DNA of 64,000 nt from assembly GCF_004010195.1 (NCBI RefSeq), contig NC_057719.1, forward strand, positions 10,376,206 through 10,440,205, in the 5' to 3' direction. Each line of letters begins with the position of its first letter. Within the stretch, counting starts at the first letter, position 1. The notes beneath the pieces were generated by a model. That model was not told the DNA's origin. It worked only from the letters and a program-made list of their open reading frames with translations, and did not search any database. Shown one piece after another: positions 1 to 64,000 of the stretch. The translations under genes and the position numbers were made by a program. Origin of the DNA: Chiloscyllium plagiosum. Taxonomy: Eukaryota.

Positions 1-130
1 TTGATGTTTCGGGCAAAAGCCCTTCATCAGCTCATTCCTGATGAAGGGCTTTTGCCTGAAACATTGATCCTCCTGCTCCTCGGATGCTGCTTGACCTGCT
101 GTGCTTTTCCAGCACCACTCTAATCTTGAC
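1..130. mobile_element. Palindromic PLE terminal-repeat remnant with two head-to-head hammerhead motifs (left part outside the window)
   Basis: CTGATGA-A-GGGCTTTTGCCT-GAAACATT at 38-65 on +, and its reverse complement at 1-30. The downstream sequence matches the PLE terminal repeat at 4948-5073. Confidence 0.8.
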
Positions 131-1174
131 AACCATTCTTCTGAAGCCTAAACATTCACCAGCAAGTTTAATTAATCCAGCAGATCTTGTGATACATGCT
201 TCCAACAAAACATAGCCAAATAAATTATATTTGGTTCATTTTGTTCTGGCCTCTGCTTATTTTTCAGACACAATAACATCAGCAAGTTACTTATCTAGTT
301 CCATTATCCAGTAACGTAACAGTGAACTGTGATTCTATTGTTTTCTCGGTGTAATCAGAGATGGAATGGAGTGCAGAAATAATGCCTTATCCTTATGAAA
401 ATGGAAACACTGCATGAGAAAGCCAATGCATTTTTAGCTGTACCTTCCAACGAGATGAACTTCACAGAATCAGAATCTTCACAGTGCAGGAGGCCATTCA
501 GCCCAACGTAGTGCTATCCTTATGTTCTTTCCTGTAAGCCTGCATAGTGCTTAAATTCAAATGTTCATCTAGTGCCCTCTTTAATGTCTTGATTAACCCT
601 TCCTGCTCCCAATCTTCCTGGCAATGCATTCCAGATCCAAACCACTTACTGTGTCAAAATGTTTATTCCCACATCATACTCACTTCCTTTGTAAACCATC
701 TTAAACAAGACTGATGAGTGATGGGTATAGATGGCCATGTGGAGGACTGAAAGATTATGGTCACTATAATTCCCATGCTCATTCCCTTCAGTATTATTGG
801 ATGCATCTCCAAAGTTTCAAAGACTCCAAATGAAATGACTCTGAGGCAGTCTTAAGCAGATCCTAGATGACAGGTGAAGTCACAATCCGAGTGAGGATGC
901 TCATTTGCATTAAATAGCCACTCTCCCTTAAAATAAAATGCAAGTGGTGGTGACTTTAACTTTGCCTCAGATGTGTCATCATAAAAGACAAATATAGACT
1001 CCCTGCCAACAGTTATGTGGTGAACATTGACTATACCAGATGGTGAGCTGCCTTCCTGAGCCACTGCAGTCCTTGGAATGAATCATCCACAGTCGTGCTA
1101 GGAAAGAACTGAGCAACAATGAAGGTAAATTAATACAGTTACAAGTCAGGATTGTGCGTAGCTTGGATGGAAAC

Positions 1175-1810
1175 ATAGAAATATAGAAAATATGTACAGG
1201 AGCAGGCCATTCAGCCCTCCAAGCTTACACCACCATTCAATATGATTGTGGCTGGTCATCCATTTTCAGTACCTCACTTCAGCTTTCTCTCTGTACCCCT
1301 TGATTCCTTTAGCTGCAGGAGCCACGTCCAGCTCCCTCTTGAATATATCTAACGAGCTGGCCCCAACAGCTTTCTGTGGTAGAGAAGGGGTGGCACGGTG
1401 GCTCAGTGGTTAGCACTGCAGCCTCGCAGTGCCAGGGACCCAGGTCTGATCCCAGCCTGGGGTGTCAGTCTGTGTGGAGTTTGCACATTCTCCGTGTCTG
1501 CGTGGGTTTCCTCCGGGTGTACCGGTTTCCACCCACAATCCAAAGATGTGCAGGCCAGGGTGAATTGGCTTTGCTAAACTGTCCGTAATGTTCAGGGATG
1601 CGTAGGTTAGTCAGTAGGATAATAGGGGAAGGGAATGGGTTCGGGTGGGTGACTCTTCAGAGGGGTCAGTGTGGATTTGTTGGATTGAAGGGCCTGTTTC
1701 CACACTGTAGGGATTCTATATATCTAGAATTCCACAGGTTCACAACTCGGAGTGAAAAAAATTCTTCCTCAGCTCAGTCCTGAATGGCTTACGCCTTATT
1801 CTTAGACAGT
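1175..1810 (-). mobile_element. CR1-type LINE 3' fragment interrupted by a SINE
   Basis: Resembles the other CR1 3'-end fragments in the window (GGCCATTCAGCCC..., GAATTCCACAGGTTCACAAC). The SINE splits it at ~1386/1725. Confidence 0.6.
1387..1724 (+). mobile_element. HE1-type tRNA-derived V-SINE
   Basis: tRNA head GGCACGGTGGCTCAGTGGTTAGCACTG, central TGTGGAGTTTGCACATTCTC domain, and a CR1-like 3' end GAAGGGCCTGTTTCCACACTG. Confidence 0.9.
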
Positions 1811-3093
1811 GAACTTTCATGTGATGGTGTTCCCAAGTATCTACTGCCCTTGTCCTACTTGGTGGCAGTGATCCTGAGTTTGGAAGGTGCTGGTTAAGAG
1901 GACTGTGTGAGATGCCAAAGGGCATTCTTATGTTCTGTCATGCTGGTGTGGGAAAAAGGAATGTTGCATACTTTCAGGTTTTTATTTGATTTATTCTCTG
2001 AATGAATATCATAAACAGGCACAGAACATAATAAAATAAATATTATATAAATGTAAAATATTGGAGGGCATAAATCACACCTTATCTTCCAGTGCTAACT
2101 CTTTTGGGACAGCTCAATATAAAACAAAAAGAATTACCAATCATTTGAAAATGCCATACCACAGATCAGCAAAACGGTCAATAAATTATTTGTGCTTAAT
2201 ATAGACATTACTAATCCCAAGTACTAAATTTTCAAATACAATCTGATAAGCTTCTCTATAGAGCATGCACCCAGATCCCTTTGGCCATCCATTTATATTC
2301 ACCAAGATGTATCGGGATACAAGAAGTGGTATGCTGTACCTTCTTTTAGTAAAAGCAGGAAAGAATCTTTCTGTTCAAGGAGTTCTGGTTTTTCCTGAAG
2401 TTTGGTTTAATGCCACTGAAAGCCACTGGAATGTCACTTATGTCTTCTTGATCTGCTCACAGTTAACCTTCCGGGGATGATTTCAGAAAATTAACAATTC
2501 TCTGTATTTGCAGGATGATAATATGGTTTAAGTTGACACAATGGACTGACGTACCTCCACGGATCCCAAGTTGCTCTATCCTCATGGACTCGGCTTCATG
2601 GGATCTGGAAATTGAGGCTGCACTCCTGGACTCAACACGTTTTGTGTTTTTTCTTAATTCATTCACTGGTTTGGCCAGCATTTACTGCCCATCCCTAACT
2701 TCTCTGGAGAACTCGTGCCGAGCTGCATTTTTGAACTGCAGCAGCCCATTTGCATTTACGGGCCACGCTATGAAGGAGGGAATGCCAGGATTTTGACCCA
2801 GTGACATCAAAGGAACAGCTATGTATTTCCAGGTCAGAATGGAGAGTGGCTTGGAGGGGAATGTGCAGCTGGTGGTGCTCCCATATATCAGCTGCCCCGT
2901 CCTTCAAAATGGAAGTGCTCATAGATTTGGAAGTCAGTGTCGAAGGAGCTTGGGAGAATTTCCTACACTGAGTCTGCAGCATCTCTGCCTTTGTATTATC
3001 CAAGAGTGAATATTCACAGGAGTTCCATCACGACTCTTTTATTTGCAGTCTCTAATACAGAATACGAATTTCAGCTACCCAGTACAGTTCTTC

Positions 3094-3565
3094 GAGTCAT
3101 AGAGATGTACAGCATGGAAACATACCTTTCGGTCTAACTTGTCCATGCCGACCAGACATCCCAACCCAATCTAGTCCCACCTGCCAGCACCCGGCCCATA
3201 TCCCTCCAAACCCTTCCTATTCATATCCCCATCCAGGTGCCTTTTAAATGTTGTAAATATACCAGCCTCCACCACTTCCTCTGACAGCTCATTCCATACA
3301 CTTACCACCCTCTGCGTGAAAAAGTTGCGTCTTGTCTCTTTTATATCTTTCCCTTCTCACCCTAAACCTATGCCCTCTATTTCTGGACTCCCCCATCGCA
3401 GGGAAAAGACTTTGTCTATTTACCCTATCCATGCCCCTCATCATTTTGTAAACCTCTACAAAGTCACCCCTCAGCCTCCGATGCTCCAGGGAAAACAGCC
3501 CTAGCCTATTCAACCTCTCCCTATAGCTCAAATCCTCCAATCCTGGCAACATCCTTGTAAATCTC
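3094..3565 (-). mobile_element. CR1/HER1-type LINE 3' end (ORF2 C-terminus plus 3'UTR), degenerate
   Basis: Minus ORF LPGLEDLSYRERLNRLGLFSLEHRRLRGD...VYK is the classic CR1 ORF2 C-terminus. The 3' tail reads GCTGTACATCTCTATGACTC. Confidence 0.9.
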
Positions 3566-3786
3566 TATTTCACTCTTTGCAAAATTTGGACAGCATGTGA
3601 CTTAATTTCAGAGCCATATCATTGCATATGCACCAATAACGTATGTACTCTTATTATATTGCAAAATATGTTTTTGAAAGATTTTTAAAAATCTATAGAT
3701 AGTTGAAGTAATGCAAACCTGTGGCCTCATTATATACAGATTGACAAATTGACTCATTGTCATCAGCTTGAAACTTAACTAAGGCC

Positions 3787-3855
3787 AAAGTTCAAAAATC
3801 ACACAACACCAGGTTATATCCAATAGGTTTATTTGAAACTGCAAGTTTTTGGAGC
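3787..3855 (-). mobile_element. Fragment of the PLE terminal-repeat family seen at 58166-58403
   Basis: AAAAATCACACAACACCAGGTTATA.CCAATAGGTTT matches the 58166-58230 arm. AAGGCCAAAG occurs on both sides. Confidence 0.6.
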
Positions 3856-4534
3856 CCCCACACCCCCACATGAAGGCCAAAGGTAGAATTCTTCACAGAA
3901 GTTCAATTTCTCAACCTACATGTGTGCATGTGCAAAAATCAATCTATGCAAGGTAGATTTTAAAGCAGTAATAATTCTGGGTGGAATAGGATTTCAACAG
4001 ATCCTGGATAATGTCTATCTAGACATTAAATCTTTCTATTTGTAACGATAAACCTTTTGGAGAGGTGGAATTTCCACACCTCACCATTTGACAATTCTAC
4101 TAAGCCACTTCACAGTGCAGTTAAGTGATATTTTAAAATCCCGTTGCATTTTTGAATATAGTGAGATTCAGCTGAAAAGAGCACGTCCTGGTAATTGTTC
4201 CAGAAGCTGTGAATAATTCATTTGAGGCTTTTGAAAACTTACTGACAATCAAAGAAATGCTGCAAGAATTTTCTCCAAATGCAAAGCAGGAAGCACAACA
4301 CCAAAAGGCAAATTTCAAAACTCACACTATTTATTAAACCATTAGGAAGCACCTGTACCAAATGTAGTGTTTGATGAGAAATATAAACTGGGGAAGAAAA
4401 ACAAATGCGTTTTATTCTCAAAATGCTGAAGGTCAATTAGCACCTTAACAAGTCCCATTCATTCATTGTGTGCTGCTGTGATATTATACAATTGACTTCT
4501 AAATCCACTCCTTAATCTCTTGAACAAAACATGT

Positions 4535-5073
4535 CATCCGCACCGACCAACCCCACCGCCCCGTGGCTGAACACTTTAACTCCCCCTCCCATGCTGTCAA
4601 GTACATGCTGGTCCTGGGCCTCCTCCAGCGCCAAACCCTAACTATCCAACGCCTGGAGGAAGAACGCGTCATCTTCCAACTTGGGACCCTGCAACTACAC
4701 GGGATTAATGTGGATTTCACCAGTTTCCTAATTTCCCCTCCACCCACCTTATCCCAGTTCCAGGTCTCCAACTCGGCACCGCCCTCTTGACCTCTCCATC
4801 GTCCTTCCCACCTATTTACTCCACCCTCCTCTCTGACCTATCACTTTCCCCCCCACCTTCATCCACCTATCACCGTCCCAGCTACCTTCCCCCTAGCCCC
4901 ACCCCCTCCCATTTATCTTTTAACCCCCTGGCCTACATGCCTCATTCCTGATGAAGGGCTTAAGGCCAAAACGTTGATTTTTCCTGCTCCTCGGATGCTG
5001 CCTGAGCTGCAGTGCTTTTCCAGCAACACACTCTCGACTCTGATCTCCAGCATCTGCAGTCCTCACTTTCTCC
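4535..5073 (+). mobile_element. PLE 3' end: GIY-YIG endonuclease C-terminus, pyrimidine-rich UTR and terminal repeat with hammerhead motif
   Basis: Translation VAEHFNSPSH...VLGLLQ...RLEEERVIFQLGTLQLHGINVDF is typical of PLE GIY-YIG C-termini. CTGATGAAGGGCTTAAGGCCAAAACGTT at 4948-4975 is a degenerate hammerhead core. Confidence 0.85.
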
Positions 5074-5096
5074 CATGCTTCCCAGAATGGGAGGTA

Positions 5097-5258
5097 ATTA
5101 CAGCAGATGCTGGAATCTGTATTGAAACAACAAATGCTGGAGATCACAGCAGGCCAGGCAGCATCCATGAAGAGAGAGCAAGCTAATGTTTCCGGTCTAG
5201 ACTAGCTTTCTCTCCATGGATGTTGCCTGGCCTGCTGTGATTTCCAGCACTTTTTGTT
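5097..5258. mobile_element. Palindromic PLE terminal-repeat remnant (centre deleted)
   Basis: Inverted arms TGCTGGAGATCACAGCAGGCCAGGCAGCATCCATG / CATGGATGTTGCCTGGCCTGCTGTGATTTCCAGCA. Confidence 0.75.
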
Positions 5259-5982
5259 ATCATGCTTTATAGATCTTGTCCTGCAGCATGAGGCCATTTG
5301 GTCCTTCAATGTGTACACCTGCTCTTTGAAAGAACCACTCAAAAAGTCCCAGTCCCCCTTTTCCTTCTCCATACTCCCCCTGGGATGAATGGCCTCCTTC
5401 CACACTCTAGGCATTCTGTGATTCTCTGGTCCATATTTCCTTGCCCCAATTGAGGCCCTCAAGTAGGTAATTTGTGACCATAATGGTGATTTCTTGCACA
5501 GCCTGAATTCCAAGGTTAGTGGTAGGACCTCTGAGGCACATGTTGGTGGAGGAGGCTGAAAAGTGACCCCACTCAGGCCTAAGATGGGAAGGATGGTGGC
5601 CTTGATCAATAGTCTCCTTTCAGCAATGGGTGCTTTCTCTGTCCCACATACAAGGGGTCTCCCATCAATCTGCACATAACATTACCTTCCCCTCAGCTCA
5701 TCTCCTTACCCAAGATCCAATCACTTGGGTCCAGGGCTCCCAGGCCTTCGGTTCCAGGGAAAACTTGCAACCTCTGACACTGCTGGGCTTAGAGAACTGA
5801 AGTGAGACATCCGCCTGATTATTGGCAGGGTGGGGAGGGGGGGGGGGGGGGGTGGATTTGCTGAAATCCCAGTCTCATGCGATGAACACGCTTTGGAGTG
5901 TTAAATGGCTGCATTACATCTTGAGGGTGGTGAGAAGGGAAACTCCATCTCTTAAAAATCCCTGACCAGGACACCCAGAACA

Positions 5983-6925
5983 GTAAGTGGTAGGACTCTT
6001 AGAAGCATTAAGATGCAGAGGGATCTAAGTGTATGGGTCCACAGTTCCCTGAAAGTAACAATGAAAGTGTGTTAAGGTGGTGTATGGTACACTTGCCTTC
6101 ATTGGTCGGGGCGTGGAGTGTAAAAATTGGCAAGTCATGTTGCAGCTGAATCGAACTTTAGTTAGGCCACATTTGGAGCATTGTGTACATTGTACAGTTC
6201 TGGTCACCACATTACCAGAAGGTTGTGATGCTGGAAAAGCACAGCAAGTCAGGCAGCATCCAAGGAGTAGGAGAATCGACGTTTCGTGCATAAGCCCTTC
6301 ATCAGGAATGGCTGATGAAGGGCTTTTGCCCGAAACATCGATTCTCCTGCTCCTCGAATGCTGCCTGACCCTACTGTGCCTTTCCAACTCTCGACTCTGG
6401 ATCTCCAGCATTTGCTAACCTCACTTTTAACCAAAAGGATGTATAGACTTTGGAAAGTAAGGTTTACCATGATGTTGCCTGGTTTGGAAGATATTAGCTA
6501 TTAGGAGAGATTGGCCAAATGTAGTTTGTTTGCACATGGAGACTAAGGGGTGACCTGATAGAAGTTTACAAAATTATGAGAGGCATGGATAGAATGGATA
6601 ATCCAAGTCTTTTTTTCCCAGGCTAGAAATGTCAATGACTGGGGGACATAGATTTAAGGTATAGAGACAAAGTTTAAAGGAGATGTGAGAGGCAGGTGTT
6701 TTACACAGAGTGTAAGTGCCTGGAAAATGCATTGCCAGAGGAGACATTAGAAGTAGATATGGTAACAAAGTTTCAGTGGCACCTCGACAGATACATGAAT
6801 AGGCAGTGAACAGAGGAAGATCAACCGTATATTGCCGAAAGGCTTTTAGTTTACAAAGACATCATGTGTCAGCATAGGTTTGATGGGCCGAAGGGCCTGT
6901 TCCTGCGCTGTACTGTTCTTTGTGC
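5983..6925 (+). mobile_element. CR1-type LINE ORF2 3' fragment interrupted by a PLE palindrome
   Basis: Translation YGTLAFIGRGVECKNWQVMLQLNRTLVRPHLEHCV is CR1 ORF2. It continues after 6430 to the GGGCCGAAGGGCCTGT tail. Confidence 0.85.
6227..6429. mobile_element. Palindromic PLE-derived insertion with two inverted hammerhead motifs
   Basis: Hammerhead motif on - at 6276-6307 and on + at 6312-6339 (CTGATGA-A-GGGCTTTTGCCC-GAAAC-ATC). Near-TSD ACCAGAAGGTTGT (6214-6226) / ACCAAAAGGATGT (6430-6442). Confidence 0.85.
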
Positions 6926-8487
6926 TGTATTCTCATTGAACACATTCCTTCAATTGGAACCGAATTGGTGTGCTTCCTTATTGTTCTGATTTCAGGACGA
7001 TTATTCTCAGGATAGAGGGTCCTGACAATTTTAGACAATTTATGAATAACCCAATGCTGTATAATAATTAATAACCGTTCGTGGAAACTAAATGCTCAGT
7101 CTGCCTCACTGACCTTCATCCATTTCATGACATTACATTCATCTACATTTTTTTTGTATGGCACAGCATGCTTAATTTTCACCACAAAAACTGATGAAAG
7201 GTATTCAAATCAATCTGAAACTGAAAAGTTCACATCCAATTTAAATGTCAAAATTCACATTGATGAAAAAATGTCAATGATCAAAGGTTTAGCAAACAAC
7301 TCAACTGCTCAATCATTCTCCCTTGTTAATACAACTGGAGAAAAGCTCAACTAATCCTCCAACTACCTTAATATGAAACATTAGATGTGGCTGAAATAAG
7401 GACGACCACAGCTATTAAATGTACATACTTTCCACTCAGATACCAGTGGACTGATTTCTTCACGTTGTCAGCTCAGTTAACCAGTAGTGCCTGCAACTGT
7501 ACTCTACCCAAATCAATGAGCCCCTCTCCTTGAGGTGATCTCTTTTGGATCAGCTTTAATTGCATGTTACGACGCTCTGCACAAAAGCCAAAATTGCAAA
7601 CCACTCATGGGGGAGGTCTCTTCAATTTTTCACGCGTACAATGCAAACACAAAGCTCCTGAAATTTTATTCGGCACAGGGAGGTGAGTTATGGCTCATCA
7701 GAGCCTGGTTACAGCTTACAGGCACTAACGCTCAAGTCAATTCCCTGACTTAAATACTGAGCGTATTCAAACAGATTTTATGATGCACCATCATTTGACT
7801 ACTTTGAGATTGTCCACTTTCACCATTTTTCAACATGGCTAGCATCGAAACCACATCCTGATTTCTGCCAAGCTGCTTACTGATAAAATGGACAAAATCT
7901 CAAAACCAAACAGTGTAAGACAGAGAAATATCAAATAGATTGTTGGAAGCTTCAATACCAAGTACTAAAAAGGCATAAAGATAAAAGGCTCTATACTATG
8001 CAGTGCCATGGGGAGAAAAGGTTTTTAAAAAAACATTTATTCAATTTTCTCCTCTACTGAAGTATGCTTGTATACATGTCAGGCACCCCCTCGTACTTTG
8101 CCCAAGGATCATTTTTCATACGAGAGGCAGGATCATGAACATTGACAGACTGACTGATCATAGAAATCACATTCAGCGGGAACTACTGGGTAGAGAATTA
8201 GTCACAAAGCCTCCAGTCGGTTCACTACCCTTTCTTCCTGCAGAACTACAGAAGCTAACTGCAGTATAAAAAGGAAGCTATTTGACCCTCTGAGACTAGT
8301 GTGACTCTTTCGGGAAGCAATCCAACTTTGTACTGCTCAGCTCTATTCCCACATCCAATTTTTCTTTCCGCTCTCAAGTACTTACTCAATAAGCATTTGA
8401 AGGCTACAGCTGAGTCTGTTTCCCCAACCCTACGAGAGTGCGCATTCCAAATCCTAACTAATCACTGTGTAAAAAAGTCATTTCATT

Positions 8488-9101
8488 GAGAATAAGAGGT
8501 AACCTTATTAAAGCATACAAGATTCTTAAAGCATTTGACAGAGTAGATGCAGAAAGGTTGTTTCCCCTTGTGGGAGAAGCTACACTGTAATAACTTCACA
8601 GAGGCCGGTATCCTCTCACCAAATCACCTTTTGTTTACAAAGTACCCAAGTGCAAAGTGCTCAGCACTGGTCCAACTTCCTCAGAGCCAGCTCTCAGTGA
8701 AAAGAATCCCTGACCCTCCTGTTTATATCTGTCAACCAGGGCTCCCTGATTGGGGGTGTCAACCTGGTCCAATCAGGGAACTCATATTCTATGAGGTCCA
8801 CCTGACTGACGTTGTTACAATCACTACAAAGGCGTAATCTCAAAATAAGGATTTGCCCTTTTAAGACAGCAACAAGGTAAAATTTCTATCCACAGACGAG
8901 TGAATCAGTGGAATTCTTTACTGCAAAGAGCTTTGGAGGGTGGGTTGGAGCTAAGATAGGTTTTTAATCAGTCAGGTTTTGGGGGAAAGGCAGGACAGTG
9001 GAATTGAGGATTATCAAATCAACCATGAATTCACTGAATAATAGGTTAGACTTGTTGGGCTAAATGGCCTGCTTTGGTTCCTAGGTCTTATGGTTTTATG
9101 G
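8488..9101 (+). mobile_element. CR1-type LINE 3' fragment
   Basis: AGAATAAGAGG..ACCTTATT..ACATACAAGATTCTT, ending in GGGCTAAATGGCCTGC...TCTTATGG. A ~240-bp insert interrupts it. Confidence 0.7.
8586..8828. mobile_element. Probable short solo LTR inserted in the CR1 fragment
   Basis: Begins TGTAAT, ends ACTACA (TG...CA with short terminal inverted repeat) and interrupts otherwise continuous CR1 sequence. No clear TSD. Confidence 0.5.
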
Positions 9102-10011
9102 TCAATCAGCTTAACTCAGTGCCTGGTGATTATTGCCTCCAGCAGCTACTGGAATAAATTTTCTCTTTATTCTTCTAAACCTTGTATGGTTTAAAAAAAA
9201 ACCTTCTTGATCTATGTAGCTCATTTCCAGATCCATGTAGGAAAGCAGCATACCTTGCTTTAGGAGATTACATGCCTGTCAGCACTCAGCTGCCAAACTT
9301 ATTCTCCAGTAATGATTTTTTTAAGATAGCAAGGAATGGGGGAATAGGGGTGTAAAATACATAACAACCAAAAGACATGAACGGTATTTAAGTAACTATG
9401 ATGTTTACTGCAGTTCAGACTACAGTACAACTCATAAAATAATAAAATGGAGCTATTACATTTTACAGGGAAATAACTAGAGTATGCAGCAAGAGAACGG
9501 AGCTAAACAATGCAGCAATTATCCTGCTGACAAATGGAACCTTTTCAACTCAATCTGCATTTGGTGTGAAAATAACTCAAGAGATAAATTCTACATTCAA
9601 CAGTTTGCCACTGACGAACTGAAATAGTTAAAGAATTGAGCAGAAGAAAAATAATAGGGGAGAAGAGTCACTTGCATTCAAAGCAAAACGAAAAAGGTGA
9701 ATTCATCGCAGTCCTACCAGGCCATGAGAAATAGGAACAAAAGGCCATTCAGCCCCTCGAACCTGCTCTGATATTCAATAGGATCATGCTGACGTGAAAT
9801 TCTTCACGGCCACTTTGCTGCCCATTCCCCATCACCATTGATTCCCCGACTGATCAAGACCCATCAACTTCAAGGACTCTGTCCCCACAACTCTCTGTGG
9901 CAAACAGTTCCAAAGTTTCATAATTCTCTAGAAAAGAAACTCCCCCCTCATCTCAGTCTTAATTTGGCACTCCTTTGTTCTGAGACTATGCCCTCTCATC
10001 CTAGACTCTTT

Positions 10012-10938
10012 TGTGATGATGCTAAAGCTTTAAGAGGTGTATTTTGTCCTTGTTTTTTGTGAAGAATGGTTAAGACAGAGATACCGAGTAGTACATTCAA
10101 TAGAGTGAACAGCTTGTGAGGCCTTGAGGTTTCTTTTCAAAAGTTGGAACAATAGAAGCAGCCTGAATGGGTGAGGTCAGGCTCCTACAGAATCAGGATT
10201 TCTACTTTTAGCTTTCTGCAGTTGCTTGGATCTAGATGTAAGCATTCTTATTCCCCTCTCAGTTACAGTTAAAAGCTGGGGTTCGCTTCCTGCTGCTAGA
10301 ATTGCTTGCGAGTCAATTTTACTGAAATTGCCTTTGCCCAGGGTGTGTTTATGGGATAATACTACGTTGTAACAGTTAATTAGTAGTAATCAATATATCT
10401 ATTATTTTGTTAAGCAGTTCGATAGAGTTATAGTTACGCCAATTAGAGTCATAGAGATGTACAGCATAGAAATAGACGCTTGGGTCCAACCCGTCCATGC
10501 CGACCAGATATCCCAACCCAATCTAGTCCCACCTGCCAGCACCCAACCCATATCCCTCCAAACCCTTCCTATTCATATACCCATCCAAATGCCTTTTAAA
10601 TGTTGCAAGTGTACCAGGCTCCACCACTTCCTCTGGCAGCTCATTCCATACATGTACCATCCTCTGTGTGAAAAAGTTGCCCCTTGGGTCTCTTTTTTCT
10701 CTTTCCCCTCTCACTCTAAACCTAAGCCCTCTCGTTCTTTCTTTTCTTTTATCATTATTTTGACTGTATTTTAACTGTAGTTTAAAAATAAAGTGTGTTT
10801 TGCTTAAAGTTGAGTAGTTTGACCAATCAAATTGTATCTGGAACGCAATGTCTTACAGTCAACTTTAAAATAAGAAAACGTTAGGGTCTAGGCTATCTTC
10901 TTAACATATTATGAGGGCATTTAGTCTGGTCCCTAACA
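10012..10938 (+). mobile_element. Solo LTR (probably Gypsy-type) interrupted by a CR1 3' fragment
   Basis: TGTGA...TAACA termini, AATAAA near 10787, 4-bp flanks CTTT/CTGT, and a homologous copy in opposite orientation at 18738-19378. Confidence 0.7.
10444..10731 (-). mobile_element. CR1/HER1-type LINE 3' end
   Basis: Minus translation RGNFFTQRMVHVWNELPEEVVE.GTLATFKRHLDGYM; same tail as 3094-3565. Confidence 0.9.
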
Positions 10939-10954
10939 CTGTGACGATTGGTCT

Positions 10955-11134
10955 GATCTCTTCTTCAAGAGAGATGAGTAATGATGATGGTTTAACCAGA
11001 GGGTCACCACACCTCAGGGGTGGGGAGAAATTGAGGAAAAGAGTCCTTCATGGTAACCTCAGCCAGTGCAGGAATTAAACCCATGCTGTTGGCATCACTG
11101 ACCAGGCATCTAGTTAATTGAGCTAACTGACCAA
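10955..11134 (-). mobile_element. Short tRNA-derived SINE (second family)
   Basis: The minus strand has a tRNA-like head (GTTAGCTCAATT...GGGTTTAATTCCTGCACTGGCTGAGG). A second copy lies on + at ~52655-52790. Confidence 0.55.
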
Positions 11135-11749
11135 GCGCACAATGGGTCAACAGAACTGGTGTCCTTCCCTGCCAGTTTTAGCAAAGGCATATCCTACATC
11201 AGGTTGAATTTTCTTTCGATCACCCAAGATCTGGTACAACTAGGTGGAAGTCACACAATGCAAACATCTCTCATCCCTACCAGACTTTTGCATCTGCCCA
11301 GAAACCAGTGTGGACTCCATAGACTTATACTGAAAAGCAACAGTATGGCAACTTGCAGAGCCTCTTGAACATGGTATCACAGGCTGTATGGCAACCATGA
11401 GGTGGTCAAAACCCCCCCTGCCACTGCCCCCCAACATCACCAACCTGCAATTTTCAATTCCCAGCTCCCAAAATATGCAAGTGAGAAGTTTGTGAATCGA
11501 ATTTAAGGATGAAATGGACGTTGTAATGATGATCATGGAAAACTAGAAAGTTAAAAAGCTCAATCTGTTTAATCCATTCCAGTTTTCAGCTTGACCCAGG
11601 TGAGTGAGTCCTAGAGGTGATGTATCTTGAGAGGGAACGTACATAATGTCTTTTCTTATTGCCTTACTCACATTCCATCATTTCTTGCCCGGTATTAAAT
11701 CACACTTTCTAAAGCTATCTTTGTTTCTTTTCAATAAATCTTCTGCATA

Positions 11750-11942
11750 ATTGTGGTGATGTCACTGGACCAATAGGGCATGGGTTCAAATCCCACCATG
11801 GCAGTTGGTGAAATCTGAATTCAATAAGATGCGAGCCCAGTGGGAACCATGTAACGAGTGCTGATTAGTGTCAAAACCCATCTGATTCACTGATGTCCAT
11901 TAGAGAAGGAAATCTGCATGTCTCTCTTATCTGGCCTACAGA
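11750..11942 (+). mobile_element. tRNA-derived SINE (third family)
   Basis: B-box GGGTTCAAATCCC followed by GGTGAAATCTGAATTCAAT...GATTCACTGATGTCC.TTAG.GAAGGAAATCTG. Related copies at ~23770-24350 (-), ~51660-51965 (+) and ~53455-53670 (-). Confidence 0.6.
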
Positions 11943-12265
11943 GAGATTTTTTTTTTGTTTATTAAAGAATATAGTAAATTAATCAGCAGACTCTTAAAAA
12001 CATTATTTAATCTCAGCATCAGTCATGAGATATGCCCATGGTAATGCTTTGGCATGGTAGGTGTAGGGACAAACCATAGTGGGCAGAGGTCATAACTTGG
12101 CCCTAGTTGGCTCTAAGTTGACAAAGGGGCTATAAAGATGGGGTCAAGAGCATAGGTCAGCAGGGTTGTTACGAAATGTGACTTCTGTCTCTTCAGAAAA
12201 GAGCTTGATAGGGGCAGTGGTACAGAGGCCTATCTGGATCAACAGAGCTCCAGCTCAATTTCAGC

Positions 12266-12778
12266 CATGATTTGATTTGATTTGATATGAGTTACTGTCA
12301 CATGTACCTAACTAGAGCAAAAGCTTTGTTTATGATCAGTAGAGGTAGGTCATAGGAAGCAAGGACATATAGAATATAGGGTGAAAAAGAACTTGGACAG
12401 AGTGAGGCACACAAGTTACAGCACACAGATTGTGCACCAGGCAAGATAAACTTAACAAGATGACCATTATTTGATGCTAAAGAGTCCATTTATCAGTCTA
12501 ATAATGGCAGGGAAGAAGCTGTTTTTGAACCTGTTGGTGCATGTATTCAAGCTTCTGTATCTTCTGGGTTGTGGGAGAGGATGTCTCGAGTGGGAGAGGT
12601 CTTTGGTGATATTAGCAGCCTTTCTGCAGCAACGACAAGTGTAAATGCAGTCCATGGATGTAAGGTTGGCTTCCACGGTGGTCTGGATACAACATTCTGT
12701 GGTTTCTTATGGACCTGAGCAGTACAGCTGCCAGACCAGGCCATTATGCACCCAGACACAATGCTTTTAATGATCTAC
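12266..12778 (-). mobile_element. Rex1/Babar-like LINE 3' end
   Basis: Minus translations CIMAWSGSCTAQ..KKPQ.VV and RRYRSLNTCTNRFKNSFFPAIIRLIN match Rex1-type C-termini. A microsatellite (ATCAA)n tail sits at ~12266-12285. Confidence 0.75.
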
Positions 12779-13515
12779 AATGGCAGAACAGTTCAAGAGT
12801 CTGAATAGTTCACTCCACTCTTATGTTGCTGTGTTCCTAACAGACAATGTTTTAAATGTCACTAATATCTGCCAGAGGGCAAGGGCTTTGCTAAGAAATC
12901 CATTGTTTCTTGCGTTAATATATTTGCTACTTGTCAGGTGTTTGACCATAGCCTGTCTATGACATCTAATTAATTCAGAATGTTAAATATTGAGTACATC
13001 ATATATGTAATAGATTGCTTGAGTGTTCCAACTCTGCATAATAATGTTTAGCTTGCTTTTTTGTTTGTTCATTCAAAACTGGAATCTTCTGGTTTTATTC
13101 TCTTAGTAACTACGAGGGCTCCTCAACCTTGTCTACTTTACAGGCGACAGCTACAGAGCCATAACTAGATCAGAACCAAGGAGGAAATATGGAGGACTGT
13201 CGGTTGCTAAGGAGAGTCCAAGGGTTCATGGGTGGAGGCATGGGTTGGCATTGATGGGGCATGGGCACAATGTGGGAAGTGGGAGCTGGAGGATTGATTT
13301 TTTTTAAAATTCCATATATTTGACTAATGTTTGGAGCACTGGAGACCTATCTATCACTCAGGAAACTCCCATACCAAACAGCCTCCTCGCTGTTTGTGGG
13401 TCACCTACCACAATTCTTAGACTCACAGTGACCCTGGAATGAAGGGTCAAACCTGTGCAACATATTTTCCTCTCTCCCAATTCTGCACGGAGTGAAAATC
13501 CAGGCATTAGCATTT

Positions 13516-13918
13516 GCTACAGCTCAGTGGGTACAACTCTCAACTTTAAATCAACACCACTCTGGGTTCAATTCCCACTCCTGGAGCACAGAAATCCACA
13601 CTGCTACTCCCAGTGCCTTACTGAGGGAATGCTGCAGCATTACTGATGTTGTCTTTCGACTAAGACTTCCAAGCCCCATCGATCTACTTTAACAGATAAA
13701 AAGATCCCATCACATGATATCATAGAAGTGTAAAAAAGTTATCAAAGGTGGCTTAGCCAATATGTTTGCCTGAAAATTCATTGACAAAACACATCTGGTC
13801 ATTATCTCCTTCTGTGGTCTTTCCATCCATAAAGTGCCTGCTCACATTTCCTACATTCAACTGCACCTAATTGTCTAATGTGAGGATGAGCAAGAAGGTG
13901 CTATACTAATGCAAGTTG
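13516..13918 (+). mobile_element. Old Deu-domain SINE (SacSINE1/AmnSINE1-like)
   Basis: tRNA head with GGGTTCAATTCC, then AAAAGATCCCAT...GCCAATAT...ATCTGGTCATTATC...TTTCCTACATT...GCTATA..AATGCAAGT, matching the DeuSINE layout. Confidence 0.65.
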
Positions 13919-14574
13919 ATCATTCTCTCTTCTCCCAAACATTTACAAAGCCCTTCAATTTTATTTCCTCAAAAACCAACCCAGAAAACATGCTGGCAAA
14001 TGGGCATGAAATCTCGTACAAAATTAAGTGACTCGACCCAATGAAACTTGTAATGTATCTGTGCACATGGTTTGTGGCTATTGCTGCTCAGTGATTGAGT
14101 TCATTCATCTTCCAGTTTATACAGGCAGCATCAAATTACCGTAAATGTCAAATCTCAGAAGTAGAATCGTACAAAAGAAATCAAAGTTCGATGATGGAAA
14201 GATTTAGTTTGTCTGGAAATTATTTGTTGTCGCTTCTGAAAGCATTGCTGACACAATGAACAATTCTAATTTAACTCTGCTGAATCTTGTTTTATTTTAG
14301 GTGTAAGTTTCAAATCTGACTCATTTGGAATATTGCTGACTGCTCAGGTTCAAGTCTGCGTTGAGGCGGCTTGTAATTTTTTTAAAAAATAACTGCTTCC
14401 AAAAGAAGCTATTAATATTAGAAGAGCTTAAATCAAATTCAAAAAGAAGAACACTGAAGTTGATGAATCAGGGATGGCTTTGCACCCAAATTGTGAACTT
14501 TCTCTTTAAGATGCTGATTTTGCTATCCCAGATTAAAATCTCTGAGCATTGAGCACTATCATCAAAAACAGCAT

Positions 14575-15445
14575 GAGAAGAAATTGGAACAGGAGTTACG
14601 GCCCTTGAGCCTGCGCCACCATTCAAGGTTATGGCTGATCTGATGTTCCTCATGTCTACTGTCCCCGCGTTTCCCCATAATCCTTGATTCTTCTACTGAT
14701 CAAGAATGTACTTCTCTCAGCCTTAAGTACATACTTGGACTCTGTCCCCCCAGCTCTTTGTGACAAGGAGTTCCAAAGACTCACAACCCTCTGAGAAAAG
14801 AAAGTCCTCCTCATCTTACTCTTAAACCGGAGCCTGTTTATTCTGAGATTATTTCGTCTGGCCCTGGACTCTCCCCGGGAGTGGGAGGGGTTACATCCTC
14901 TCAGCATTTACCCTGCCAAGCCCCTTAAGGATCCTTGATGTTTCAATGAGATCACCTCTTTCATTTTTCTAAATCCCAAAAAGTCGAGTCCCAGTCTGTT
15001 TAACCACAGGGTGGCACAGTGGTTAGCACTGCTGCCTCACAGTACCAGGGTCCCAGGTTCGATTCCAGCCTCAGGTGACTGTCTGTGTGGAGTTTGAGCA
15101 TTCTCCCCGTGTCTGAGTGGGTTTCCTCCGGTTTCCTCCCACAGTTCAAAGATGTGCAGGTCAGGTGAATTGGCCACGCTAAATTCCCCATGGTGCTAGG
15201 GAATTCAGAGGGAAATGGGTCTGGATGCGTTACTCTTCAGAGGGTCGGTGTGGACTGGTTGGGCCGAAGGGCCTGTTTCCACGCTGTCAGGAATCTAGTC
15301 AAACCTTTGCTTGTAAGACAATCCTCAATAACTAGAATCATCCTTGTCCAACTGCCTCCAATGAAATAATATATTTCTATAAATAAGGAGAGCAAAACTG
15401 CTCACAGTATTTCATATGTGGTCTCACTAACACCTTGCAACAGGC
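14575..15445 (-). mobile_element. CR1-type LINE 3' fragment interrupted by a SINE
   Basis: Minus translations LVRPHMKYCEQFCSPYL and MRRTFFSQRVVSLWNSLSQRA. Confidence 0.8.
15009..15300 (+). mobile_element. HE1-type V-SINE
   Basis: Same head, body and tail as 1387-1724. Confidence 0.9.
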
Positions 15446-15895
15446 AAGACGAGAATGTTTTTCACACTTAGTATTATTCAAAGGTGTTGAGCCCAAATCT
15501 TGGGTGCCAAGTAGTAGAGAATTTAAACATATCAGGAAAGCCCACACAAGTAAATTAATTATTTTCAAGTATAAGCGAATCATGATTTATCTTTTCCTAC
15601 TTGAAATTACAAATACACCATCAACACTGGAATCTGAAGTCCAGTGGAGTTTTACTCATTCTTTGGAGCACAGCAATTTGTGCGTTATTGTCACAGTTTG
15701 TACACAATTTCTTGCGAAAATCTTTTTTTTTACTTATCGAATTGGACTTAACAGCCACCCACAATTCATTTGTGATCAGAATTAATATATGATGTTGCAC
15801 TGCAATGTAATAATTACAAGGAAATTGCAGTCAACCTTTTTATAAGGTCTGCAAAATATTTTGCAGCTGCTTTAACATGAGTAATAATCAGAGGA

Positions 15896-16327
15896 AGAAC
15901 TTGCATTTATCTAAACCTCTTTTGTGTCCTCAGGATGTCTGAAATGTCTTCACAGGCTATTAATTACAGTTTGAAATGTATTAACTGAGGCCAAATAGGC
16001 AAACATAGCAGCAAATTTGTATGAAGCAAGGCTCCACAAATAGCAACAAGATAAATAACTATTTAACCTAGTTTTGTTTGCATTTGACCGAGGAAATATA
16101 TCGTGACCAGGTTATCAGGAGAAATCTCCTGTGCTTCTTCAATTAGTACAAAAGGATCATCTGCAAACACCTGAATAGGTTGATAGTACTTAGGCTTATG
16201 ATGGTAAGATTGTATCACCAACAGTGCAGTATTTCTTCAGCACTGCATTTAAATAATGTTCTTAGTTCCTGTAGCAGGGAATGAATCTAGAAGTTTCTGT
16301 CTGAGAAGACACCATTGAGTTGAGCCA
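15896..16327 (-). mobile_element. Old Deu-domain SINE
   Basis: Reverse-complement homologue of 13516-13918 (ACTTGCATTTAT at the 3' end, tRNA head at the right). Confidence 0.6.
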
Positions 16328-16386
16328 ATGTTTAATAAGAACAAAGGTTTAGTTTAGCCCACTTTCTTCCATAATCTAAAGATTCT

Positions 16387-16710
16387 GGGTGGCACGGTGG
16401 CTCAGTGGTTAGCACTGCTGCCTCACAGCACCTGGAACCTGGGTTCGATTCCACTCTTGGGCAACTATCTGTGTGGAGTTTGCATGCTCTCCCTGTGTCT
16501 GTGTGGTGTGCTCTGGTTTTCTCCCACAGTCCAACGATGTGCAGGTCAGGGGCACATAGTGTCCATGCATGTGCAGGCTATACATGTTAGCCATGGGAAA
16601 TGCAGGTTCACTGGGATAGGATAATGGTGGTGGGTCTGGGTGAGATGCTCTTCAGAGGACCAGTGTGGCCCCGATGTGCCGAATGGTCAACTTCTACACT
16701 TTAGGGATGC
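16387..16710 (+). mobile_element. HE1-type V-SINE (diverged)
   Basis: GGGTGGCACGGTGGCTCAGTGGTTAGCACTGCTGCCTCACAGC head and V-domain. Confidence 0.85.
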
Positions 16711-17412
16711 AACAGCAATGATCAATCTCAAGGAAAAACATAGGAAATTTGAGCAAACAGGGAGAACTTTCTCTCACTCGTAAAAAGGATGAAGAAGAGA
16801 GGCACAGATTTAAAGAGCAATTTGCAAAAGAAGTAAACATAATGTGAGGAAAAACATCTTCGCACAGTGAGTGGTTCAGGTCTGGAGTAGACAGCCTGGA
16901 AGTGTGTTGGAAGCAGGTCCAATGGAAGCATTGGAAAGGACATGGGTGATTATTTAATCAGAAAAATGTGCACAAATACAGGGAATGGATGGGAGATGGG
17001 CACCAAGTCATGATGCTCATTCAGGGAATCGGTACAGACACAATGGATCAAATGACCCTCTTCTGTATTGCACCGAGGTCCCAATCTCCATAATGCTGCT
17101 CACCATGTGATTTAATTAGAAATTATGTCAAGCAAACAAAATACCTTGTTACTGCTTTGAACATTTTTGGCATGAAGTAAAGGTCAACACTTTAGCTAAA
17201 TACACTGTTAGACTGACTGCAACAAAATTGAAGGGTTCATTAGCCAAAGGTAAGTAAAGGTTCAACAAGTCCAGACATTTAAAATGTTTTGACTTGAACA
17301 AAGGAAAATGCCAACCTGACCATTGAGACCACCCACTCTCTTGGTCAAACCATTATGTTCAGATGTCCAACACCCACGAGCAGTCACAGAATTTCCTTAG
17401 AGAAGCAAAATA

Positions 17413-18001
17413 CAGTGATGCCTCAGAATCCGACTTTATTCATTCCAGGAGGCTGTTCGGATTGTGAAAAGTTCGGTTTCCGAAACTATTTTCTCCATAA
17501 GAAATAACGGAAAGTGAATTAATCCGTTTCTGGACTCCCAAAAAGAACATTTTCAAGACACTTTCAACTGCAAATACACATGGTTAAAGTAAAATAAGAT
17601 GAGTAAATGACCTAAATATCAAGTAATAATAATAAAAGCAAGAAATAAATGTACTAGCATGAAAATAACTTCATTTACCTTAGTGAGGGGTGCTAATGGT
17701 GAACGCACTTATTTGCTTCCCTGCTCTTCTTGGGTGCCATGGTGAATGCACAAGGGTGATAATTAAAAAAAACCAGCACAAATCAAGGTGAAACATGAGG
17801 TAAACTAGTGACGGTCATACGAGAGATGATTTCACGACTACTTCCCGGGACAAACTGAACAAACAATGTTCGACCTGAACGGTACGTGGTGTTTGGATTC
17901 TGAAAATGTGTTCGGATTTTAGGGCAAAATTTTCTCGAAATAATTGTTCGGATTCCAATTTGTTCGAACATTAGGGCATTCGAATTCCGGGCTCACCACT
18001 A
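17413..18001. mobile_element. Non-autonomous Tc1/mariner-pogo-like DNA transposon
   Basis: TA|CAGTGATGCCTCAGAATCCGA ... TCGAATTCCGGGCTCACCACTA|TA: imperfect TIRs flanked by TA, with repeated GTTCGGATT subterminal motifs. Confidence 0.6.
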
Positions 18002-18256
18002 TATTACAAACAAAAACAACAACACAATACGAAGATGAAAAGTGTCTGGAAAATTTCTCTCTGGCTACTCTTCTGAGGTAATCATAGAAATAATGCAGCC
18101 TGAGCCTTTTGTGTGTGTGATTGCATATAGCCTTCTTAACCATGATACTTCGATTGAAATGTGGGCAGGCCAGCGTTTGTTGCCCATCCCAAAAGGCACT
18201 TAACTGAGTCACGTACTAGGGCCATTTCAGAATCAACCCCATTGCTGTGGGGGTCT

Positions 18257-18355
18257 GATTCCTGATGAAGGGCTTATGCCTGAAATGTTGACTCTCCTGC
18301 TTCTCGGATGCTGCCTGACCTGCTGTGCTTTTCCAGCACCACTCTAATCTAAACT
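18257..18355 (+). mobile_element. Single-arm PLE terminal-repeat remnant with degenerate hammerhead motif
   Basis: CTGATGAAGGGCTTATGCCTGAAATGTTGA followed by the same sequence as 66-130. Confidence 0.75.
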
Positions 18356-18737
18356 CAGGGAATGACCATCTCCAGTAAGAGAGAATCCAACTACTGGCCC
18401 ATAATGTTCAATTGTTTCATCATCGCTGAAACCCCCACTATCATTGGGAGTGCTTTTGACCAGAAACTGAACCCAACCGGCAATATAAATACTGTGGCTA
18501 CAAGAGTAGGTCAGTGGCTGGGATATCTGCATGAGGAACTCACTTCTTGTCTCTTCATCTACAAGACAAAAATCAGGAGGGTGATGGAATATTCCTCACT
18601 TGCCTGGATGAGGGCAGCTCCATCAACACACAGGAAGCTTGACAGTATCCAAGGCAAAAGCAACCCACTTGATTGGCAGCTCATTCACCATCTTCAATAC
18701 TCACTCCTTTCATCACTGAATCACAGTGACAGCACTG

Positions 18738-19378
18738 TGTCATGGACCAGACCAAACCCCACTCAAAATATATTAAGAAGATAGCCTAGACCTTAACTTT
18801 TTTCATATTTTAAAGGCAAGTGCTAGATGTTGTGTTGCAGATGCAATTCGATTGGTCAAACTACCAGATTTGAAGCAAACATTCTTCATTCATACGCCAC
18901 AGTTAAAATACAAAATGGAAGTGGAATAACTTAACTCTATTTGAAAATTTAACAGAATAACAGATTATTGAATTATTAAACAGTAACTATTCCAATATAG
19001 CAACATCCCATAAACCCAACCTTGGCAAAGGCACATTCAGTAAAACAGATTGTCTCACAGGGAATTCTCTTGCCCAGACTAAAAATAATTGTGTGTGTGT
19101 GTGAGAGAGTGAGAGAGTGAGAGAGTGTGAGAGAGAATAGCAGGGAAAGATGTACTGCAGCTTCCAAACAGCTTCAAGACCTCAGCAATTGCTACAGAAA
19201 AAGTAAAACTAAAAATTCCTGGCTGTATGTGATTTGATCCCACCCATTCAGGCTGCTTCTATTGTTCTACCTTTCAAAGAAAACAAAGCCTCACAAACTC
19301 TTCACTCTGGTGGCTCCAAGTAAACAGCTCTGCATCTATGCCTTAAAACCTCTCTTCAAAAGCTGTAGCATTATCACA
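18738..19378 (-). mobile_element. Solo LTR, same family as 10012-10938
   Basis: TGTCA...TCACA termini, both ends are reverse complements of the 10012-10938 ends, and 4-bp flanks are ACTG/AGTG. It interrupts an older LINE 3' fragment. Confidence 0.7.
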
Positions 19379-19549
19379 AGTGTGTATCACCTACCCAATG
19401 CACTGCAGTAAATCACCAAAGTTCCCTCAGAAACACCTTTCAAATCTGCGACCAGTTACATGGGAAAAGCACCAACTTCAGGCTCCCCTCCAAATCACCC
19501 ACCTTCCAGACTTGGAAATACATTGCTGCTTTTTCATTATCGTGGATTT

Positions 19550-19857
19550 AAGTGGTTAGCACTGCTGCCTCACAGCGCCAGAGACCCGGGTTCAATTCCC
19601 GCCTCAGGCGACTAACTGTGTGGAGTTTGCACGTTCTCCCCGTGTCTGCGTGGGTTTCCTCCGGGTGCTCCGGTTTCCTCCCACCATCCAAAGATGTGCA
19701 GGGTCAGGTGAATTGGCCATACTAAATTGCCTGTAGTGTTAGGTGAGAGGTAAATGTAGGGGTATGGGTGGGTTTCGCTTCGGCGGGTCGGTGTGGACTT
19801 GTTGGGCCGAAGGGCCTGTTTCCACACTGTAATCTAATCTAATCTAATCTAATCTAA
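19550..19857 (+). mobile_element. HE1-type V-SINE, young, with (TAATC)n tail
   Basis: CpG-rich, close to the copies at 40009, 41984 and 54514, with a (TAATC)5 tail. Confidence 0.92.
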
Positions 19858-20151
19858 ACTTCTATGCCTCCATTCCAAGTCACATTATATTCCTTGGAGT
19901 GCAGGGATACAATGTTGCAAAAACAAAAAGCAATTACCTTCTCCAGGATAATTAGGGATAGGTAATAAATGCTGGACCAGCCAGTATGGCCCACATTGAA
20001 CAAATAAAAAGAAAATCAGGGGAATCTTACAAAAGTTGCACTGTGCCATTAGACTGTATGACCACAGGAAACAGGAACAGGAGAAGGCCGTTCAGCCCCT
20101 CGAGCCTGCTCAGCTATTAACAGGATCATGGTTGATCCAACATTCCTCATG

Positions 20152-20298
20152 GGTAAAAACAATGACTGCAGATGCTGGAAACCAGATTCTGGATTAGTGG
20201 TGCTGGAAGAGCACAGCAATTCAGGCAGCATCCGAGGACAGGCCTGTCCTCGGATGCTGCCTGAATTGCTGTGCTCTTCCAGCACCACTAATCCAGAA
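20152..20298. mobile_element. PLE-derived perfect 112-bp palindrome with 15-bp TSD
   Basis: 20187-20298 is self-complementary about 20242/20243. TSD CCAACATTCCTCATG at 20137-20151 and 20299-20313. The host is a CR1 3' fragment (~20050-20510, -). Confidence 0.9.
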
Positions 20299-21814
20299 CC
20301 AACATTCCTCATGTCCACTTTACTGTCCATTCCCCACTGCCCTTGATGCCCTTTCCGACCAAGAATCTCTCTATCTCAGCCTTAAATGTACACAAGGACA
20401 CTTCCCCCACAGCTCTCTGTGGCAAGGAGTTCCAAAGACACTCAACCCTCAGAGAAGAAATTCCTCCTCATCTCAGTCTTAAATTAGTGCCCCTGCATTC
20501 TGAGACTACATTAATTCACGATAGAGACAGAACAGATTTCATCCATTGAACAAGCCAGAAAGAGTTTCAGCTGGGTGTTTTATCTAATGCAGCAATGCTT
20601 AGATTATTTTCCATGTCATGACATTGGATCATAACTCAAATTACTCATGGATATGTAGTTTTTGAGTGTAATTAGATTTTTTATTTTAAATAATGATATT
20701 GAAGCCAGAAGATAGCTAAGAATGCACCTGCAGCGGCTCTCTGTGACAATCCAATTGCACCAAGTGTTCTTCCATGTAAGAGGAACCGTGAAATGGTGCA
20801 CCTGAAGGGTGTCAGGAGAACTTCAGACAACAACCCTTCAAAGTGAGAGGTGCCTTTGTAAAAACTGAGCTGTGATCTCCTGTGGCTTTATATCCAAGAC
20901 GGGATGTGATGAGTTGAAAGAAAGGTATTCCTGGAACAAAGGCATGTTTCTGTTTCACTCTTTCAAAAATAGGAAAAGGAGTAAAGACCAATTGCAATCC
21001 TGGGTCTCTTATGCCAGTGTGATAGAGAGCTGCCATGCTGGAAGGACAGTTTGTGGTTGATGATTCACTGTGCTAATATGTGCTGTGTAGGGGCACAGCA
21101 GAGAACTTCCATTAGATACCTTTGTACACTCAGGTTAAAAGTAGTACAAGTCTCATTCTCTCTCTCAGACTGCTGAAAATAAGTCAGGTTAATAATGTCA
21201 CTGCTGTAGACAATCCTTTCAGCTAGCTGCAAAACCAAGAATTCTGAAACAACCACTTAACTGCCAAAATGCAGTACCACAAGAATGGTCCTCCTTAATG
21301 GCCATGATGTTTCACAATCAGACAAGCCAAAGGCTACACGGTTATGTACTTTGGAGTATGTATGTCAGTGCGTGTGTGTCTGTGTGTGTGTATTAATTTA
21401 ATTCTTTTTGTTATCTCGAGAAATCCTGGCGACACTGGATTGACCGAGTGTGCCCATGAGGGAAGGATTGTTTTTTAAACTTCAGCTTGTTGTGAGCGGC
21501 CGAGGGAGGAGCTGTGTAAAGAGGAGAAGGTATTTGTCTCCCCCCAGCCAGGACCAGGACCATTTGGGAGTATCTCATCCAGAACCATGAGGAATTGAGT
21601 TCCCTCAGCCAGGAACTAGCCGTAACAGCCAGAAACTGCAAGTGGATACACTATATTATTAAATAATCTGAGAGTAATTTGTTACAACTAAGTATTATAT
21701 ATAATCATTTCAAACTTCAGACAAATAGTATGTGGATTCATATTAAGCTATCAGTCTGCACCACGGGTGCAAATATCAAGCAGAGCGCCATGCTTCTTGA
21801 GATTCCAGGTAAGA

Positions 21815-22336
21815 TGAGCAGTTGCTGTTGTAGTCTGGTATACTGATCTCGACATTGCAGAGGCTGAGCATCAACTCTCAGATACCTCCTCCTATCTTCC
21901 CCTGGATCATATCTCCAACATGGCACATCAGGCCACTGTATGAACTACAATCACTGACCTCATTTCTCCCCCACTGCCTCCAAGCTGACAGTCTCCCAAC
22001 CCCACTCCTACCTCCTTCTGAAAATCCACAAACAGGACTGCCTGGGTAGACCCATTGTTTCAGTCTGTTCCTGCTCCACAGAACTCATCTCTGCCTGCCT
22101 TGACTCCGTCTTCTCTCCCCTGGCCCAGTCCCTGCCCACGTACATTCACAATTCCTCTGATGTTTCTGTATATAAACCAACATATTCCTAGATGCCATCA
22201 GTTCTGAGGAAGGGTCTCAGCACCCAAAATATTAACATTGACTTCTCTTCACAGATGCTGCCAGACCTGCTGAGCTTTTCCAACAACTTCAATTTTTTTT
22301 CTGATTTCAAGCGTCCGCAGTTCTTTCGGTTTTTGT
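21815..22336 (+). mobile_element. Degenerate PLE reverse-transcriptase N-terminal fragment followed by a terminal-repeat remnant
   Basis: Translations AVVVWYTDLDIAEAEHQLSDTSSYLPLDH and PIVSVCSCSTELISACLDSVFSPLAQSLPTYI match PLE RT. GTTCTGAGGAAGGGT...CACCCAAAATATTAAC at ~22201 is a decayed hammerhead motif. Confidence 0.75.
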
Positions 22337-22596
22337 TTAAGGTGGAGCATGAGGTTTTTATATCCTCTGGTCATATGATACGACAGTAATGATATTATAA
22401 CCATGGCCCTTAGACATATAGTGATGATGAGACATACCACAATTACATTAGGCTTCAGCTGTTTGATTTTTAATAGTGTGATAAATTACTGTCAAACAAT
22501 CTTTATTTCTGAAAATTTACTTAAATAAGGTTCTCATTCATTTAGGTTTTAATTTTTGTTGGAAATATGAAGTTGTGTTTATCACATCTTCTGTTG

Positions 22597-22848
22597 TGGG
22601 TGGCATGGTGGCACAATGGTTAGCCGGAGACCTGGATTCATTTGCACATTCTCCCAGTGTCTGCAAGGGTTTCCTCCCACAATCCAAAAATGTGCAGGTT
22701 AGGTGAATTGGCCATGCTAAATTGCCCGTAGTGTTAGGTGCAGGGGTAAATGTAGGGGAATGGGTCTGGGTGGGTGTGCTTCGGTGGGTTGGTGTGGACT
22801 GGTTGAGCCGAAGGGCCTGTTTCTACATTAAGTAATCATCTAATCTAA
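22597..22848 (+). mobile_element. HE1-type V-SINE with internal deletions
   Basis: Head, partial V-domain and TAATC tail. Confidence 0.85.
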
Positions 22849-24049
22849 GCTAATCTCTTTCAATCGCATCACTCTCCCCCATCTATTAAACTATTCAAAC
22901 AGTATCTTACTGCGAATTAGGTATTTTGGCACTTTCTGTTTAGAGTCAGCAAGTATCAGGACCATTTTTTCAACTGCGCTGGTTAAGGACTTACATACTG
23001 TTTTGTGTAGGTCTCAGATTTGTTGTGTCAGTGTTTTGGATTTCCAATTTCCGAAATCACAGAGCACAAGCCTATTAACAAGGTACATTGAATGAAGGTT
23101 TCTTTGCCACTGACCACAAAATCTAGTCCTGTGTCTTTTGCCATTTTACAATAAACAATTACACAGTTTAGTGAAAATGCAACATCGTATAAACACATAT
23201 TGAGTTTCCATTACTGAAATGGTTTATAATAAACTGCTTATATCAGAGAAGTATCAATGACTTCTGTCCTGCCGATGAGATCGGCTTGAATGATAAAATA
23301 TGTATTATTCATTGGTCGATTCCATTTACTCCTATTGGACATATCATTGACTAATGTGAAAATAACTACATCGGCATATCGAGTAATTTCCTGATCGCTG
23401 AGATTGCAAATAATATTACCAGATGCTAACTGCCCGGAGTTTGGAAATAATTTTTACAGCTTCCTTTCAGCGCCCAAAAAAACGTCGATCATGAAAAGCC
23501 AATTTCAAATTACACAGTAGCATCTGTTTTGTGCCAGCAACATGCACAAGTCATCAGATATTTACAAAACAACTGTATAACCTTTCCCATTGCCTCTCTC
23601 AAAGGAGTTTGTGGTAAATGCAGAATCTGTTCAACAAGTATTTGATGAAGTAAGCGGATATTCCTCACTCCAAACTCTGACCTTGGCACATTAGGTCATG
23701 AGATAATCAAAAATAATTCAATAAAGTGGTCACCTAAGAAACAGAAGCCGGAAAAGTATAAACAGTACAATTTTTTGTTTCATTCAACGTGATGTTAGCG
23801 TTTTGTTGCCCATCCTAGATGGTAGCTAACAGCCACGACATTGCTGTGGGTCCAGAGTCACGCGTAGGCCAGATCAGGTAAGGACGGTGGTTTATTTCCC
23901 TAAAGGACACCAGACAGCCAGATGGGTTTTTCCGACGATCGACAATGGATTCATGGTCTTCAGTAGACTCTTAACTCCAGATTTCTATCGAATTTGAATT
24001 CTATCATGTGCCATGGCAGAATTCAAACCCAGCTTCCCAGGGCATTAAC

Positions 24050-24283
24050 AGATAAAAATAAAAATTGCTGGAAAAGCTCAGCAGGTCCAGCAGCATCTGC
24101 AGAGAGAAATCAGAGTTAACATTTCAGGTTGAGTGACCCTTCCTCAGAACATTCTGAGGAAGAGTCGCTGGACCCGAAACATTAGCTTCGATTTCTGTCC
24201 ACAGATGCTGCCAGACCTGCTGAGTATTTCTAGCAATTTCTATTTTTGTCTCTGATTTACAGTATCTGCAGTTCTTTCAGTTT
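24050..24283. mobile_element. Palindromic PLE-derived insertion with two inverted hammerhead motifs, nested in a SINE
   Basis: GTTAACATTTCAGGTTGAGTGACCCTTCCTCAGAA / TTCTGAGGAAGAGTCGCTGGACCCGAAACATTAGC, with ~100-bp inverted arms. Confidence 0.8.
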
Positions 24284-24844
24284 CCTCAGAACATTACCTG
24301 GGTCTCTGGATTACTGTCTAACATTAACAACACTGGGCCATCACCTCCCCCTAACACAAGTGGAAGTGGAGCATACAACCCTTTGAGTGTGTTCTGCCAA
24401 TCATTAAGATCATGGCTGATTTGATTGTGGCCTCAATTCCCTTGTCTTCCCATACCATTTGACTCCCTTGTTAGTCAAGATCTATTTACCCCTGCGAGAA
24501 ATATTCAATCACTCAACCTCTATCACTCTTTGGGAAGTGAATGCTACCGGTTAATGATCAAGTGAGAAAAGACAAATTCTCATTGTCTCCATGTTAAATG
24601 GGAGCCCCCCCCACCCCTTATTTTATCAAGATCTCTGTTCAGCAACACTCCCCAGGACCTTACCATTAAGTATGTTTCAATTTAGTCACCTCTTTTAAAC
24701 TCTGGAGGAAATTGGCAAACTTGCCTTGACTTCCTCAGAAAGGCAATTTGCTCAATTTGCTTATTAGCTTAAGGGTTCGCTGAATTGCTTCCAATGCATT
24801 AATCCATATGGTGACCTTTACTGTACATAGTACATTCAGTGTGA

Positions 24845-25412
24845 TGAAAGGGGAAAGGTTTAAAAGGGATCCAAGGAGCAGCTTTATCATGCAGAAATGG
24901 TGCATTTATGGAATGAGCTGCCAGAGGAAGTGGTGGAGGCTGGTATAAGATTAGATTAGATTACTTACAGTGTGGAAACAGGTCCTTCGGCCCAACAAGT
25001 CCACACCGACCCTCCGAAGAGTAACCTACCCAGGCCCTTTTGCCTCTGACTAACGCACCTAACCTATGGGCAATTTAGCACGGCCGATTCACCTGATCTG
25101 CACATCTTTGGACTGTGGGAGGAAATTGGAGTACCCGGAGGAAACCCACACAGACACGGGGAGAATGTGCAAACTCCACACGGACAGTCGCCCAAGGCTG
25201 GAATTGAAGCTGGGACCCTGGTGCTGTGAGGCAGCAGTGCTAACAACTGAACCACCATGTGCTGATTACAGCATCTGGAGGGTATATAGGAAGGGTTTAG
25301 AGGGATATGGCCAAATGCTGGCAAATGGGATTGGAGTTATTTAGGATATCTGGTCGGCATGGACGGGTTGGACCGAAGGGTCTGTTTCCATGCTGTACAT
25401 CTCTATGACTCT
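24845..25412 (+). mobile_element. CR1/HER1 3' end interrupted by a SINE
   Basis: TGGAATGAGCTGCCAGAGGAAGTGGTGGAGGC ... GGACCGAAGGGTCTGTTTCCATGCTGTACATCTCTATGACTCT. Confidence 0.85.
24948..25262 (-). mobile_element. HE1-type V-SINE
   Basis: (GATTA)n tail at the left, then reverse-complement body and tRNA head. Confidence 0.9.
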
Positions 25413-25717
25413 GTGTAGGATCCTGAGGGACTTGACTGGATGGATGTGGAAACGATGTTTCCTTTTGTGGAACAATCTAGTACGAGGAAGCACAGCTTAA
25501 AAATAAGGAGATACCCATTTAAGACTTTTTTCTCAAAGCATTGTGAGCCTTTGGAATTCCATTCCTGAAAAGGAATCTTTAAATATTTTAAAGACAGAGG
25601 TAGATAGATTCTCGATGCCCAAGTGCATGAAAATTCTTAGGGATCTGCAGGAATGTAGGGTTGAGGTTAAAATCAGATCAGCCATGACCTTATTGAATGG
25701 TGGTCGACAGGCAGGAG

Positions 25718-26090
25718 GCTGGAAGAACACAGCAAGCTAGGCAGCATCAGGAGGTGGAGAAGTCAATGTTTCAGGTGTAACCCTTCTTCAGGACTAGGGT
25801 AGGTGTGAGGGGAGATACAGATTAAGGGGGGTTGGGGAAGGGTTTTGGATGGGAAGAGGAGTAGAGTGGTGAGGCAGTGACAGTTGAACACAGGTAGTGA
25901 GTATGACCAGGTTGGTCAGTGGGAGGAATGAATCCAGTTAGTACCTGGAAGGAAGGGTTGGTCAAAGGAGTGAGAGGGAGGGAGAGGAGCTGGAAAGGAG
26001 TCGGGGAATGGGAAGGGAGGTTATTTGAGATTGGAGAACTCAATGCTGAGTCCTCCAGGATGTAGGCTGCCCAGGCGGAAGATGAGATGT
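25718..26090 (-). mobile_element. PLE 3' end (GIY-YIG C-terminus, UTR, terminal repeat with hammerhead motif)
   Basis: The minus strand encodes HLIFRLGSLHPGGLSIEFSN. Hammerhead motif GTC-CTGAAGA-A-GGGTTACACCT-GAAAC-ATT-GAC at 25762-25794 (-). Confidence 0.8.
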
Positions 26091-27312
26091 TGAATGGTGT
26101 AGCAGGCTACTCTTGTTCCTTGTTCATATGCTAGTATGTTTATATCTGAGTTAGACATCGTAAGAGAGATAATATCAATCTGGAGTGAGTATGTGAAAAG
26201 GCGGCTCTCAGGACAAGTGTATTTGATCATCTATGTACGGGTCCAAATAAAAGAGTAAAGCTTTGGATAAGGAATGGAAAAGCCTTCCTTGTCAATAAGG
26301 AGCAAGCAATCTCAAGGACAGTGTATGGGCAGACACTCACAGCCTAGGTACTCCAGACCAGTCTGTCGATGCACAGATAGAAGTATTAGCAAAAGCACAG
26401 GATTAAGTCACAGGTAGCAGCTTGGGAAAATATATCTTCAGCCAGAATGTGAGGACATAAAGAATCCAAGGGGCACAGCTGAAAAGGGAAGCCTTTAAAG
26501 GCACAACAAACATCAAAAAGCCTTTGAAGGAGCTGCTGAGAAAAAGCAGGAGAACTACAATGGCAGTGAAAAGACTTTGTGAGACTTCGAAGCTGAACCA
26601 CAAACAGGCAACAATCCTGCAAGTAAACATACAGCTGGAACACTGACAGTAAGAAGCAAGCAAGCAAATAACCCAGGTCATCCCAGCCAGATAATCTGGA
26701 GGGATGGCAGTACTGGCAGGGACCTTACCATTCTCAAATGGTTGAGGTATAGTCGAAGGTCTACAAGGAGGTCAGAAATGGCAGCTTTAATGGCAGCTAC
26801 AGGGCTATTGAACCACTCCAGGCTTACATATGGAAGGCAGTGTCATCAAGTCACACACTGTACATTCAATACCTGATGATGTTCTGGTCAGGCAAGGTGT
26901 GAAAGAAGGCACTGCGAACAGGTACTATTGGTGAAACAGTCGATGTATACTTTAGTTCAAAAGTAATATTGAGAACTGATGAAATGCAAACAGCAATCTG
27001 GATATTTTGGAGTATCAATGTTTGTGGATATGGTGCCAGTTAGATCTGCTTTCAGCGGTCGCAGTGTGTACCACCTACAAGGCCCACTGCAGAAACTCAC
27101 CAAAGATCCTCAGACAGCACCTTCCAAACCATGACCACTTCCATTAAGAAGGACAAGGCCAGCAGATATATGGGAACACCACCACCTGCAGGTTCTTCAC
27201 CAAGCCACTTATCATCCTGACTTGGAAATACATCACAGCTCTTTTAGTGTCACTGGGACAAAACCCTAGAATTCCCTCCTTAACTGCATTGTGGGTCGAA
27301 CTGCAGCATATA

Positions 27313-27617
27313 CACAGCGCCAGAGACCCGGGTTCAATTCCCACCTCAGGTGAATGTTGTGTGTGGAGTTTGCACATTCTCCCTGTGTCTGCATGGGTTT
27401 CCTCTGGGTGCTCCGGTTTCCTCCCACAGTCCAAAAATGTGCAGGTTAGGTAAATTGGCCATGCTAAGTTGCCCATAGTGTTAAGTGAAGGGGTAAATGT
27501 AGGGGAATATGTCTGGGTGGGTTGCGCTTCGGCGGGTCGGTGTGGACTTGTTGGGCCGAAGGACCTGTTTCCACACTAAGTAATCTAATCAAAGTAATCT
27601 CATCTAATCTAATCTAA
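27313..27617 (+). mobile_element. HE1-type V-SINE, 5'-truncated
   Basis: Starts at CACAGCGCCAGAGACCCGGGTTCAATTCC and has a TAATC tail. Confidence 0.9.
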
Positions 27618-27721
27618 GAAGACAGCTCACCATCACCTTCTCAAGGACAACTGAGAACAGGCAATAAATTCTGGGAAAAAAAGTAATCTTTTTAATGAAT
27701 TTATATCAACTGCCAGGATAA

Positions 27722-27870
27722 TGTGTGTGCAGAGCTTTGAAGGATGAATTAATTAGAAATTACGTACTAGTGAGCATGAGGGATGAGCAGTTTCCAGGCT
27801 TCCGTCAATCTAAGGAAGATCTAACATTGGAGCAGGCAATCCAATTTGCTACTGTGATGAAAAGTTTGGG
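27722..27870 (+). pseudogene. Degenerate Ty3/Gypsy gag fragment
   Basis: Translation LKDELIRNYVLVSMRDEQ...QSKEDLTLEQAIQ resembles the Gypsy gag motif LKDELIRDRIV.G.RD...LQ..DLTLEKAI. The match is short and was judged by eye. Confidence 0.55.
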
Positions 27871-28223
27871 TTCTGAATTGAAAGGACAATGTAATGTTTT
27901 AATTTGAAATTTATTATGTGTGTTACAAATAGGAAATTGTCTCTTAGTTTCTTTGCAGATTTGGTTTCTGAGTGGTCGTGGTAGTGGCTGGAGATTTGTT
28001 TACATACATTTCAATCTTTGAGATTAACAGGTCATTGTTTTAAGAGAAAAAGGGAAAAAGAGAGAAAGCATAACAGCTGTTAGTCAGCAATGTAGTCCAG
28101 TAACACCAAGTCAGAAAAATCAAGAAATCAGAACAGTGCAGAAGAAGTCAAACAGCGTGCAACTTCATTCCGAGAGAAGAGACTCCTGTGGGCAAACATA
28201 CTATTTTAACAGCTTCAAAGTGG

Positions 28224-28541
28224 GATTAGATTAGATTCCCTACAGTGTGGAAACAGGCCCTTCGGCCCAACCAGTCCATACCGACCCCCCGAAGAGTAAC
28301 CCACCCAGACCCATTCCCCTCTGACTAATGCACCTAACACTATGGGCAATTTAGCATGGCCAATTCACCTGACCTGCACATCTTTGGACTGTGGGAGGAA
28401 ACTGGAGCACCCGGAGGAAACCCACACAGACATGGGGAGAATGAGCAAACTCCACATAGTCAGTCGCCTGAGGTTAAAACTGAACCTGAGACCCTGGTGC
28501 TGTGAGGCATCAGAGCTAACCACTGAGCCACCGTGCCGCCC
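28224..28541 (-). mobile_element. HE1-type V-SINE
   Basis: Full reverse-complement copy with GATTA tail. Confidence 0.9.
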
Positions 28542-28599
28542 ACGGCTGGAACGTGGAAACTTGTTGGTCTTCCAGAGCAAGGAGTTGACCGGACCTCCA

Positions 28600-29095
28600 C
28601 CTTGTCCCAGTCTTAAATTGGCACCCTGTTGTTCTGAAACAATGATCTCTAGTCCTAGAGTCTGCTATAAAGGGAAACAGCCTCTCAGCACTTACCCTGT
28701 CAAGCCCTTTAAGAACCCACTCTTCTGAATTCCAGTGAGTAGGGTCCCAACCTGTTTAACCTTTGCTCACAAGACCATCCCTCCATGCCAGAGAACATCC
28801 TGGTGAGCCTTCTTTGAACTGCCTCCATTGAAATTATATATTTTCTTTAATAAGGGAACCAAAACTGTCCACAGTACTCCACATATCAGGTCTCACCTGC
28901 AACTTGTATTGTTGCATTAAGACTTCCCTACTCTTATACTCTGGCCCTTGAAATAAGGGCCAGCATTCAATTAGCCTTCCTGATTGCCTGCTATACCTGT
29001 GTGCTAGCTCTCTGTGTTTCATGCACAAATGCCCCCAAGTCCCTTTGTATGGCAGATTTCTGCAGTTTTTCTACATTTAATAGTCTGTTTAATTC
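28600..29095 (-). mobile_element. CR1-type LINE ORF2 fragment
   Basis: Minus translation EYKSREVLMQQYKLQVRP, and similarity to the 14575-15445 fragment. Confidence 0.7.
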
Positions 29096-29145
29096 TGATA
29101 TCAACTTTAAGGAAGTGTTTAGCAGGCTCAATATAAATTAAGTAG

Positions 29146-29324
29146 GTGAATGAGGACTGCAGATGCTGGAGATTAGAGTCAGGATTAGAGTCAAGATCAG
29201 GAATGAAGGGCTCCTGAAAGGAACGATCCCTGATGAAGGGCTCCTGCCTGAAACATCGATTCTCCTGCACCCTGGATGCTGCCTGACCTGTTGTGCTTTT
29301 CCAGCACCACTCTAATCTTGACTT
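29146..29324. mobile_element. PLE-derived inverted insertion with hammerhead motif and 16-bp TSD
   Basis: TSD AATATAAATTAAGTAG at 29130-29145 and 29325-29340. Motif CTGATGA-A-GGGCTCCTGCCT-GAAAC-ATC at ~29230-29257. Confidence 0.85.
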
Positions 29325-31459
29325 AATATAAATTAAGTAGAACCTCTACTTAAATCCAAAGTGGGAACCTATGCCTTGCAACATTTATGGATGTTCTGAC
29401 AAAACTTCCTGAAGCAGCAACTTTGGGAAAAATGAAGGCAAAAATGGCAGCGCAGAAGTTGAATTTTTTATACAGGATACAGATTACCCAAGGAAATACA
29501 TGAGATCAAGGTTCAAATTTAATACTGCAGGTATTTGAAGAAATAATGAATAGTTGGGAACAAAACATATGATTTAGGAGCAGGAGTAGGCTATTCAGCC
29601 TCTTGAGCCAGATCTGACATTCAACAAGATCATGGCTGATTGCAATGCAACCTCAAAAACCACATTCCTGCCTAACTCTGATAATCAATCACTCCTTTAA
29701 CAAAAATATATCTACCTCTACCTCAAAAATATTTAAGACTATTTGTCCGGGAAAGTTGGTGGGAGCCACTATCAATAGTGGGACTATTGATACTCAAAAA
29801 TAAAGTAACTTAATCTCTGTTTCAAATGAGCCAGCCCTGATTGTTAAACAGTGACTCATAGCTCTTGATTGTCTTTCTACATACAGCCTGCTGATACCCC
29901 TAGACTCTTATACATTTCAGTCAAGTTGCACGTTACACCTCTGAACTTCGGTGGATGTATGCCCAGCCTGTCCAACCTGGTCATTCTGGGAAAACTTCCT
30001 CTAAACTGCTTCCAGTGTATTTACATCCTTCCTTAAGGATGTACACAGTACTCCAGGTGCAGCCTCACCAGTGCCCTTTACAACTGAAACATGATCTACT
30101 TACTTTTGTATTCAATTCCCTGAGCAATGAACAATAAGATTTGTTAACTTTCTCAATTACTTGCCATACTTGCATACTGGCCGTATATAATTCTTGCACT
30201 AGGACAACCAGATCCCACTGCATCTCAAAGATCTAAATCAAATGCTTGACTATATTTCATGTTTTCCCACATTTTACTCCATTTGCCAACTGGAATAATG
30301 TATAGAGAGGAATGGATAAGCATGATCTTTAACTTTTTTAGAAAAATTATTTATTGAAGGGACATTGGCTAATTTCATTCATTTCTGCAACTAAAAGCAA
30401 TCAGTTTTTGTAACTCCAGATGGACTTTATGCTGTTCGGAATGAAAGTCACAACCGTTCAGTGCAAAGCCAACAGCATTATCGAAAGGTTCATGTAACTG
30501 TGATGAGCTGGAACACAACCAGAGGGACAGTGATATGCTACAGGCACCACAGATGCAAGCTTTACAGGAAATGAGAGAGAGTAATCTTCTCAAATTAAGA
30601 TTACAGTTTTAGGACACATTAGCCAGGAAAAAGGGATCATGGCAAATCCAAGAAACACTACCACCATCAGTGCTTGCAAAGTAAATGACATACAGCACTT
30701 CTTATGGTAAATCAAGCAGGAAAGCTTTTCCCCAGCTTCCAAAGTTTGCTCATCCCATCAAAGATGAAGGCTTCAGTTGAATTAGCATCCATCGCTTTCT
30801 TGGTGGGGGGGGGTGGGAATAAAAAGCTCTAGATTTCTACACCCTTGAAGGAGTGCCTTTTGATTTAACTACTGGATAAATGTTGGTTGTCACTTTGAAA
30901 TAATGCACCCTTCCTACATTTTATATGTCTCCCTTTAGATGAGCGTTCAGAGGTTTTCAATTAATTTTCACAAACTAATGATGTCAGGTATTTCCAAGAG
31001 GAAGTATAATTTGAAAATGTCTGCTATGTCGTGTTCCCATGTGTTCAATTTCCTTGAACGTTTATGTAGCAATCTAGGGCAAGAATAATTGCAAATTTCA
31101 AAGCTATATATTCAGTTAAATTGTATAACCTGGAAGCTGGTTTAACAATTGTTTGCATAGACAACAAATTCTGAAATAATGTACAGTAACCTTCTCTGTT
31201 TGAACCATAGTAGGATGGGAGACATTGTTCGAATTATTTTCTTGCACAAAAGGAAAACAATTTGCCTTTTCTCTTTCACACTCTACTATACACTTTCAGT
31301 TCATTGTAGTAGTTAATAGATTCCAATAAATCTTACTGCACAATACGTAGGACACAACAGAGACTGGTAAAATGCAAATGCACAGACTCAGAATTAAAAG
31401 GTCCAAACTGTTGGTGGAAGGTTCAATATTTAATGAGTCTTCTCCAACACAATGGGAGT

Positions 31460-32060
31460 TATAGAGTCATAGAGAATGGAAACAAACCCTTAAATTCGGC
31501 TTCTCCACACCAACCAGATTTCCTAAACTAAACTAGTCCCACTTGCCAGTGTTTGGCCCATATCTCTCTAAACCTTTCCTATTCATGTACCTGTCCAAAT
31601 GTCTTGTAACTCTTTCAGCTGTACCTGCGTCTGTCACTTCCTCGGGCAGTTCCTTTCCCAAATGCACCATCCTCTGTGTGAGAAAGTTGTCCATCTTAAA
31701 ATCTTTCTTCTTCTCACCTTAAACCCTTGCCCTCTACTGCAAACAAAAATTCTGGAAATCACAGGGTGTCAGGCAGCACACATGGAAAGAGAGCAAGCTA
31801 AAGTTTTGAGTCTAGATGACTCATCATCAGAGCTGTGCCCTGTAGTTTTGAATTCCTCCACCCCAGGGATATGACCTTTGCTATTCACCTTAATGATGTC
31901 CCTCATGATTTTAAACATCTATAAAGTCACCCCTCAACTTCCTACCCCCCAGGGAAAATAGTCCCAGCCTCTCCCGATAGCTCAAACCCTCCAATTCCAG
32001 TCAGATCCTTGTAAATCTTTTCTGCACCCTGTCCAGTTTTAAAATATCCTTCCTATAGGC
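31460..32060 (-). mobile_element. CR1/HER1 3' end interrupted by a single-arm PLE terminal-repeat remnant (31740-31833)
   Basis: CR1 tail TAGAGTCATAGAG. The insert reads CTGATGA-T-GAGTCATCTAGACTC-AAAACTTT on - (decayed hammerhead), and TGCCCTCTA/TGCCCTGTA flank it. Confidence 0.75.
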
Positions 32061-32380
32061 AGATGGAAAGGGAACTCATGGAAGTCACATGTTGGGTCCT
32101 TGACCTGGCATATTCCCACCGTGAACAATCTTATGTCAGAGGCTGTTTAGGACGACACTGGCTCACCCATCCAGCGGTGGCATGCAGCAATGACATGTGC
32201 AGATATCACTGGTGTACTTATACCTGCAGAATCTCAGTGATTACAGACAGGCTCCCACTGAGGACACCAAATGGCTGGTGGTACCAAGCCAAATGTGGCA
32301 ACAAAGCTGTCTTTAAATTTCCCCTCCTCTACCCAGAGACGGACCGGATGGAAGACTACACTGAGTCCACAGGTCAGTGG

Positions 32381-32772
32381 GAAACAAGCAGAGAAAATGC
32401 TGGAGAAACTCAGCAGGTCTGGCAGCATCTGTGGAAAGAGAAACAGAGTTAACATTTCAAGTCCAGTGATCCTTCTTCAGAACTGAACTTCTTTCTGATA
32501 AAGAAGAGGAGTCATAGTGGAAATATTAATTCTCTCTGCACAGCTGATTTCTCCAGCATTCTCTGTGTTTATTCAGATTGCCAGCATCTGCAGTATTTTG
32601 ACTTTATTACTAGTGTGACTCTTCTTCAAAACACAGTCTTCTGAGGAAGTGTTATACCAGACTTAAAATGTTAACCCTGTTTCTCTCTCCACAGATGCTG
32701 TCAGACCTGCTGAGTTTCTCCAGCATTCTCTGCGCTTATTTCAGATTTCCAGCATCTGCAATAGTTTGCCTT
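32381..32772. mobile_element. Cluster of inverted and tandem PLE terminal-repeat remnants with decayed hammerhead motifs
   Basis: The arm ATGCTGGAGAAACTCAGCAGGTCTGGCAGCATCTGTGG is followed by two opposite-strand copies, with CTGAAGAA/CTGAGGAA cores. Confidence 0.7.
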
Positions 32773-33669
32773 TCTTACATGAAGTGGAAGAATGTCCCAA
32801 CTTTATTTCAAATAATACCGCAAGATCGTTTGCATAACAATTTGAGACCAGGTGAAGACTGCGCTTAAAACCCACAAATATTTCTGGAAACACATCAAGC
32901 ATATTCCAACTCTGTGAAATGGATGTAATGCCTGATTATGTAAGGGTACAAATACTGCACAAATTTACATCGAGTAAGAATGATGCCCAGCTAACCCAAG
33001 GCACTCGGGAGTGAAAGAAAAGACAGTTGCAACTTTGGTGGAATACAAAGCACTCTGACTAAATAGTACAAAAACTCAGAGGATTTCCTGCTGGAATACA
33101 TTTGTGCTGTTGGAAAGCGTCTTGTGACAATTCAAAACAGATGTTTAAAAAGTCTACTGTGAAGTAATTTCCACCTACGTACAAGCTCTACTCCTTCACA
33201 TTTATGAGGCACAAGGGATGCTTAAGTCGGTTGACTTAACCTTTCCACTGTGGCAGGGGAATTAACCTATTTGCACCAGTTCTTACTCTGTACAAGAGAG
33301 AGATATGTTTGACACCTGGTATCACTCATACTGGAAGAGGCTCAGGCAACTATCAATCTACAAGCTCCACACTGAGAATACTAAAAACATAAAATTAATT
33401 AATGGCACTTTATTTCACTACACAAGCAGTAATGTTTCTGAAGAACATCCAATTCCGTACACATTATTGACTACTGCATCACTCGGGTCCCGTTGGAAAG
33501 TAGCTGCTCAGCTCAAGTCGGAAACTAAAATGTCAACTCACGGTCTCTGGGAACTGAGTTATACTGCTTGGTTGCAGTCTCAAATCCAGGAAAGGGATAG
33601 TGCATTGGTTTGTTTGTGACACAGTCAATAAATACATGGTGGGAGCGTCATCACTTCAAGGCCTTACAG

Positions 33670-34030
33670 AGATTTATAAAATCATGAGAGGCATAGACAA
33701 GTTGAACAGCAAGTGTCTTTTCCCAAGTGTCTTTTCCCAAGTGTGAGAGAGTTCAAAACTAGGAGCAATATTTTTAAGATGAGAGGAGGATGCTTTCAAA
33801 AGGATATGAGGGGCAATTGTTTTACACAGAGATTGGTCAGTGTGTGGAATGAACTGCCAGAGAAAGTGAAGGATGCAGGTACAGTTACAAAATTTAAAAG
33901 ACATTTGGATGAGTACATGAATAAGAAATGTTTGGAGGGATATGAGATGTATTTAGTTTGCGATTATGGTCAGCATGAACTGGCGGCGGCAAAGGGTCTC
34001 TTTCTGTGCTGTATGAGTCTACAATTCTAT
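33670..34030 (+). mobile_element. CR1/HER1 3' end
   Basis: Translation RGNCFTQRLVSVWNELPEKVKDAGTVTKFKRHLDEYM. Confidence 0.85.
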
Positions 34031-34856
34031 GGCTTTGCCCCCACCTCTCCCTTGTCTTCCCACAGTTCAGAGCATCCCAGATTAAACTTGCACTATAAAT
34101 ACATGAAAAGGAAAGGTTGGGAAGGTCAAATGCAGGCAGGTTGGATGAGTTTAGTTTGGGAAAATGGGTGCATGGACTATTAATCATTTATACATTTAAA
34201 GTTGATATTTCTCTGCACCTTCTCTGTAACTGTAACATTATATTCAGCATTTTGTTCTATGAACCTAAAGTCCCTGTGTCAAGTATGATTTGTCTGGGAA
34301 GTACACAAAACAATACTTTTCACTGTATCTTAGTACGTGTGGCAATAATAAATCAAAGTAAATCAAACACTTGTGCAGCAGATCTAGCACAAAACCCAAC
34401 TCTTTTTGGAATGGAGGAAGCTAATCACTAGAAATCCAAAATTAAAACCAAGTGCTGGGAACTTCAAGCAGGTCTTGTGATATCTTGGTGAGATAGCCCC
34501 AGATGAAAGAGAATAATATCCCCAACTAAATTCAGGGTTAGACCAGTGTGAAATTCAGAATTACAGCACTGTGAAATTCAGGGTCAGAGCAGGGAGAAAT
34601 TCAGGGACGGAGCAGGGAGAAATTCAGGGACGGAACAGGGAGAAATTCAGGGACGGAACAGGGAGAAATTCAGGGACGGAGCAGGGAGAAATGCAGGGTC
34701 CCAGCCCTGTGAAATGCGGGGTCACATACCTGTGAAATTCAGTGTCCCGGCACTGTGAAATTCAGTGTCCCGGCACTGTGAAATTCAGGGTCCCAGCCCT
34801 GTGAAATTCAGGGTCCCAGCCCTGTGAAATTCAGGGTCCAAATTCAGGGTCCCAGC

Positions 34857-37800
34857 CCTGTGAAATTCAGGGTCCCAGACCTGTGAAATTCAGGGTCCCA
34901 GACCTGTGAAATTCAGGGTCCCAGACCTGTGAAATTCAGGGTCCCAGACCTGTGAAATTCAGGGTCCCAGACCTGTGAAATTCAGGGTCCCAGACCTGTG
35001 AAATTCAGGGTCCCAGACCTGTGAAATTCAGGGTCCCAGACCTGTGAAATTCAGGGTCCCAGACCTGTGAAATTCAGGGTCCCAGACCTGTGAAATTCAG
35101 GGTCCCAGACCTGTGAAATTCAGGGTCCCAGACCTGTGAAATTCAGGGTCCCAGACCTGTGAAATTCAGGGTCCCAGACCTGTGAAATTCAGGGTCCCAG
35201 ACCTGTGAAATTCAGGGTCCCAGACCTGTGAAATTCAGGGTCCCAGACCTGTGAAATTCAGGGTCCCAGACCTGTGAAATTCAGGGTCCCAGACCTGTGA
35301 AATTCAGGGTCCCAGACCTGTGAAATTCAGGGTCCCAGACCTGTGAAATTCAGGGTCCCAGACCTGTGAAATTCAGGGTCCCAGACCTGTGAAATTCAGG
35401 GTCCCAGACCTGTGAAATTCAGGGTCCCAGACCTGTGAAATTCAGGGTCCCAGACCTGTGAAATTCAGGGTCCCAGACCTGTGAAATTCAGGGTCCCAGA
35501 CCTGTGAAATTCAGGGTCCCAGACCTGTGAAATTCAGGGTCCCAGACCTGTGAAATTCAGGGTCCCAGACCTGTGAAATTCAGGGTCCCAGACCTGTGAA
35601 ATTCAGGGTCCCAGACCTGTGAAATTCAGGGTCCCAGACCTGTGAAATTCAGGGTCCCAGACCTGTGAAATTCAGGGTCCCAGACCTGTGAAATTCAGGG
35701 TCCCAGACCTGTGAAATTCAGGGTCCCAGACCTGTGAAATTCAGGGTCCCAGACCTGTGAAATTCAGGGTCCCAGACCTGTGAAATTCAGGGTCCCAGAC
35801 CTGTGAAATTCAGGGTCCCAGACCTGTGAAATTCAGGGTCCCAGACCTGTGAAATTCAGGGTCCCAGACCTGTGAAATTCAGGGTCCCAGACCTGTGAAA
35901 TTCAGGGTCCCAGACCTGTGAAATTCAGGGTCCCAGACCTGTGAAATTCAGGGTCCCAGACCTGTGAAATTCAGGGTCCCAGACCTGTGAAATTCAGGGT
36001 CCCAGACCTGTGAAATTCAGGGTCCCAGACCTGTGAAATTCAGGGTCCCAGACCTGTGAAATTCAGGGTCCCAGACCTGTGAAATTCAGGGTCCCAGACC
36101 TGTGAAATTCAGGGTCCCAGACCTGTGAAATTCAGGGTCCCAGACCTGTGAAATTCAGGGTCCCAGACCTGTGAAATTCAGGGTCCCAGACCTGTGAAAT
36201 TCAGGGTCCCAGACCTGTGAAATTCAGGGTCCCAGACCTGTGAAATTCAGGGTCCCAGACCTGTGAAATTCAGGGTCCCAGACCTGTGAAATTCAGGGTC
36301 CCAGACCTGTGAAATTCAGGGTCCCAGACCTGTGAAATTCAGGGTCCCAGACCTGTGAAATTCAGGGTCCCAGACCTGTGAAATTCAGGGTCCCAGACCT
36401 GTGAAATTCAGGGTCCCAGACCTGTGAAATTCAGGGTCCCAGACCTGTGAAATTCAGGGTCCCAGACCTGTGAAATTCAGGGTCCCAGACCTGTGAAATT
36501 CAGGGTCCCAGACCTGTGAAATTCAGGGTCCCAGACCTGTGAAATTCAGGGTCCCAGACCTGTGAAATTCAGGGTCCCAGACCTGTGAAATTCAGGGTCC
36601 CAGACCTGTGAAATTCAGGGTCCCAGACCTGTGAAATTCAGGGTCCCAGACCTGTGAAATTCAGGGTCCCAGACCTGTGAAATTCAGGGTCCCAGACCTG
36701 TGAAATTCAGGGTCCCAGACCTGTGAAATTCAGGGTCCCAGACCTGTGAAATTCAGGGTCCCAGACCTGTGAAATTCAGGGTCCCAGACCTGTGAAATTC
36801 AGGGTCCCAGACCTGTGAAATTCAGGGTCCCAGACCTGTGAAATTCAGGGTCCCAGACCTGTGAAATTCAGGGTCCCAGACCTGTGAAATTCAGGGTCCC
36901 AGACCTGTGAAATTCAGGGTCCCAGACCTGTGAAATTCAGGGTCCCAGACCTGTGAAATTCAGGGTCCCAGACCTGTGAAATTCAGGGTCCCAGACCTGT
37001 GAAATTCAGGGTCCCAGACCTGTGAAATTCAGGGTCCCAGACCTGTGAAATTCAGGGTCCCAGACCTGTGAAATTCAGGGTCCCAGACCTGTGAAATTCA
37101 GGGTCCCAGACCTGTGAAATTCAGGGTCCCAGACCTGTGAAATTCAGGGTCCCAGACCTGTGAAATTCAGGGTCCCAGACCTGTGAAATTCAGGGTCCCA
37201 GACCTGTGAAATTCAGGGTCCCAGACCTGTGAAATTCAGGGTCCCAGACCTGTGAAATTCAGGGTCCCAGACCTGTGAAATTCAGGGTCCCAGACCTGTG
37301 AAATTCAGGGTCCCAGACCTGTGAAATTCAGGGTCCCAGACCTGTGAAATTCAGGGTCCCAGACCTGTGAAATTCAGGGTCCCAGACCTGTGAAATTCAG
37401 GGTCCCAGACCTGTGAAATTCAGGGTCCCAGACCTGTGAAATTCAGGGTCCCAGACCTGTGAAATTCAGGGTCCCAGACCTGTGAAATTCAGGGTCCCAG
37501 ACCTGTGAAATTCAGGGTCCCAGACCTGTGAAATTCAGGGTCCCAGACCTGTGAAATTCAGGGTCCCAGACCTGTGAAATTCAGGGTCCCAGACCTGTGA
37601 AATTCAGGGTCCCAGACCTGTGAAATTCAGGGTCCCAGACCTGTGAAATTCAGGGTCCCAGACCTGTGAAATTCAGGGTCCCAGACCTGTGAAATTCAGG
37701 GTCCCAGACCTGTGAAATTCAGGGTCCCAGACCTGTGAAATTCAGGGTCCCAGACCTGTGAAATTCAGGGTCCCAGACCTGTGAAATTCAGGGTCCCAGA

Positions 37801-38995
37801 CCTGTGAAATTCAGGGTCCCAGACCTGTGAAATTCAGGGTCCCAGACCTGTGAAATTCAGGGTCCCAGACCTGTGAAATTCAGGGTCCCAGACCTGTGAA
37901 ATTCAGGGTCCCAGACCTGTGAAATTCAGGGTCCCAGACCTGTGAAATTCAGGGTCCCAGACCTGTGAAATTCAGGGTCCCAGACCTGTGAAATTCAGGG
38001 TCCCAGACCTGTGAAATTCAGGGTCCCAGACCTGTGAAATTCAGGGTCCCAGACCTGTGAAATTCAGGGTCCCAGACCTGTGAAATTCAGGGTCCCAGAC
38101 CTGTGAAATTCAGGGTCCCAGACCTGTGAAATTCAGGGTCCCAGACCTGTGAAATTCAGGGTCCCAGACCTGTGAAATTCAGGGTCCCAGACCTGTGAAA
38201 TTCAGGGTCCCAGACCTGTGAAATTCAGGGTCCCAGACCTGTGAAATTCAGGGTCCCAGACCTGTGAAATTCAGGGTCCCAGACCTGTGAAATTCAGGGT
38301 CCCAGACCTGTGAAATTCAGGGTCCCAGACCTGTGAAATTCAGGGTCCCAGACCTGTGAAATTCAGGGTCCCAGACCTGTGAAATTCAGGGTCCCAGACC
38401 TGTGAAATTCAGGGTCCCAGACCTGTGAAATTCAGGGTCCCAGACCTGTGAAATTCAGGGTCCCAGACCTGTGAAATTCAGGGTCCCAGACCTGTGAAAT
38501 TCAGGGTCCCAGACCTGTGAAATTCAGGGTCCCAGACCTGTGAAATTCAGGGTCCCAGACCTGTGAAATTCAGGGTCCCAGACCTGTGAAATTCAGGGTC
38601 CCAGACCTGTGAAATTCAGGGTCCCAGACCTGTGAAATTCAGGGTCCCAGACCTGTGAAATTCAGGGTCCCAGACCTGTGAAATTCAGGGTCCCAGACCT
38701 GTGAAATTCAGGGTCCCAGACCTGTGAAATTCAGGGTCCCAGACCTGTGAAATTCAGGGTCCCAGACCTGTGAAATTCAGGGTCCCAGACCTGTGAAATT
38801 CAGGGTCCCAGACCTGTGAAATTCAGGGTCCCAGACCTGTGAAATTCAGGGTCCCAGACCTGTGAAATTCAGGGTCCCAGACCTGTGAAATTCAGGGTCC
38901 CAGACCTGTGAAATTCAGGGTCCCAGACCTGTGAAATTCAGGGTCCCAGACCTGTGAAATTCAGGGTCCCAGACCTGTGAAATTCAGGGTCCCAG
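34857..38995 (+). repeat. Homogeneous core: (CCTGTGAAATTCAGGGTCCCAGA) x ~180
   Basis: 4139 bp divided by 23 is ~180 copies. The 60-nt lines recur identically every 23 lines and I saw no variant by eye. Confidence 0.97.
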
Positions 38996-40008
38996 TGTAA
39001 TTCAGGGTCCCAGCCCTGTGTAATTCAGGGTCACAGCCCTGTGTAATTCAGGGTCACAGCCCTGTGTAATTCAGGGTCACAGCCCTGTGAAATTCAGGAT
39101 CCCAGCCCTGTGAAAATCAGGGTCACAGACCTGTGAAATTCTGGGTCCCACCAGTGTGAAATTCAGGGTCACAGCACTGTGGAATTAAGGGTCACAGCAC
39201 TGTGAAAAACACAGTCAGAGATGTGTGAAATTCAGTGTTATGTCAATGTGAAATTCAGGGTTATTGCAGTATCAAATTCAGAGTTACAGCAGGGAGAAAT
39301 TCAGGGTTACAGCAGTGAGAAATTCAGGGTCATAGCACTGTGAAATACAGAGTAACAGCAGTTTGAAATTCAGGGTCATAGCACGTTAAATTCTGGGTAA
39401 CAGCAGTGTGAAATTTTGGGTTACAGCATAGTTAAATTCAGAGTTATAGCAGTGTGAAATTCATTGTGATAGCAGTATTAAATTCAAGGTAATAACAGCA
39501 TGAAATTCAGGGTAATACCATGGTTAAATTCAGCATGAAAGTCAGGGTTATAGCAGTATCAAATTCAGGGACACAGCAATATGGAATTCATGGTTACAGC
39601 CGTACCAAATTCAGGGTTACAGCTGTGTGAAATTTTGGGTTACAGCAGAGTTAAATTCAGAGTTATATCAGTGTGAAATTACGGTTTATAGCATGGTTAA
39701 ATTCAGCATTATAGCCATGTGAAAGTCAGGGTTACACCATGGTTAAATTCAGCATTATGGCCATGTGAAATTCAGGGTTATAGCATGGTTAAATTCAGCG
39801 TTATAGCTATGTGAAATTCAGGATTATAGCATGGTTAAATACAGCATTTTAACCATGTGAAATTCAGGATTATAGCATAGTTAAATACAGCATTGTGGTA
39901 GTGTGACATTCAGGATCACAGAAGTATGAAATTCAGGGTCACAGCAGTGTGAAATTTTGGGTTACAGCAGTTATATTCAGAGTTATAGCCATGTGGAATT
40001 CCAGATTA

Positions 40009-40333
40009 TTAGATTAGATTAGATTACTTACAGTGTGGAAACAGGCCCTTCGGCCCAACAAGTCCACACCGCCCCACCGAAGCGCAACTCACCCATACCC
40101 CTACATTTACCCCTTACCTAACACTACGGGCAATTTAGCATGGCCAATTCACCTGGCCCTGCACATCTTTGGACTGTGGGAGGAAACCGGAGCACCCGGA
40201 GGAAACCCACGCAGACACGGGGAGAACGTGCAAACTCCACACAGTCAGTCGTCTGAGGCGGGAATTGAACCCGGGTCTCTGGCGCTGTGAGGCAGCAGTG
40301 CTAACCACTGTGCCACCGTGCCGCCCACCGTGC
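40009..40333 (-). mobile_element. HE1-type V-SINE inserted in the satellite
   Basis: Full-length, CpG-rich, (GATTA)n tail, satellite on both sides. Confidence 0.95.
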
Positions 40334-41983
40334 CGTTCATAGCTTGGTTAAATTCAGTGTTGTAGCAGTGTGAAATTCAGGGTTATAGCATGTTGAAATT
40401 CAGCATTATCACCATGTGAAATTTAGGGTAATACCATGGTTAAATTCAACATTATAGCAGTGTGACATTCAGGGCTATAGCATGTTAAATTCAGCGTTAT
40501 AGCCATGTAATGGTCAGGGTTATAATGCGGTTAAATGCAGCGTTATAGCCAAGTGAAATTCAGATTATAGCATGGTTAAATTTAGCGTTATAGCCATGTG
40601 AAATTCGGGGTAATACCATGGTTAAATTCAGCATTATACCCATGTGAAAGTCAGTGTTATAGCATGGTTAAATTCAATGTTACAGCAGTGTGAGAATCAG
40701 GATTATATAATGGCTAAATTCAGCGTTATAGCCATGTGAAATTCTGGGTTATATGATGGTTAAATTCAGCATTATAGCCATGTGAAAGTCAGTGTTATAG
40801 CATGGTTACATCCAGCATTATAGCCTTGTGAAAGTCAGTGTTATAGCATGGTTACATCCAGCATTATAGCCATGTGAAAGTCAGTGTTATAGCATGGTTA
40901 CATCCAGCATTATAGCCATGTGAAAGTCAGGGTTATAGCATGGTTAAATTCAGCGTTATAGCCATGTGCAATTCAGAGTAGAGCATAGTTACATTCAGCA
41001 ATATAGCATGGTTACATTCAGCATTATAGCTATGTGAAATTCAGGGTTATAGCATGGTTAAATTCAGCGTTATAGCTATGTGAAATTCAGGGTTATAGCA
41101 TGGTTAAATTCAGTGTTATAGCCATGTGAAATTCAGGGTTATAGCATGGCTAAATACAGCATTTTAGCCATGTGAAATTCAGGATTAGTGCACAATTAAA
41201 TACAGCATTTTAGCCATGTGAAATTCAGGATTAGTGCACAATTAAATTCAGCATTATAGCCATGTGAAATTCAGTGTTATATCAGGCTAAATTCAGCAAT
41301 ATAGCAGTATGAAATTCAGGGTTATAGCATGGTTAAATTGAGCATTGTAGCACTGTGAATGTCAGGGTTATAGCATGGTTAAATTCAGCATTTACAGAAT
41401 TGGGAAATTCACGGTTATCGCATATTCAATTCATAGTTATAGCAGTGTGGAATTCAGGGTTATAGCATGGTTAAATTCAGCATTACAGCCATGTGAAAGT
41501 TAGGGTTATAGCATGGTTAAATTCAGCGTTACAGCATTGTGAAATTCAGGGTTATAGCATGGTTAAATTCAGTACTATAGCCATGTGAAATTCAGAGTTA
41601 TAGCATGTTAAATTCAGCGTTATAGCCATGTAAAAATCAAGGTTTTTGCATGTTAAATTCAGCGTCACATCAGTGTGAACTTCAGAGTTATAACATGGTT
41701 AAATTCAATGTTACAGCATTGTGAAATTCAGGGTTATATCAGGTTAAATTCAGCATTATAGACATGAGAAATTCAAGGTTATAGAATAGTTAAATTCAGC
41801 ATTAGAGCCATCTAAAACTTTGGGTTATAGCATGGTTAAATTCAGCATTATAGCATGGTTAAAATCAGCGTTATAGCATGTTAAATCTAGTGTTATAGCA
41901 GTGGGAAATGCATGGCTATAGCATGATGAAATTTAGTGTTATAGCCATGTGAAAGTTTGGGTTATAGCATTGTTAAATTCAGC

Positions 41984-42315
41984 GGGCGGCACGGTGGCAC
42001 AGTGGTTAGCACTGCTGCCTCACAGCGCCAGACACCCGGGTTCAATTCCCGCCTCAGGCGACTGACTGTGTGGAGTTTGCACGTTCTCCCAGTGTCTGCG
42101 TGGGTTTCCTCCGGGTGCTCCGGTTTCCTCCCACAGTCCAAAGATGTGCAGGTCAGGTGAATTGGCCATGCTAAATTGCCCGTAGTGTTAGGTAAGGGGT
42201 AAATGTAGGGGTATGGGTGTGTTGCGCTTCGGCAGGGCGGTGTGGACTTGTTGGGCCGAAGGGCCTGTTTCCACACTGTAAGTAATCTAATCTAATCTAA
42301 TCTAATCTAATCTAA
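41984..42315 (+). mobile_element. HE1-type V-SINE inserted in the satellite
   Basis: Full-length with (TAATC)n tail. It splits a B unit, AAATTCAGC|ATTATAGCC, with only 2-3 bp duplicated. Confidence 0.95.
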
Positions 42316-42829
42316 GCATTATAGCCATGTGAAACTCAGGGTTATAGCATGGTTAAATTCAGCATAATAGCAGTGTGAAATTCAGGGTAATACCATGTTT
42401 ACAATCAGTATTATTGCCATGTGAAATTCAGAGTTATAACATGGTTAAATTCAGCAATATTGCTATGTGAAATTCAGGGTTATAGCATGGTTAAATTCAG
42501 CATAATAGCAGTGTGAAATTCAGGGTAATACCATTGTTAAATTCAGCATTACAGCATAATTGTGAAATGTAACCATGCTATAACCCTGGATTAAATTCAG
42601 CATTACAGTAGTGTGAAATTCATGGTTATAGCATTATGAAATTCAGCGTTATAGCTATGTGAAATTCAGGGTTATAGCATAGTTAAATTCAGCATTAGAG
42701 CCATTTAAAATTTTGGGTTATTGCATGGTTAAATTCAGCGTTATTGCATAGTTAAATTCAGCATTAGAGCCATTTAAAATTTTGGGTTATTGCATGGTTA
42801 AATTCAGCATTACAGCATAATTGTGAAAT

Positions 42830-45060
42830 GTAACCATGCAATAACGCTGAATTTTAAATGGCTCTAATGCTGAATTTAACTATGCTATAACGCTGAATTT
42901 AACCATGCAATAACCCAAAATTTTAAATGGCTCTAATGCTGAATTTAACTATGCTATAACCCTGACTTTCACATAACTATAAGGCTGACTTTCACAATGC
43001 TATAACCATGAATTTCACACTACTGTAACGCTGAATTTAACCATGCTATAACCCTGAATTTCACTCTGCTATAATGCTGAATTTAACATGCTATAATCCT
43101 GAACTTCACAGTGCTATAACACTGAATGTAAATATGTTATAACCCTGAATTTCACATGGCGAAAACGCTGAATTTAACCATGCTATAACCCTTAATTTCA
43201 CGCTGATATAACGCTGAAATTAACCATGCTATAACCCAGAAAATAACCATGGTATAACCCTGCATTTCATATGACTATAACGTTGACTTTAACCATGCTA
43301 TAACCCTGAATTTCAAACTGCTGGAACGCTGAATTTAACATGCTATAACCCTGAATTTCAAATGGCTATAATGCTGAATTTAACAATGCTGTAACACTGA
43401 ATTTCACACTGCTTTAACGCTGAATTTAACCATGCTATAATGCTGAATTTAACTATGTTATAACCCAAAGTTTTGCATGACTCTAATGCTGAATTTAACT
43501 ATGCTATAACCCTGAATTTCTCATGGCTATAATGCTGAATTTAACCCGATATAACCCTGAATTTCACAATGCTATAATGCTGAATTTAACCATGCTGTAA
43601 CCCAGAATTTCAAATGGGTATAATGTTGAATTTAACATGCTATATCTCTGAATTTCACATGGCTATATGGCTGAATTTAACCATGCTATAACCCTGAATT
43701 TCACAATAGTATAATGCTGAATATAAACATGGTATAATGCTGAATTTCACATGGGTATAATGCTGAATTTCACAATGCTATAACACTGAATTTAACCATG
43801 GTATAATCCTGAATTTCACATAGACATAATGCTGAATTTAACCATGCTACAATGCGGAATTTCACACTGTTGTAACGCTGAATTTGACATGCTCGACCCC
43901 TGAATTTCACATGGCTATAATGCTGAATTTAACCATGCTATAACCCTGAATTTTACACTGCTCTAACGCTGAATTTTACCATGATATAACCCTGAATTTC
44001 ACGCTGCTATGATGCTGAATTTAACCATGTTATAACCCAGAATTTCACATGGCTATAATGCTGACTTTAATGATGCTATGACCTTGAATTTCACACTGCT
44101 GTAATGCAGAATTTAACATGCTATAACCCTGAATTTCACATGGCTATGCTGAATTTAACCATGCTATAATACTGAATTTCATAATGGTATAACGCTGAAT
44201 TTAACGATGCTAAAACCCAGAATTTCACATGGCTCTAATGCTGAATTTAACCATGCTATAATGCTGAATTTAACCATGCTATAATACTGAATTTCATAAT
44301 GGTACAACGTTGAATTTAACTATGGTATAATCCTGAATTTCACATGGCTATAATGTTGAATTTAACCATGCTATAACCCTGAATTTCAAATGGTATAATG
44401 CTGAATTTGACATGACTATAATGTGAATTTAACTGTGCTAAAATCCTGAATTTCACACTGCTGTAACGCTGAATTTAACATGCTATAACCCTGAATGTCA
44501 CATGGCTATAATGCTGAATTTAATCATGCTATAACCCTGAATTTCACAATACTATAATGCTGAATTTAACCATGCTATAACCCTGACTTTCACGTGGCTA
44601 TAATGCTGAATTTAACCATGCTATAATGCTGAATTTAACCATGCTATAATACTGAATTTCATAATGGTACAACGCTGAATTTAACTATGGTATAACCCTG
44701 ACTTTCACATGGCTATAACGCTGAATCTAACCGTGCTATAACCCTGAATTTCACAATGCTTTAATGTTTAATTTAACCATGCTACAACCCTGACTTTCAC
44801 ATGGCTATAACGCTGAATCTAACCGTGCTATAACCCTGAATTTCACATATTTATAATGCTGAATTTTACCATGATATAATCCGGAATTTCACATAGCTAA
44901 AAGCTGAATTTAACCATGGTATAATGCTGAATTTCATGCTGCTATAATGCTGAATTTAACCATGCTATAATGCTGAATTTAACCATGCTAAAATGCTGAA
45001 TTAAACGATGCTATAACCCTGAATTTCACACTGCTATAATGCTGAATTTAACAATGCTAT
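42830..45060 (-). repeat. Inverted block of the satellite
   Basis: Units read GCTGAATTTAACCATGCTATAACCCTGAATTTCACA, the reverse complement of the flanking array. Confidence 0.95.
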
Positions 45061-46713
45061 AGCAGTGTGAAATTCAGAGTTATAGAATGGTTATATTCAA
45101 CGTTATAGCCATGTGAAAGATAGGGTTATAGCATGTTAAATTCAGCGTTACAGCAGTGTGAAATTCAGGGTTATACCATGGTTAAACTCAGCATTATATC
45201 CATGTGAAATTCTGGATTATAGCCATGTAAAATTCAGTGTTATAGCATGGTGAAATTCAGCGTAATAGCCATGTGAAATTCAGGGTTATAGAATACTTAA
45301 ATTCAGCATTAGAGCCATGTAAAATTTTGGTTTATAGCATGGTTAAATTCAGTGTTACAGCATGTTAAATTCAGCGTTACAGCAGTGTGAAATTCAGGGT
45401 TATACCATGGTTAAACTCAGCATTATATCCATGTGAAATTCTGGATTATAGCATGGTTAAATTCAGCATTATAGCCATGTAAAATTCAGGGTTATAGCAT
45501 GGTAAAATTCTGCATTATAGCCATGTGACATTCAGGGTTATAGCATGGTTAATTTCAGCATTATACCAGCGTGAAATTCAGTGTTATAGCATGGTGAAAT
45601 TCAGCGAAATAGCTATGTGAAATTTAGGGTTATAGGATATTTAAATTCAGCATTAGAGCCATGTAAAAGTTTGGGTTATAGCATGGTTAAACTCAGCGTG
45701 AGAGCCAAATGAAATCCAGCGTTATACTATGGCTAAATTCAGCATTATAGCTATGTGAAATTCTGGGTTATAGCATGGTCAAATTCAGCGTTATAGCCAT
45801 GTGAATTTCAGGGTTATACCACGGTGAAATTCAGCGTTATAGTATTGTGAAATTCAGGGTTATAGCATGGTTAAATTCAGTGTTGTAGCATTGTGAAATT
45901 CAGGGTTATAGCATGGCTAAATTCAGTGTTATAGCCATGTGAATTTTAGGGTTATACCACGGTGAAATTCAGCATTATAGTATTGTGAAATTCAGGGTTA
46001 TAGCATGATTAAATTCAGTGTCATAGAAGTGTGAAATTCAGGGTTATAGCGTGCTTAAATTCAGCGTCATAGGAGCGTGAAATTCAGTGTTATAGCATGG
46101 TTAAATTCAGAGTCATATCAGGTTAAATTTAGCATTATAGCCATGTGAAATTCAAGGTTATAGAACCGTAAATTCAGCATTATAGTCATGTAAAATTCAG
46201 GGTTACAGCATGGTTACATTCAGCGTTACAGCAATGATAAATTTAGGGTTATAGCAATATTAAATTCAGTGTTGTAGCATTGTGAAATTAGGGTTATAGC
46301 ATGGTCAAATTCAGCATTATAGCAGCGTGAAATTCAGGCTTATTGCATTGTTAAATGCAGCGTTATAGCATGGTTAAATTCAGCGTTACAGCACTGTGAA
46401 ATTCAGGATTATAGCATGGTTAAATTCAGCATTATACCCATGTGAAATTCAGGGATATAGCATGGTTATATTCAGCATTATAGCCATGTGAAATTCAGGA
46501 TTATAACATGGTTAAATTCAGTGTTATAGTTATGTGAAATTCAGGGTTATAGCATTGTTAAATTCAGTATTGTTGCATTGTGAAAATCAGGGTTATAGCA
46601 TTTTCAAATTCAGGGCTATATCATGTTAAATTTAGCATTCAAAGTTTGGGAGAAGATTTGTAACTCGGGTGCTTGTTGTTGTGGTTCTGTTCGCCGAGCT
46701 GGGAATTTGTGTT

Positions 46714-46753
46714 GCAGACGTTTCGTCCCTTGTCTAGGTGACATCCTCAGTGC
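46714..46753 (-). ncRNA. Minimal type-I hammerhead ribozyme motif (intact core)
   Basis: GCA-CUGAGGA-U-GUC(ACCUAGACAAGG)GAC-GAAAC-GUC-UGC: helix I GCA/UGC, helix II GUC/GAC, palindromic ACGU helix III, GUC cleavage triplet. Confidence 0.8.
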
Positions 46754-47391
46754 GTGGGAGCCTCCTGTGAAGCGCTTCTGTGATCTTTCCTCCGGCAAGG
46801 TATACAGGAAAGCCACACACACAGACCAAGTCCTAAACTACGAAAGCAACCACCTCAACACACACAAAAGAAGTTGCAACAAGACACTGTTCAAAAGGGC
46901 CAGACTACTGCGACCCATAGGACTCATAACGGCACACAAACCAACAGCCACGCTCAGACAACTCACCAGAACGAAGGACCCGATACCCAACATGAGCAAA
47001 ACGAATGTAGTGTACAAAATACCATACAAGGACTGCACAAAACACTATATAGGACAAACAGGAAGACAGCTAACAATCCGCATACATGAACATCAACTAG
47101 CCACGAAACGACACGACCAGCTATCCTTAGTAGCCACATACGCAGACGGCAAGCAACATGAATTCGACTGGGACAACACTACTATCATAGGGCAAGCCAG
47201 ACAGAGAACAGCCAGGAAATTCCTAGAGGCATGGCATTCATCCACAAACTCCATCAACAAACACATCGACCTGGACCCAATATACCAACCACTACAGCGG
47301 ACAGCTGAAACTGACAACCGAAAGCGGCAGGGACAGACCATTATAAACACCGGAGGAAACATCAAAGAAGCGCTTCGCAGGAGGCTCCCAA

Positions 47392-47431
47392 GCACTGATG
47401 ATGTCGCCTAGCCAGGGGACGAAACGTTTGC
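47392..47431 (+). ncRNA. Minimal type-I hammerhead ribozyme motif
   Basis: GCA-CUGAUGA-U-GUC(GCCUAGCCAGGG)GAC-GAAAC-GUU-UGC. A second, CpG-decayed copy lies at 48158-48197. Confidence 0.75.
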
Positions 47432-50053
47432 AACAAAAACTTCCAGCTCGGCGAACAGAACCACAACAGGGCCACAATACACTGCAGTACACCAGAACTG
47501 CAAAAAGAGCAAGAAGAACACCTCTACAATGTATTCGCCAAAAACGGATACTCCCGCAATTTCATCAACAGATGCCTAAAGTAAAGACAACGGAATGAGG
47601 ACATGCCACAACCCAAAGGACTAGCCACACTACCATACATCAAAAACATTTCTGAACTGACAGCCAGACTACTGCGACCACTAGGACTCATAACAGCACA
47701 CAATCCAACAGCCACGCTCAGACAACAACTCACCAGGACGAAGGACCCGATACCCAGCATGAGCAAAACCAATGTAGTGTACAAAATCCCATGCAAGTAC
47801 TGCACAAAACTCTACATAGGTCAAACAGGAAGACACTAATGATCCGCATCCATGAACACCAACTAGCCACGAAATGACATGACCAGCTATCCTTAGTAGC
47901 CACACACTCAGATGACAAGCAACATGAGTTTGACTGGGACAACACTACTATTTTAGGACAAGCTAAACAGAGAACAGTCAGGGAATTCCTAGAGACATGG
48001 CATTCATCCACAGATTCAATCAACAAGCACATCAACCTGGACCCAATATACCGGCCACTGCAACGGACAGCTGGAACTGACAACCGGAAGCGGCAGATTC
48101 AAACCACTACAAATGCCGGAGGAAAGATCACAGAAGCGCTTCACAGGAGGCTCCCAAGCACTGAGGATGTCACCTAGACAAGGGACAAAACATCTGCAAC
48201 ACAAATTCCCAGCTCGTAAATTTAGCATTATCGCCATGTGAAATTCTGGGGTAAAGCACAGCTAAATTCAGCATTACACCAATTTGAAAATCAGGGTTAC
48301 AGCATGTTAAATTCAGCATTATAGCCATTTGAAATTCAAGGTTATAGCACCGTTAAATTCAGCATTATAGCCATGTAAAACTCAGGATTACAGCATGGTT
48401 AAATTCAGCGTTATAGCAATGATAAATTCAGGGTTATAGCATTGTGAAATTAGGGTTATAACATGGTCAAATTCAGCATTATAGCCATGTGAAATCCAGG
48501 GTTATACCATGGTTAAATTCAGCATTATAGCCATGTGAAATCCAGGGTCATACCATGGTTAAATTCAGCATTATAGCCATGTGAAATTCAGGATTATAAG
48601 ATGGTTAAATTCAGCATTATAGCAGTGTGAAATTAAGGGTTATAGCATGGTTATATTCAGCGTTCTAGCCATGTGAAATTCAGGATTATAAGATGGTTAA
48701 ATTCAGCGTTATAGCAATGTGAAATTCATGGATATAGCATGGTTAAATTCAACGTTGTAGCATTGTGAAAGTCAGGGTTATGGCATGGTTAAATTCAGCG
48801 TTATTGCCATTCAAAATTTATTGTTATAGCATGGTGTAATTCAGCATTAAAGCAGTGTGAAATTCAGTGTTATAGCATTGTCAAATTCAGGGGTATATCA
48901 GGTTAAATTTAGCATTACCGGCATGTGAAATTCTGGGGTATAGCACAGTTAAATTCAGCATTATTCCAATTTGAAATTCAGGGTTATAGCATGGTTAAAT
49001 TCAGCATTATAGCCAGGTGAAATTCAGGGTTTGAGCACGGTTAAATTCAACGTTACAGCATGTGCATTTCAGGGTTTATCAGGTTAAGTCAGCATTATAG
49101 CCAGGCGAAATTCAGGGTTATAGCATACTTTTCTTCCGCATTAGAGCCATGTAAAAGTTTAGGTTATAGCATGTTAAATTCAGCATTATAGCAGTGTGAA
49201 ATTCAGGGTTATAGCATGTTAAATTCAGTGTTATACCCATGTGAAATTCTGGGTCATAGCATGGTTAAATTCAGCCTTATCCCATTATGAAATTCAGTGT
49301 TATTGCATGGTTAAATTCAGCGTAATAGCCATGTGAAATTCAGAGTTGTAGCATTTTTAAATTCAGCAATATAGCCATGTGAAATTCAGGGTTTCAGCAT
49401 TGTTAAATTCAGCATTATAGCCATGTGAAATTCAGGATAATACCATGGTTATATTCAGCATTATACTATTGTGAAATTCAAGGTTATAGCATGGTTAGAT
49501 TCTGCATTATACCCATGAGAAATTCAGGGTTATAGCATGGTTAAATTCAGCGTTACAGTATTGTGAAATTCAGGGTTACAGCAGTGTGAAATTCAGGGTT
49601 ATACCATGGTTAAATTCAGCATCACAGCAGTGTGAAATTCAGGGTTATAGCATGGTTAAATTCAGCGTCACAGCAGTGTTAAATTGAGAGTTATAGCATG
49701 GTTAAATTCAGCGTTATAGCCGTGTTAAAGTCAGTGTTATAGCATGATAAAATTCAGCAATATAGCATTGTGAAATTCATTGTGATAGCACTATTAAATT
49801 CACAGTTATAACAGTGTGAAATTCAGGGTTATAGCATGGTTAGATTCAGTGTTATAGCCATATGAAATTCAGGGTTACAGCATGGTTAGATTCAGTTTTA
49901 TAGCCATATGAAATTCAGGGTTACAGCATGGTTAGATTCAGTGTTATAGCCATATGAAATTCAGGGTTATAGCATGGTTAGATTCAGCATTATTTTTGTG
50001 TGAAATTCAAGGTTAATCCACACTGCTTTAAAATGGAATACTACATAAAATAC

Positions 50054-50241
50054 GAAAGATATGCGGATGCTGTAAATCAGAAATGAAAATGAAAATTTCC
50101 TGGAAAGGCTCAGTAGATCTGGCAGCATGTGTGTTCTGAGGAAGGGTAACTCAACCTGAAACGTTAACTCTGATTTCTCTCCATAGATGCTGCCCGACCT
50201 GCAGAGCTTTTCCAGCAAGTTCTGCTTTTTTTCTGATTTAA
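50054..50241. mobile_element. PLE-derived inverted insertion with hammerhead motif (50133-50168, +)
   Basis: GUU-CUGAGGA-A-GGGU(AACUCA)ACCU-GAAAC-GUU-AAC. Inverted arms CTGGAAAGGCTCAGTAGATCTGGCAGCAT / ATGCTGCCCGACCTGCAGAGCTTTTCCAG. Confidence 0.8.
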
Positions 50242-50967
50242 AGTGAACAGTGTTTCATTAGAACATGAACATTTTTCATTTTCGATTGCTTTTACAAAAT
50301 ATTTATTGATTACTTATTTAATAGCTGTACACGCGAAACCACTCTGCATTATATATTCCAGAAATGGTATCACACACATCTCTATGGAGCAGGTGGAACT
50401 TGAAGCCAGGCCTCCTGGGCTAGGGCTATGGATTTTACCATTGTGCCACAAGATCCCTGAATGGATATAGTTTGGAAGATTTTACTCTGAATTTGAGTGA
50501 AAGGACTTAATTTTATCCAATCTATATGATTTAATTAAATGCCATAACATCAAACTCTTAAAGGATAATCAATTAAATCTGGCTTCAGACACTGGAAACT
50601 GTCCTATTGAGAATGAAGACAAACTAAACAGCATCACTGTTACACCTCTTGGAATGTAAAATGGGCTTCAGCTGTAGAATATTAATGCACACAAACAGCA
50701 TATTAACCCAGTAAGTCTGTTGTCATGCTCACTGTAAGGTAGTTCACCTCATGTGCTTCATAATACCACTTCCCTGTTATAGTGCTGAGTCAATATTTTA
50801 ATCAGCCTATTCAAAGATGTTATGACACATGGCTGGACCAGATGGGTCTTAAACTACAATCCTCCTGGCTCACAGGTAGGGACACTGCCACTGCACCGTA
50901 CAACTCCCTGTATTAGGGCCGATCAAATGCTCATTGATGTAAAACAAGTGAGCAGTACTGGTCTACT

Positions 50968-51250
50968 CAGATTCATAGAACCTCTACAGTGCAGCAGCAG
51001 GCCATTCAACCCACACTGACCCTCCAAGCGGTATCTCACCCAATTCCCCGCCCTACTCTCTGTTATTCTGCATTCCCCATAGCTAATCCACCTAACCTGC
51101 GCATCTTTGGACTGTGGGAGGAAACTGAAGCACCCAGAGGAAACCCAGGGAGAATGTGAAAACTCCACACAGACAGTCACCCAAGGGTGGAATTGCACCT
51201 GGGTCCCTGACACTGTGAGGCAGCAGTGCTAACTACTGAGCCATCGTGTC
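50968..51250 (-). mobile_element. HE1-type V-SINE (diverged)
   Basis: Reverse-complement V-domain and tRNA head (CTGTGAGGCAGCAGTGCTAACTACTGAGCCA). Confidence 0.85.
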
Positions 51251-53671
51251 CTATTACCATTCCCAGTGAGAGACTTTGTCTTATTGACTCCTATCCTTAA
51301 GAAAGGAACTCAGAATAAAGAGCTGCTTAGCTCTCACCTAAAACATTACACTAAAATACCATCTAACTGACTACTGATAGTTCCAGGAATTCGTAAGTGC
51401 AAAATGTCTCATTATTCACTGAAATGCAAGGCAATATACAAGAGCAAAATATGGGTGAAAACGTGCGTAATTTAATTTTGCAGACATAAAGTCAACTGAA
51501 ATGAGCATTAAAAGACAAAGGTACTCAATTACACTGCCAACAATAAAAGACACAGGGAAACTTGTCCAGTGTTTAAAGTAAATCAACGCTAAAAATTATT
51601 AGACAGGCTCAGATTCATCAGAAGTGGAGAAAATACACATGATTCCCAACCTAGGAATTGGAAGGCAATGGCCAAACAGTATTATCCAGAGCCTCAGGTA
51701 ATGTTCTCGGGACCTGGGTTCACATCTCTGCCTTGACTGATGGTGGCATTTGAATCCAATAAAAATTGGAATTACAAGTCTAATGATGACCATGAATTAA
51801 TTGTTGGGGAAAATCCGATCTGGTTCACTCATGCCCTTGAGGGAAGGAAACTGCCATCTGTCCCTGGTCTGGCCTACATGTGACCTGGAGCAATATGGTT
51901 GACTCTTAACTGCCCTCTCAGTAATAAATGCTGCCCAGTTAGTGACACAACTACATCCTGTGAATATATTTTTTAAAAACCTGATCTTCTCAGCTGGGAG
52001 AAAATTGTGGAGCATTGTAATTTTTTAGGATAGTTCTTCAATTGCAAGTTTCATTTCCAAGTAATCACATAACCAGGACTGTATTAAAAACAAACGATTT
52101 CATTAACTACAGAATAAAGTTAACAATGACATTCTCAGTCATCAGATTTTATGACCCAGGTATTCAATCATTCGGAGAATTTCAAAATGTTACATCATGG
52201 ACACAGATCATTAAGACTCTCTGGATACTTTTTATTGCAAGATGCCCAATCTAACTTGCCAATCAAACAGCAGCTTTTTTCTCTTAGCATGTAACTCGTG
52301 ATCATTGAAATGTGACATTAATGTGTTTGTCCTCATGAATGCAACATGAAAATCTTTAGCCAACACGTCCCACTTCTCAGCAATAATTACTTTTGAAAGT
52401 TCAATACTGTCCCTTCCCTCCTTTTGTAATATTTCAAACATTTACGAAAGGAGCATTTTTACCGAGACAAATTGGAGTTGGCATCACTTTGAAATCTTCT
52501 TGTGCATTTACGTTTCCATGTATCAGCAGCTTAGCATAAGAATAGATCATCTTTCCTGATGAATGTGATGCTTCAGTTATATATCGCTCAAAGAAATACT
52601 CAAATCTGTTGTTGAAAACAATTGTTGTGCTGATTTATTACATTGCATTATATCCCACACTGGCTGAGATTACCATAGCAGACTCTCCTTTACAACAATA
52701 TTCCTCAACTGAGGCGTAGTGACCCTCAGGTTAAACCACCACTAGTCGTTTCTCTCTCTCTCTCTCTCTAATGAGACAGCAGCCTTTATTTTTATTGCAG
52801 GTAAATTGCAACAACACAAGTTGTTCAGCACAATCAGTCCCTGTTGCTTCTATTCCACCAAACTGCACTCCCAAATCCATGGCACAAATGTTTTGCTCCT
52901 GAGACTGGGTCAGGAAATTTGCCAGCTCACACAAGCGTCCATTTTGCCTGATGCTCCTCCTGACGGTGCTTTCTTCATTCGGTGTGAGATTGAATTGAGT
53001 TGTTCATTGTTGAATGGAGAACATGGGCAGCCACAGGAGCTGCTGACTGCTGAGCCCAGCCATTTTAGTGGTCTACCTCATCCGACTTCATCCCATTTGT
53101 TTTATTCAATCTGGAGCTTCCTAATCCTTACATCTCACATCCTACCACCCCCACCAATTCTCTGTTAGTTCATTCCCCCAACCAGACCTATGGCCCCTTG
53201 AACTGAGTGGCTTGCTTGGGCCACTTTTGGGCTAAGAGTCAAACCCAAGGGTGACCAGAAGCTGAACTGGACGAGCCACATAAAGGCTACAAGAGTAGGT
53301 TAGAGGTCAGGAATCCTAACGTGTCAAACTCACCCCCTATTCCACCAAACCCTGTCCACCACCTACAAGGCACAAGTCAGGAGTATGATGACCATCCAGG
53401 GCAAAGCAGCCCGCTTGATTGGCACCACGTCCACCACTTTCAACATTCAAATTCAAGAGCCAACCATATTGCTGTTGGTCTGGAGTCACCTGCAGGCCAG
53501 GTGAGGCAAGGATGGCAAATTACCTTCCATTTTGGACATTGTGAACCAGATGGCTTTTTAGTACAATTTGTGAAGTTTCATGGTTGCCATGGACTGAAGT
53601 AATTTTAAATTTGACCAGCTACTGACAGAGATATGAATCCTCAGAGCATTTGGTTCGGTCTATGGATTGCT

Positions 53672-54267
53672 GTGAGTATAAATACTCACCTTTTAATCAC
53701 CAACGGTCATTTGAGTGGGAGCAGCGGAAGTGAGGTTGGAGCGCATAGCTGGGCGGGAAGGTAAGTGATTAGTATTTGAGTGGGTGTGTTCTAGACCCCA
53801 GGTCCTACTCCCGTAGGGCCTCCCTCCCACCCTCCTCCTCTAGCCTAACTTTAAAGTCCACAGGTAAGTGACTCAGTGTTATTGACTCAGTGCTCTTGTT
53901 TTTGGAGAAAGTGTACAGTCATGGCAGCGCAGGCGGTGGACTGTTCCTCCTGCAGGATGTTTGAGGTAGGGGTGACCACCGATACTCCTGCCGACTTCGT
54001 CTGCAGGAAATGCAGTCAGATCCTGATCCCCACCGAACGAGTTAGGGAACTGGAACTGGAGTTGGATGAACTGAGGATCATTCCAGAGGCTGAGAGGGTG
54101 CTAGATAGAAGCTACAGGGACATAGTTACGCCGGAGAACAGAGGTAGCTGGGTAACAGTTAGAGGTGGGAAGGGGAAGAAGCAGGCAGTGCAGGGTTCCC
54201 CTGTGGACGTGCCCCTAAAAAATAAATATACAGCTTTGGAAACTGTTGGGGGGGACAGCGTTGCAGG
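53672..54267 (+). mobile_element. CR1-type LINE 5'UTR plus ORF1 N-terminus (3'-truncated)
   Basis: From ATG 53921: CSSC...FVCRKC zinc finger, coiled coil ERVRELELELDELR, then WVTVR and VPLKNKYTAL motifs typical of CR1 ORF1. Similarity ends abruptly at ~54267. Confidence 0.8.
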
Positions 54268-54513
54268 TGTAATGCCAGGAAGCAGCCTGATGAATAAGAA
54301 CTGGACTCTCTCTGTTGTATCAATCCCTTTTAATGAAGCAGAACTGAAACTGTGCACAGTAATCCAATTACTAATTGGAAGAATAATAAAACAGCAATGG
54401 CAAGGACAAAGGCTTGCCATTTGCACTAGCTGGTAAGACTGGAAAACTGGGCTACTCCCAATTCTGCCCATTTGACAGCATTTCATCACTATTGGTTAGA
54501 TTAAAGTTCATTC

Positions 54514-54822
54514 AGGGTGGCACGGTGGCACAGTGGTTAGCACTGCTGCCTCACAGCGCCAGAGACCCGGGTTAATTCTCGCCTCAGGCGACTGACTGTG
54601 TGGAGTTTGCACGTTCTCCCCGTGTCTGCGTGGGTTTCTTTCCTCCCACAGTCCAAAGATGTGCTGGTCAGGTGAATTGGCCATGCTAAATTGCCCGTAG
54701 CGTTGGGTAAAAGGTGTAAATGTAGGGGTATGGGTGGGTTGCGCTTCGGCGGGGCGGTGTGGACTTGTTGGGCCGAAGGGCGTGTTTCCACACTGTAAGT
54801 AATCTAATCTAATCTAATCTAA
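54514..54822 (+). mobile_element. HE1-type V-SINE
   Basis: Full head, V-domain with a small deletion, (TAATC)n tail. Confidence 0.92.
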
Positions 54823-55039
54823 GCCTGCACCAATTTTAATCTGACCTGCCAATCCGGAAATGAATGAGATCTCTTGTAATGCACTGGCCTGATTTCCCTC
54901 TCCAATGATATTTGGTTCGAGAAATTATTAGTACGCAAAGAACTAAAAAGAGAGGGAGTAAAGCCAACAGGAATGGCAGCTTCACAAATAGCCCACCCTT
55001 GTGGGGAGCTCAGGACATCAGCACAAAAGACAAGGCTTA

Positions 55040-56830
55040 CGATTTGAACTATCTCCAGCCAGATGTGGCAAATGGATGATCCACATCAGTTTCTGCCAGA
55101 GGCCCTCAGCATCACAGATGCATGTCTTCAATTTGATTCATTCCACATGTTATCAAGAATTGACTGAAGGAACTGATTACTGCTAAGGATATGGGCCCTG
55201 ACAATATTACACCAATAGTACTGACAACTTGTGCTCCAAAACCAGCCTTGCCCCTAGCCAGGGTGTTCCAGTGCAGCTACAGTATTGCCATCTACCTGAC
55301 CGTGTGGAAAAGCATAAAAAGCAGGACACACCCAACCTGATCTCATTAACCAACTAATCATTAGGAAAGTGCTAGAAGGGCCTTCAACATCGCTTTCAAG
55401 TAGCACTTACAAAGGAATAATGCTAAGTTAGGTTTCCATCAGAGCCAGTCAGCTCTTAACCTCATTATAGCATTCATCTAAACACAGGCAGAGGAGTTGA
55501 GCTCCCAAGATGAGGTGAGGTCAACACACACAGATGACTGTCATTTGACTAAGTGTGGCATTAAGGAGCCCTTGCAACACTGGAGTCAACGGCAATTTGG
55601 GGGAAAACTCTTCACTGGATGAAGTCATAGCTGGCATGAAGTCATAGGAAGATGGTTGTGGTTGTTAGAGGTCATTCATCTCAGTTCACGAGTTCTCCGC
55701 AGGCGTTTCTAGGCCAATCTTAAACTACTTTATGGGCGGCACAGTGGCACAGTGGTTAGCGCTGATGCTTCACAGCACCAGAGACCCGGGTTCAATTCCC
55801 GCCTCAGACGACTGACTGTGTGGAATTTGCACATTCACCCAGTGTCTGCATGGGTTTCCTCCAGGTGCTCCCGTTTCCTCCCACAGTCCAAAAATGTGTA
55901 GGTTAGATGAATTGGCCATGCTAAATTGCCTGTAGTGTTAGGTGTAGGGGAATGGGTCTGGGTGGGTTGCTCTTCGGAGAGTCGGTGTGGACATGTTGGG
56001 CCAAAGGGCCTGTTTCCACACTAAGTAATCTAATCTAATCTAATCTAAGTCATCTAAGTTCTTCCCTTCAACATTAAGGTCAGAAATGGGAATGTTCACT
56101 GATGATTGCACACAGTGTCCACCATCATTAGCAACACCTCAGCTACTGAAGCAGTCCATGTCCAAATGCAGAAAGACTTGTACGATATCCTAATAGGTGG
56201 CAAGCACCATTCAGACCACACAAAGCCAGATACCTCCAATGGCACAATATTGGTTGCGTCCATTCTGACTACAGCCCCATTGCCGAATCCCTCATGATCA
56301 TTATCCTGGCAGTTACCATTGACCAGAAACTGACCTGAACAAGCCACATGAAAGCTACAAGAGCAGGTCAGACATCAGGAATCCTGACATGCTAAACTCA
56401 CTCCCCTATTTCCCCCAAAGCTCATCCACCATCTATAAGGCAGAATTCAGGATTATGATGGGATACTCCCCACTTGCCTGATTTGATGCAGCTTCAAGAA
56501 TGCTCAAAATGCTTGACACCATCCAGGACAGTGCAGCCAGGTTGACTGACACCACATCTACCACTTCCAACATTCATATTCCTTTCACCATTGATTCTCA
56601 GTAGCAGAATTGTGTATCATTTACACAACACACTGCACTATCTCAGCAAGGTTCCTTTGACAGTACATTCCCAACCTGTAACTTCTCCGAACCAGAAAGA
56701 CAAGGGTGAAAAAATGGATGAGATTGCCATCACTTTTAGGTTCCTAGCACCACTGTCTCTGCAATCCAAGAAAGAATGTTACTACCTTCATTTCTTGGGC
56801 AATTAGGGATGGCCAAACCAGCAAGACCCA
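55040..56830 (+). mobile_element. Old CR1-clade LINE RT fragment, heavily decayed, interrupted by a SINE
   Basis: 55191 onward translates MGPDNITPIVLTTCAPKPALPLARVFQCSYSIAIYLTVWK (RT N-terminal GPD...WK motif). The 3' part matches the ~18360-18737 fragment. Confidence 0.7.
55734..56048 (+). mobile_element. HE1-type V-SINE
   Basis: Full-length with (TAATC)n tail. Confidence 0.92.
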
Positions 56831-58165
56831 CATCACATGAGCAAATAGGAAAACAGGATTGAGAATGAGAAAATACGTCACAGAAGTAAATTGGGAAATG
56901 AAAAATAAGACATTTGACATTGGTAACAGCAGAGTTATCAATCACAGTGATTCTAAAAAGAGTGCTAGAATTATGGAACCCACATCCTCATACTAGTAAC
57001 TGAACCGAGATGAATTGTTTATTATAATCCTGAAATTAATAGGTTTTAACATTCAAAACTATGAAGAGAATTGGGACAACAAATGGCATATATGTTGCCC
57101 ATGAACAAACATAATGTCTTTGAATGGTGGAAAAGGCTATGAGCCATAATTTTCCTACAATTGAACCTGTAATAGTTGGTAATCATTTTGTTGTTAGGGC
57201 AAATTTACTAATTTACTAACCAAGAAAGCAGTCAAACCTAAAGTAGCACAGATCTAGGTAGCAATGCTGTATTCCCATCTTGGGACGCATGATGCATTTA
57301 AGATTGTGTTCACATTCAGGATACAGGGGGGATAAATTCATCCCAAGATGTGATCTAAGCCCTGGTTAATACCAGGCAATTCAGATTCCAGACAGGAACC
57401 AACTTGATTGATCATAATTTTGATTTTTACAAAATGGTCTTTCACTGAAACATAAGCAAGCAATGTTGCAACATTTTCTTCAGCAATAAAGCGGAATTAT
57501 ATTAACAGGAGATAAGAGGATAAGTTAGAATCTACCAAACTATCAACTTAAAATATAAATTCAAAGTATTTTGAGCATGCAGTAAAAATTGTAATCCCAT
57601 TAATCTCAAAATCTTCTTTTATAAATTGAAAAGAAACAAAACAGCTTTTGTACAGTACCTGAAACACACTCCTGGCGCAGTAAACAAAACACAACTCACA
57701 CAATACTCACATACTCCAGTACACAGCCTTACTGGACTTTGGTAGGTTTAAGTCACTAATGAGTCCCACTTTTACACTGAAACTGCAGATACAATTTTGA
57801 GATCAGAACTGCAGCTAGCTCCAGGAAGAAGCTATTCTCCATCAAGCTTCAATGTAATCAGTTTTAAGTAACCTCTTCAAGGGTTTGTCTACTTCTGGTC
57901 TGGATTAACATCACGTCCTCACTCAGAGAACACAGTTCACTATACATCCTTCCCTGGTCTGGAAAATGGGTTTATACAGCCAACCTATTCCAATGACATT
58001 GCAGGACTGCCACAAACTCAGAGCAAAAATTGAAACCCAAGGAAATCCATCTCTTCTGTGTGTTCACCTTCAGCTTAAGAAATACAAGTTCCAGAAATCT
58101 CTAACAAACCTTAAGGGTCTGCTTTTCACCTGCTTTGTCACAAAACAGTCTAAAATAACCAAAGT

Positions 58166-58403
58166 TAAAAATCACACAACACTAGGTTATAGTCCAACAG
58201 GTTTAATTGGAAGCACACTAGCTTTCGGAGCGACGCTCCTTCATCAGGTGATCGCTCCTTCATCAGGTGGTAGGCTATCACCTGATGAAGGAGCGTCGCT
58301 CCAAAAGCTAGTGTGCTTCCAATTAAACCTGTTGGACTATAACCTGGTGTTATGTGATTTTTAACTTTGTACACCCCAGTCCAACACCGGCATCTCCGAA
58401 TCA
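58166..58403. mobile_element. Palindromic PLE-like insertion (distinct family) with inverted hammerhead motifs and 15-bp TSD
   Basis: ~90-bp inverted arms. TSD TAAAATAACCAAAGT at 58151-58165 and 58404-58418. Motifs at 58216-58250 (-) and 58279-58313 (+). Confidence 0.88.
58216..58250 (-). ncRNA. Minimal type-I hammerhead ribozyme motif, AGCU/CUA variant
   Basis: CAC-CUGAUGA-A-GGAGC(GUC)GCUCC-GAAAG-CUA-GUG: helix I CAC/GUG, 5-bp helix II, palindromic AGCU helix III. Confidence 0.78.
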
Positions 58404-59846
58404 TAAAATAACCAAAGTCACTTAGTGTTGCACAAACCCATTCCCTCTAAGGCCAGGCCCCAAATGCTGTTTTAAAAGAAATGACCATGGCTACAGAAAT
58501 AGTACAAGATAGTTATTATCTTCAGACAGATGGTTATTATCTGAAAAAAAAACTCAATCTTACAATAAATATATTTTAAAAATATAAATCCTACAGGTGA
58601 CATGACATAAGGAACATATAACTAAATAATAATACTTGGAATGTGTGTTCGAGTGTGGTGGGATTCTTATGCATTTGTGATTTTTAACTGGTTGGCTTTA
58701 TGCAAATGATGCAATTTTGTACATGCATAGCACATTATTGCTAAGTAATTGAAATCAAATGGAATTTCTCAGTAAATGGGCAATAATGTATTTAAGTGTT
58801 TTTTTCCTCTTGTTCAGATCACGACTTGAAGGTGCATTAACATTCCTGGAGTTACAGGGTGTTCAGTTCTGATGCAGAATCTCAATACGTGCCTTCACTG
58901 TATATTGGTTATGGTGCCTGAATGATGATAATGAGTCTTTTGTCAAGGTTTTCTCGTAATTGATGCTTCTAACTACTGGTTCTGAATTACATGTTCTTTG
59001 ACCCAATGTAAATGACCACTTCAGTCTGATCAGAAGTGAATGTCACCTTCATTGTCCTTGGAGGCCGCATGAATATTCTATTTTGGGGGACCTTGTGGTT
59101 AAAGTTCTTGATCCCTTTTTCTTTAGAAGACCCTCTCACTGGATCTTTTAACTCATTCAAACTCATTGTTGCTTTGTTTGCAATATATATTAATGACTTG
59201 TAGGAAAGAAGTGAACATACTGCAGCCAAATTTGGCACAAAAATGGGCACGTTGCAAGAGAGATATTGATGGGTTAACTAAATGGACAAAACGTTTGCAA
59301 ATGGAGTATAACGTGGGAAAATGTGAAGCTGTTCGTTTTAAAAGGGAGGACAGATTGCTATTGAAATGGACAAAAACTAGAGAAAGCCGCAGCACAAAGG
59401 GACTTGGGATTTCTACACGAAACACAGAAAGCTGGTACACAGGTAATCAGGAAGGCCAACAGAATGTTGGTCGTTATTTCAAAGACGTTGGAGTCCAAGA
59501 GTTTTACTGCAACTGTACCAGGTGCTGGTGAGACTACATCCGGAGTGCTCTGTGCAGCTTTGGTCCCTTTATCAAAGGAAAGACATTATTTCATTGGAGG
59601 CAGTTCAGAGAAAGGTCACCAGGATGATCCCTAGTATGGAGGAATTGTCTTATGGATAAAGACAATACAGAATGGGACTGTACTCACTGTTGTTTAGAAG
59701 GAAGACAGGAGATCTAATCGAAACATATCGGATTCTTAAGAAGTTTGACAGGGTAAATGCTGAGAGAATGGTGACTCTCATGGAATAGTCTAGGACCAGA
59801 GGGCACAGTCTCTGAATGAAGGCACACCAATTTAAAACTGAAATAA

Positions 59847-60708
59847 TGTTATGCAGATTTGGATGTACTGAATCTTTAATAGCGTTTAATGCTAACAGCA
59901 CTACCTGACAGCACCAAGTGTTCTGAACAAGACATAATGTAACCTGTGAAGAGAAAATGAGGTCTGCAGATGCTGGAGATCAGAGATGGAAATGTGTTGC
60001 TGGAGAAGTGCAGCAGGTCAGGCAGCATCTAGGGAACAGGAGAATCGACGTTTCGGGCATTAGCCTGAAGAAGGCTAGATGTTCCCTAGATGCTGCCTGA
60101 CCTGCTGCGCTTCTCCAGCAACATATTTCCATCCATAATGTAACCTGTGGTTCACGAGCAAGTGTAGCTGGTTGCCGGGAAATGACAAAACAGATTCAAA
60201 TTAGGACAATCAGTTTAAACTAAACTCCAAAAAAAACCAAACTCCAATCAAGTTTGAATTTAGTGCATCAACAATTGTAAAAGCATAATCCGATGCTTTG
60301 GGGATATAAGACCGGGGAAAATTGAACAGTTGGGAGGAGAACTGCCAAACCAATGACATCTGCAGACTGCCTGGACATTAGCTCTCTTAAAGGTCTGCGA
60401 CCTGTGAAGCTGAAATCCCTAAGGAGAAGAAAAGAAGGTCCGACATCTGGGTAGTTTTTTGTAAACTTGAATTTTTGTTAAATCATAATCGGGGGTTTTA
60501 TCAGACTAATATTGCAGAAGGGGAAGATAAAAGATAGGATAGAAGAAGGAGGTGTAAATAGTTGTGAGTTAATTATTCTCAGTTACGCTTTAAGAAATAA
60601 AGTTGTTAATTTTTACTTTAAATAGTTCATGTCCTATCGAATTTTCACAGACTACTGCATGGGATAAATCTTTTCTGTGTTGCTGGTTTAAATTACGCAG
60701 GAGTAACG
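59847..60708 (+). mobile_element. Solo LTR with 4-bp TSD
   Basis: TGTTA...TAACG termini (last base differs from the expected A), ATAA duplicated on both sides, TATA-like GATATAAG near 60303, AATAAA near 60596. Confidence 0.7.
59949..60133. mobile_element. Palindromic PLE-derived insertion with 16-bp TSD, nested in the solo LTR
   Basis: TSD CATAATGTAACCTGTG at 59933-59948 and 60134-60149. Inverted arms surround truncated hammerhead halves (TCGACGTTTCGGGC; CTGAAGAAGG). Confidence 0.88.
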
Positions 60709-61059
60709 ATAAGGAGGAATTTCTTTTCACAGAGGGTTGAGTGTCTTTGGAGCTCCTTGTGGTGGAGAGCTGTGGGGCAGAGTCCTTGTGTATATTTAAG
60801 GCTTAGATAGATTTTCGATCAGCCGGGGAATCTAGGGTTCAGGGGAAAACACAATAAAGTGGATGTGAGGAATGTCGGGTCAGCCATAATATTATTGCTC
60901 CTACTTATTCGGGTCTTATGGAAATTTACTGATCAAAATTCTGGGACTCCCTTCCTATTAGCACAGTGGATCCCCATCCACCCCGAAGGACTGCAGCGAT
61001 TCAAGGAGGCAGCTTACTGATACCTTCTCAAGGACAACGAGAGTTCAGCAAACAAAAAG

Positions 61060-61590
61060 GATTAAAAATCGAAACCTATTGACATACAGACAAGCAAAAG
61101 TAATGTCATTTACAAAATACCGTGCAAGAACTGTAACAAACACTACATTGGACAAACGCGCAGAAAACTAGCCACCAGGATACATGAACATCAACTAGCC
61201 ACAAAAAAACATGATCCTCTCTCACTAGTATCCTTATATTTAGATAAGGAAGGACACCACTTCGACTGGGACAACACATCCATCCTAGGACAAGCCAAAC
61301 AAAGACACGCACCAGAATTCCTCGAAGCATGGCATTCCAACTGGAACTCTATCAACAAACACATCAAGTTAGACCCCATCTACCACCCCGTGAGAGAAAC
61401 AACAGGAAATGCCATCACCACAGGAAATGACATCACCAACCCAAAGAAACCCAAACATATAAATAGAAAGCAGGAATCATCAGCAGTGCTTCGCCTGGAG
61501 GCCCACTGAAGATGTTACCTAGTGGGGTAATGAAACGTCTGGAAATGAACTTTCCAGCTCAGTGAGCAAACCTACATCCAGAACCTGAAG
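61060..61590 (+). mobile_element. Penelope-type 3' fragment: GIY-YIG endonuclease plus terminal repeat
   Basis: Translation KSNVIYKIPCKNCNKHYIGQTRRKLATRIHEHQLA...FDWDNTSILGQA...EFLEAWHS; paralogous to 46640-48216. Confidence 0.9.
61503..61542 (+). ncRNA. Minimal type-I hammerhead ribozyme motif
   Basis: CCA-CUGAAGA-U-GUUACC(UAGUGG)GGUAAU-GAAAC-GUC-UGG: helix I CCA/UGG, 6-bp helix II, ACGU helix III. Confidence 0.78.
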
Positions 61591-63487
61591 ACATCCAAAA
61601 ATAGAATGCTTGTGTGACCTCCAAAGACAAGCTGCACTGTAGAAATGCATCCAGGTTCCTTAAACAGAACCGTCCCTTCATGGGATTTGACCAACTTGAT
61701 GAGGCCAATCCATCGTTTGTTGGTTTTCAGAAACTGGCGATGAGCTGTCGTTTTGAACCATTGCCGTACATGGGCTGTAGGTAGCCCCACAATTGTGTTA
61801 GGGAGAGAGTTCATAATCTTAGAGTAATACAGTATGGAAACAGGCCTTTCAGCCCAAACTGGTCCATGCTGACCATGATACCCACTCAGCTAGTTGCTGC
61901 ATTCTAAGGTTTTGTTCCTAGCTCAGAGAAGCTTTAAGTTTTAAGTCAGAATGATGTGTGGCTTGGGTGGGATCTTCCAGGGAATAGTGCTCTCGTGTTA
62001 TCTGCTACCTGCACCCTTCAGGGCATGCAGGTTGCAGGTTTAGAAGGTGCTGTCAAAGAAAGCTTGGGAGTGGGGTTACAGTAGTGCTGTCACACTGCTT
62101 TCATTGTGTGGACTTGGTCAATCTTTAATGAATGTCTAATAAAGCATCAATCATGGAGGCTACTTTACTGTGGGTGGTATCAAACATTTTGAATGCCATT
62201 GGAGTGCCAGGCAAATGGAGAGTATTTTGTCACACTCCTGACTTGTGCCTTGTGCACAGCAGAGGTGAATTACTCACCGGGGAATTTGCAGCCTCTGACC
62301 ACAGTACTTATATGGCAGGTGGAGGCATGATGGGCCAAATGGCCTCCTTCTGTACCATAACAACGCAGTGGCTCGGTGGTACACTTCAGTTTCTGGTTAA
62401 TGATAACTTCCAGGATGTTGGCAGTCGGGGATCCCCACTGAATGTCAGGAAAAGGTGGTTGGTTTCTCTCTGGTTGGAGATGGCATTTCTGTGGTATGAA
62501 TAAACTTTTTCACATGCTAGTTAGCAGCCCACACCTGAATGATGCCCGGATCTTGATGCACATAAATACAGAATACAGCTACATTTTGAGAGTGCACGCT
62601 CGTCAGCCAATTGACTTCCTGACAAAAACAAAATTGTTGACAAAGAACATGCTTTTGTAGCATTTGGTAAGGAAAGGCCCATTGAATTCTGAACTGTAAA
62701 TTTAGATTAGAAATTTATATAATAACTAAATGCAAATATACAATCAAATTAAACATTGAACTACAAAATAGATGACTGCCATTGAATACTGTGCTATTTG
62801 TTAAAAGGCACCAGAGTCTGAAACCAAATAACTGATCTTGACAACATTTTGTTTTAGGACATGGTGAAACTGAATAATATCAAGCCATGCTAATAAAATA
62901 CTCCATTACTGTGGAAGATGAAGAAACAACACAAACCACATAGACAAAGCAAGAGAGTATAAGTCGGAAAAATCATGGATTCAAACTCTGCAACTGCTCT
63001 GTGCAGACCACACCTTGGAAACCAAGACACATGAGAATAATGGCAAGCAAAGGCACAGGGCAGAACCACAGCTGCAAGGTACAACTGAAGAAGGCCGAGC
63101 CCCACAACCTTGAATTGCAGGTAACTAGGAGGCGATTCTCAAGGGCTAATCAAAATAACAATTCGTGTGGAAAATGCAAACCTAAGATAAACTGTGACAG
63201 TGGGACAAAGGCTGATTTTTTAAATTGAAAAATCAGATGCAGATTTAGACCTGCAATGAGATGCTGGAAGCTCGTACTTCCTCATTAGCCTCTTGGACTA
63301 TAACCTGGTGTTGTGTGATTTTTAACTTTGAATAGCATAGACTGAACAGCCCTGAAACACTGAACAATAGGTTCTTTTGGATGACTGAGCAAGGTTTTTC
63401 TTGTCTTTTGTCTATTTTATGTTCTTATTTGGGACAGAAGCAGACACTGGGCGAAGGGAGAAGAGAAAAATAAAAGTCTCTATACTG

Positions 63488-63608
63488 ATGTGGAGGTGCC
63501 GGTATTGGGCTGAGATGAACAAAGTCAGAAGTCACACGATACCAAGTTATAGTCCAACAGGTTTAGTTGAAATCACAAGCTTTAGGAGCGCTGCTCCTTC
63601 ATCAAGTG
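63488..63608 (-). mobile_element. Single-arm remnant of the 58166-58403 family
   Basis: GTCACACGATACCAAGTTATAGTCCAACAGGTTT...AGCTTTAGGAGCGCTGCTCCTTCATCAAGTG. Another short piece lies at ~63293-63330. Confidence 0.7.
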
Positions 63609-64000
63609 AAATGGAATATTCAAAGTCAAGGAAGGCAAGAATAGACTTGTTGGTTAATGGCGTGTAATTAAATAGTTGCCAGACACTAGCTGCTCTGGTT
63701 CACATGAGCAGTTGAGAAGTTAGACATCTATTAGAGCTTGTGTTGCTGCATCTCCGTATTAGAAAACCCTCAAAGCTCAATAGTAAGCAATGGTTTAGAG
63801 AATAGGGAAGGCTATTTATCAAACATGAGCATTACTGAATTAAAATGCTGTTGAAGAGTTCCATCTTGCAATCATCAGTACAGTGGCAAGAATGTCAAAT
63901 TTCAAAAGGAATCTCCCAAATTTAGCCTTGTTCTTAGCAATATGAAAGGTTTCTCCTAATAATGCATTATGCATTTATTATTGACATAAACACTATTATA

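Follow-up and report, generated by a model that had tools for sequence, protein, structure and literature searches.

The 64,000-nt stretch of the Chiloscyllium plagiosum genome analysed here (the window) contains 22 whole-core minimal hammerhead motifs, together with core-less or partial tail pieces and fragments of the coding sequence of Penelope-like elements (PLEs) (Table 1). A preliminary description of this DNA had counted about 20 recurring motifs, many of them decayed, and the inventory agrees: 6/22 are complete, meaning that they combine an intact core, helices I and II of at least 3 bp each, and a paired palindrome, while all other copies fall short of one or more of these criteria. 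The motif at 24115-24150(-) was counted as complete though its palindrome is a wobble. The catalytic boxes CUGANGA, GAAA, and UH are intact and in type-I order in 15 of the 22 motifs, and in the majority form of each subfamily with at least two copies.

Table 1. Features of the window related to Penelope-like elements and their hammerhead motifs
Feature	Position	Strand	Remarks
Family A motif (putative Neptune-type lineage 1)	1..33	-	Truncated at window end; lacks helix I and the palindrome (ACAU); fold-back partner 35-68
Family A motif	35..68	+	Intact core, helix I 2 bp, palindrome lost
GIY-YIG C-terminal fragment, family A element	4536..4778	+	75% identical to L102 ORF across 68 aa (tblastn, E 1e-26)
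Family A motif	4945..4978	+	G12 lost
Family H fold-back pair	5125..5258		Partial or core-less
Family A motif	6275..6308	-	Intact core, broken helix II; fold-back partner 6309-6342
Family A motif	6309..6342	+	Lacks helix I and the palindrome, beginning at C3; 6312-6339 of the preliminary description
Family A motif	18259..18292	+	Intact core, 2-bp helix I, palindrome with wobble
Family A core-less fold-back pair	20169..20298		Source of a spurious mir-577 match
PLE RT N-terminal fragment	21836..22158	+	Before the 22201 motif; tblastn E 3e-26
Family E motif	22201..22236	+	G12 lost
Family E motif, complete	24115..24150	-	Wobble palindrome AUGU; fold-back partner 24151-24186
Family E/I motif	24151..24186	+	Helix II and palindrome broken
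Family F motif	25762..25794	-	4-bp helix I, no palindrome left; upstream remnant of a GIY-YIG C-terminus
Family A motif	29227..29260	+	Helix I and palindrome lost
Family H motif	31797..31833	-	G12 lost
Family E/G motif	32448..32483	-	Intact core and a 2-bp helix II; faces 32638-32675 head-to-head
Family G motif	32638..32675	+	Decayed
Putative Poseidon-type insertion within 23-bp satellite	46640..48216		One 5'-truncated copy in inverse orientation, followed by two direct units of GIY-YIG + pLTR
Family B motif, complete	46714..46753	-	Predicted cleavage 3' of position 46717
GIY-YIG coding sequence, family B	46899..47411	+	92.7% to L118 ORF (has RVT_1); frame ends inside the motif's helix II
Family B motif, complete	47392..47431	+	
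Family B motif	48158..48197	+	G12 and palindrome lost; sole near same-strand partner of any complete window motif
Family E motif, complete	50133..50168	+	Core-less inverted tail at 50105-50133
Family D motif (putative Neptune-type lineage 2), complete	58216..58250	-	AGCU palindrome; fold-back partner 58279-58313
Family D motif	58279..58313	+	G12 lost; arm with extra 3' tail
Family A fold-back pair	59979..60131		Partial cores
GIY-YIG coding fragment, family C	61066..61506	+	70% to L118 ORF; PF01541 E 3.6e-4, 21.2 bits, under the cut-off of 22.6
Family C motif, complete	61503..61542	+	Helix II 7 bp
Family D motif	63574..63608	-	C3 and G12 lost

The motifs exceed chance expectation by a wide margin. 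A strict descriptor (intact core, helix I of at least 3 bp, helix II of at least 2 bp) matched the window 8 times, whereas 20 dinucleotide shuffles gave 0.05 matches on average, and permitting one mismatch in GAAA gave 12 matches against 0.7. The single extra base proposed to follow CUGANGA was the best parse in seven of the eight strict matches when 0-2 bases were permitted. When 17 copies (11 from the window) were used to construct a covariance model, it retrieved 19 window matches at E <= 6e-4; family D, which was excluded from the model, was missed. All six examples cited originally display the pattern, but the palindrome is lost (ACAU) at 25762-25794 and 6312-6339, and the latter has no helix I. 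The expectation that ordinary annotation would overlook these motifs proved correct, as an Rfam scan of the window returned 15 matches at E <= 5, none of which was a hammerhead. Those matches were miRNA-like hairpins under their cut-offs, arising from the satellite and the fold-back pairs. As for a host gene, the window has 110 frames of at least 78 aa, and the 78 that were searched against Pfam gave no match, a search that short exons can escape.

Families with differing stems are real, as had been suggested, but the six or more that were proposed reduce to three lineages: A, E, F, G, H, and I, which have a common downstream box; B and the related C; and D, which stands separate. The diversity of the load had been overstated. 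The stems do differ between families yet remain paired, with 50 of 54 unconstrained positions paired across nine subfamily majorities (null 25.0 +/- 4.3) and none of 100,000 permutations as good, a p-value that is too small because only three lineages gave rise to these nine subfamilies. Among 17 real copies, 87.6% of cells were paired, compared with 18-39% in slid controls, and two-sided changes occurred in 8/10 pairs. In this set of copies, measures resistant to kinship, namely the number of pairs with two-sided change and the number of pair types, were not better than shuffles (113/500 and 135/500, respectively).

The loopless helix III was described as a 4-nt palindrome. This holds for the family majorities, with CG at positions 15.2-16.2 in A, B, C, E, and F, and GC in D, but the palindrome has decayed in several window copies. 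C11.1 of the G10.1-C11.1 pair is the majority base in A, B, C, D, and E, with T variants derived from CpG decay. The majority form of the GGGC/GCCC family has a helix I of 2 bp, then U.U and a further pair, which is the arrangement of the commonest subfamilies, A1 and A3 (89/163 classified pattern matches). The helix I of A1/A3 is an exception to the otherwise compensatory helices I and II.

The assignment of the motifs to PLE terminal repeats, also made originally, was confirmed by their position 3' of reverse transcriptase (RT) and GIY-YIG frames in A (through L102 and L109), B (L118), and D (L188 and L191). RVT_1 was found in long frames of A and B and more weakly in D, and the GIY-YIG and linker motifs were read directly in translated frames. 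Families E, G, and H are tied to PLEs only by the shared tail box and RT pieces. Candidate long open frames turned out to be mostly assembly gaps. Four families were said to lie directly downstream of GIY-YIG coding sequence; all four do have it upstream, but it is immediately adjacent only in B (47395, 48161) and C (61506). The family A motif at 4948 lies ~160-170 nt behind, and ~230 nt separate the family F motif at 25791 from an upstream C-terminal remnant of ~20 residues, which translation alone revealed and at which tblastn found no match. The window motifs belong to the minimal type-I hammerhead class and sit in the terminal repeats of three PLE lineages.

The linker and ORF layout suggests that two of these lineages (A and D) are Neptune-type and one (B and C) Poseidon-type. 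A CX2-5CxxC linker between RT and GIY-YIG, a feature of the Neptune clade (PMC8557442), is complete in D (L191), and two of its three cysteines are present in the single copy of A that was read (L102). Meanwhile, in B and C the RT is followed by GIY-YIG without a cysteine linker (L118 frame). In B and C, A9, the extra U, and G10.1 also form an AUG that opens a frame in 6/6 translated copies.

Every listed motif feature is already present in the description of PLE pLTR minimal hammerheads by Cervera and de la Pena (2014, PMC4209133): the same core, the one base between 9 and 10.1, the G10.1-C11.1 pair, the palindromic 15.2-16.2, the short helix I, the presence of several consensus families in each genome, and mostly single motifs with opposite-strand pairs. 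Such pairs are often within 20 nt of each other here, against 100-700 bp in that study. The same source gives the Drosophila virilis Penelope hammerhead a 2-bp helix I, as in A1/A3, but also a 2-nt palindromic helix III insert and a bulged helix II, unlike the families studied here; in D. virilis an intron ends at helix I, an arrangement that was not found for family A. The Poseidon element of Anolis carolinensis, PAc (Frangieh et al. 2024, PMC11167929), displays the same ORF end running into the motif, an AUG at the start of stem II, an optional 30-40 nt tail, and uncut RNA as template. Its layout is matched only by B and C, whereas A and D have an untranslated spacer of 160-770 nt between GIY-YIG and the motif.

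A genome-wide count gave 164,295 intact cores, compared with 63 in the control, consistent with the very large load anticipated; the cores were split without strand bias (82,120 vs 82,175). Complete motifs are estimated at ~75,000 (95% range 56,000-94,000), and B and D alone account for at least 29,528 letter-perfect ones. The idea that the density of the window would hold genome-wide was right for intact cores (4 in the window vs 3.0 expected from the genome count) but not for decayed copies (18 vs 5.3), in which the window is about three times richer. Coelacanth is reported to have ~4,000 copies and Xenopus ~9,000 (PMC4209133), so that the load here is about ten times greater, albeit measured with a different descriptor; no sharks are named in the accessible part of that source. 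The motif class is already known and the window itself is ordinary; it is the scale that stands out.

Copies decay neutrally. At the CpG formed by C11.1 and G12, among 235 tail-anchored copies, the tolerated C11.1 was lost to T 39 times and the catalytic G12 to A 38 times (p = 1.0), and at positions 15.2-16.2 there were 26 changes of C>T vs 33 of G>A (p = 0.43). In B and C alone, C>T exceeded G>A (8 vs 2, p = 0.11). A head-to-head partner within 1.5 kb was found for 121/257 copies, and 104/257 were solo. Only 4 of 45 core-intact copies had a same-strand intact partner within 3 kb, with chance at 4-16% per family.

Insertion ends indicate that dispersed copies were made from templates uncut at the predicted site. 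The junction is kept in 108,753 family A tails, and 705 begin at it, compared with 111 four nt upstream and 408 four nt downstream. We set aside a cleavage footprint in DNA as the source of these 705 ends, most of which look like microhomology joints: among 100 listed ends at the site, 19 and 17 represent two junction types formed with the element's own sequence via GA microhomology. Several more of the 100 are short deletions. In samples of 5' ends, 7/139 and 2/48 fell at the cleavage site. Ends crowd at the 5' edge of the motif, at 3.8 times the rate elsewhere in A and 5.0 times in D. Local palindromes were rejected as the cause of this pile-up, since they form only weak hairpins (-0.7 to -3.4 kcal/mol) that do not exceed those of B in strength.

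Head-to-head pairs fold into hairpins of -91 and -106 kcal/mol that bury the motif. In models that ignore tertiary contacts of the core, the active dimer lay 6-17 kcal/mol above the best dimer fold in 8/8 copies, and the 2-bp helix I and U.U of A1/A3 would fit poorly with efficient cutting. RNA read depth was ~1,180 over the family A motif region and ~50 over the ORF, a difference of some 20 times, indicating widespread co-transcription of tail pieces. Ends did not accumulate on a family A element in one poly(A) single-cell run, a library type ill-suited to show any such pile-up, and no RNA dataset was listed as containing 46640-48260. A stretch resembling a 3' splice site behind the A and E motifs had no corresponding joint in RNA reads. 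Between neutral decay, cis partners at chance level, and uncut templates, nothing here points to activity of dispersed copies.

Based on these findings, we consider it probable that the motifs, as hammerheads of three PLE lineages, owe their fold to selection acting only in source elements, where they would cut RNA as dimers, and that dispersed copies, which decay neutrally, are likely inert. Published work on PLEs suggests that reverse transcription would begin 50-150 nt behind the motif. The motif would thus be among the first parts copied and be carried even by the shortest 5'-truncated or fold-back insertions, which would explain the huge copy number. Where the source transcript is tandem, the 4-nt palindrome may join two motifs, which would exchange their helix I strands, so that each core would cut the other copy, slowly and likely with aid from the element's protein. 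Cutting would likely be a side step, such as trimming or regulation, dispensable for insertion. Dimer cleavage was weak for motifs with the same features (PMC4209133), and internal initiation, protein-assisted cleavage, and normal insertion of mutants have been reported for the anole element (PMC11167929).

An unlikely alternative is that, at least in family A, the dominant one, source elements keep the fold for a role other than cutting (protein binding, translation start, or a stop or switch point for RT) or carry it as a passenger that they could do without. Family A does combine the greatest amplification with the weakest helix I, the AUG of B and C has its counterpart in the anole ORF, the 5' ends of A and D crowd at the motif edge, and Naiad elements thrive without hammerheads (PMC8557442). 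Against this, the catalytic positions, the freedom of N7, H17, and the palindrome are all kept across three deep lineages, with CG in eight subfamily majorities save one decayed single copy, and GC in D. This exact catalytic pattern is more than any binding site would require, and the anole motif of like kind does cut (PMC11167929). A more far-reaching reading is distinctly doubtful as a whole: that the hammerhead load here, with tens of thousands of complete motifs and about half a million remnants, is the largest described for a vertebrate and suffices for protein-assisted or trans dimers to cut host pre-mRNAs measurably, and that the 5'-edge pile-up, present in Neptune-type families and absent from Poseidon-type ones, preserves as a fossil record a motif-directed step of PLE transposition.

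We find it very unlikely that dispersed copies are active in host transcripts, where complete intronic motifs, numbering tens of thousands, would meet in cis over long range or in trans and nick pre-mRNA, which the host would tolerate or use. The number of letter-perfect motifs and the co-transcription of family A tails speak for such activity, but G12 loss is neutral, strands are unbiased, same-strand partners occur at chance level, hairpins sequester the motif, and even designed dimers are weak (PMC4209133). Hardly any credence can be given to an origin as non-LTR retrozymes, tandem hammerhead arrays multiplying through circles. Retrozymes are reported in one cartilaginous fish and likewise have type-I hammerheads from PLE pLTRs in thousands of copies (10.64898/2026.07.22.740005); they form head-to-tail arrays, whereas the window copies are solo or head-to-head truncation products, the 5'-truncated ends of coding PLEs. 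No window motif lies in a tandem array, the only tandem repeats being the 23-bp satellite and short repeats, and the absence of head-to-tail units refutes this reading for the window. Chance resemblance or an assembly artefact is next to impossible: monomers do fold no better than shuffles (z -1.3 to +0.7) and assembly gaps are many at these elements, but shuffles under the strict descriptor, the genome count, and stem covariation refute it, and the same stretch is present in contigs of other runs from three organisms.

The genome-wide figures are useful, as they are far above those published for other vertebrates and Rfam misses the motifs of the window. With so many copies, the mechanism of PLEs becomes readable from DNA alone, through neutral decay, uncut templates, and 5'-end crowding. 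A family with more than 100,000 copies and a 2-bp helix I offers a natural test of whether PLEs need their hammerhead.

The hammerhead motifs of the window are real. In the assembly used (3.556 Gb, 101,977 contigs; window at G000:C10:10376206-10440205), a strict descriptor gave 8 window matches versus 0.05 in shuffles (n = 20). Five of the six examples cited in the preliminary description were re-found at their coordinates; the sixth was missed because it lacks helix I. Of the 22 whole-core motifs that we counted, the core is intact in 15, and six are complete. At E <= 6e-4, a covariance model trained on 17 copies of the A-type and B/C lineages returned 19 matches in the window, of which 11 had served for training; it did not recover family D. 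An Rfam search of the window yielded no hammerhead match. Each of the motif features previously listed is already in PMC4209133. The hammerheads belong to a known kind, and their number is the sole unusual trait. Our literature searches found no paper on hammerheads in shark Penelope-like elements (PLEs); the families may stand in the supplements of PMC4209133 or 10.64898/2026.07.22.740005, or in Repbase or Dfam. An expansion of these elements has been described in whale shark introns (10.1101/443036).

Features in and around the motif copies (window positions unless a locus is named)
Position	Feature	Remark
6312-6339	Example motif without helix I	
21836-22236	RT N-terminal fragment almost directly fused to family E terminal repeat; internally deleted element	Comparable fusion at another locus (L016), with a later RT piece
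32420-32450, 50166-50195	Pyrimidine tract, AG, ATG, 15-20 nt behind cleavage site	Also in other A/E/G copies; resembles 3' splice site preceding a start codon
34528-49987	23-bp satellite, about 15 kb	
34840-39235	Near-perfect satellite block, 191 copies	Further blocks older, degenerate
about 42830-45060	Inverted satellite block	miRNA matches at its junctions spurious
46627-48229	Poseidon-type insertion combining two subfamilies	13-nt direct repeat on both sides, equally satellite sequence
46750(-), 48161(+)	Copies resembling each other (96.6%)	Intervening 47395(+) of other subfamily (89.6%)
48158-48197	Sole nearby same-strand partner of a complete motif in the window	G12 and palindrome lost
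53855-54436	193-aa frame with paired cysteines, presumably akin to CR1-type LINE ORF1	Pfam scan of this frame: no match
58250-58282	Spacer of family D fold-back	Third, partial motif copy, 5' half (58266 -)
L042:924-2381	Frames that we take to resemble an LTR retrotransposon integrase and RNase H region	Another genomic locus

Three lineages hold all window copies. Lineage 1 (families A, E, F, G, H and I) has a common tail box, and its long frames at two other loci (L102 and L109) contain RVT_1 as well as GIY-YIG and a partly decayed cysteine linker, the latter two read by eye. In lineage 2 (family D) a frame encoding RT, a complete CX4CxxC linker and GIY-YIG precedes the motif by 650-780 nt. 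The D fold-backs, which are head-to-head pairs of opposite-strand copies, bear an extra tail on a single arm only, as do the PLEs of PMC8557442, where this is given as a PLE signature. Lineage 3 (B and C) encodes RT then GIY-YIG without a linker, and the frame terminates within the motif, A9-U-G10.1 reading AUG in 6/6 B/C copies. Judged from these coding motifs, we label lineages 1 and 2 Neptune-type and lineage 3 Poseidon-type. The four families earlier placed behind GIY-YIG in the window are confirmed as A, B, C and F, with only a short remnant for F.

The stems were compared in 169 pattern matches from the window and a random sample, 163 of which could be classified. Across nine subfamily majorities, 50 of 54 pattern-free positions were paired, versus 25.0 +/- 4.3 when the 3' strands were dealt among subfamilies, which bears out the covarying stems proposed between families, with few independent events. 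Among 17 real copies, 87.6% of cells were paired (18-39% in slid controls); two relatedness-proof measures performed no better in these copies than in shuffles. The notable exception was helix I of A1/A3, subfamilies of A, with C-G, U-A, U.U and A-U, and exactly two contiguous pairs in 57/89 pattern matches. The hammerhead structure is thus well supported between lineages, though independent events are few.

Genome-wide, the intact-core pattern matched 164,295 times (reversed control, 63) and a CpG-tolerant pattern, which does not cover family D, 296,588 times (control, 495). For families D and B, patterns spelling both helices matched 16,229 and 13,299 times, respectively (controls, 0). The 32 largest contigs were sampled with 138 arbitrarily placed stretches of 10 kb (1.328 Mb excluding N), in which both helices reached 3 bp in 35/77 intact-core matches, or 62/77 if helix I >= 2 was accepted, extrapolating to about 75,000 (56,000-94,000) and 132,000 motifs, respectively. 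About 4,000 were reported in coelacanth and 9,000 in Xenopus with a different descriptor (PMC4209133). Scaling the tail-anchored counts put whole-core remnants and tail pieces at about 0.5 and 0.8 million, respectively. The density of the window holds genome-wide for intact cores, which are near the genome average (4 observed vs 3.0 expected), but not for CpG-tolerant cores, ~3.4x enriched in the window (18 vs 5.3).

The decay of the dispersed copies is neutral. Among 235 copies located by tail rather than core, losses at one CpG affected the catalytic G12, the general base (PMC6155905), 38 times and the tolerated C11.1 39 times; B and C alone lean the opposite way (2 vs 8, p = 0.11). A head-to-head partner lay within 1.5 kb of 121 of 257 copies with context, with 77 of these distances at <= 20 nt, and 104 were solo. 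Such pairs comprise 13/22 window motifs, with very stable predicted hairpins. Same-strand intact partners (4/45) were at chance level. Family A tails retained the cleavage junction in 108,753 cases versus 705 starting at the site, mostly microhomology joints, indicating templates uncut or rejoined there. In one RNA run, motif depth of family A was about 20x that of its ORF, and reads showed no pile-up of ends on the motif, as expected from passive co-transcription; reads on the family A element contained no joint matching the splice-site-like stretch of A/E/G copies. The copies are likely inert in situ. Cleavage is weak and confined to dimers in PMC4209133; a nearest-neighbour model gave unfavourable dimer energies in 8/8 copies, and these modelled values neither prove nor exclude activity.

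In the random sample, copies of A and D have 5' ends that cluster from 2 nt inside to 10 nt before C3. This bin held 38/105 A ends at risk (3.8x the rate elsewhere) and 17/36 D ends (5.0x), and B/C copies displayed no crowding (1/25). The p-values of 1e-9 (A) and 4e-6 (D) are too small, because the bin was post hoc, both fold-back arms were counted and masking sets overlapping arms to 0. This crowding might reflect a start site immediately ahead of the motif, stalling behind it, or priming by fold-back; local hairpins at the motif edge are weak, so fold-back priming is not favoured.

Lineage links, numbers, arrangement and uncut junctions are established alongside the motif and its neutral decay. 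In PMC11167929, cleavage is protein-assisted, core mutants leave insertion unaffected, and reverse transcription starts internally, behind the motif. Its first-copied position would lead to the over-representation of the motif, dispersed copies would be inert products, and selection would act on the source elements.

Follow-up and report, generated by a model that had tools for sequence, protein, structure and literature searches.

Short head-to-head palindromes in a shark genome are probably minimal insertions of an endonuclease-bearing Penelope-like element

Introduction

The window analysed here, a 64,000-nucleotide stretch of Chiloscyllium plagiosum DNA, contains recurrent short, non-coding, head-to-head palindromes. 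How do such structures arise, and do they form a transposon family of their own? An initial annotation described five palindromic insertions with long target-site duplications (TSDs) and five similar palindromes with no readable TSD. It interpreted them as retrotransposed products of Penelope-like elements (PLEs), with a strand switch near an RNA end defined by a hammerhead ribozyme.

In the available parts of PMC3846280, PMC8557442 and PMC8969392, insertions of endonuclease-bearing (EN+) PLEs have an inverted pLTR, a one-sided tail of 30-40 nt and a TSD of variable length. The overall layout of the insertions is already known. The available text of PMC11167929 reports that two reverse transcription (RT) start sites define the tail, that both strands are cut and extended, and that cleavage is not needed. 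De novo PLE insertions are reported to have a median length of 128 bp (PMC9977147).

Results

The arms derive from Penelope-like elements

A longer, 5'-truncated copy on the plus strand (4533-5075) comprises a GIY-YIG remnant (4533-4733), a pLTR with the hammerhead C3 at 4948, and a tail. This copy ties the arms termed family A to a PLE ORF and thereby fixes the sense strand. The family A arm runs on directly from the GIY-YIG C-terminus, for which there are 206 relatives at E<=1e-3; of the 10 relatives scanned, 7 carry a Pfam GIY-YIG match, with 2 of these reaching the curated cut-off, and one has RVT_1 as well, in PLE order. For the 67-aa remnant itself, Pfam returned nothing useful (nor did it for two other fragments), a word-index search gave 0 matches, Atlas gave no usable match, and BLASTP gave no alignment with the fragment at 61066; its placement comes from the relatives.

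A coding PLE insertion of family D (46640-48216) has the same layout. It consists of an inverted tail arm (46640-46797) and a partial tandem of two ORF-end copies, with hammerheads at 47395 and 48161, and is flanked by a 13-bp TSD (46627-46639/48217-48229). The inverted arm matches the terminal pLTR at 100/103 positions and the middle pLTR at 93/109. Family D is likewise contiguous with a GIY-YIG ORF; the Pfam GIY-YIG match at 61066-61506 has an E-value of 3.6e-4, below the cut-off. The ORF linkage covers families A and D and not B or E, while family C is linked only to a piece that we take to be RT-like. Of an intact autonomous partner, the window contains fragments only.

Judged from families A and D, the terminal sequence is the pLTR of an RT plus GIY-YIG ORF, as in EN+ PLE insertions, and the head-to-head inverted, 5'-truncated copy with a 30-40 nt tail at one end is present as well. 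The GIY-YIG remnant and the coding copy, with its shared layout and TSD, bear out a PLE origin of the arms by retrotransposition. The MITE-like appearance is that of the known inverted-pLTR-plus-tail layout without its coding part.

Target-site duplications at the insertion borders

The borders and TSDs initially given for the five named insertions are correct. Four TSDs are perfect: 15 bp at 20137-20151/20299-20313, 16 bp at 29130-29145/29325-29340, 15 bp at 58151-58165/58404-58418 and 16 bp at 59933-59948/60134-60149. The fifth, of the insertion at 6227, has exact borders (left copy 6214-6226 on the plus strand, right copy 6430-6442) and matches at 11 of 13 bp. Among 1082 random window pairs, a score of at least 15 was reached in 3 and a score of 11 in 1; since all four overlap the elements themselves, the background otherwise peaks at 10. 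Unanchored, the 6227 TSD falls inside this background; anchored at both borders, it is equalled by 6 of 200,000 random pairs.

The group described as having no readable TSD proved mixed. The palindrome at 24050 has a decayed 14-bp TSD matching at 10/14 (101/200,000 in the null, as the best of 7 border and length trials), while the search found none at 5097, 32381 or 50054, nor at the single-arm copy at 18257.

For 20152, 4 of 6 non-self paralogous matches span the site and carry it once; for the single-arm insertion at 31738, a paralogue at 3304-3457 carries the site once. No paralogue spanning the target was found for 6227, 29146, 58166 or 59949. The target of 6227 presumably resembles a CR1-type LINE. 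No empty orthologous site turned up for either 58166 or 59949. In species B, the right end of 58166 is joined to its flank (records 4 and 20), and none of the 15 listed of 1,347 joints skips over 59949.

One layout recurs in four arm families

The single design proposed for these elements holds as a layout common to the copies; the ten palindromes derive from four arm families and not from one. Family A supplies the arms of 1-130, 6227, 20152, 29146 and 59949; family B those of 58166; family C those of 24050, 32381 and 50054; and family E those of 5097. Positions within arms are given below as RNA coordinates relative to C3 of the hammerhead; several ends, including the 59949 right arm, 29146 and 5097, were read by eye.

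In 6227-6429, a no-tail arm on the minus strand (6227-6310; -5 to +79) meets a tail arm on the plus strand (6312-6429; 0 to about +123), and both retain the hammerhead core. In 20152-20298, the arms are identical (56/56), both end at +35 and the hammerhead is absent; the tail arm is the left one. The element at 58166-58403 has a no-tail arm (58166-58252, minus strand) and a tail arm (58277-58403, plus strand) that both begin at -5, separated by a 17-nt re-copy plus filler; its left TSD copy ends in 6 nt shared with the arm, as priming microhomology. In 59949-60133, a tail arm on the minus strand (59949-60065; to +9) is followed by a short core piece from about -1 (by eye), a gap and a no-tail arm (60080-60133). 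In 29146-29324, the left, tail arm reaches -6, with a 4-nt microhomology switch into filler and then a no-tail arm (29229-29324). This copy, perfect in its 16-bp TSD, is barely palindromic: its arms hardly overlap because about 75 nt are gone from within the left arm, and its MFE is -55 kcal/mol, whereas the four remaining named insertions range from -116 to -162 kcal/mol.

Among the remaining copies, the window boundary truncates the family A palindrome at 1-130 (junction 0 / -7), and the family C palindrome at 24050-24284 has its junction at -3 / -2. At 32381-32772, a family C complex combines one minus arm (to -6) with two plus arms, and at 50047-50243 a family C tail arm reaches +46 with the other arm starting at -3. 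In the family E palindrome at 5097-5258, the junction is ambiguous: it falls at a self-complementary word of 6 nt within loop II, unless the right arm is read as starting from the cleavage site. Single-arm copies also occur: a family A copy at 18255-18352 (plus strand; from -7 or -4 to the no-tail site), a family E insertion at 31738-31832 (minus strand; from -2, with a decayed 13-bp TSD, 9/13) and a copy at 63609 that starts at -4. Self-BLAST returned inverted pairs at 6227, 20152, 58166, 59949, 1-130, 5097, 24050 and 32381, and none at 29146 or 50054.

The two arms differ in length by 30-36 nt in most copies, by about 44 nt in 6227 and by 55 nt in the coding copy. Nine simple insertions can be seen at both ends, and each of them combines a tail arm with a no-tail arm, an outcome with a probability of 0.002 if starts were picked independently at equal odds. 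At the centre, the no-tail arm extends beyond the tail arm in 7 copies and falls short of it in 1-2 (p 0.07-0.18), a suggestive difference and no more.

Arm cores are identical within 20152 (51/51) and nearly so within 59949 (49/51), as compared with at best 42/45 and 35/40 against other copies in the window. For 6227, the match is no better within the pair (31/36) than with other copies (36/39). Both arms contain sequence missing from their partner in 6227, 59949, 24050, 50054 and the coding copy, so that neither was copied from the other.

Arm ends cluster at the 5' edge of the hammerhead

The minimal-hammerhead motif has 15 matches in the window, versus a mean of 1.3 (maximum 4) in 30 shuffles, and points to a putative minimal hammerhead in the pLTR, as in EN+ PLEs; Rfam returned no hammerhead among its 8 matches. 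Thirteen of the 20 arm 5' ends lie at -7 to 0 from C3, about 28-36 nt from the predicted cleavage site. The junctions are thus non-random relative to the ribozyme, as had been supposed. The accompanying idea, that the strand switch takes place where the ribozyme has cleaved the RNA, is not supported: no arm end of the 20 lies within 3 nt of the predicted site, one 5097 end being ambiguous (+15 or at the site). The link between junction and ribozyme is positional, at its 5' edge, and not via cleavage. Retention of the whole catalytic core in most arms indicates that the template was uncleaved RNA, in line with the in vitro report for the anole PLE (PMC11167929).

Junctions were also said to differ in every copy, yet those of 1-130 (0 / -7) and 6227 (0 / -5) are nearly equal. 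Assigning these two to separate subfamilies was dropped; the comparable arms are truncated or lie beyond the window.

Reads indicate many independent products

In genome-wide read data, tail ends are sharp: contigs diverge into unrelated flanks at 58397-58404 (352-1021 of them) and at 59951 (465-785). The 1,347 distinct joints, 15 of them listed, each occur on 0-3 contigs per run, and the centre of 58166 has 0.02-0.35% of arm depth, in agreement with the initial reading of mostly independent products. Arm depth is about 10^5 times unique-flank depth, a rough guide and not a copy number. Some junctions are multiplied, and one joint is amplified in species A. This family B joint (58243->58322) has a depth of 1152 in X5 (species A), where single-copy depth is 10-31, and of 13.5 and 18 in species B, with 17 RNA reads; 9 of the 15 joints listed exceed a depth of 100 in X5. 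An apparent cluster of joint ends at +31 was discounted: alignments are interrupted there by a subfamily indel of 2 nt at 58214/58311. Scanning by pattern for additional copies gave 5 viral and 4 prokaryotic loci, treated as chance matches, and two metagenome scans gave 0 further copies.

Folding and transcripts

Folding of 20152 gives z = -18.4, and long dsRNA hairpins, as initially suggested, are predicted from such models. For read-through transcription, RNA depth over the unique flanks of 58166 and 59949 is 0-0.43, a weak measure drawn from 2% of one single-cell poly(A) run. A check for A-to-I editing was dominated by paralogues, with 35 A>G and 34 T>C places in the RNA run versus 38-42 and 18-28 in DNA runs. 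Separately, family B arms provide transcripts with a used poly(A) site. Rfam gave sub-threshold miRNA matches on three of the named palindromes.

Discussion

We consider it likely that these elements are minimal insertions of an EN+ PLE, each made by two coupled reverse transcriptions, and do not form a separate transposon family. The proposal builds on what is observed here: PLE origin, TSDs, the pairing of tail and no-tail arms, and the clustering and diversity of junctions. The reaction would begin with staggered cuts by the GIY-YIG endonuclease, one in each strand and 13-16 nt from each other. The 3' ends freed in this way would each prime reverse transcription on uncleaved PLE RNA from one source, one cDNA beginning at the downstream 'tail' start and the other at a start 30-35 nt upstream. 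Both cDNAs would halt early, mostly on reaching the hammerhead's 5' edge (C3 -7 to 0); the cause could be a short inverted repeat in the element itself or an RNA 5' end at that place. The cDNA 3' ends would join through microhomology or with filler, and fill-in would complete a head-to-head palindrome of unequal arms between TSD copies of 13-16 bp.

We only infer the coupling of the two events, probably through a dimer on one RNA with the upstream RT leading, since start-site use in vitro showed no difference between strands in the available text of PMC11167929. A fuller version is possible, if somewhat doubtful, in which the coupled step is new for PLEs and the stumps preserve a very large natural archive of it. 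One dimer would use both starts simultaneously, always one per target strand, with the cDNAs converging on a fixed limit where the uncleaved hammerhead has its 5' edge. The inversion point would be set, without cleavage, by the ribozyme fold, its two-RNA dimer or an RNA start immediately upstream. A small minority of palindromes may re-transpose as units, the joint amplified in species A being the candidate.

A palindrome could also form if a cDNA or an antisense template folded at the inverted repeat overlapping C3 and copied its own second arm. The available part of the PMC3846280 Discussion favours such self-priming, on an antisense template, for rotifer PLEs. Here, the perfect palindrome at 20152, the switches at a 4-nt inverted match in 29146 and at the self-complementary word in 5097, and small hairpins over C3 that fold in 4 of 6 copies tested would all suit it. 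However, the five copies with private sequence in each arm, a tail in one and a longer 5' end in the other, are impossible from one sense cDNA, and no-tail ends are precise. We judge self-priming unlikely, though conceivable in its antisense-template form. It is very unlikely, in our view, that the palindromes are a self-propagating, non-autonomous family resembling retrozymes or SINEs, in which PLE enzymes put entire hairpin RNAs back into the genome. Non-autonomous PLE derivatives are on record, 1-130 and 6227 have a junction in common, and the amplified family B joint is single-copy in species B; but with ends crowded into an 8-nt zone, chance would be expected to give one shared junction in a set of ten (estimate about 0.2), and the amplified joint may be carried by a satellite or a segmental duplication. 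Also against it are the number of different joints and the low depth of the 58166 centre, the recurrence of the design in four families with both outer ends at RT start sites, and the lack of a ribozyme in 20152.

Origin after insertion, by loss of the centre of a longer inverted PLE insertion or from a DNA-transposon MITE, appears extremely unlikely. Internal deletions do exist (29146, 59949 and the join of an RT piece to the pLTR at 21970-22204), and the coding copy has a longer precursor layout; against collapse, single-arm copies start in the same zone, and the junctions show filler and re-copying of the kind that template jumps typically leave. A MITE, as a derivative of a TIR DNA transposon, is rejected by ends offset by 30-44 nt, by a TSD that varies from 13 to 16 bp and by the PLE-derived sequence. 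Returning to paired reverse transcription, a comparable event is L1 twin priming, where both nicks prime and an inverted 5' part results within the TSD. The halves formed there copy different parts of the RNA, whereas in the shark a single part is copied twice, from two fixed starts.

Canonical EN+ PLEs, as described in the available literature, likewise have a head-to-head inverted 5'-truncated copy, palindromes at the inverted junction and a hammerhead in the pLTR. The shark halves differ as stumps without an ORF at very high copy number, in their TSD (13-16 bp, versus 8-10 bp in rotifer PLE examples) and in having the junction mapped against the ribozyme. Anolis Poseidon (PAc) shares two internal RT starts, extension of both strands, a predicted dimer and dispensable cleavage, while the available text of that study (PMC11167929) contains no joined inverted products, tail/no-tail coupling or stop zone at the ribozyme 5' edge. 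The minimal type I hammerheads of metazoan PLEs, in the accessible part of PMC4209133, likewise have no real helix III, a palindromic 15.2-16.2 word and an extra base after A9. The same source places dual minimal hammerheads of Schistosoma about 100-700 bp apart on opposite strands, as compared with 10-40 nt between the putative hammerhead cores here. Non-LTR retrozymes (bioRxiv 10.64898/2026.07.22.740005, in the part available) are also non-coding, derived from PLE pLTRs, equipped with a type I hammerhead and present in a chondrichthyan. They are head-to-tail tandem repeats, whereas the shark elements are inverted pairs with TSDs; assignment to this class was rejected, the arms being inverted and no hammerhead-bearing tandem array appearing in the 32 TRF rows. 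In the main texts of the open-licence literature, we found no paper on these shark palindromes and no junction hotspot at the ribozyme 5' edge.

In annotation, such palindromes would pass for MITEs or miRNA hairpins. The formation of PLE inverted ends and tails is termed undefined in the available PLE literature. The high arm depth lets junction position, tail pairing and TSD length be tabulated at scale against the in vitro system, and the point at which the stumps meet may tell something new about how PLEs are copied.

Palindromes and their target site duplications

All ten palindromic stretches described in the initial annotation exist as described. Self-BLAST of the window recovers inverted pairs for eight; in the two starting at 29146 and 50054, too little of the arms overlaps for detection. 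Five had been assigned target site duplications (TSDs). Four of these (20152, 29146, 58166 and 59949) are perfect and 15-16 bp long, whereas the copies flanking 6227 agree at only 11 of 13 positions. Scores of at least 11 occur four times among 1082 random window pairs, every one overlapping the elements themselves. Anchored at both borders, the 6227 match is equalled by 6 of 200,000 random pairs, and it is significant only because both copies abut the element borders. Among paralogues of the 20152 site, four of six non-self hits span the target and each holds it once; the paralogous target of a single-arm copy at 31738 likewise holds its site once. An empty orthologous site did not turn up: the right border of 58166 is present in species B, and no skip of 59949 appears among the best 15 of 1,347 contig joints.

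Origin of the arms

The minimal-hammerhead motif has 15 pattern matches in the window versus 1.3 in shuffles; Rfam reports no hammerhead among its 8 window matches. The arms sort into four families, A, B, C and E. A longer family A copy (4533-5075) contains, contiguously, a protein remnant, the terminal repeat (pLTR), the hammerhead and the same arm. This remnant has 206 relatives, with a GIY-YIG match in seven of the ten scanned and the order RT then GIY-YIG in one scanned relative. It also fixes the sense strand, so that the arm pairs are head to head. The coding insertion at 46640-48216 represents the full version: an inverted arm with a 55-nt tail, a partial tandem and a 13-bp TSD, whose 13-mer is found twice more within the surrounding satellite. 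This 23/46-bp satellite spans about 15 kb (34528-49987) and contains a homogeneous block of 191 copies at 34840-39235. It hosts the insertion and flips orientation near 42.82k and 45.06k, giving kilobase-scale inverted arrays.

Other remnants occur in the window, whose LINE/SINE content marks the host as an animal. An RT-like coding fragment at 21970-22340 (one relative, E 4.7e-10), which we take to be Penelope-like element (PLE) RT, directly abuts a family C pLTR arm; this appears to be an internally deleted PLE. At 61066-61572, a GIY-YIG ORF end (Pfam E 3.6e-4, below the cut-off) precedes a hammerhead at 61506; together they make a putative family D-like PLE end. Another PLE 3' end at 25700-26560 (minus strand) combines a hammerhead at 25791 with a short GIY-YIG-like C-terminal remnant that was recognized by eye. 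On the plus strand at 53855-54436, a frame of 193 aa between stops contains two CxxC motifs and has no Pfam match; it resembles the start of a CR1-type LINE ORF1.

Arm ends and the hammerhead

Each family has two fixed outer-end sites, 30-36 nt apart. Genome-wide, the tail ends are points at which hundreds of contigs per run depart from the reference and continue into AT-rich flanks of unrelated sequence. All nine simple insertions with both ends visible (omitting the complex 32381 and the cut-off 1-130) pair one tail arm, attributed to the downstream RT start, with one no-tail arm, attributed to the upstream start. The no-tail arm reaches further at the centre in 7 versus 1-2 copies, a non-significant tendency of the kind that a leading upstream RT would produce. 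Two family B arms lie tail to tail, 155 nt apart, at 63274-63330 (plus) and 63486-63609 (minus); one is no-tail and one tail, no TSD was found for the pair, and they are probably two insertions.

Numbered from core residue C3 as position 0, the predicted cleavage site follows position +27 in family A, +28 in B, +29 in C and +30 in E. Of the 20 inner ends, three of them read by eye, thirteen fall at -7 to 0, and none lies within 3 nt of predicted cleavage, one end of 5097 being ambiguous. The earlier proposal of a cleavage-defined RNA end is thus unsupported. The most 5' inner end falls within this 8-nt zone in eight of ten palindromes (simulated chance 1.5e-5 to 1.6e-3, varying with the assumed range and allowing for the post hoc window), as do the starts of three single-arm copies. 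One end lies there in 12 of 19 family B joints (13 including an amplified joint), these being the best-supported of >1,300 and the count being biased by a reference that stops at -5/-7. Small hairpins over C3, which fold in four of six copies, are a candidate basis for this limit; RNA start at -7 to 0 is another candidate.

Independent products or self-propagation

The initial annotation favoured independent products with unique junctions. Four sequencing runs, three of DNA and one of RNA, were mapped to 57700-60600 (84,000-96,000 contigs per DNA run; 1,347 joints). Arm depth is in the millions versus 10-31 in unique flanks, and depth over the 58166 centre is 1071-2554 (X5, species A), 5121-6304 (X9) and 8637-10382 (X13), or 0.02-0.35% of arm depth; this junction is therefore not common to the mass of copies. 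The rarity of this centre and the number of joints favour independence, whereas 1-130 and 6227 have a junction in common and one joint is amplified. The latter, family B joint 58243->58322, reaches a depth of 1152 in species A against 13.5 and 18, the level of a single copy, in species B. It is covered by 17 RNA reads and is possibly a self-propagating or duplicated palindrome.

Proposed mechanism

For an anole PLE, PMC11167929 describes cutting and extension of both target strands, a tail corresponding to the stretch separating two internal RT starts, a predicted dimer, and insertion unchanged in ribozyme mutants. By analogy, the reaction here may begin with a target cut of 13-16 nt stagger. 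Two target-primed cDNAs, one from each RT start, would both stop early and then be joined. Arms of young copies are closer to each other (51/51, 49/51) than to any other copy, which points to a single RNA as their source. In five copies each arm carries sequence absent from its partner, arguing that simple snap-back of a single sense cDNA is excluded. An antisense-template version of self-priming (PMC3846280) may also make the second arm.

In a single-cell RNA run, poly(T) loose ends precede 58187 and 58190 (479 and 422 reads, deriving from family B as a whole). These ends reflect in vivo addition of poly(A) to hammerhead-sense RNA at +57 to +60, some 15 nt past an AATAAA/ATTAAA word; the 58166 copy has no genomic A-run there. 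As the site lies upstream of both RT starts, we infer that PLE templates must be read-through RNAs. At the loci themselves, the unique flanks of 58166 and 59949 have an RNA depth of 0-0.43 in the 2% of the run that was covered, and candidate editing changes (A>G at 35 and T>C at 34 places, versus 38-42 and 18-28 in the DNA runs) are dominated by paralogues.

Relation to known elements

The palindromes are real and are PLE insertions of already known layout. They share the inverted 5'-truncated copy and one-sided tail of the standard form, where the tail is 30-40 bp (PMC8557442, PMC3846280 and PMC8969392). Their 13-16 bp TSDs differ from the 8-10 bp of the rotifer examples in PMC3846280. Hammerhead pairs on opposite strands were noted earlier (PMC4209133), and PMC9977147 reports de novo PLE insertions that are very short. 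Tests of membership assigned the palindromes neither to MITEs nor to retrozymes. The literature searched yielded no account of these palindromes or of the -7 to 0 hotspot; supplements and repeat databases, outside that search, may bear on the point. Added here are a junction zone at the 5' edge of the ribozyme and a strict pairing of tail with no-tail arms, together with a poly(A) site in the family B arm and one amplified joint.
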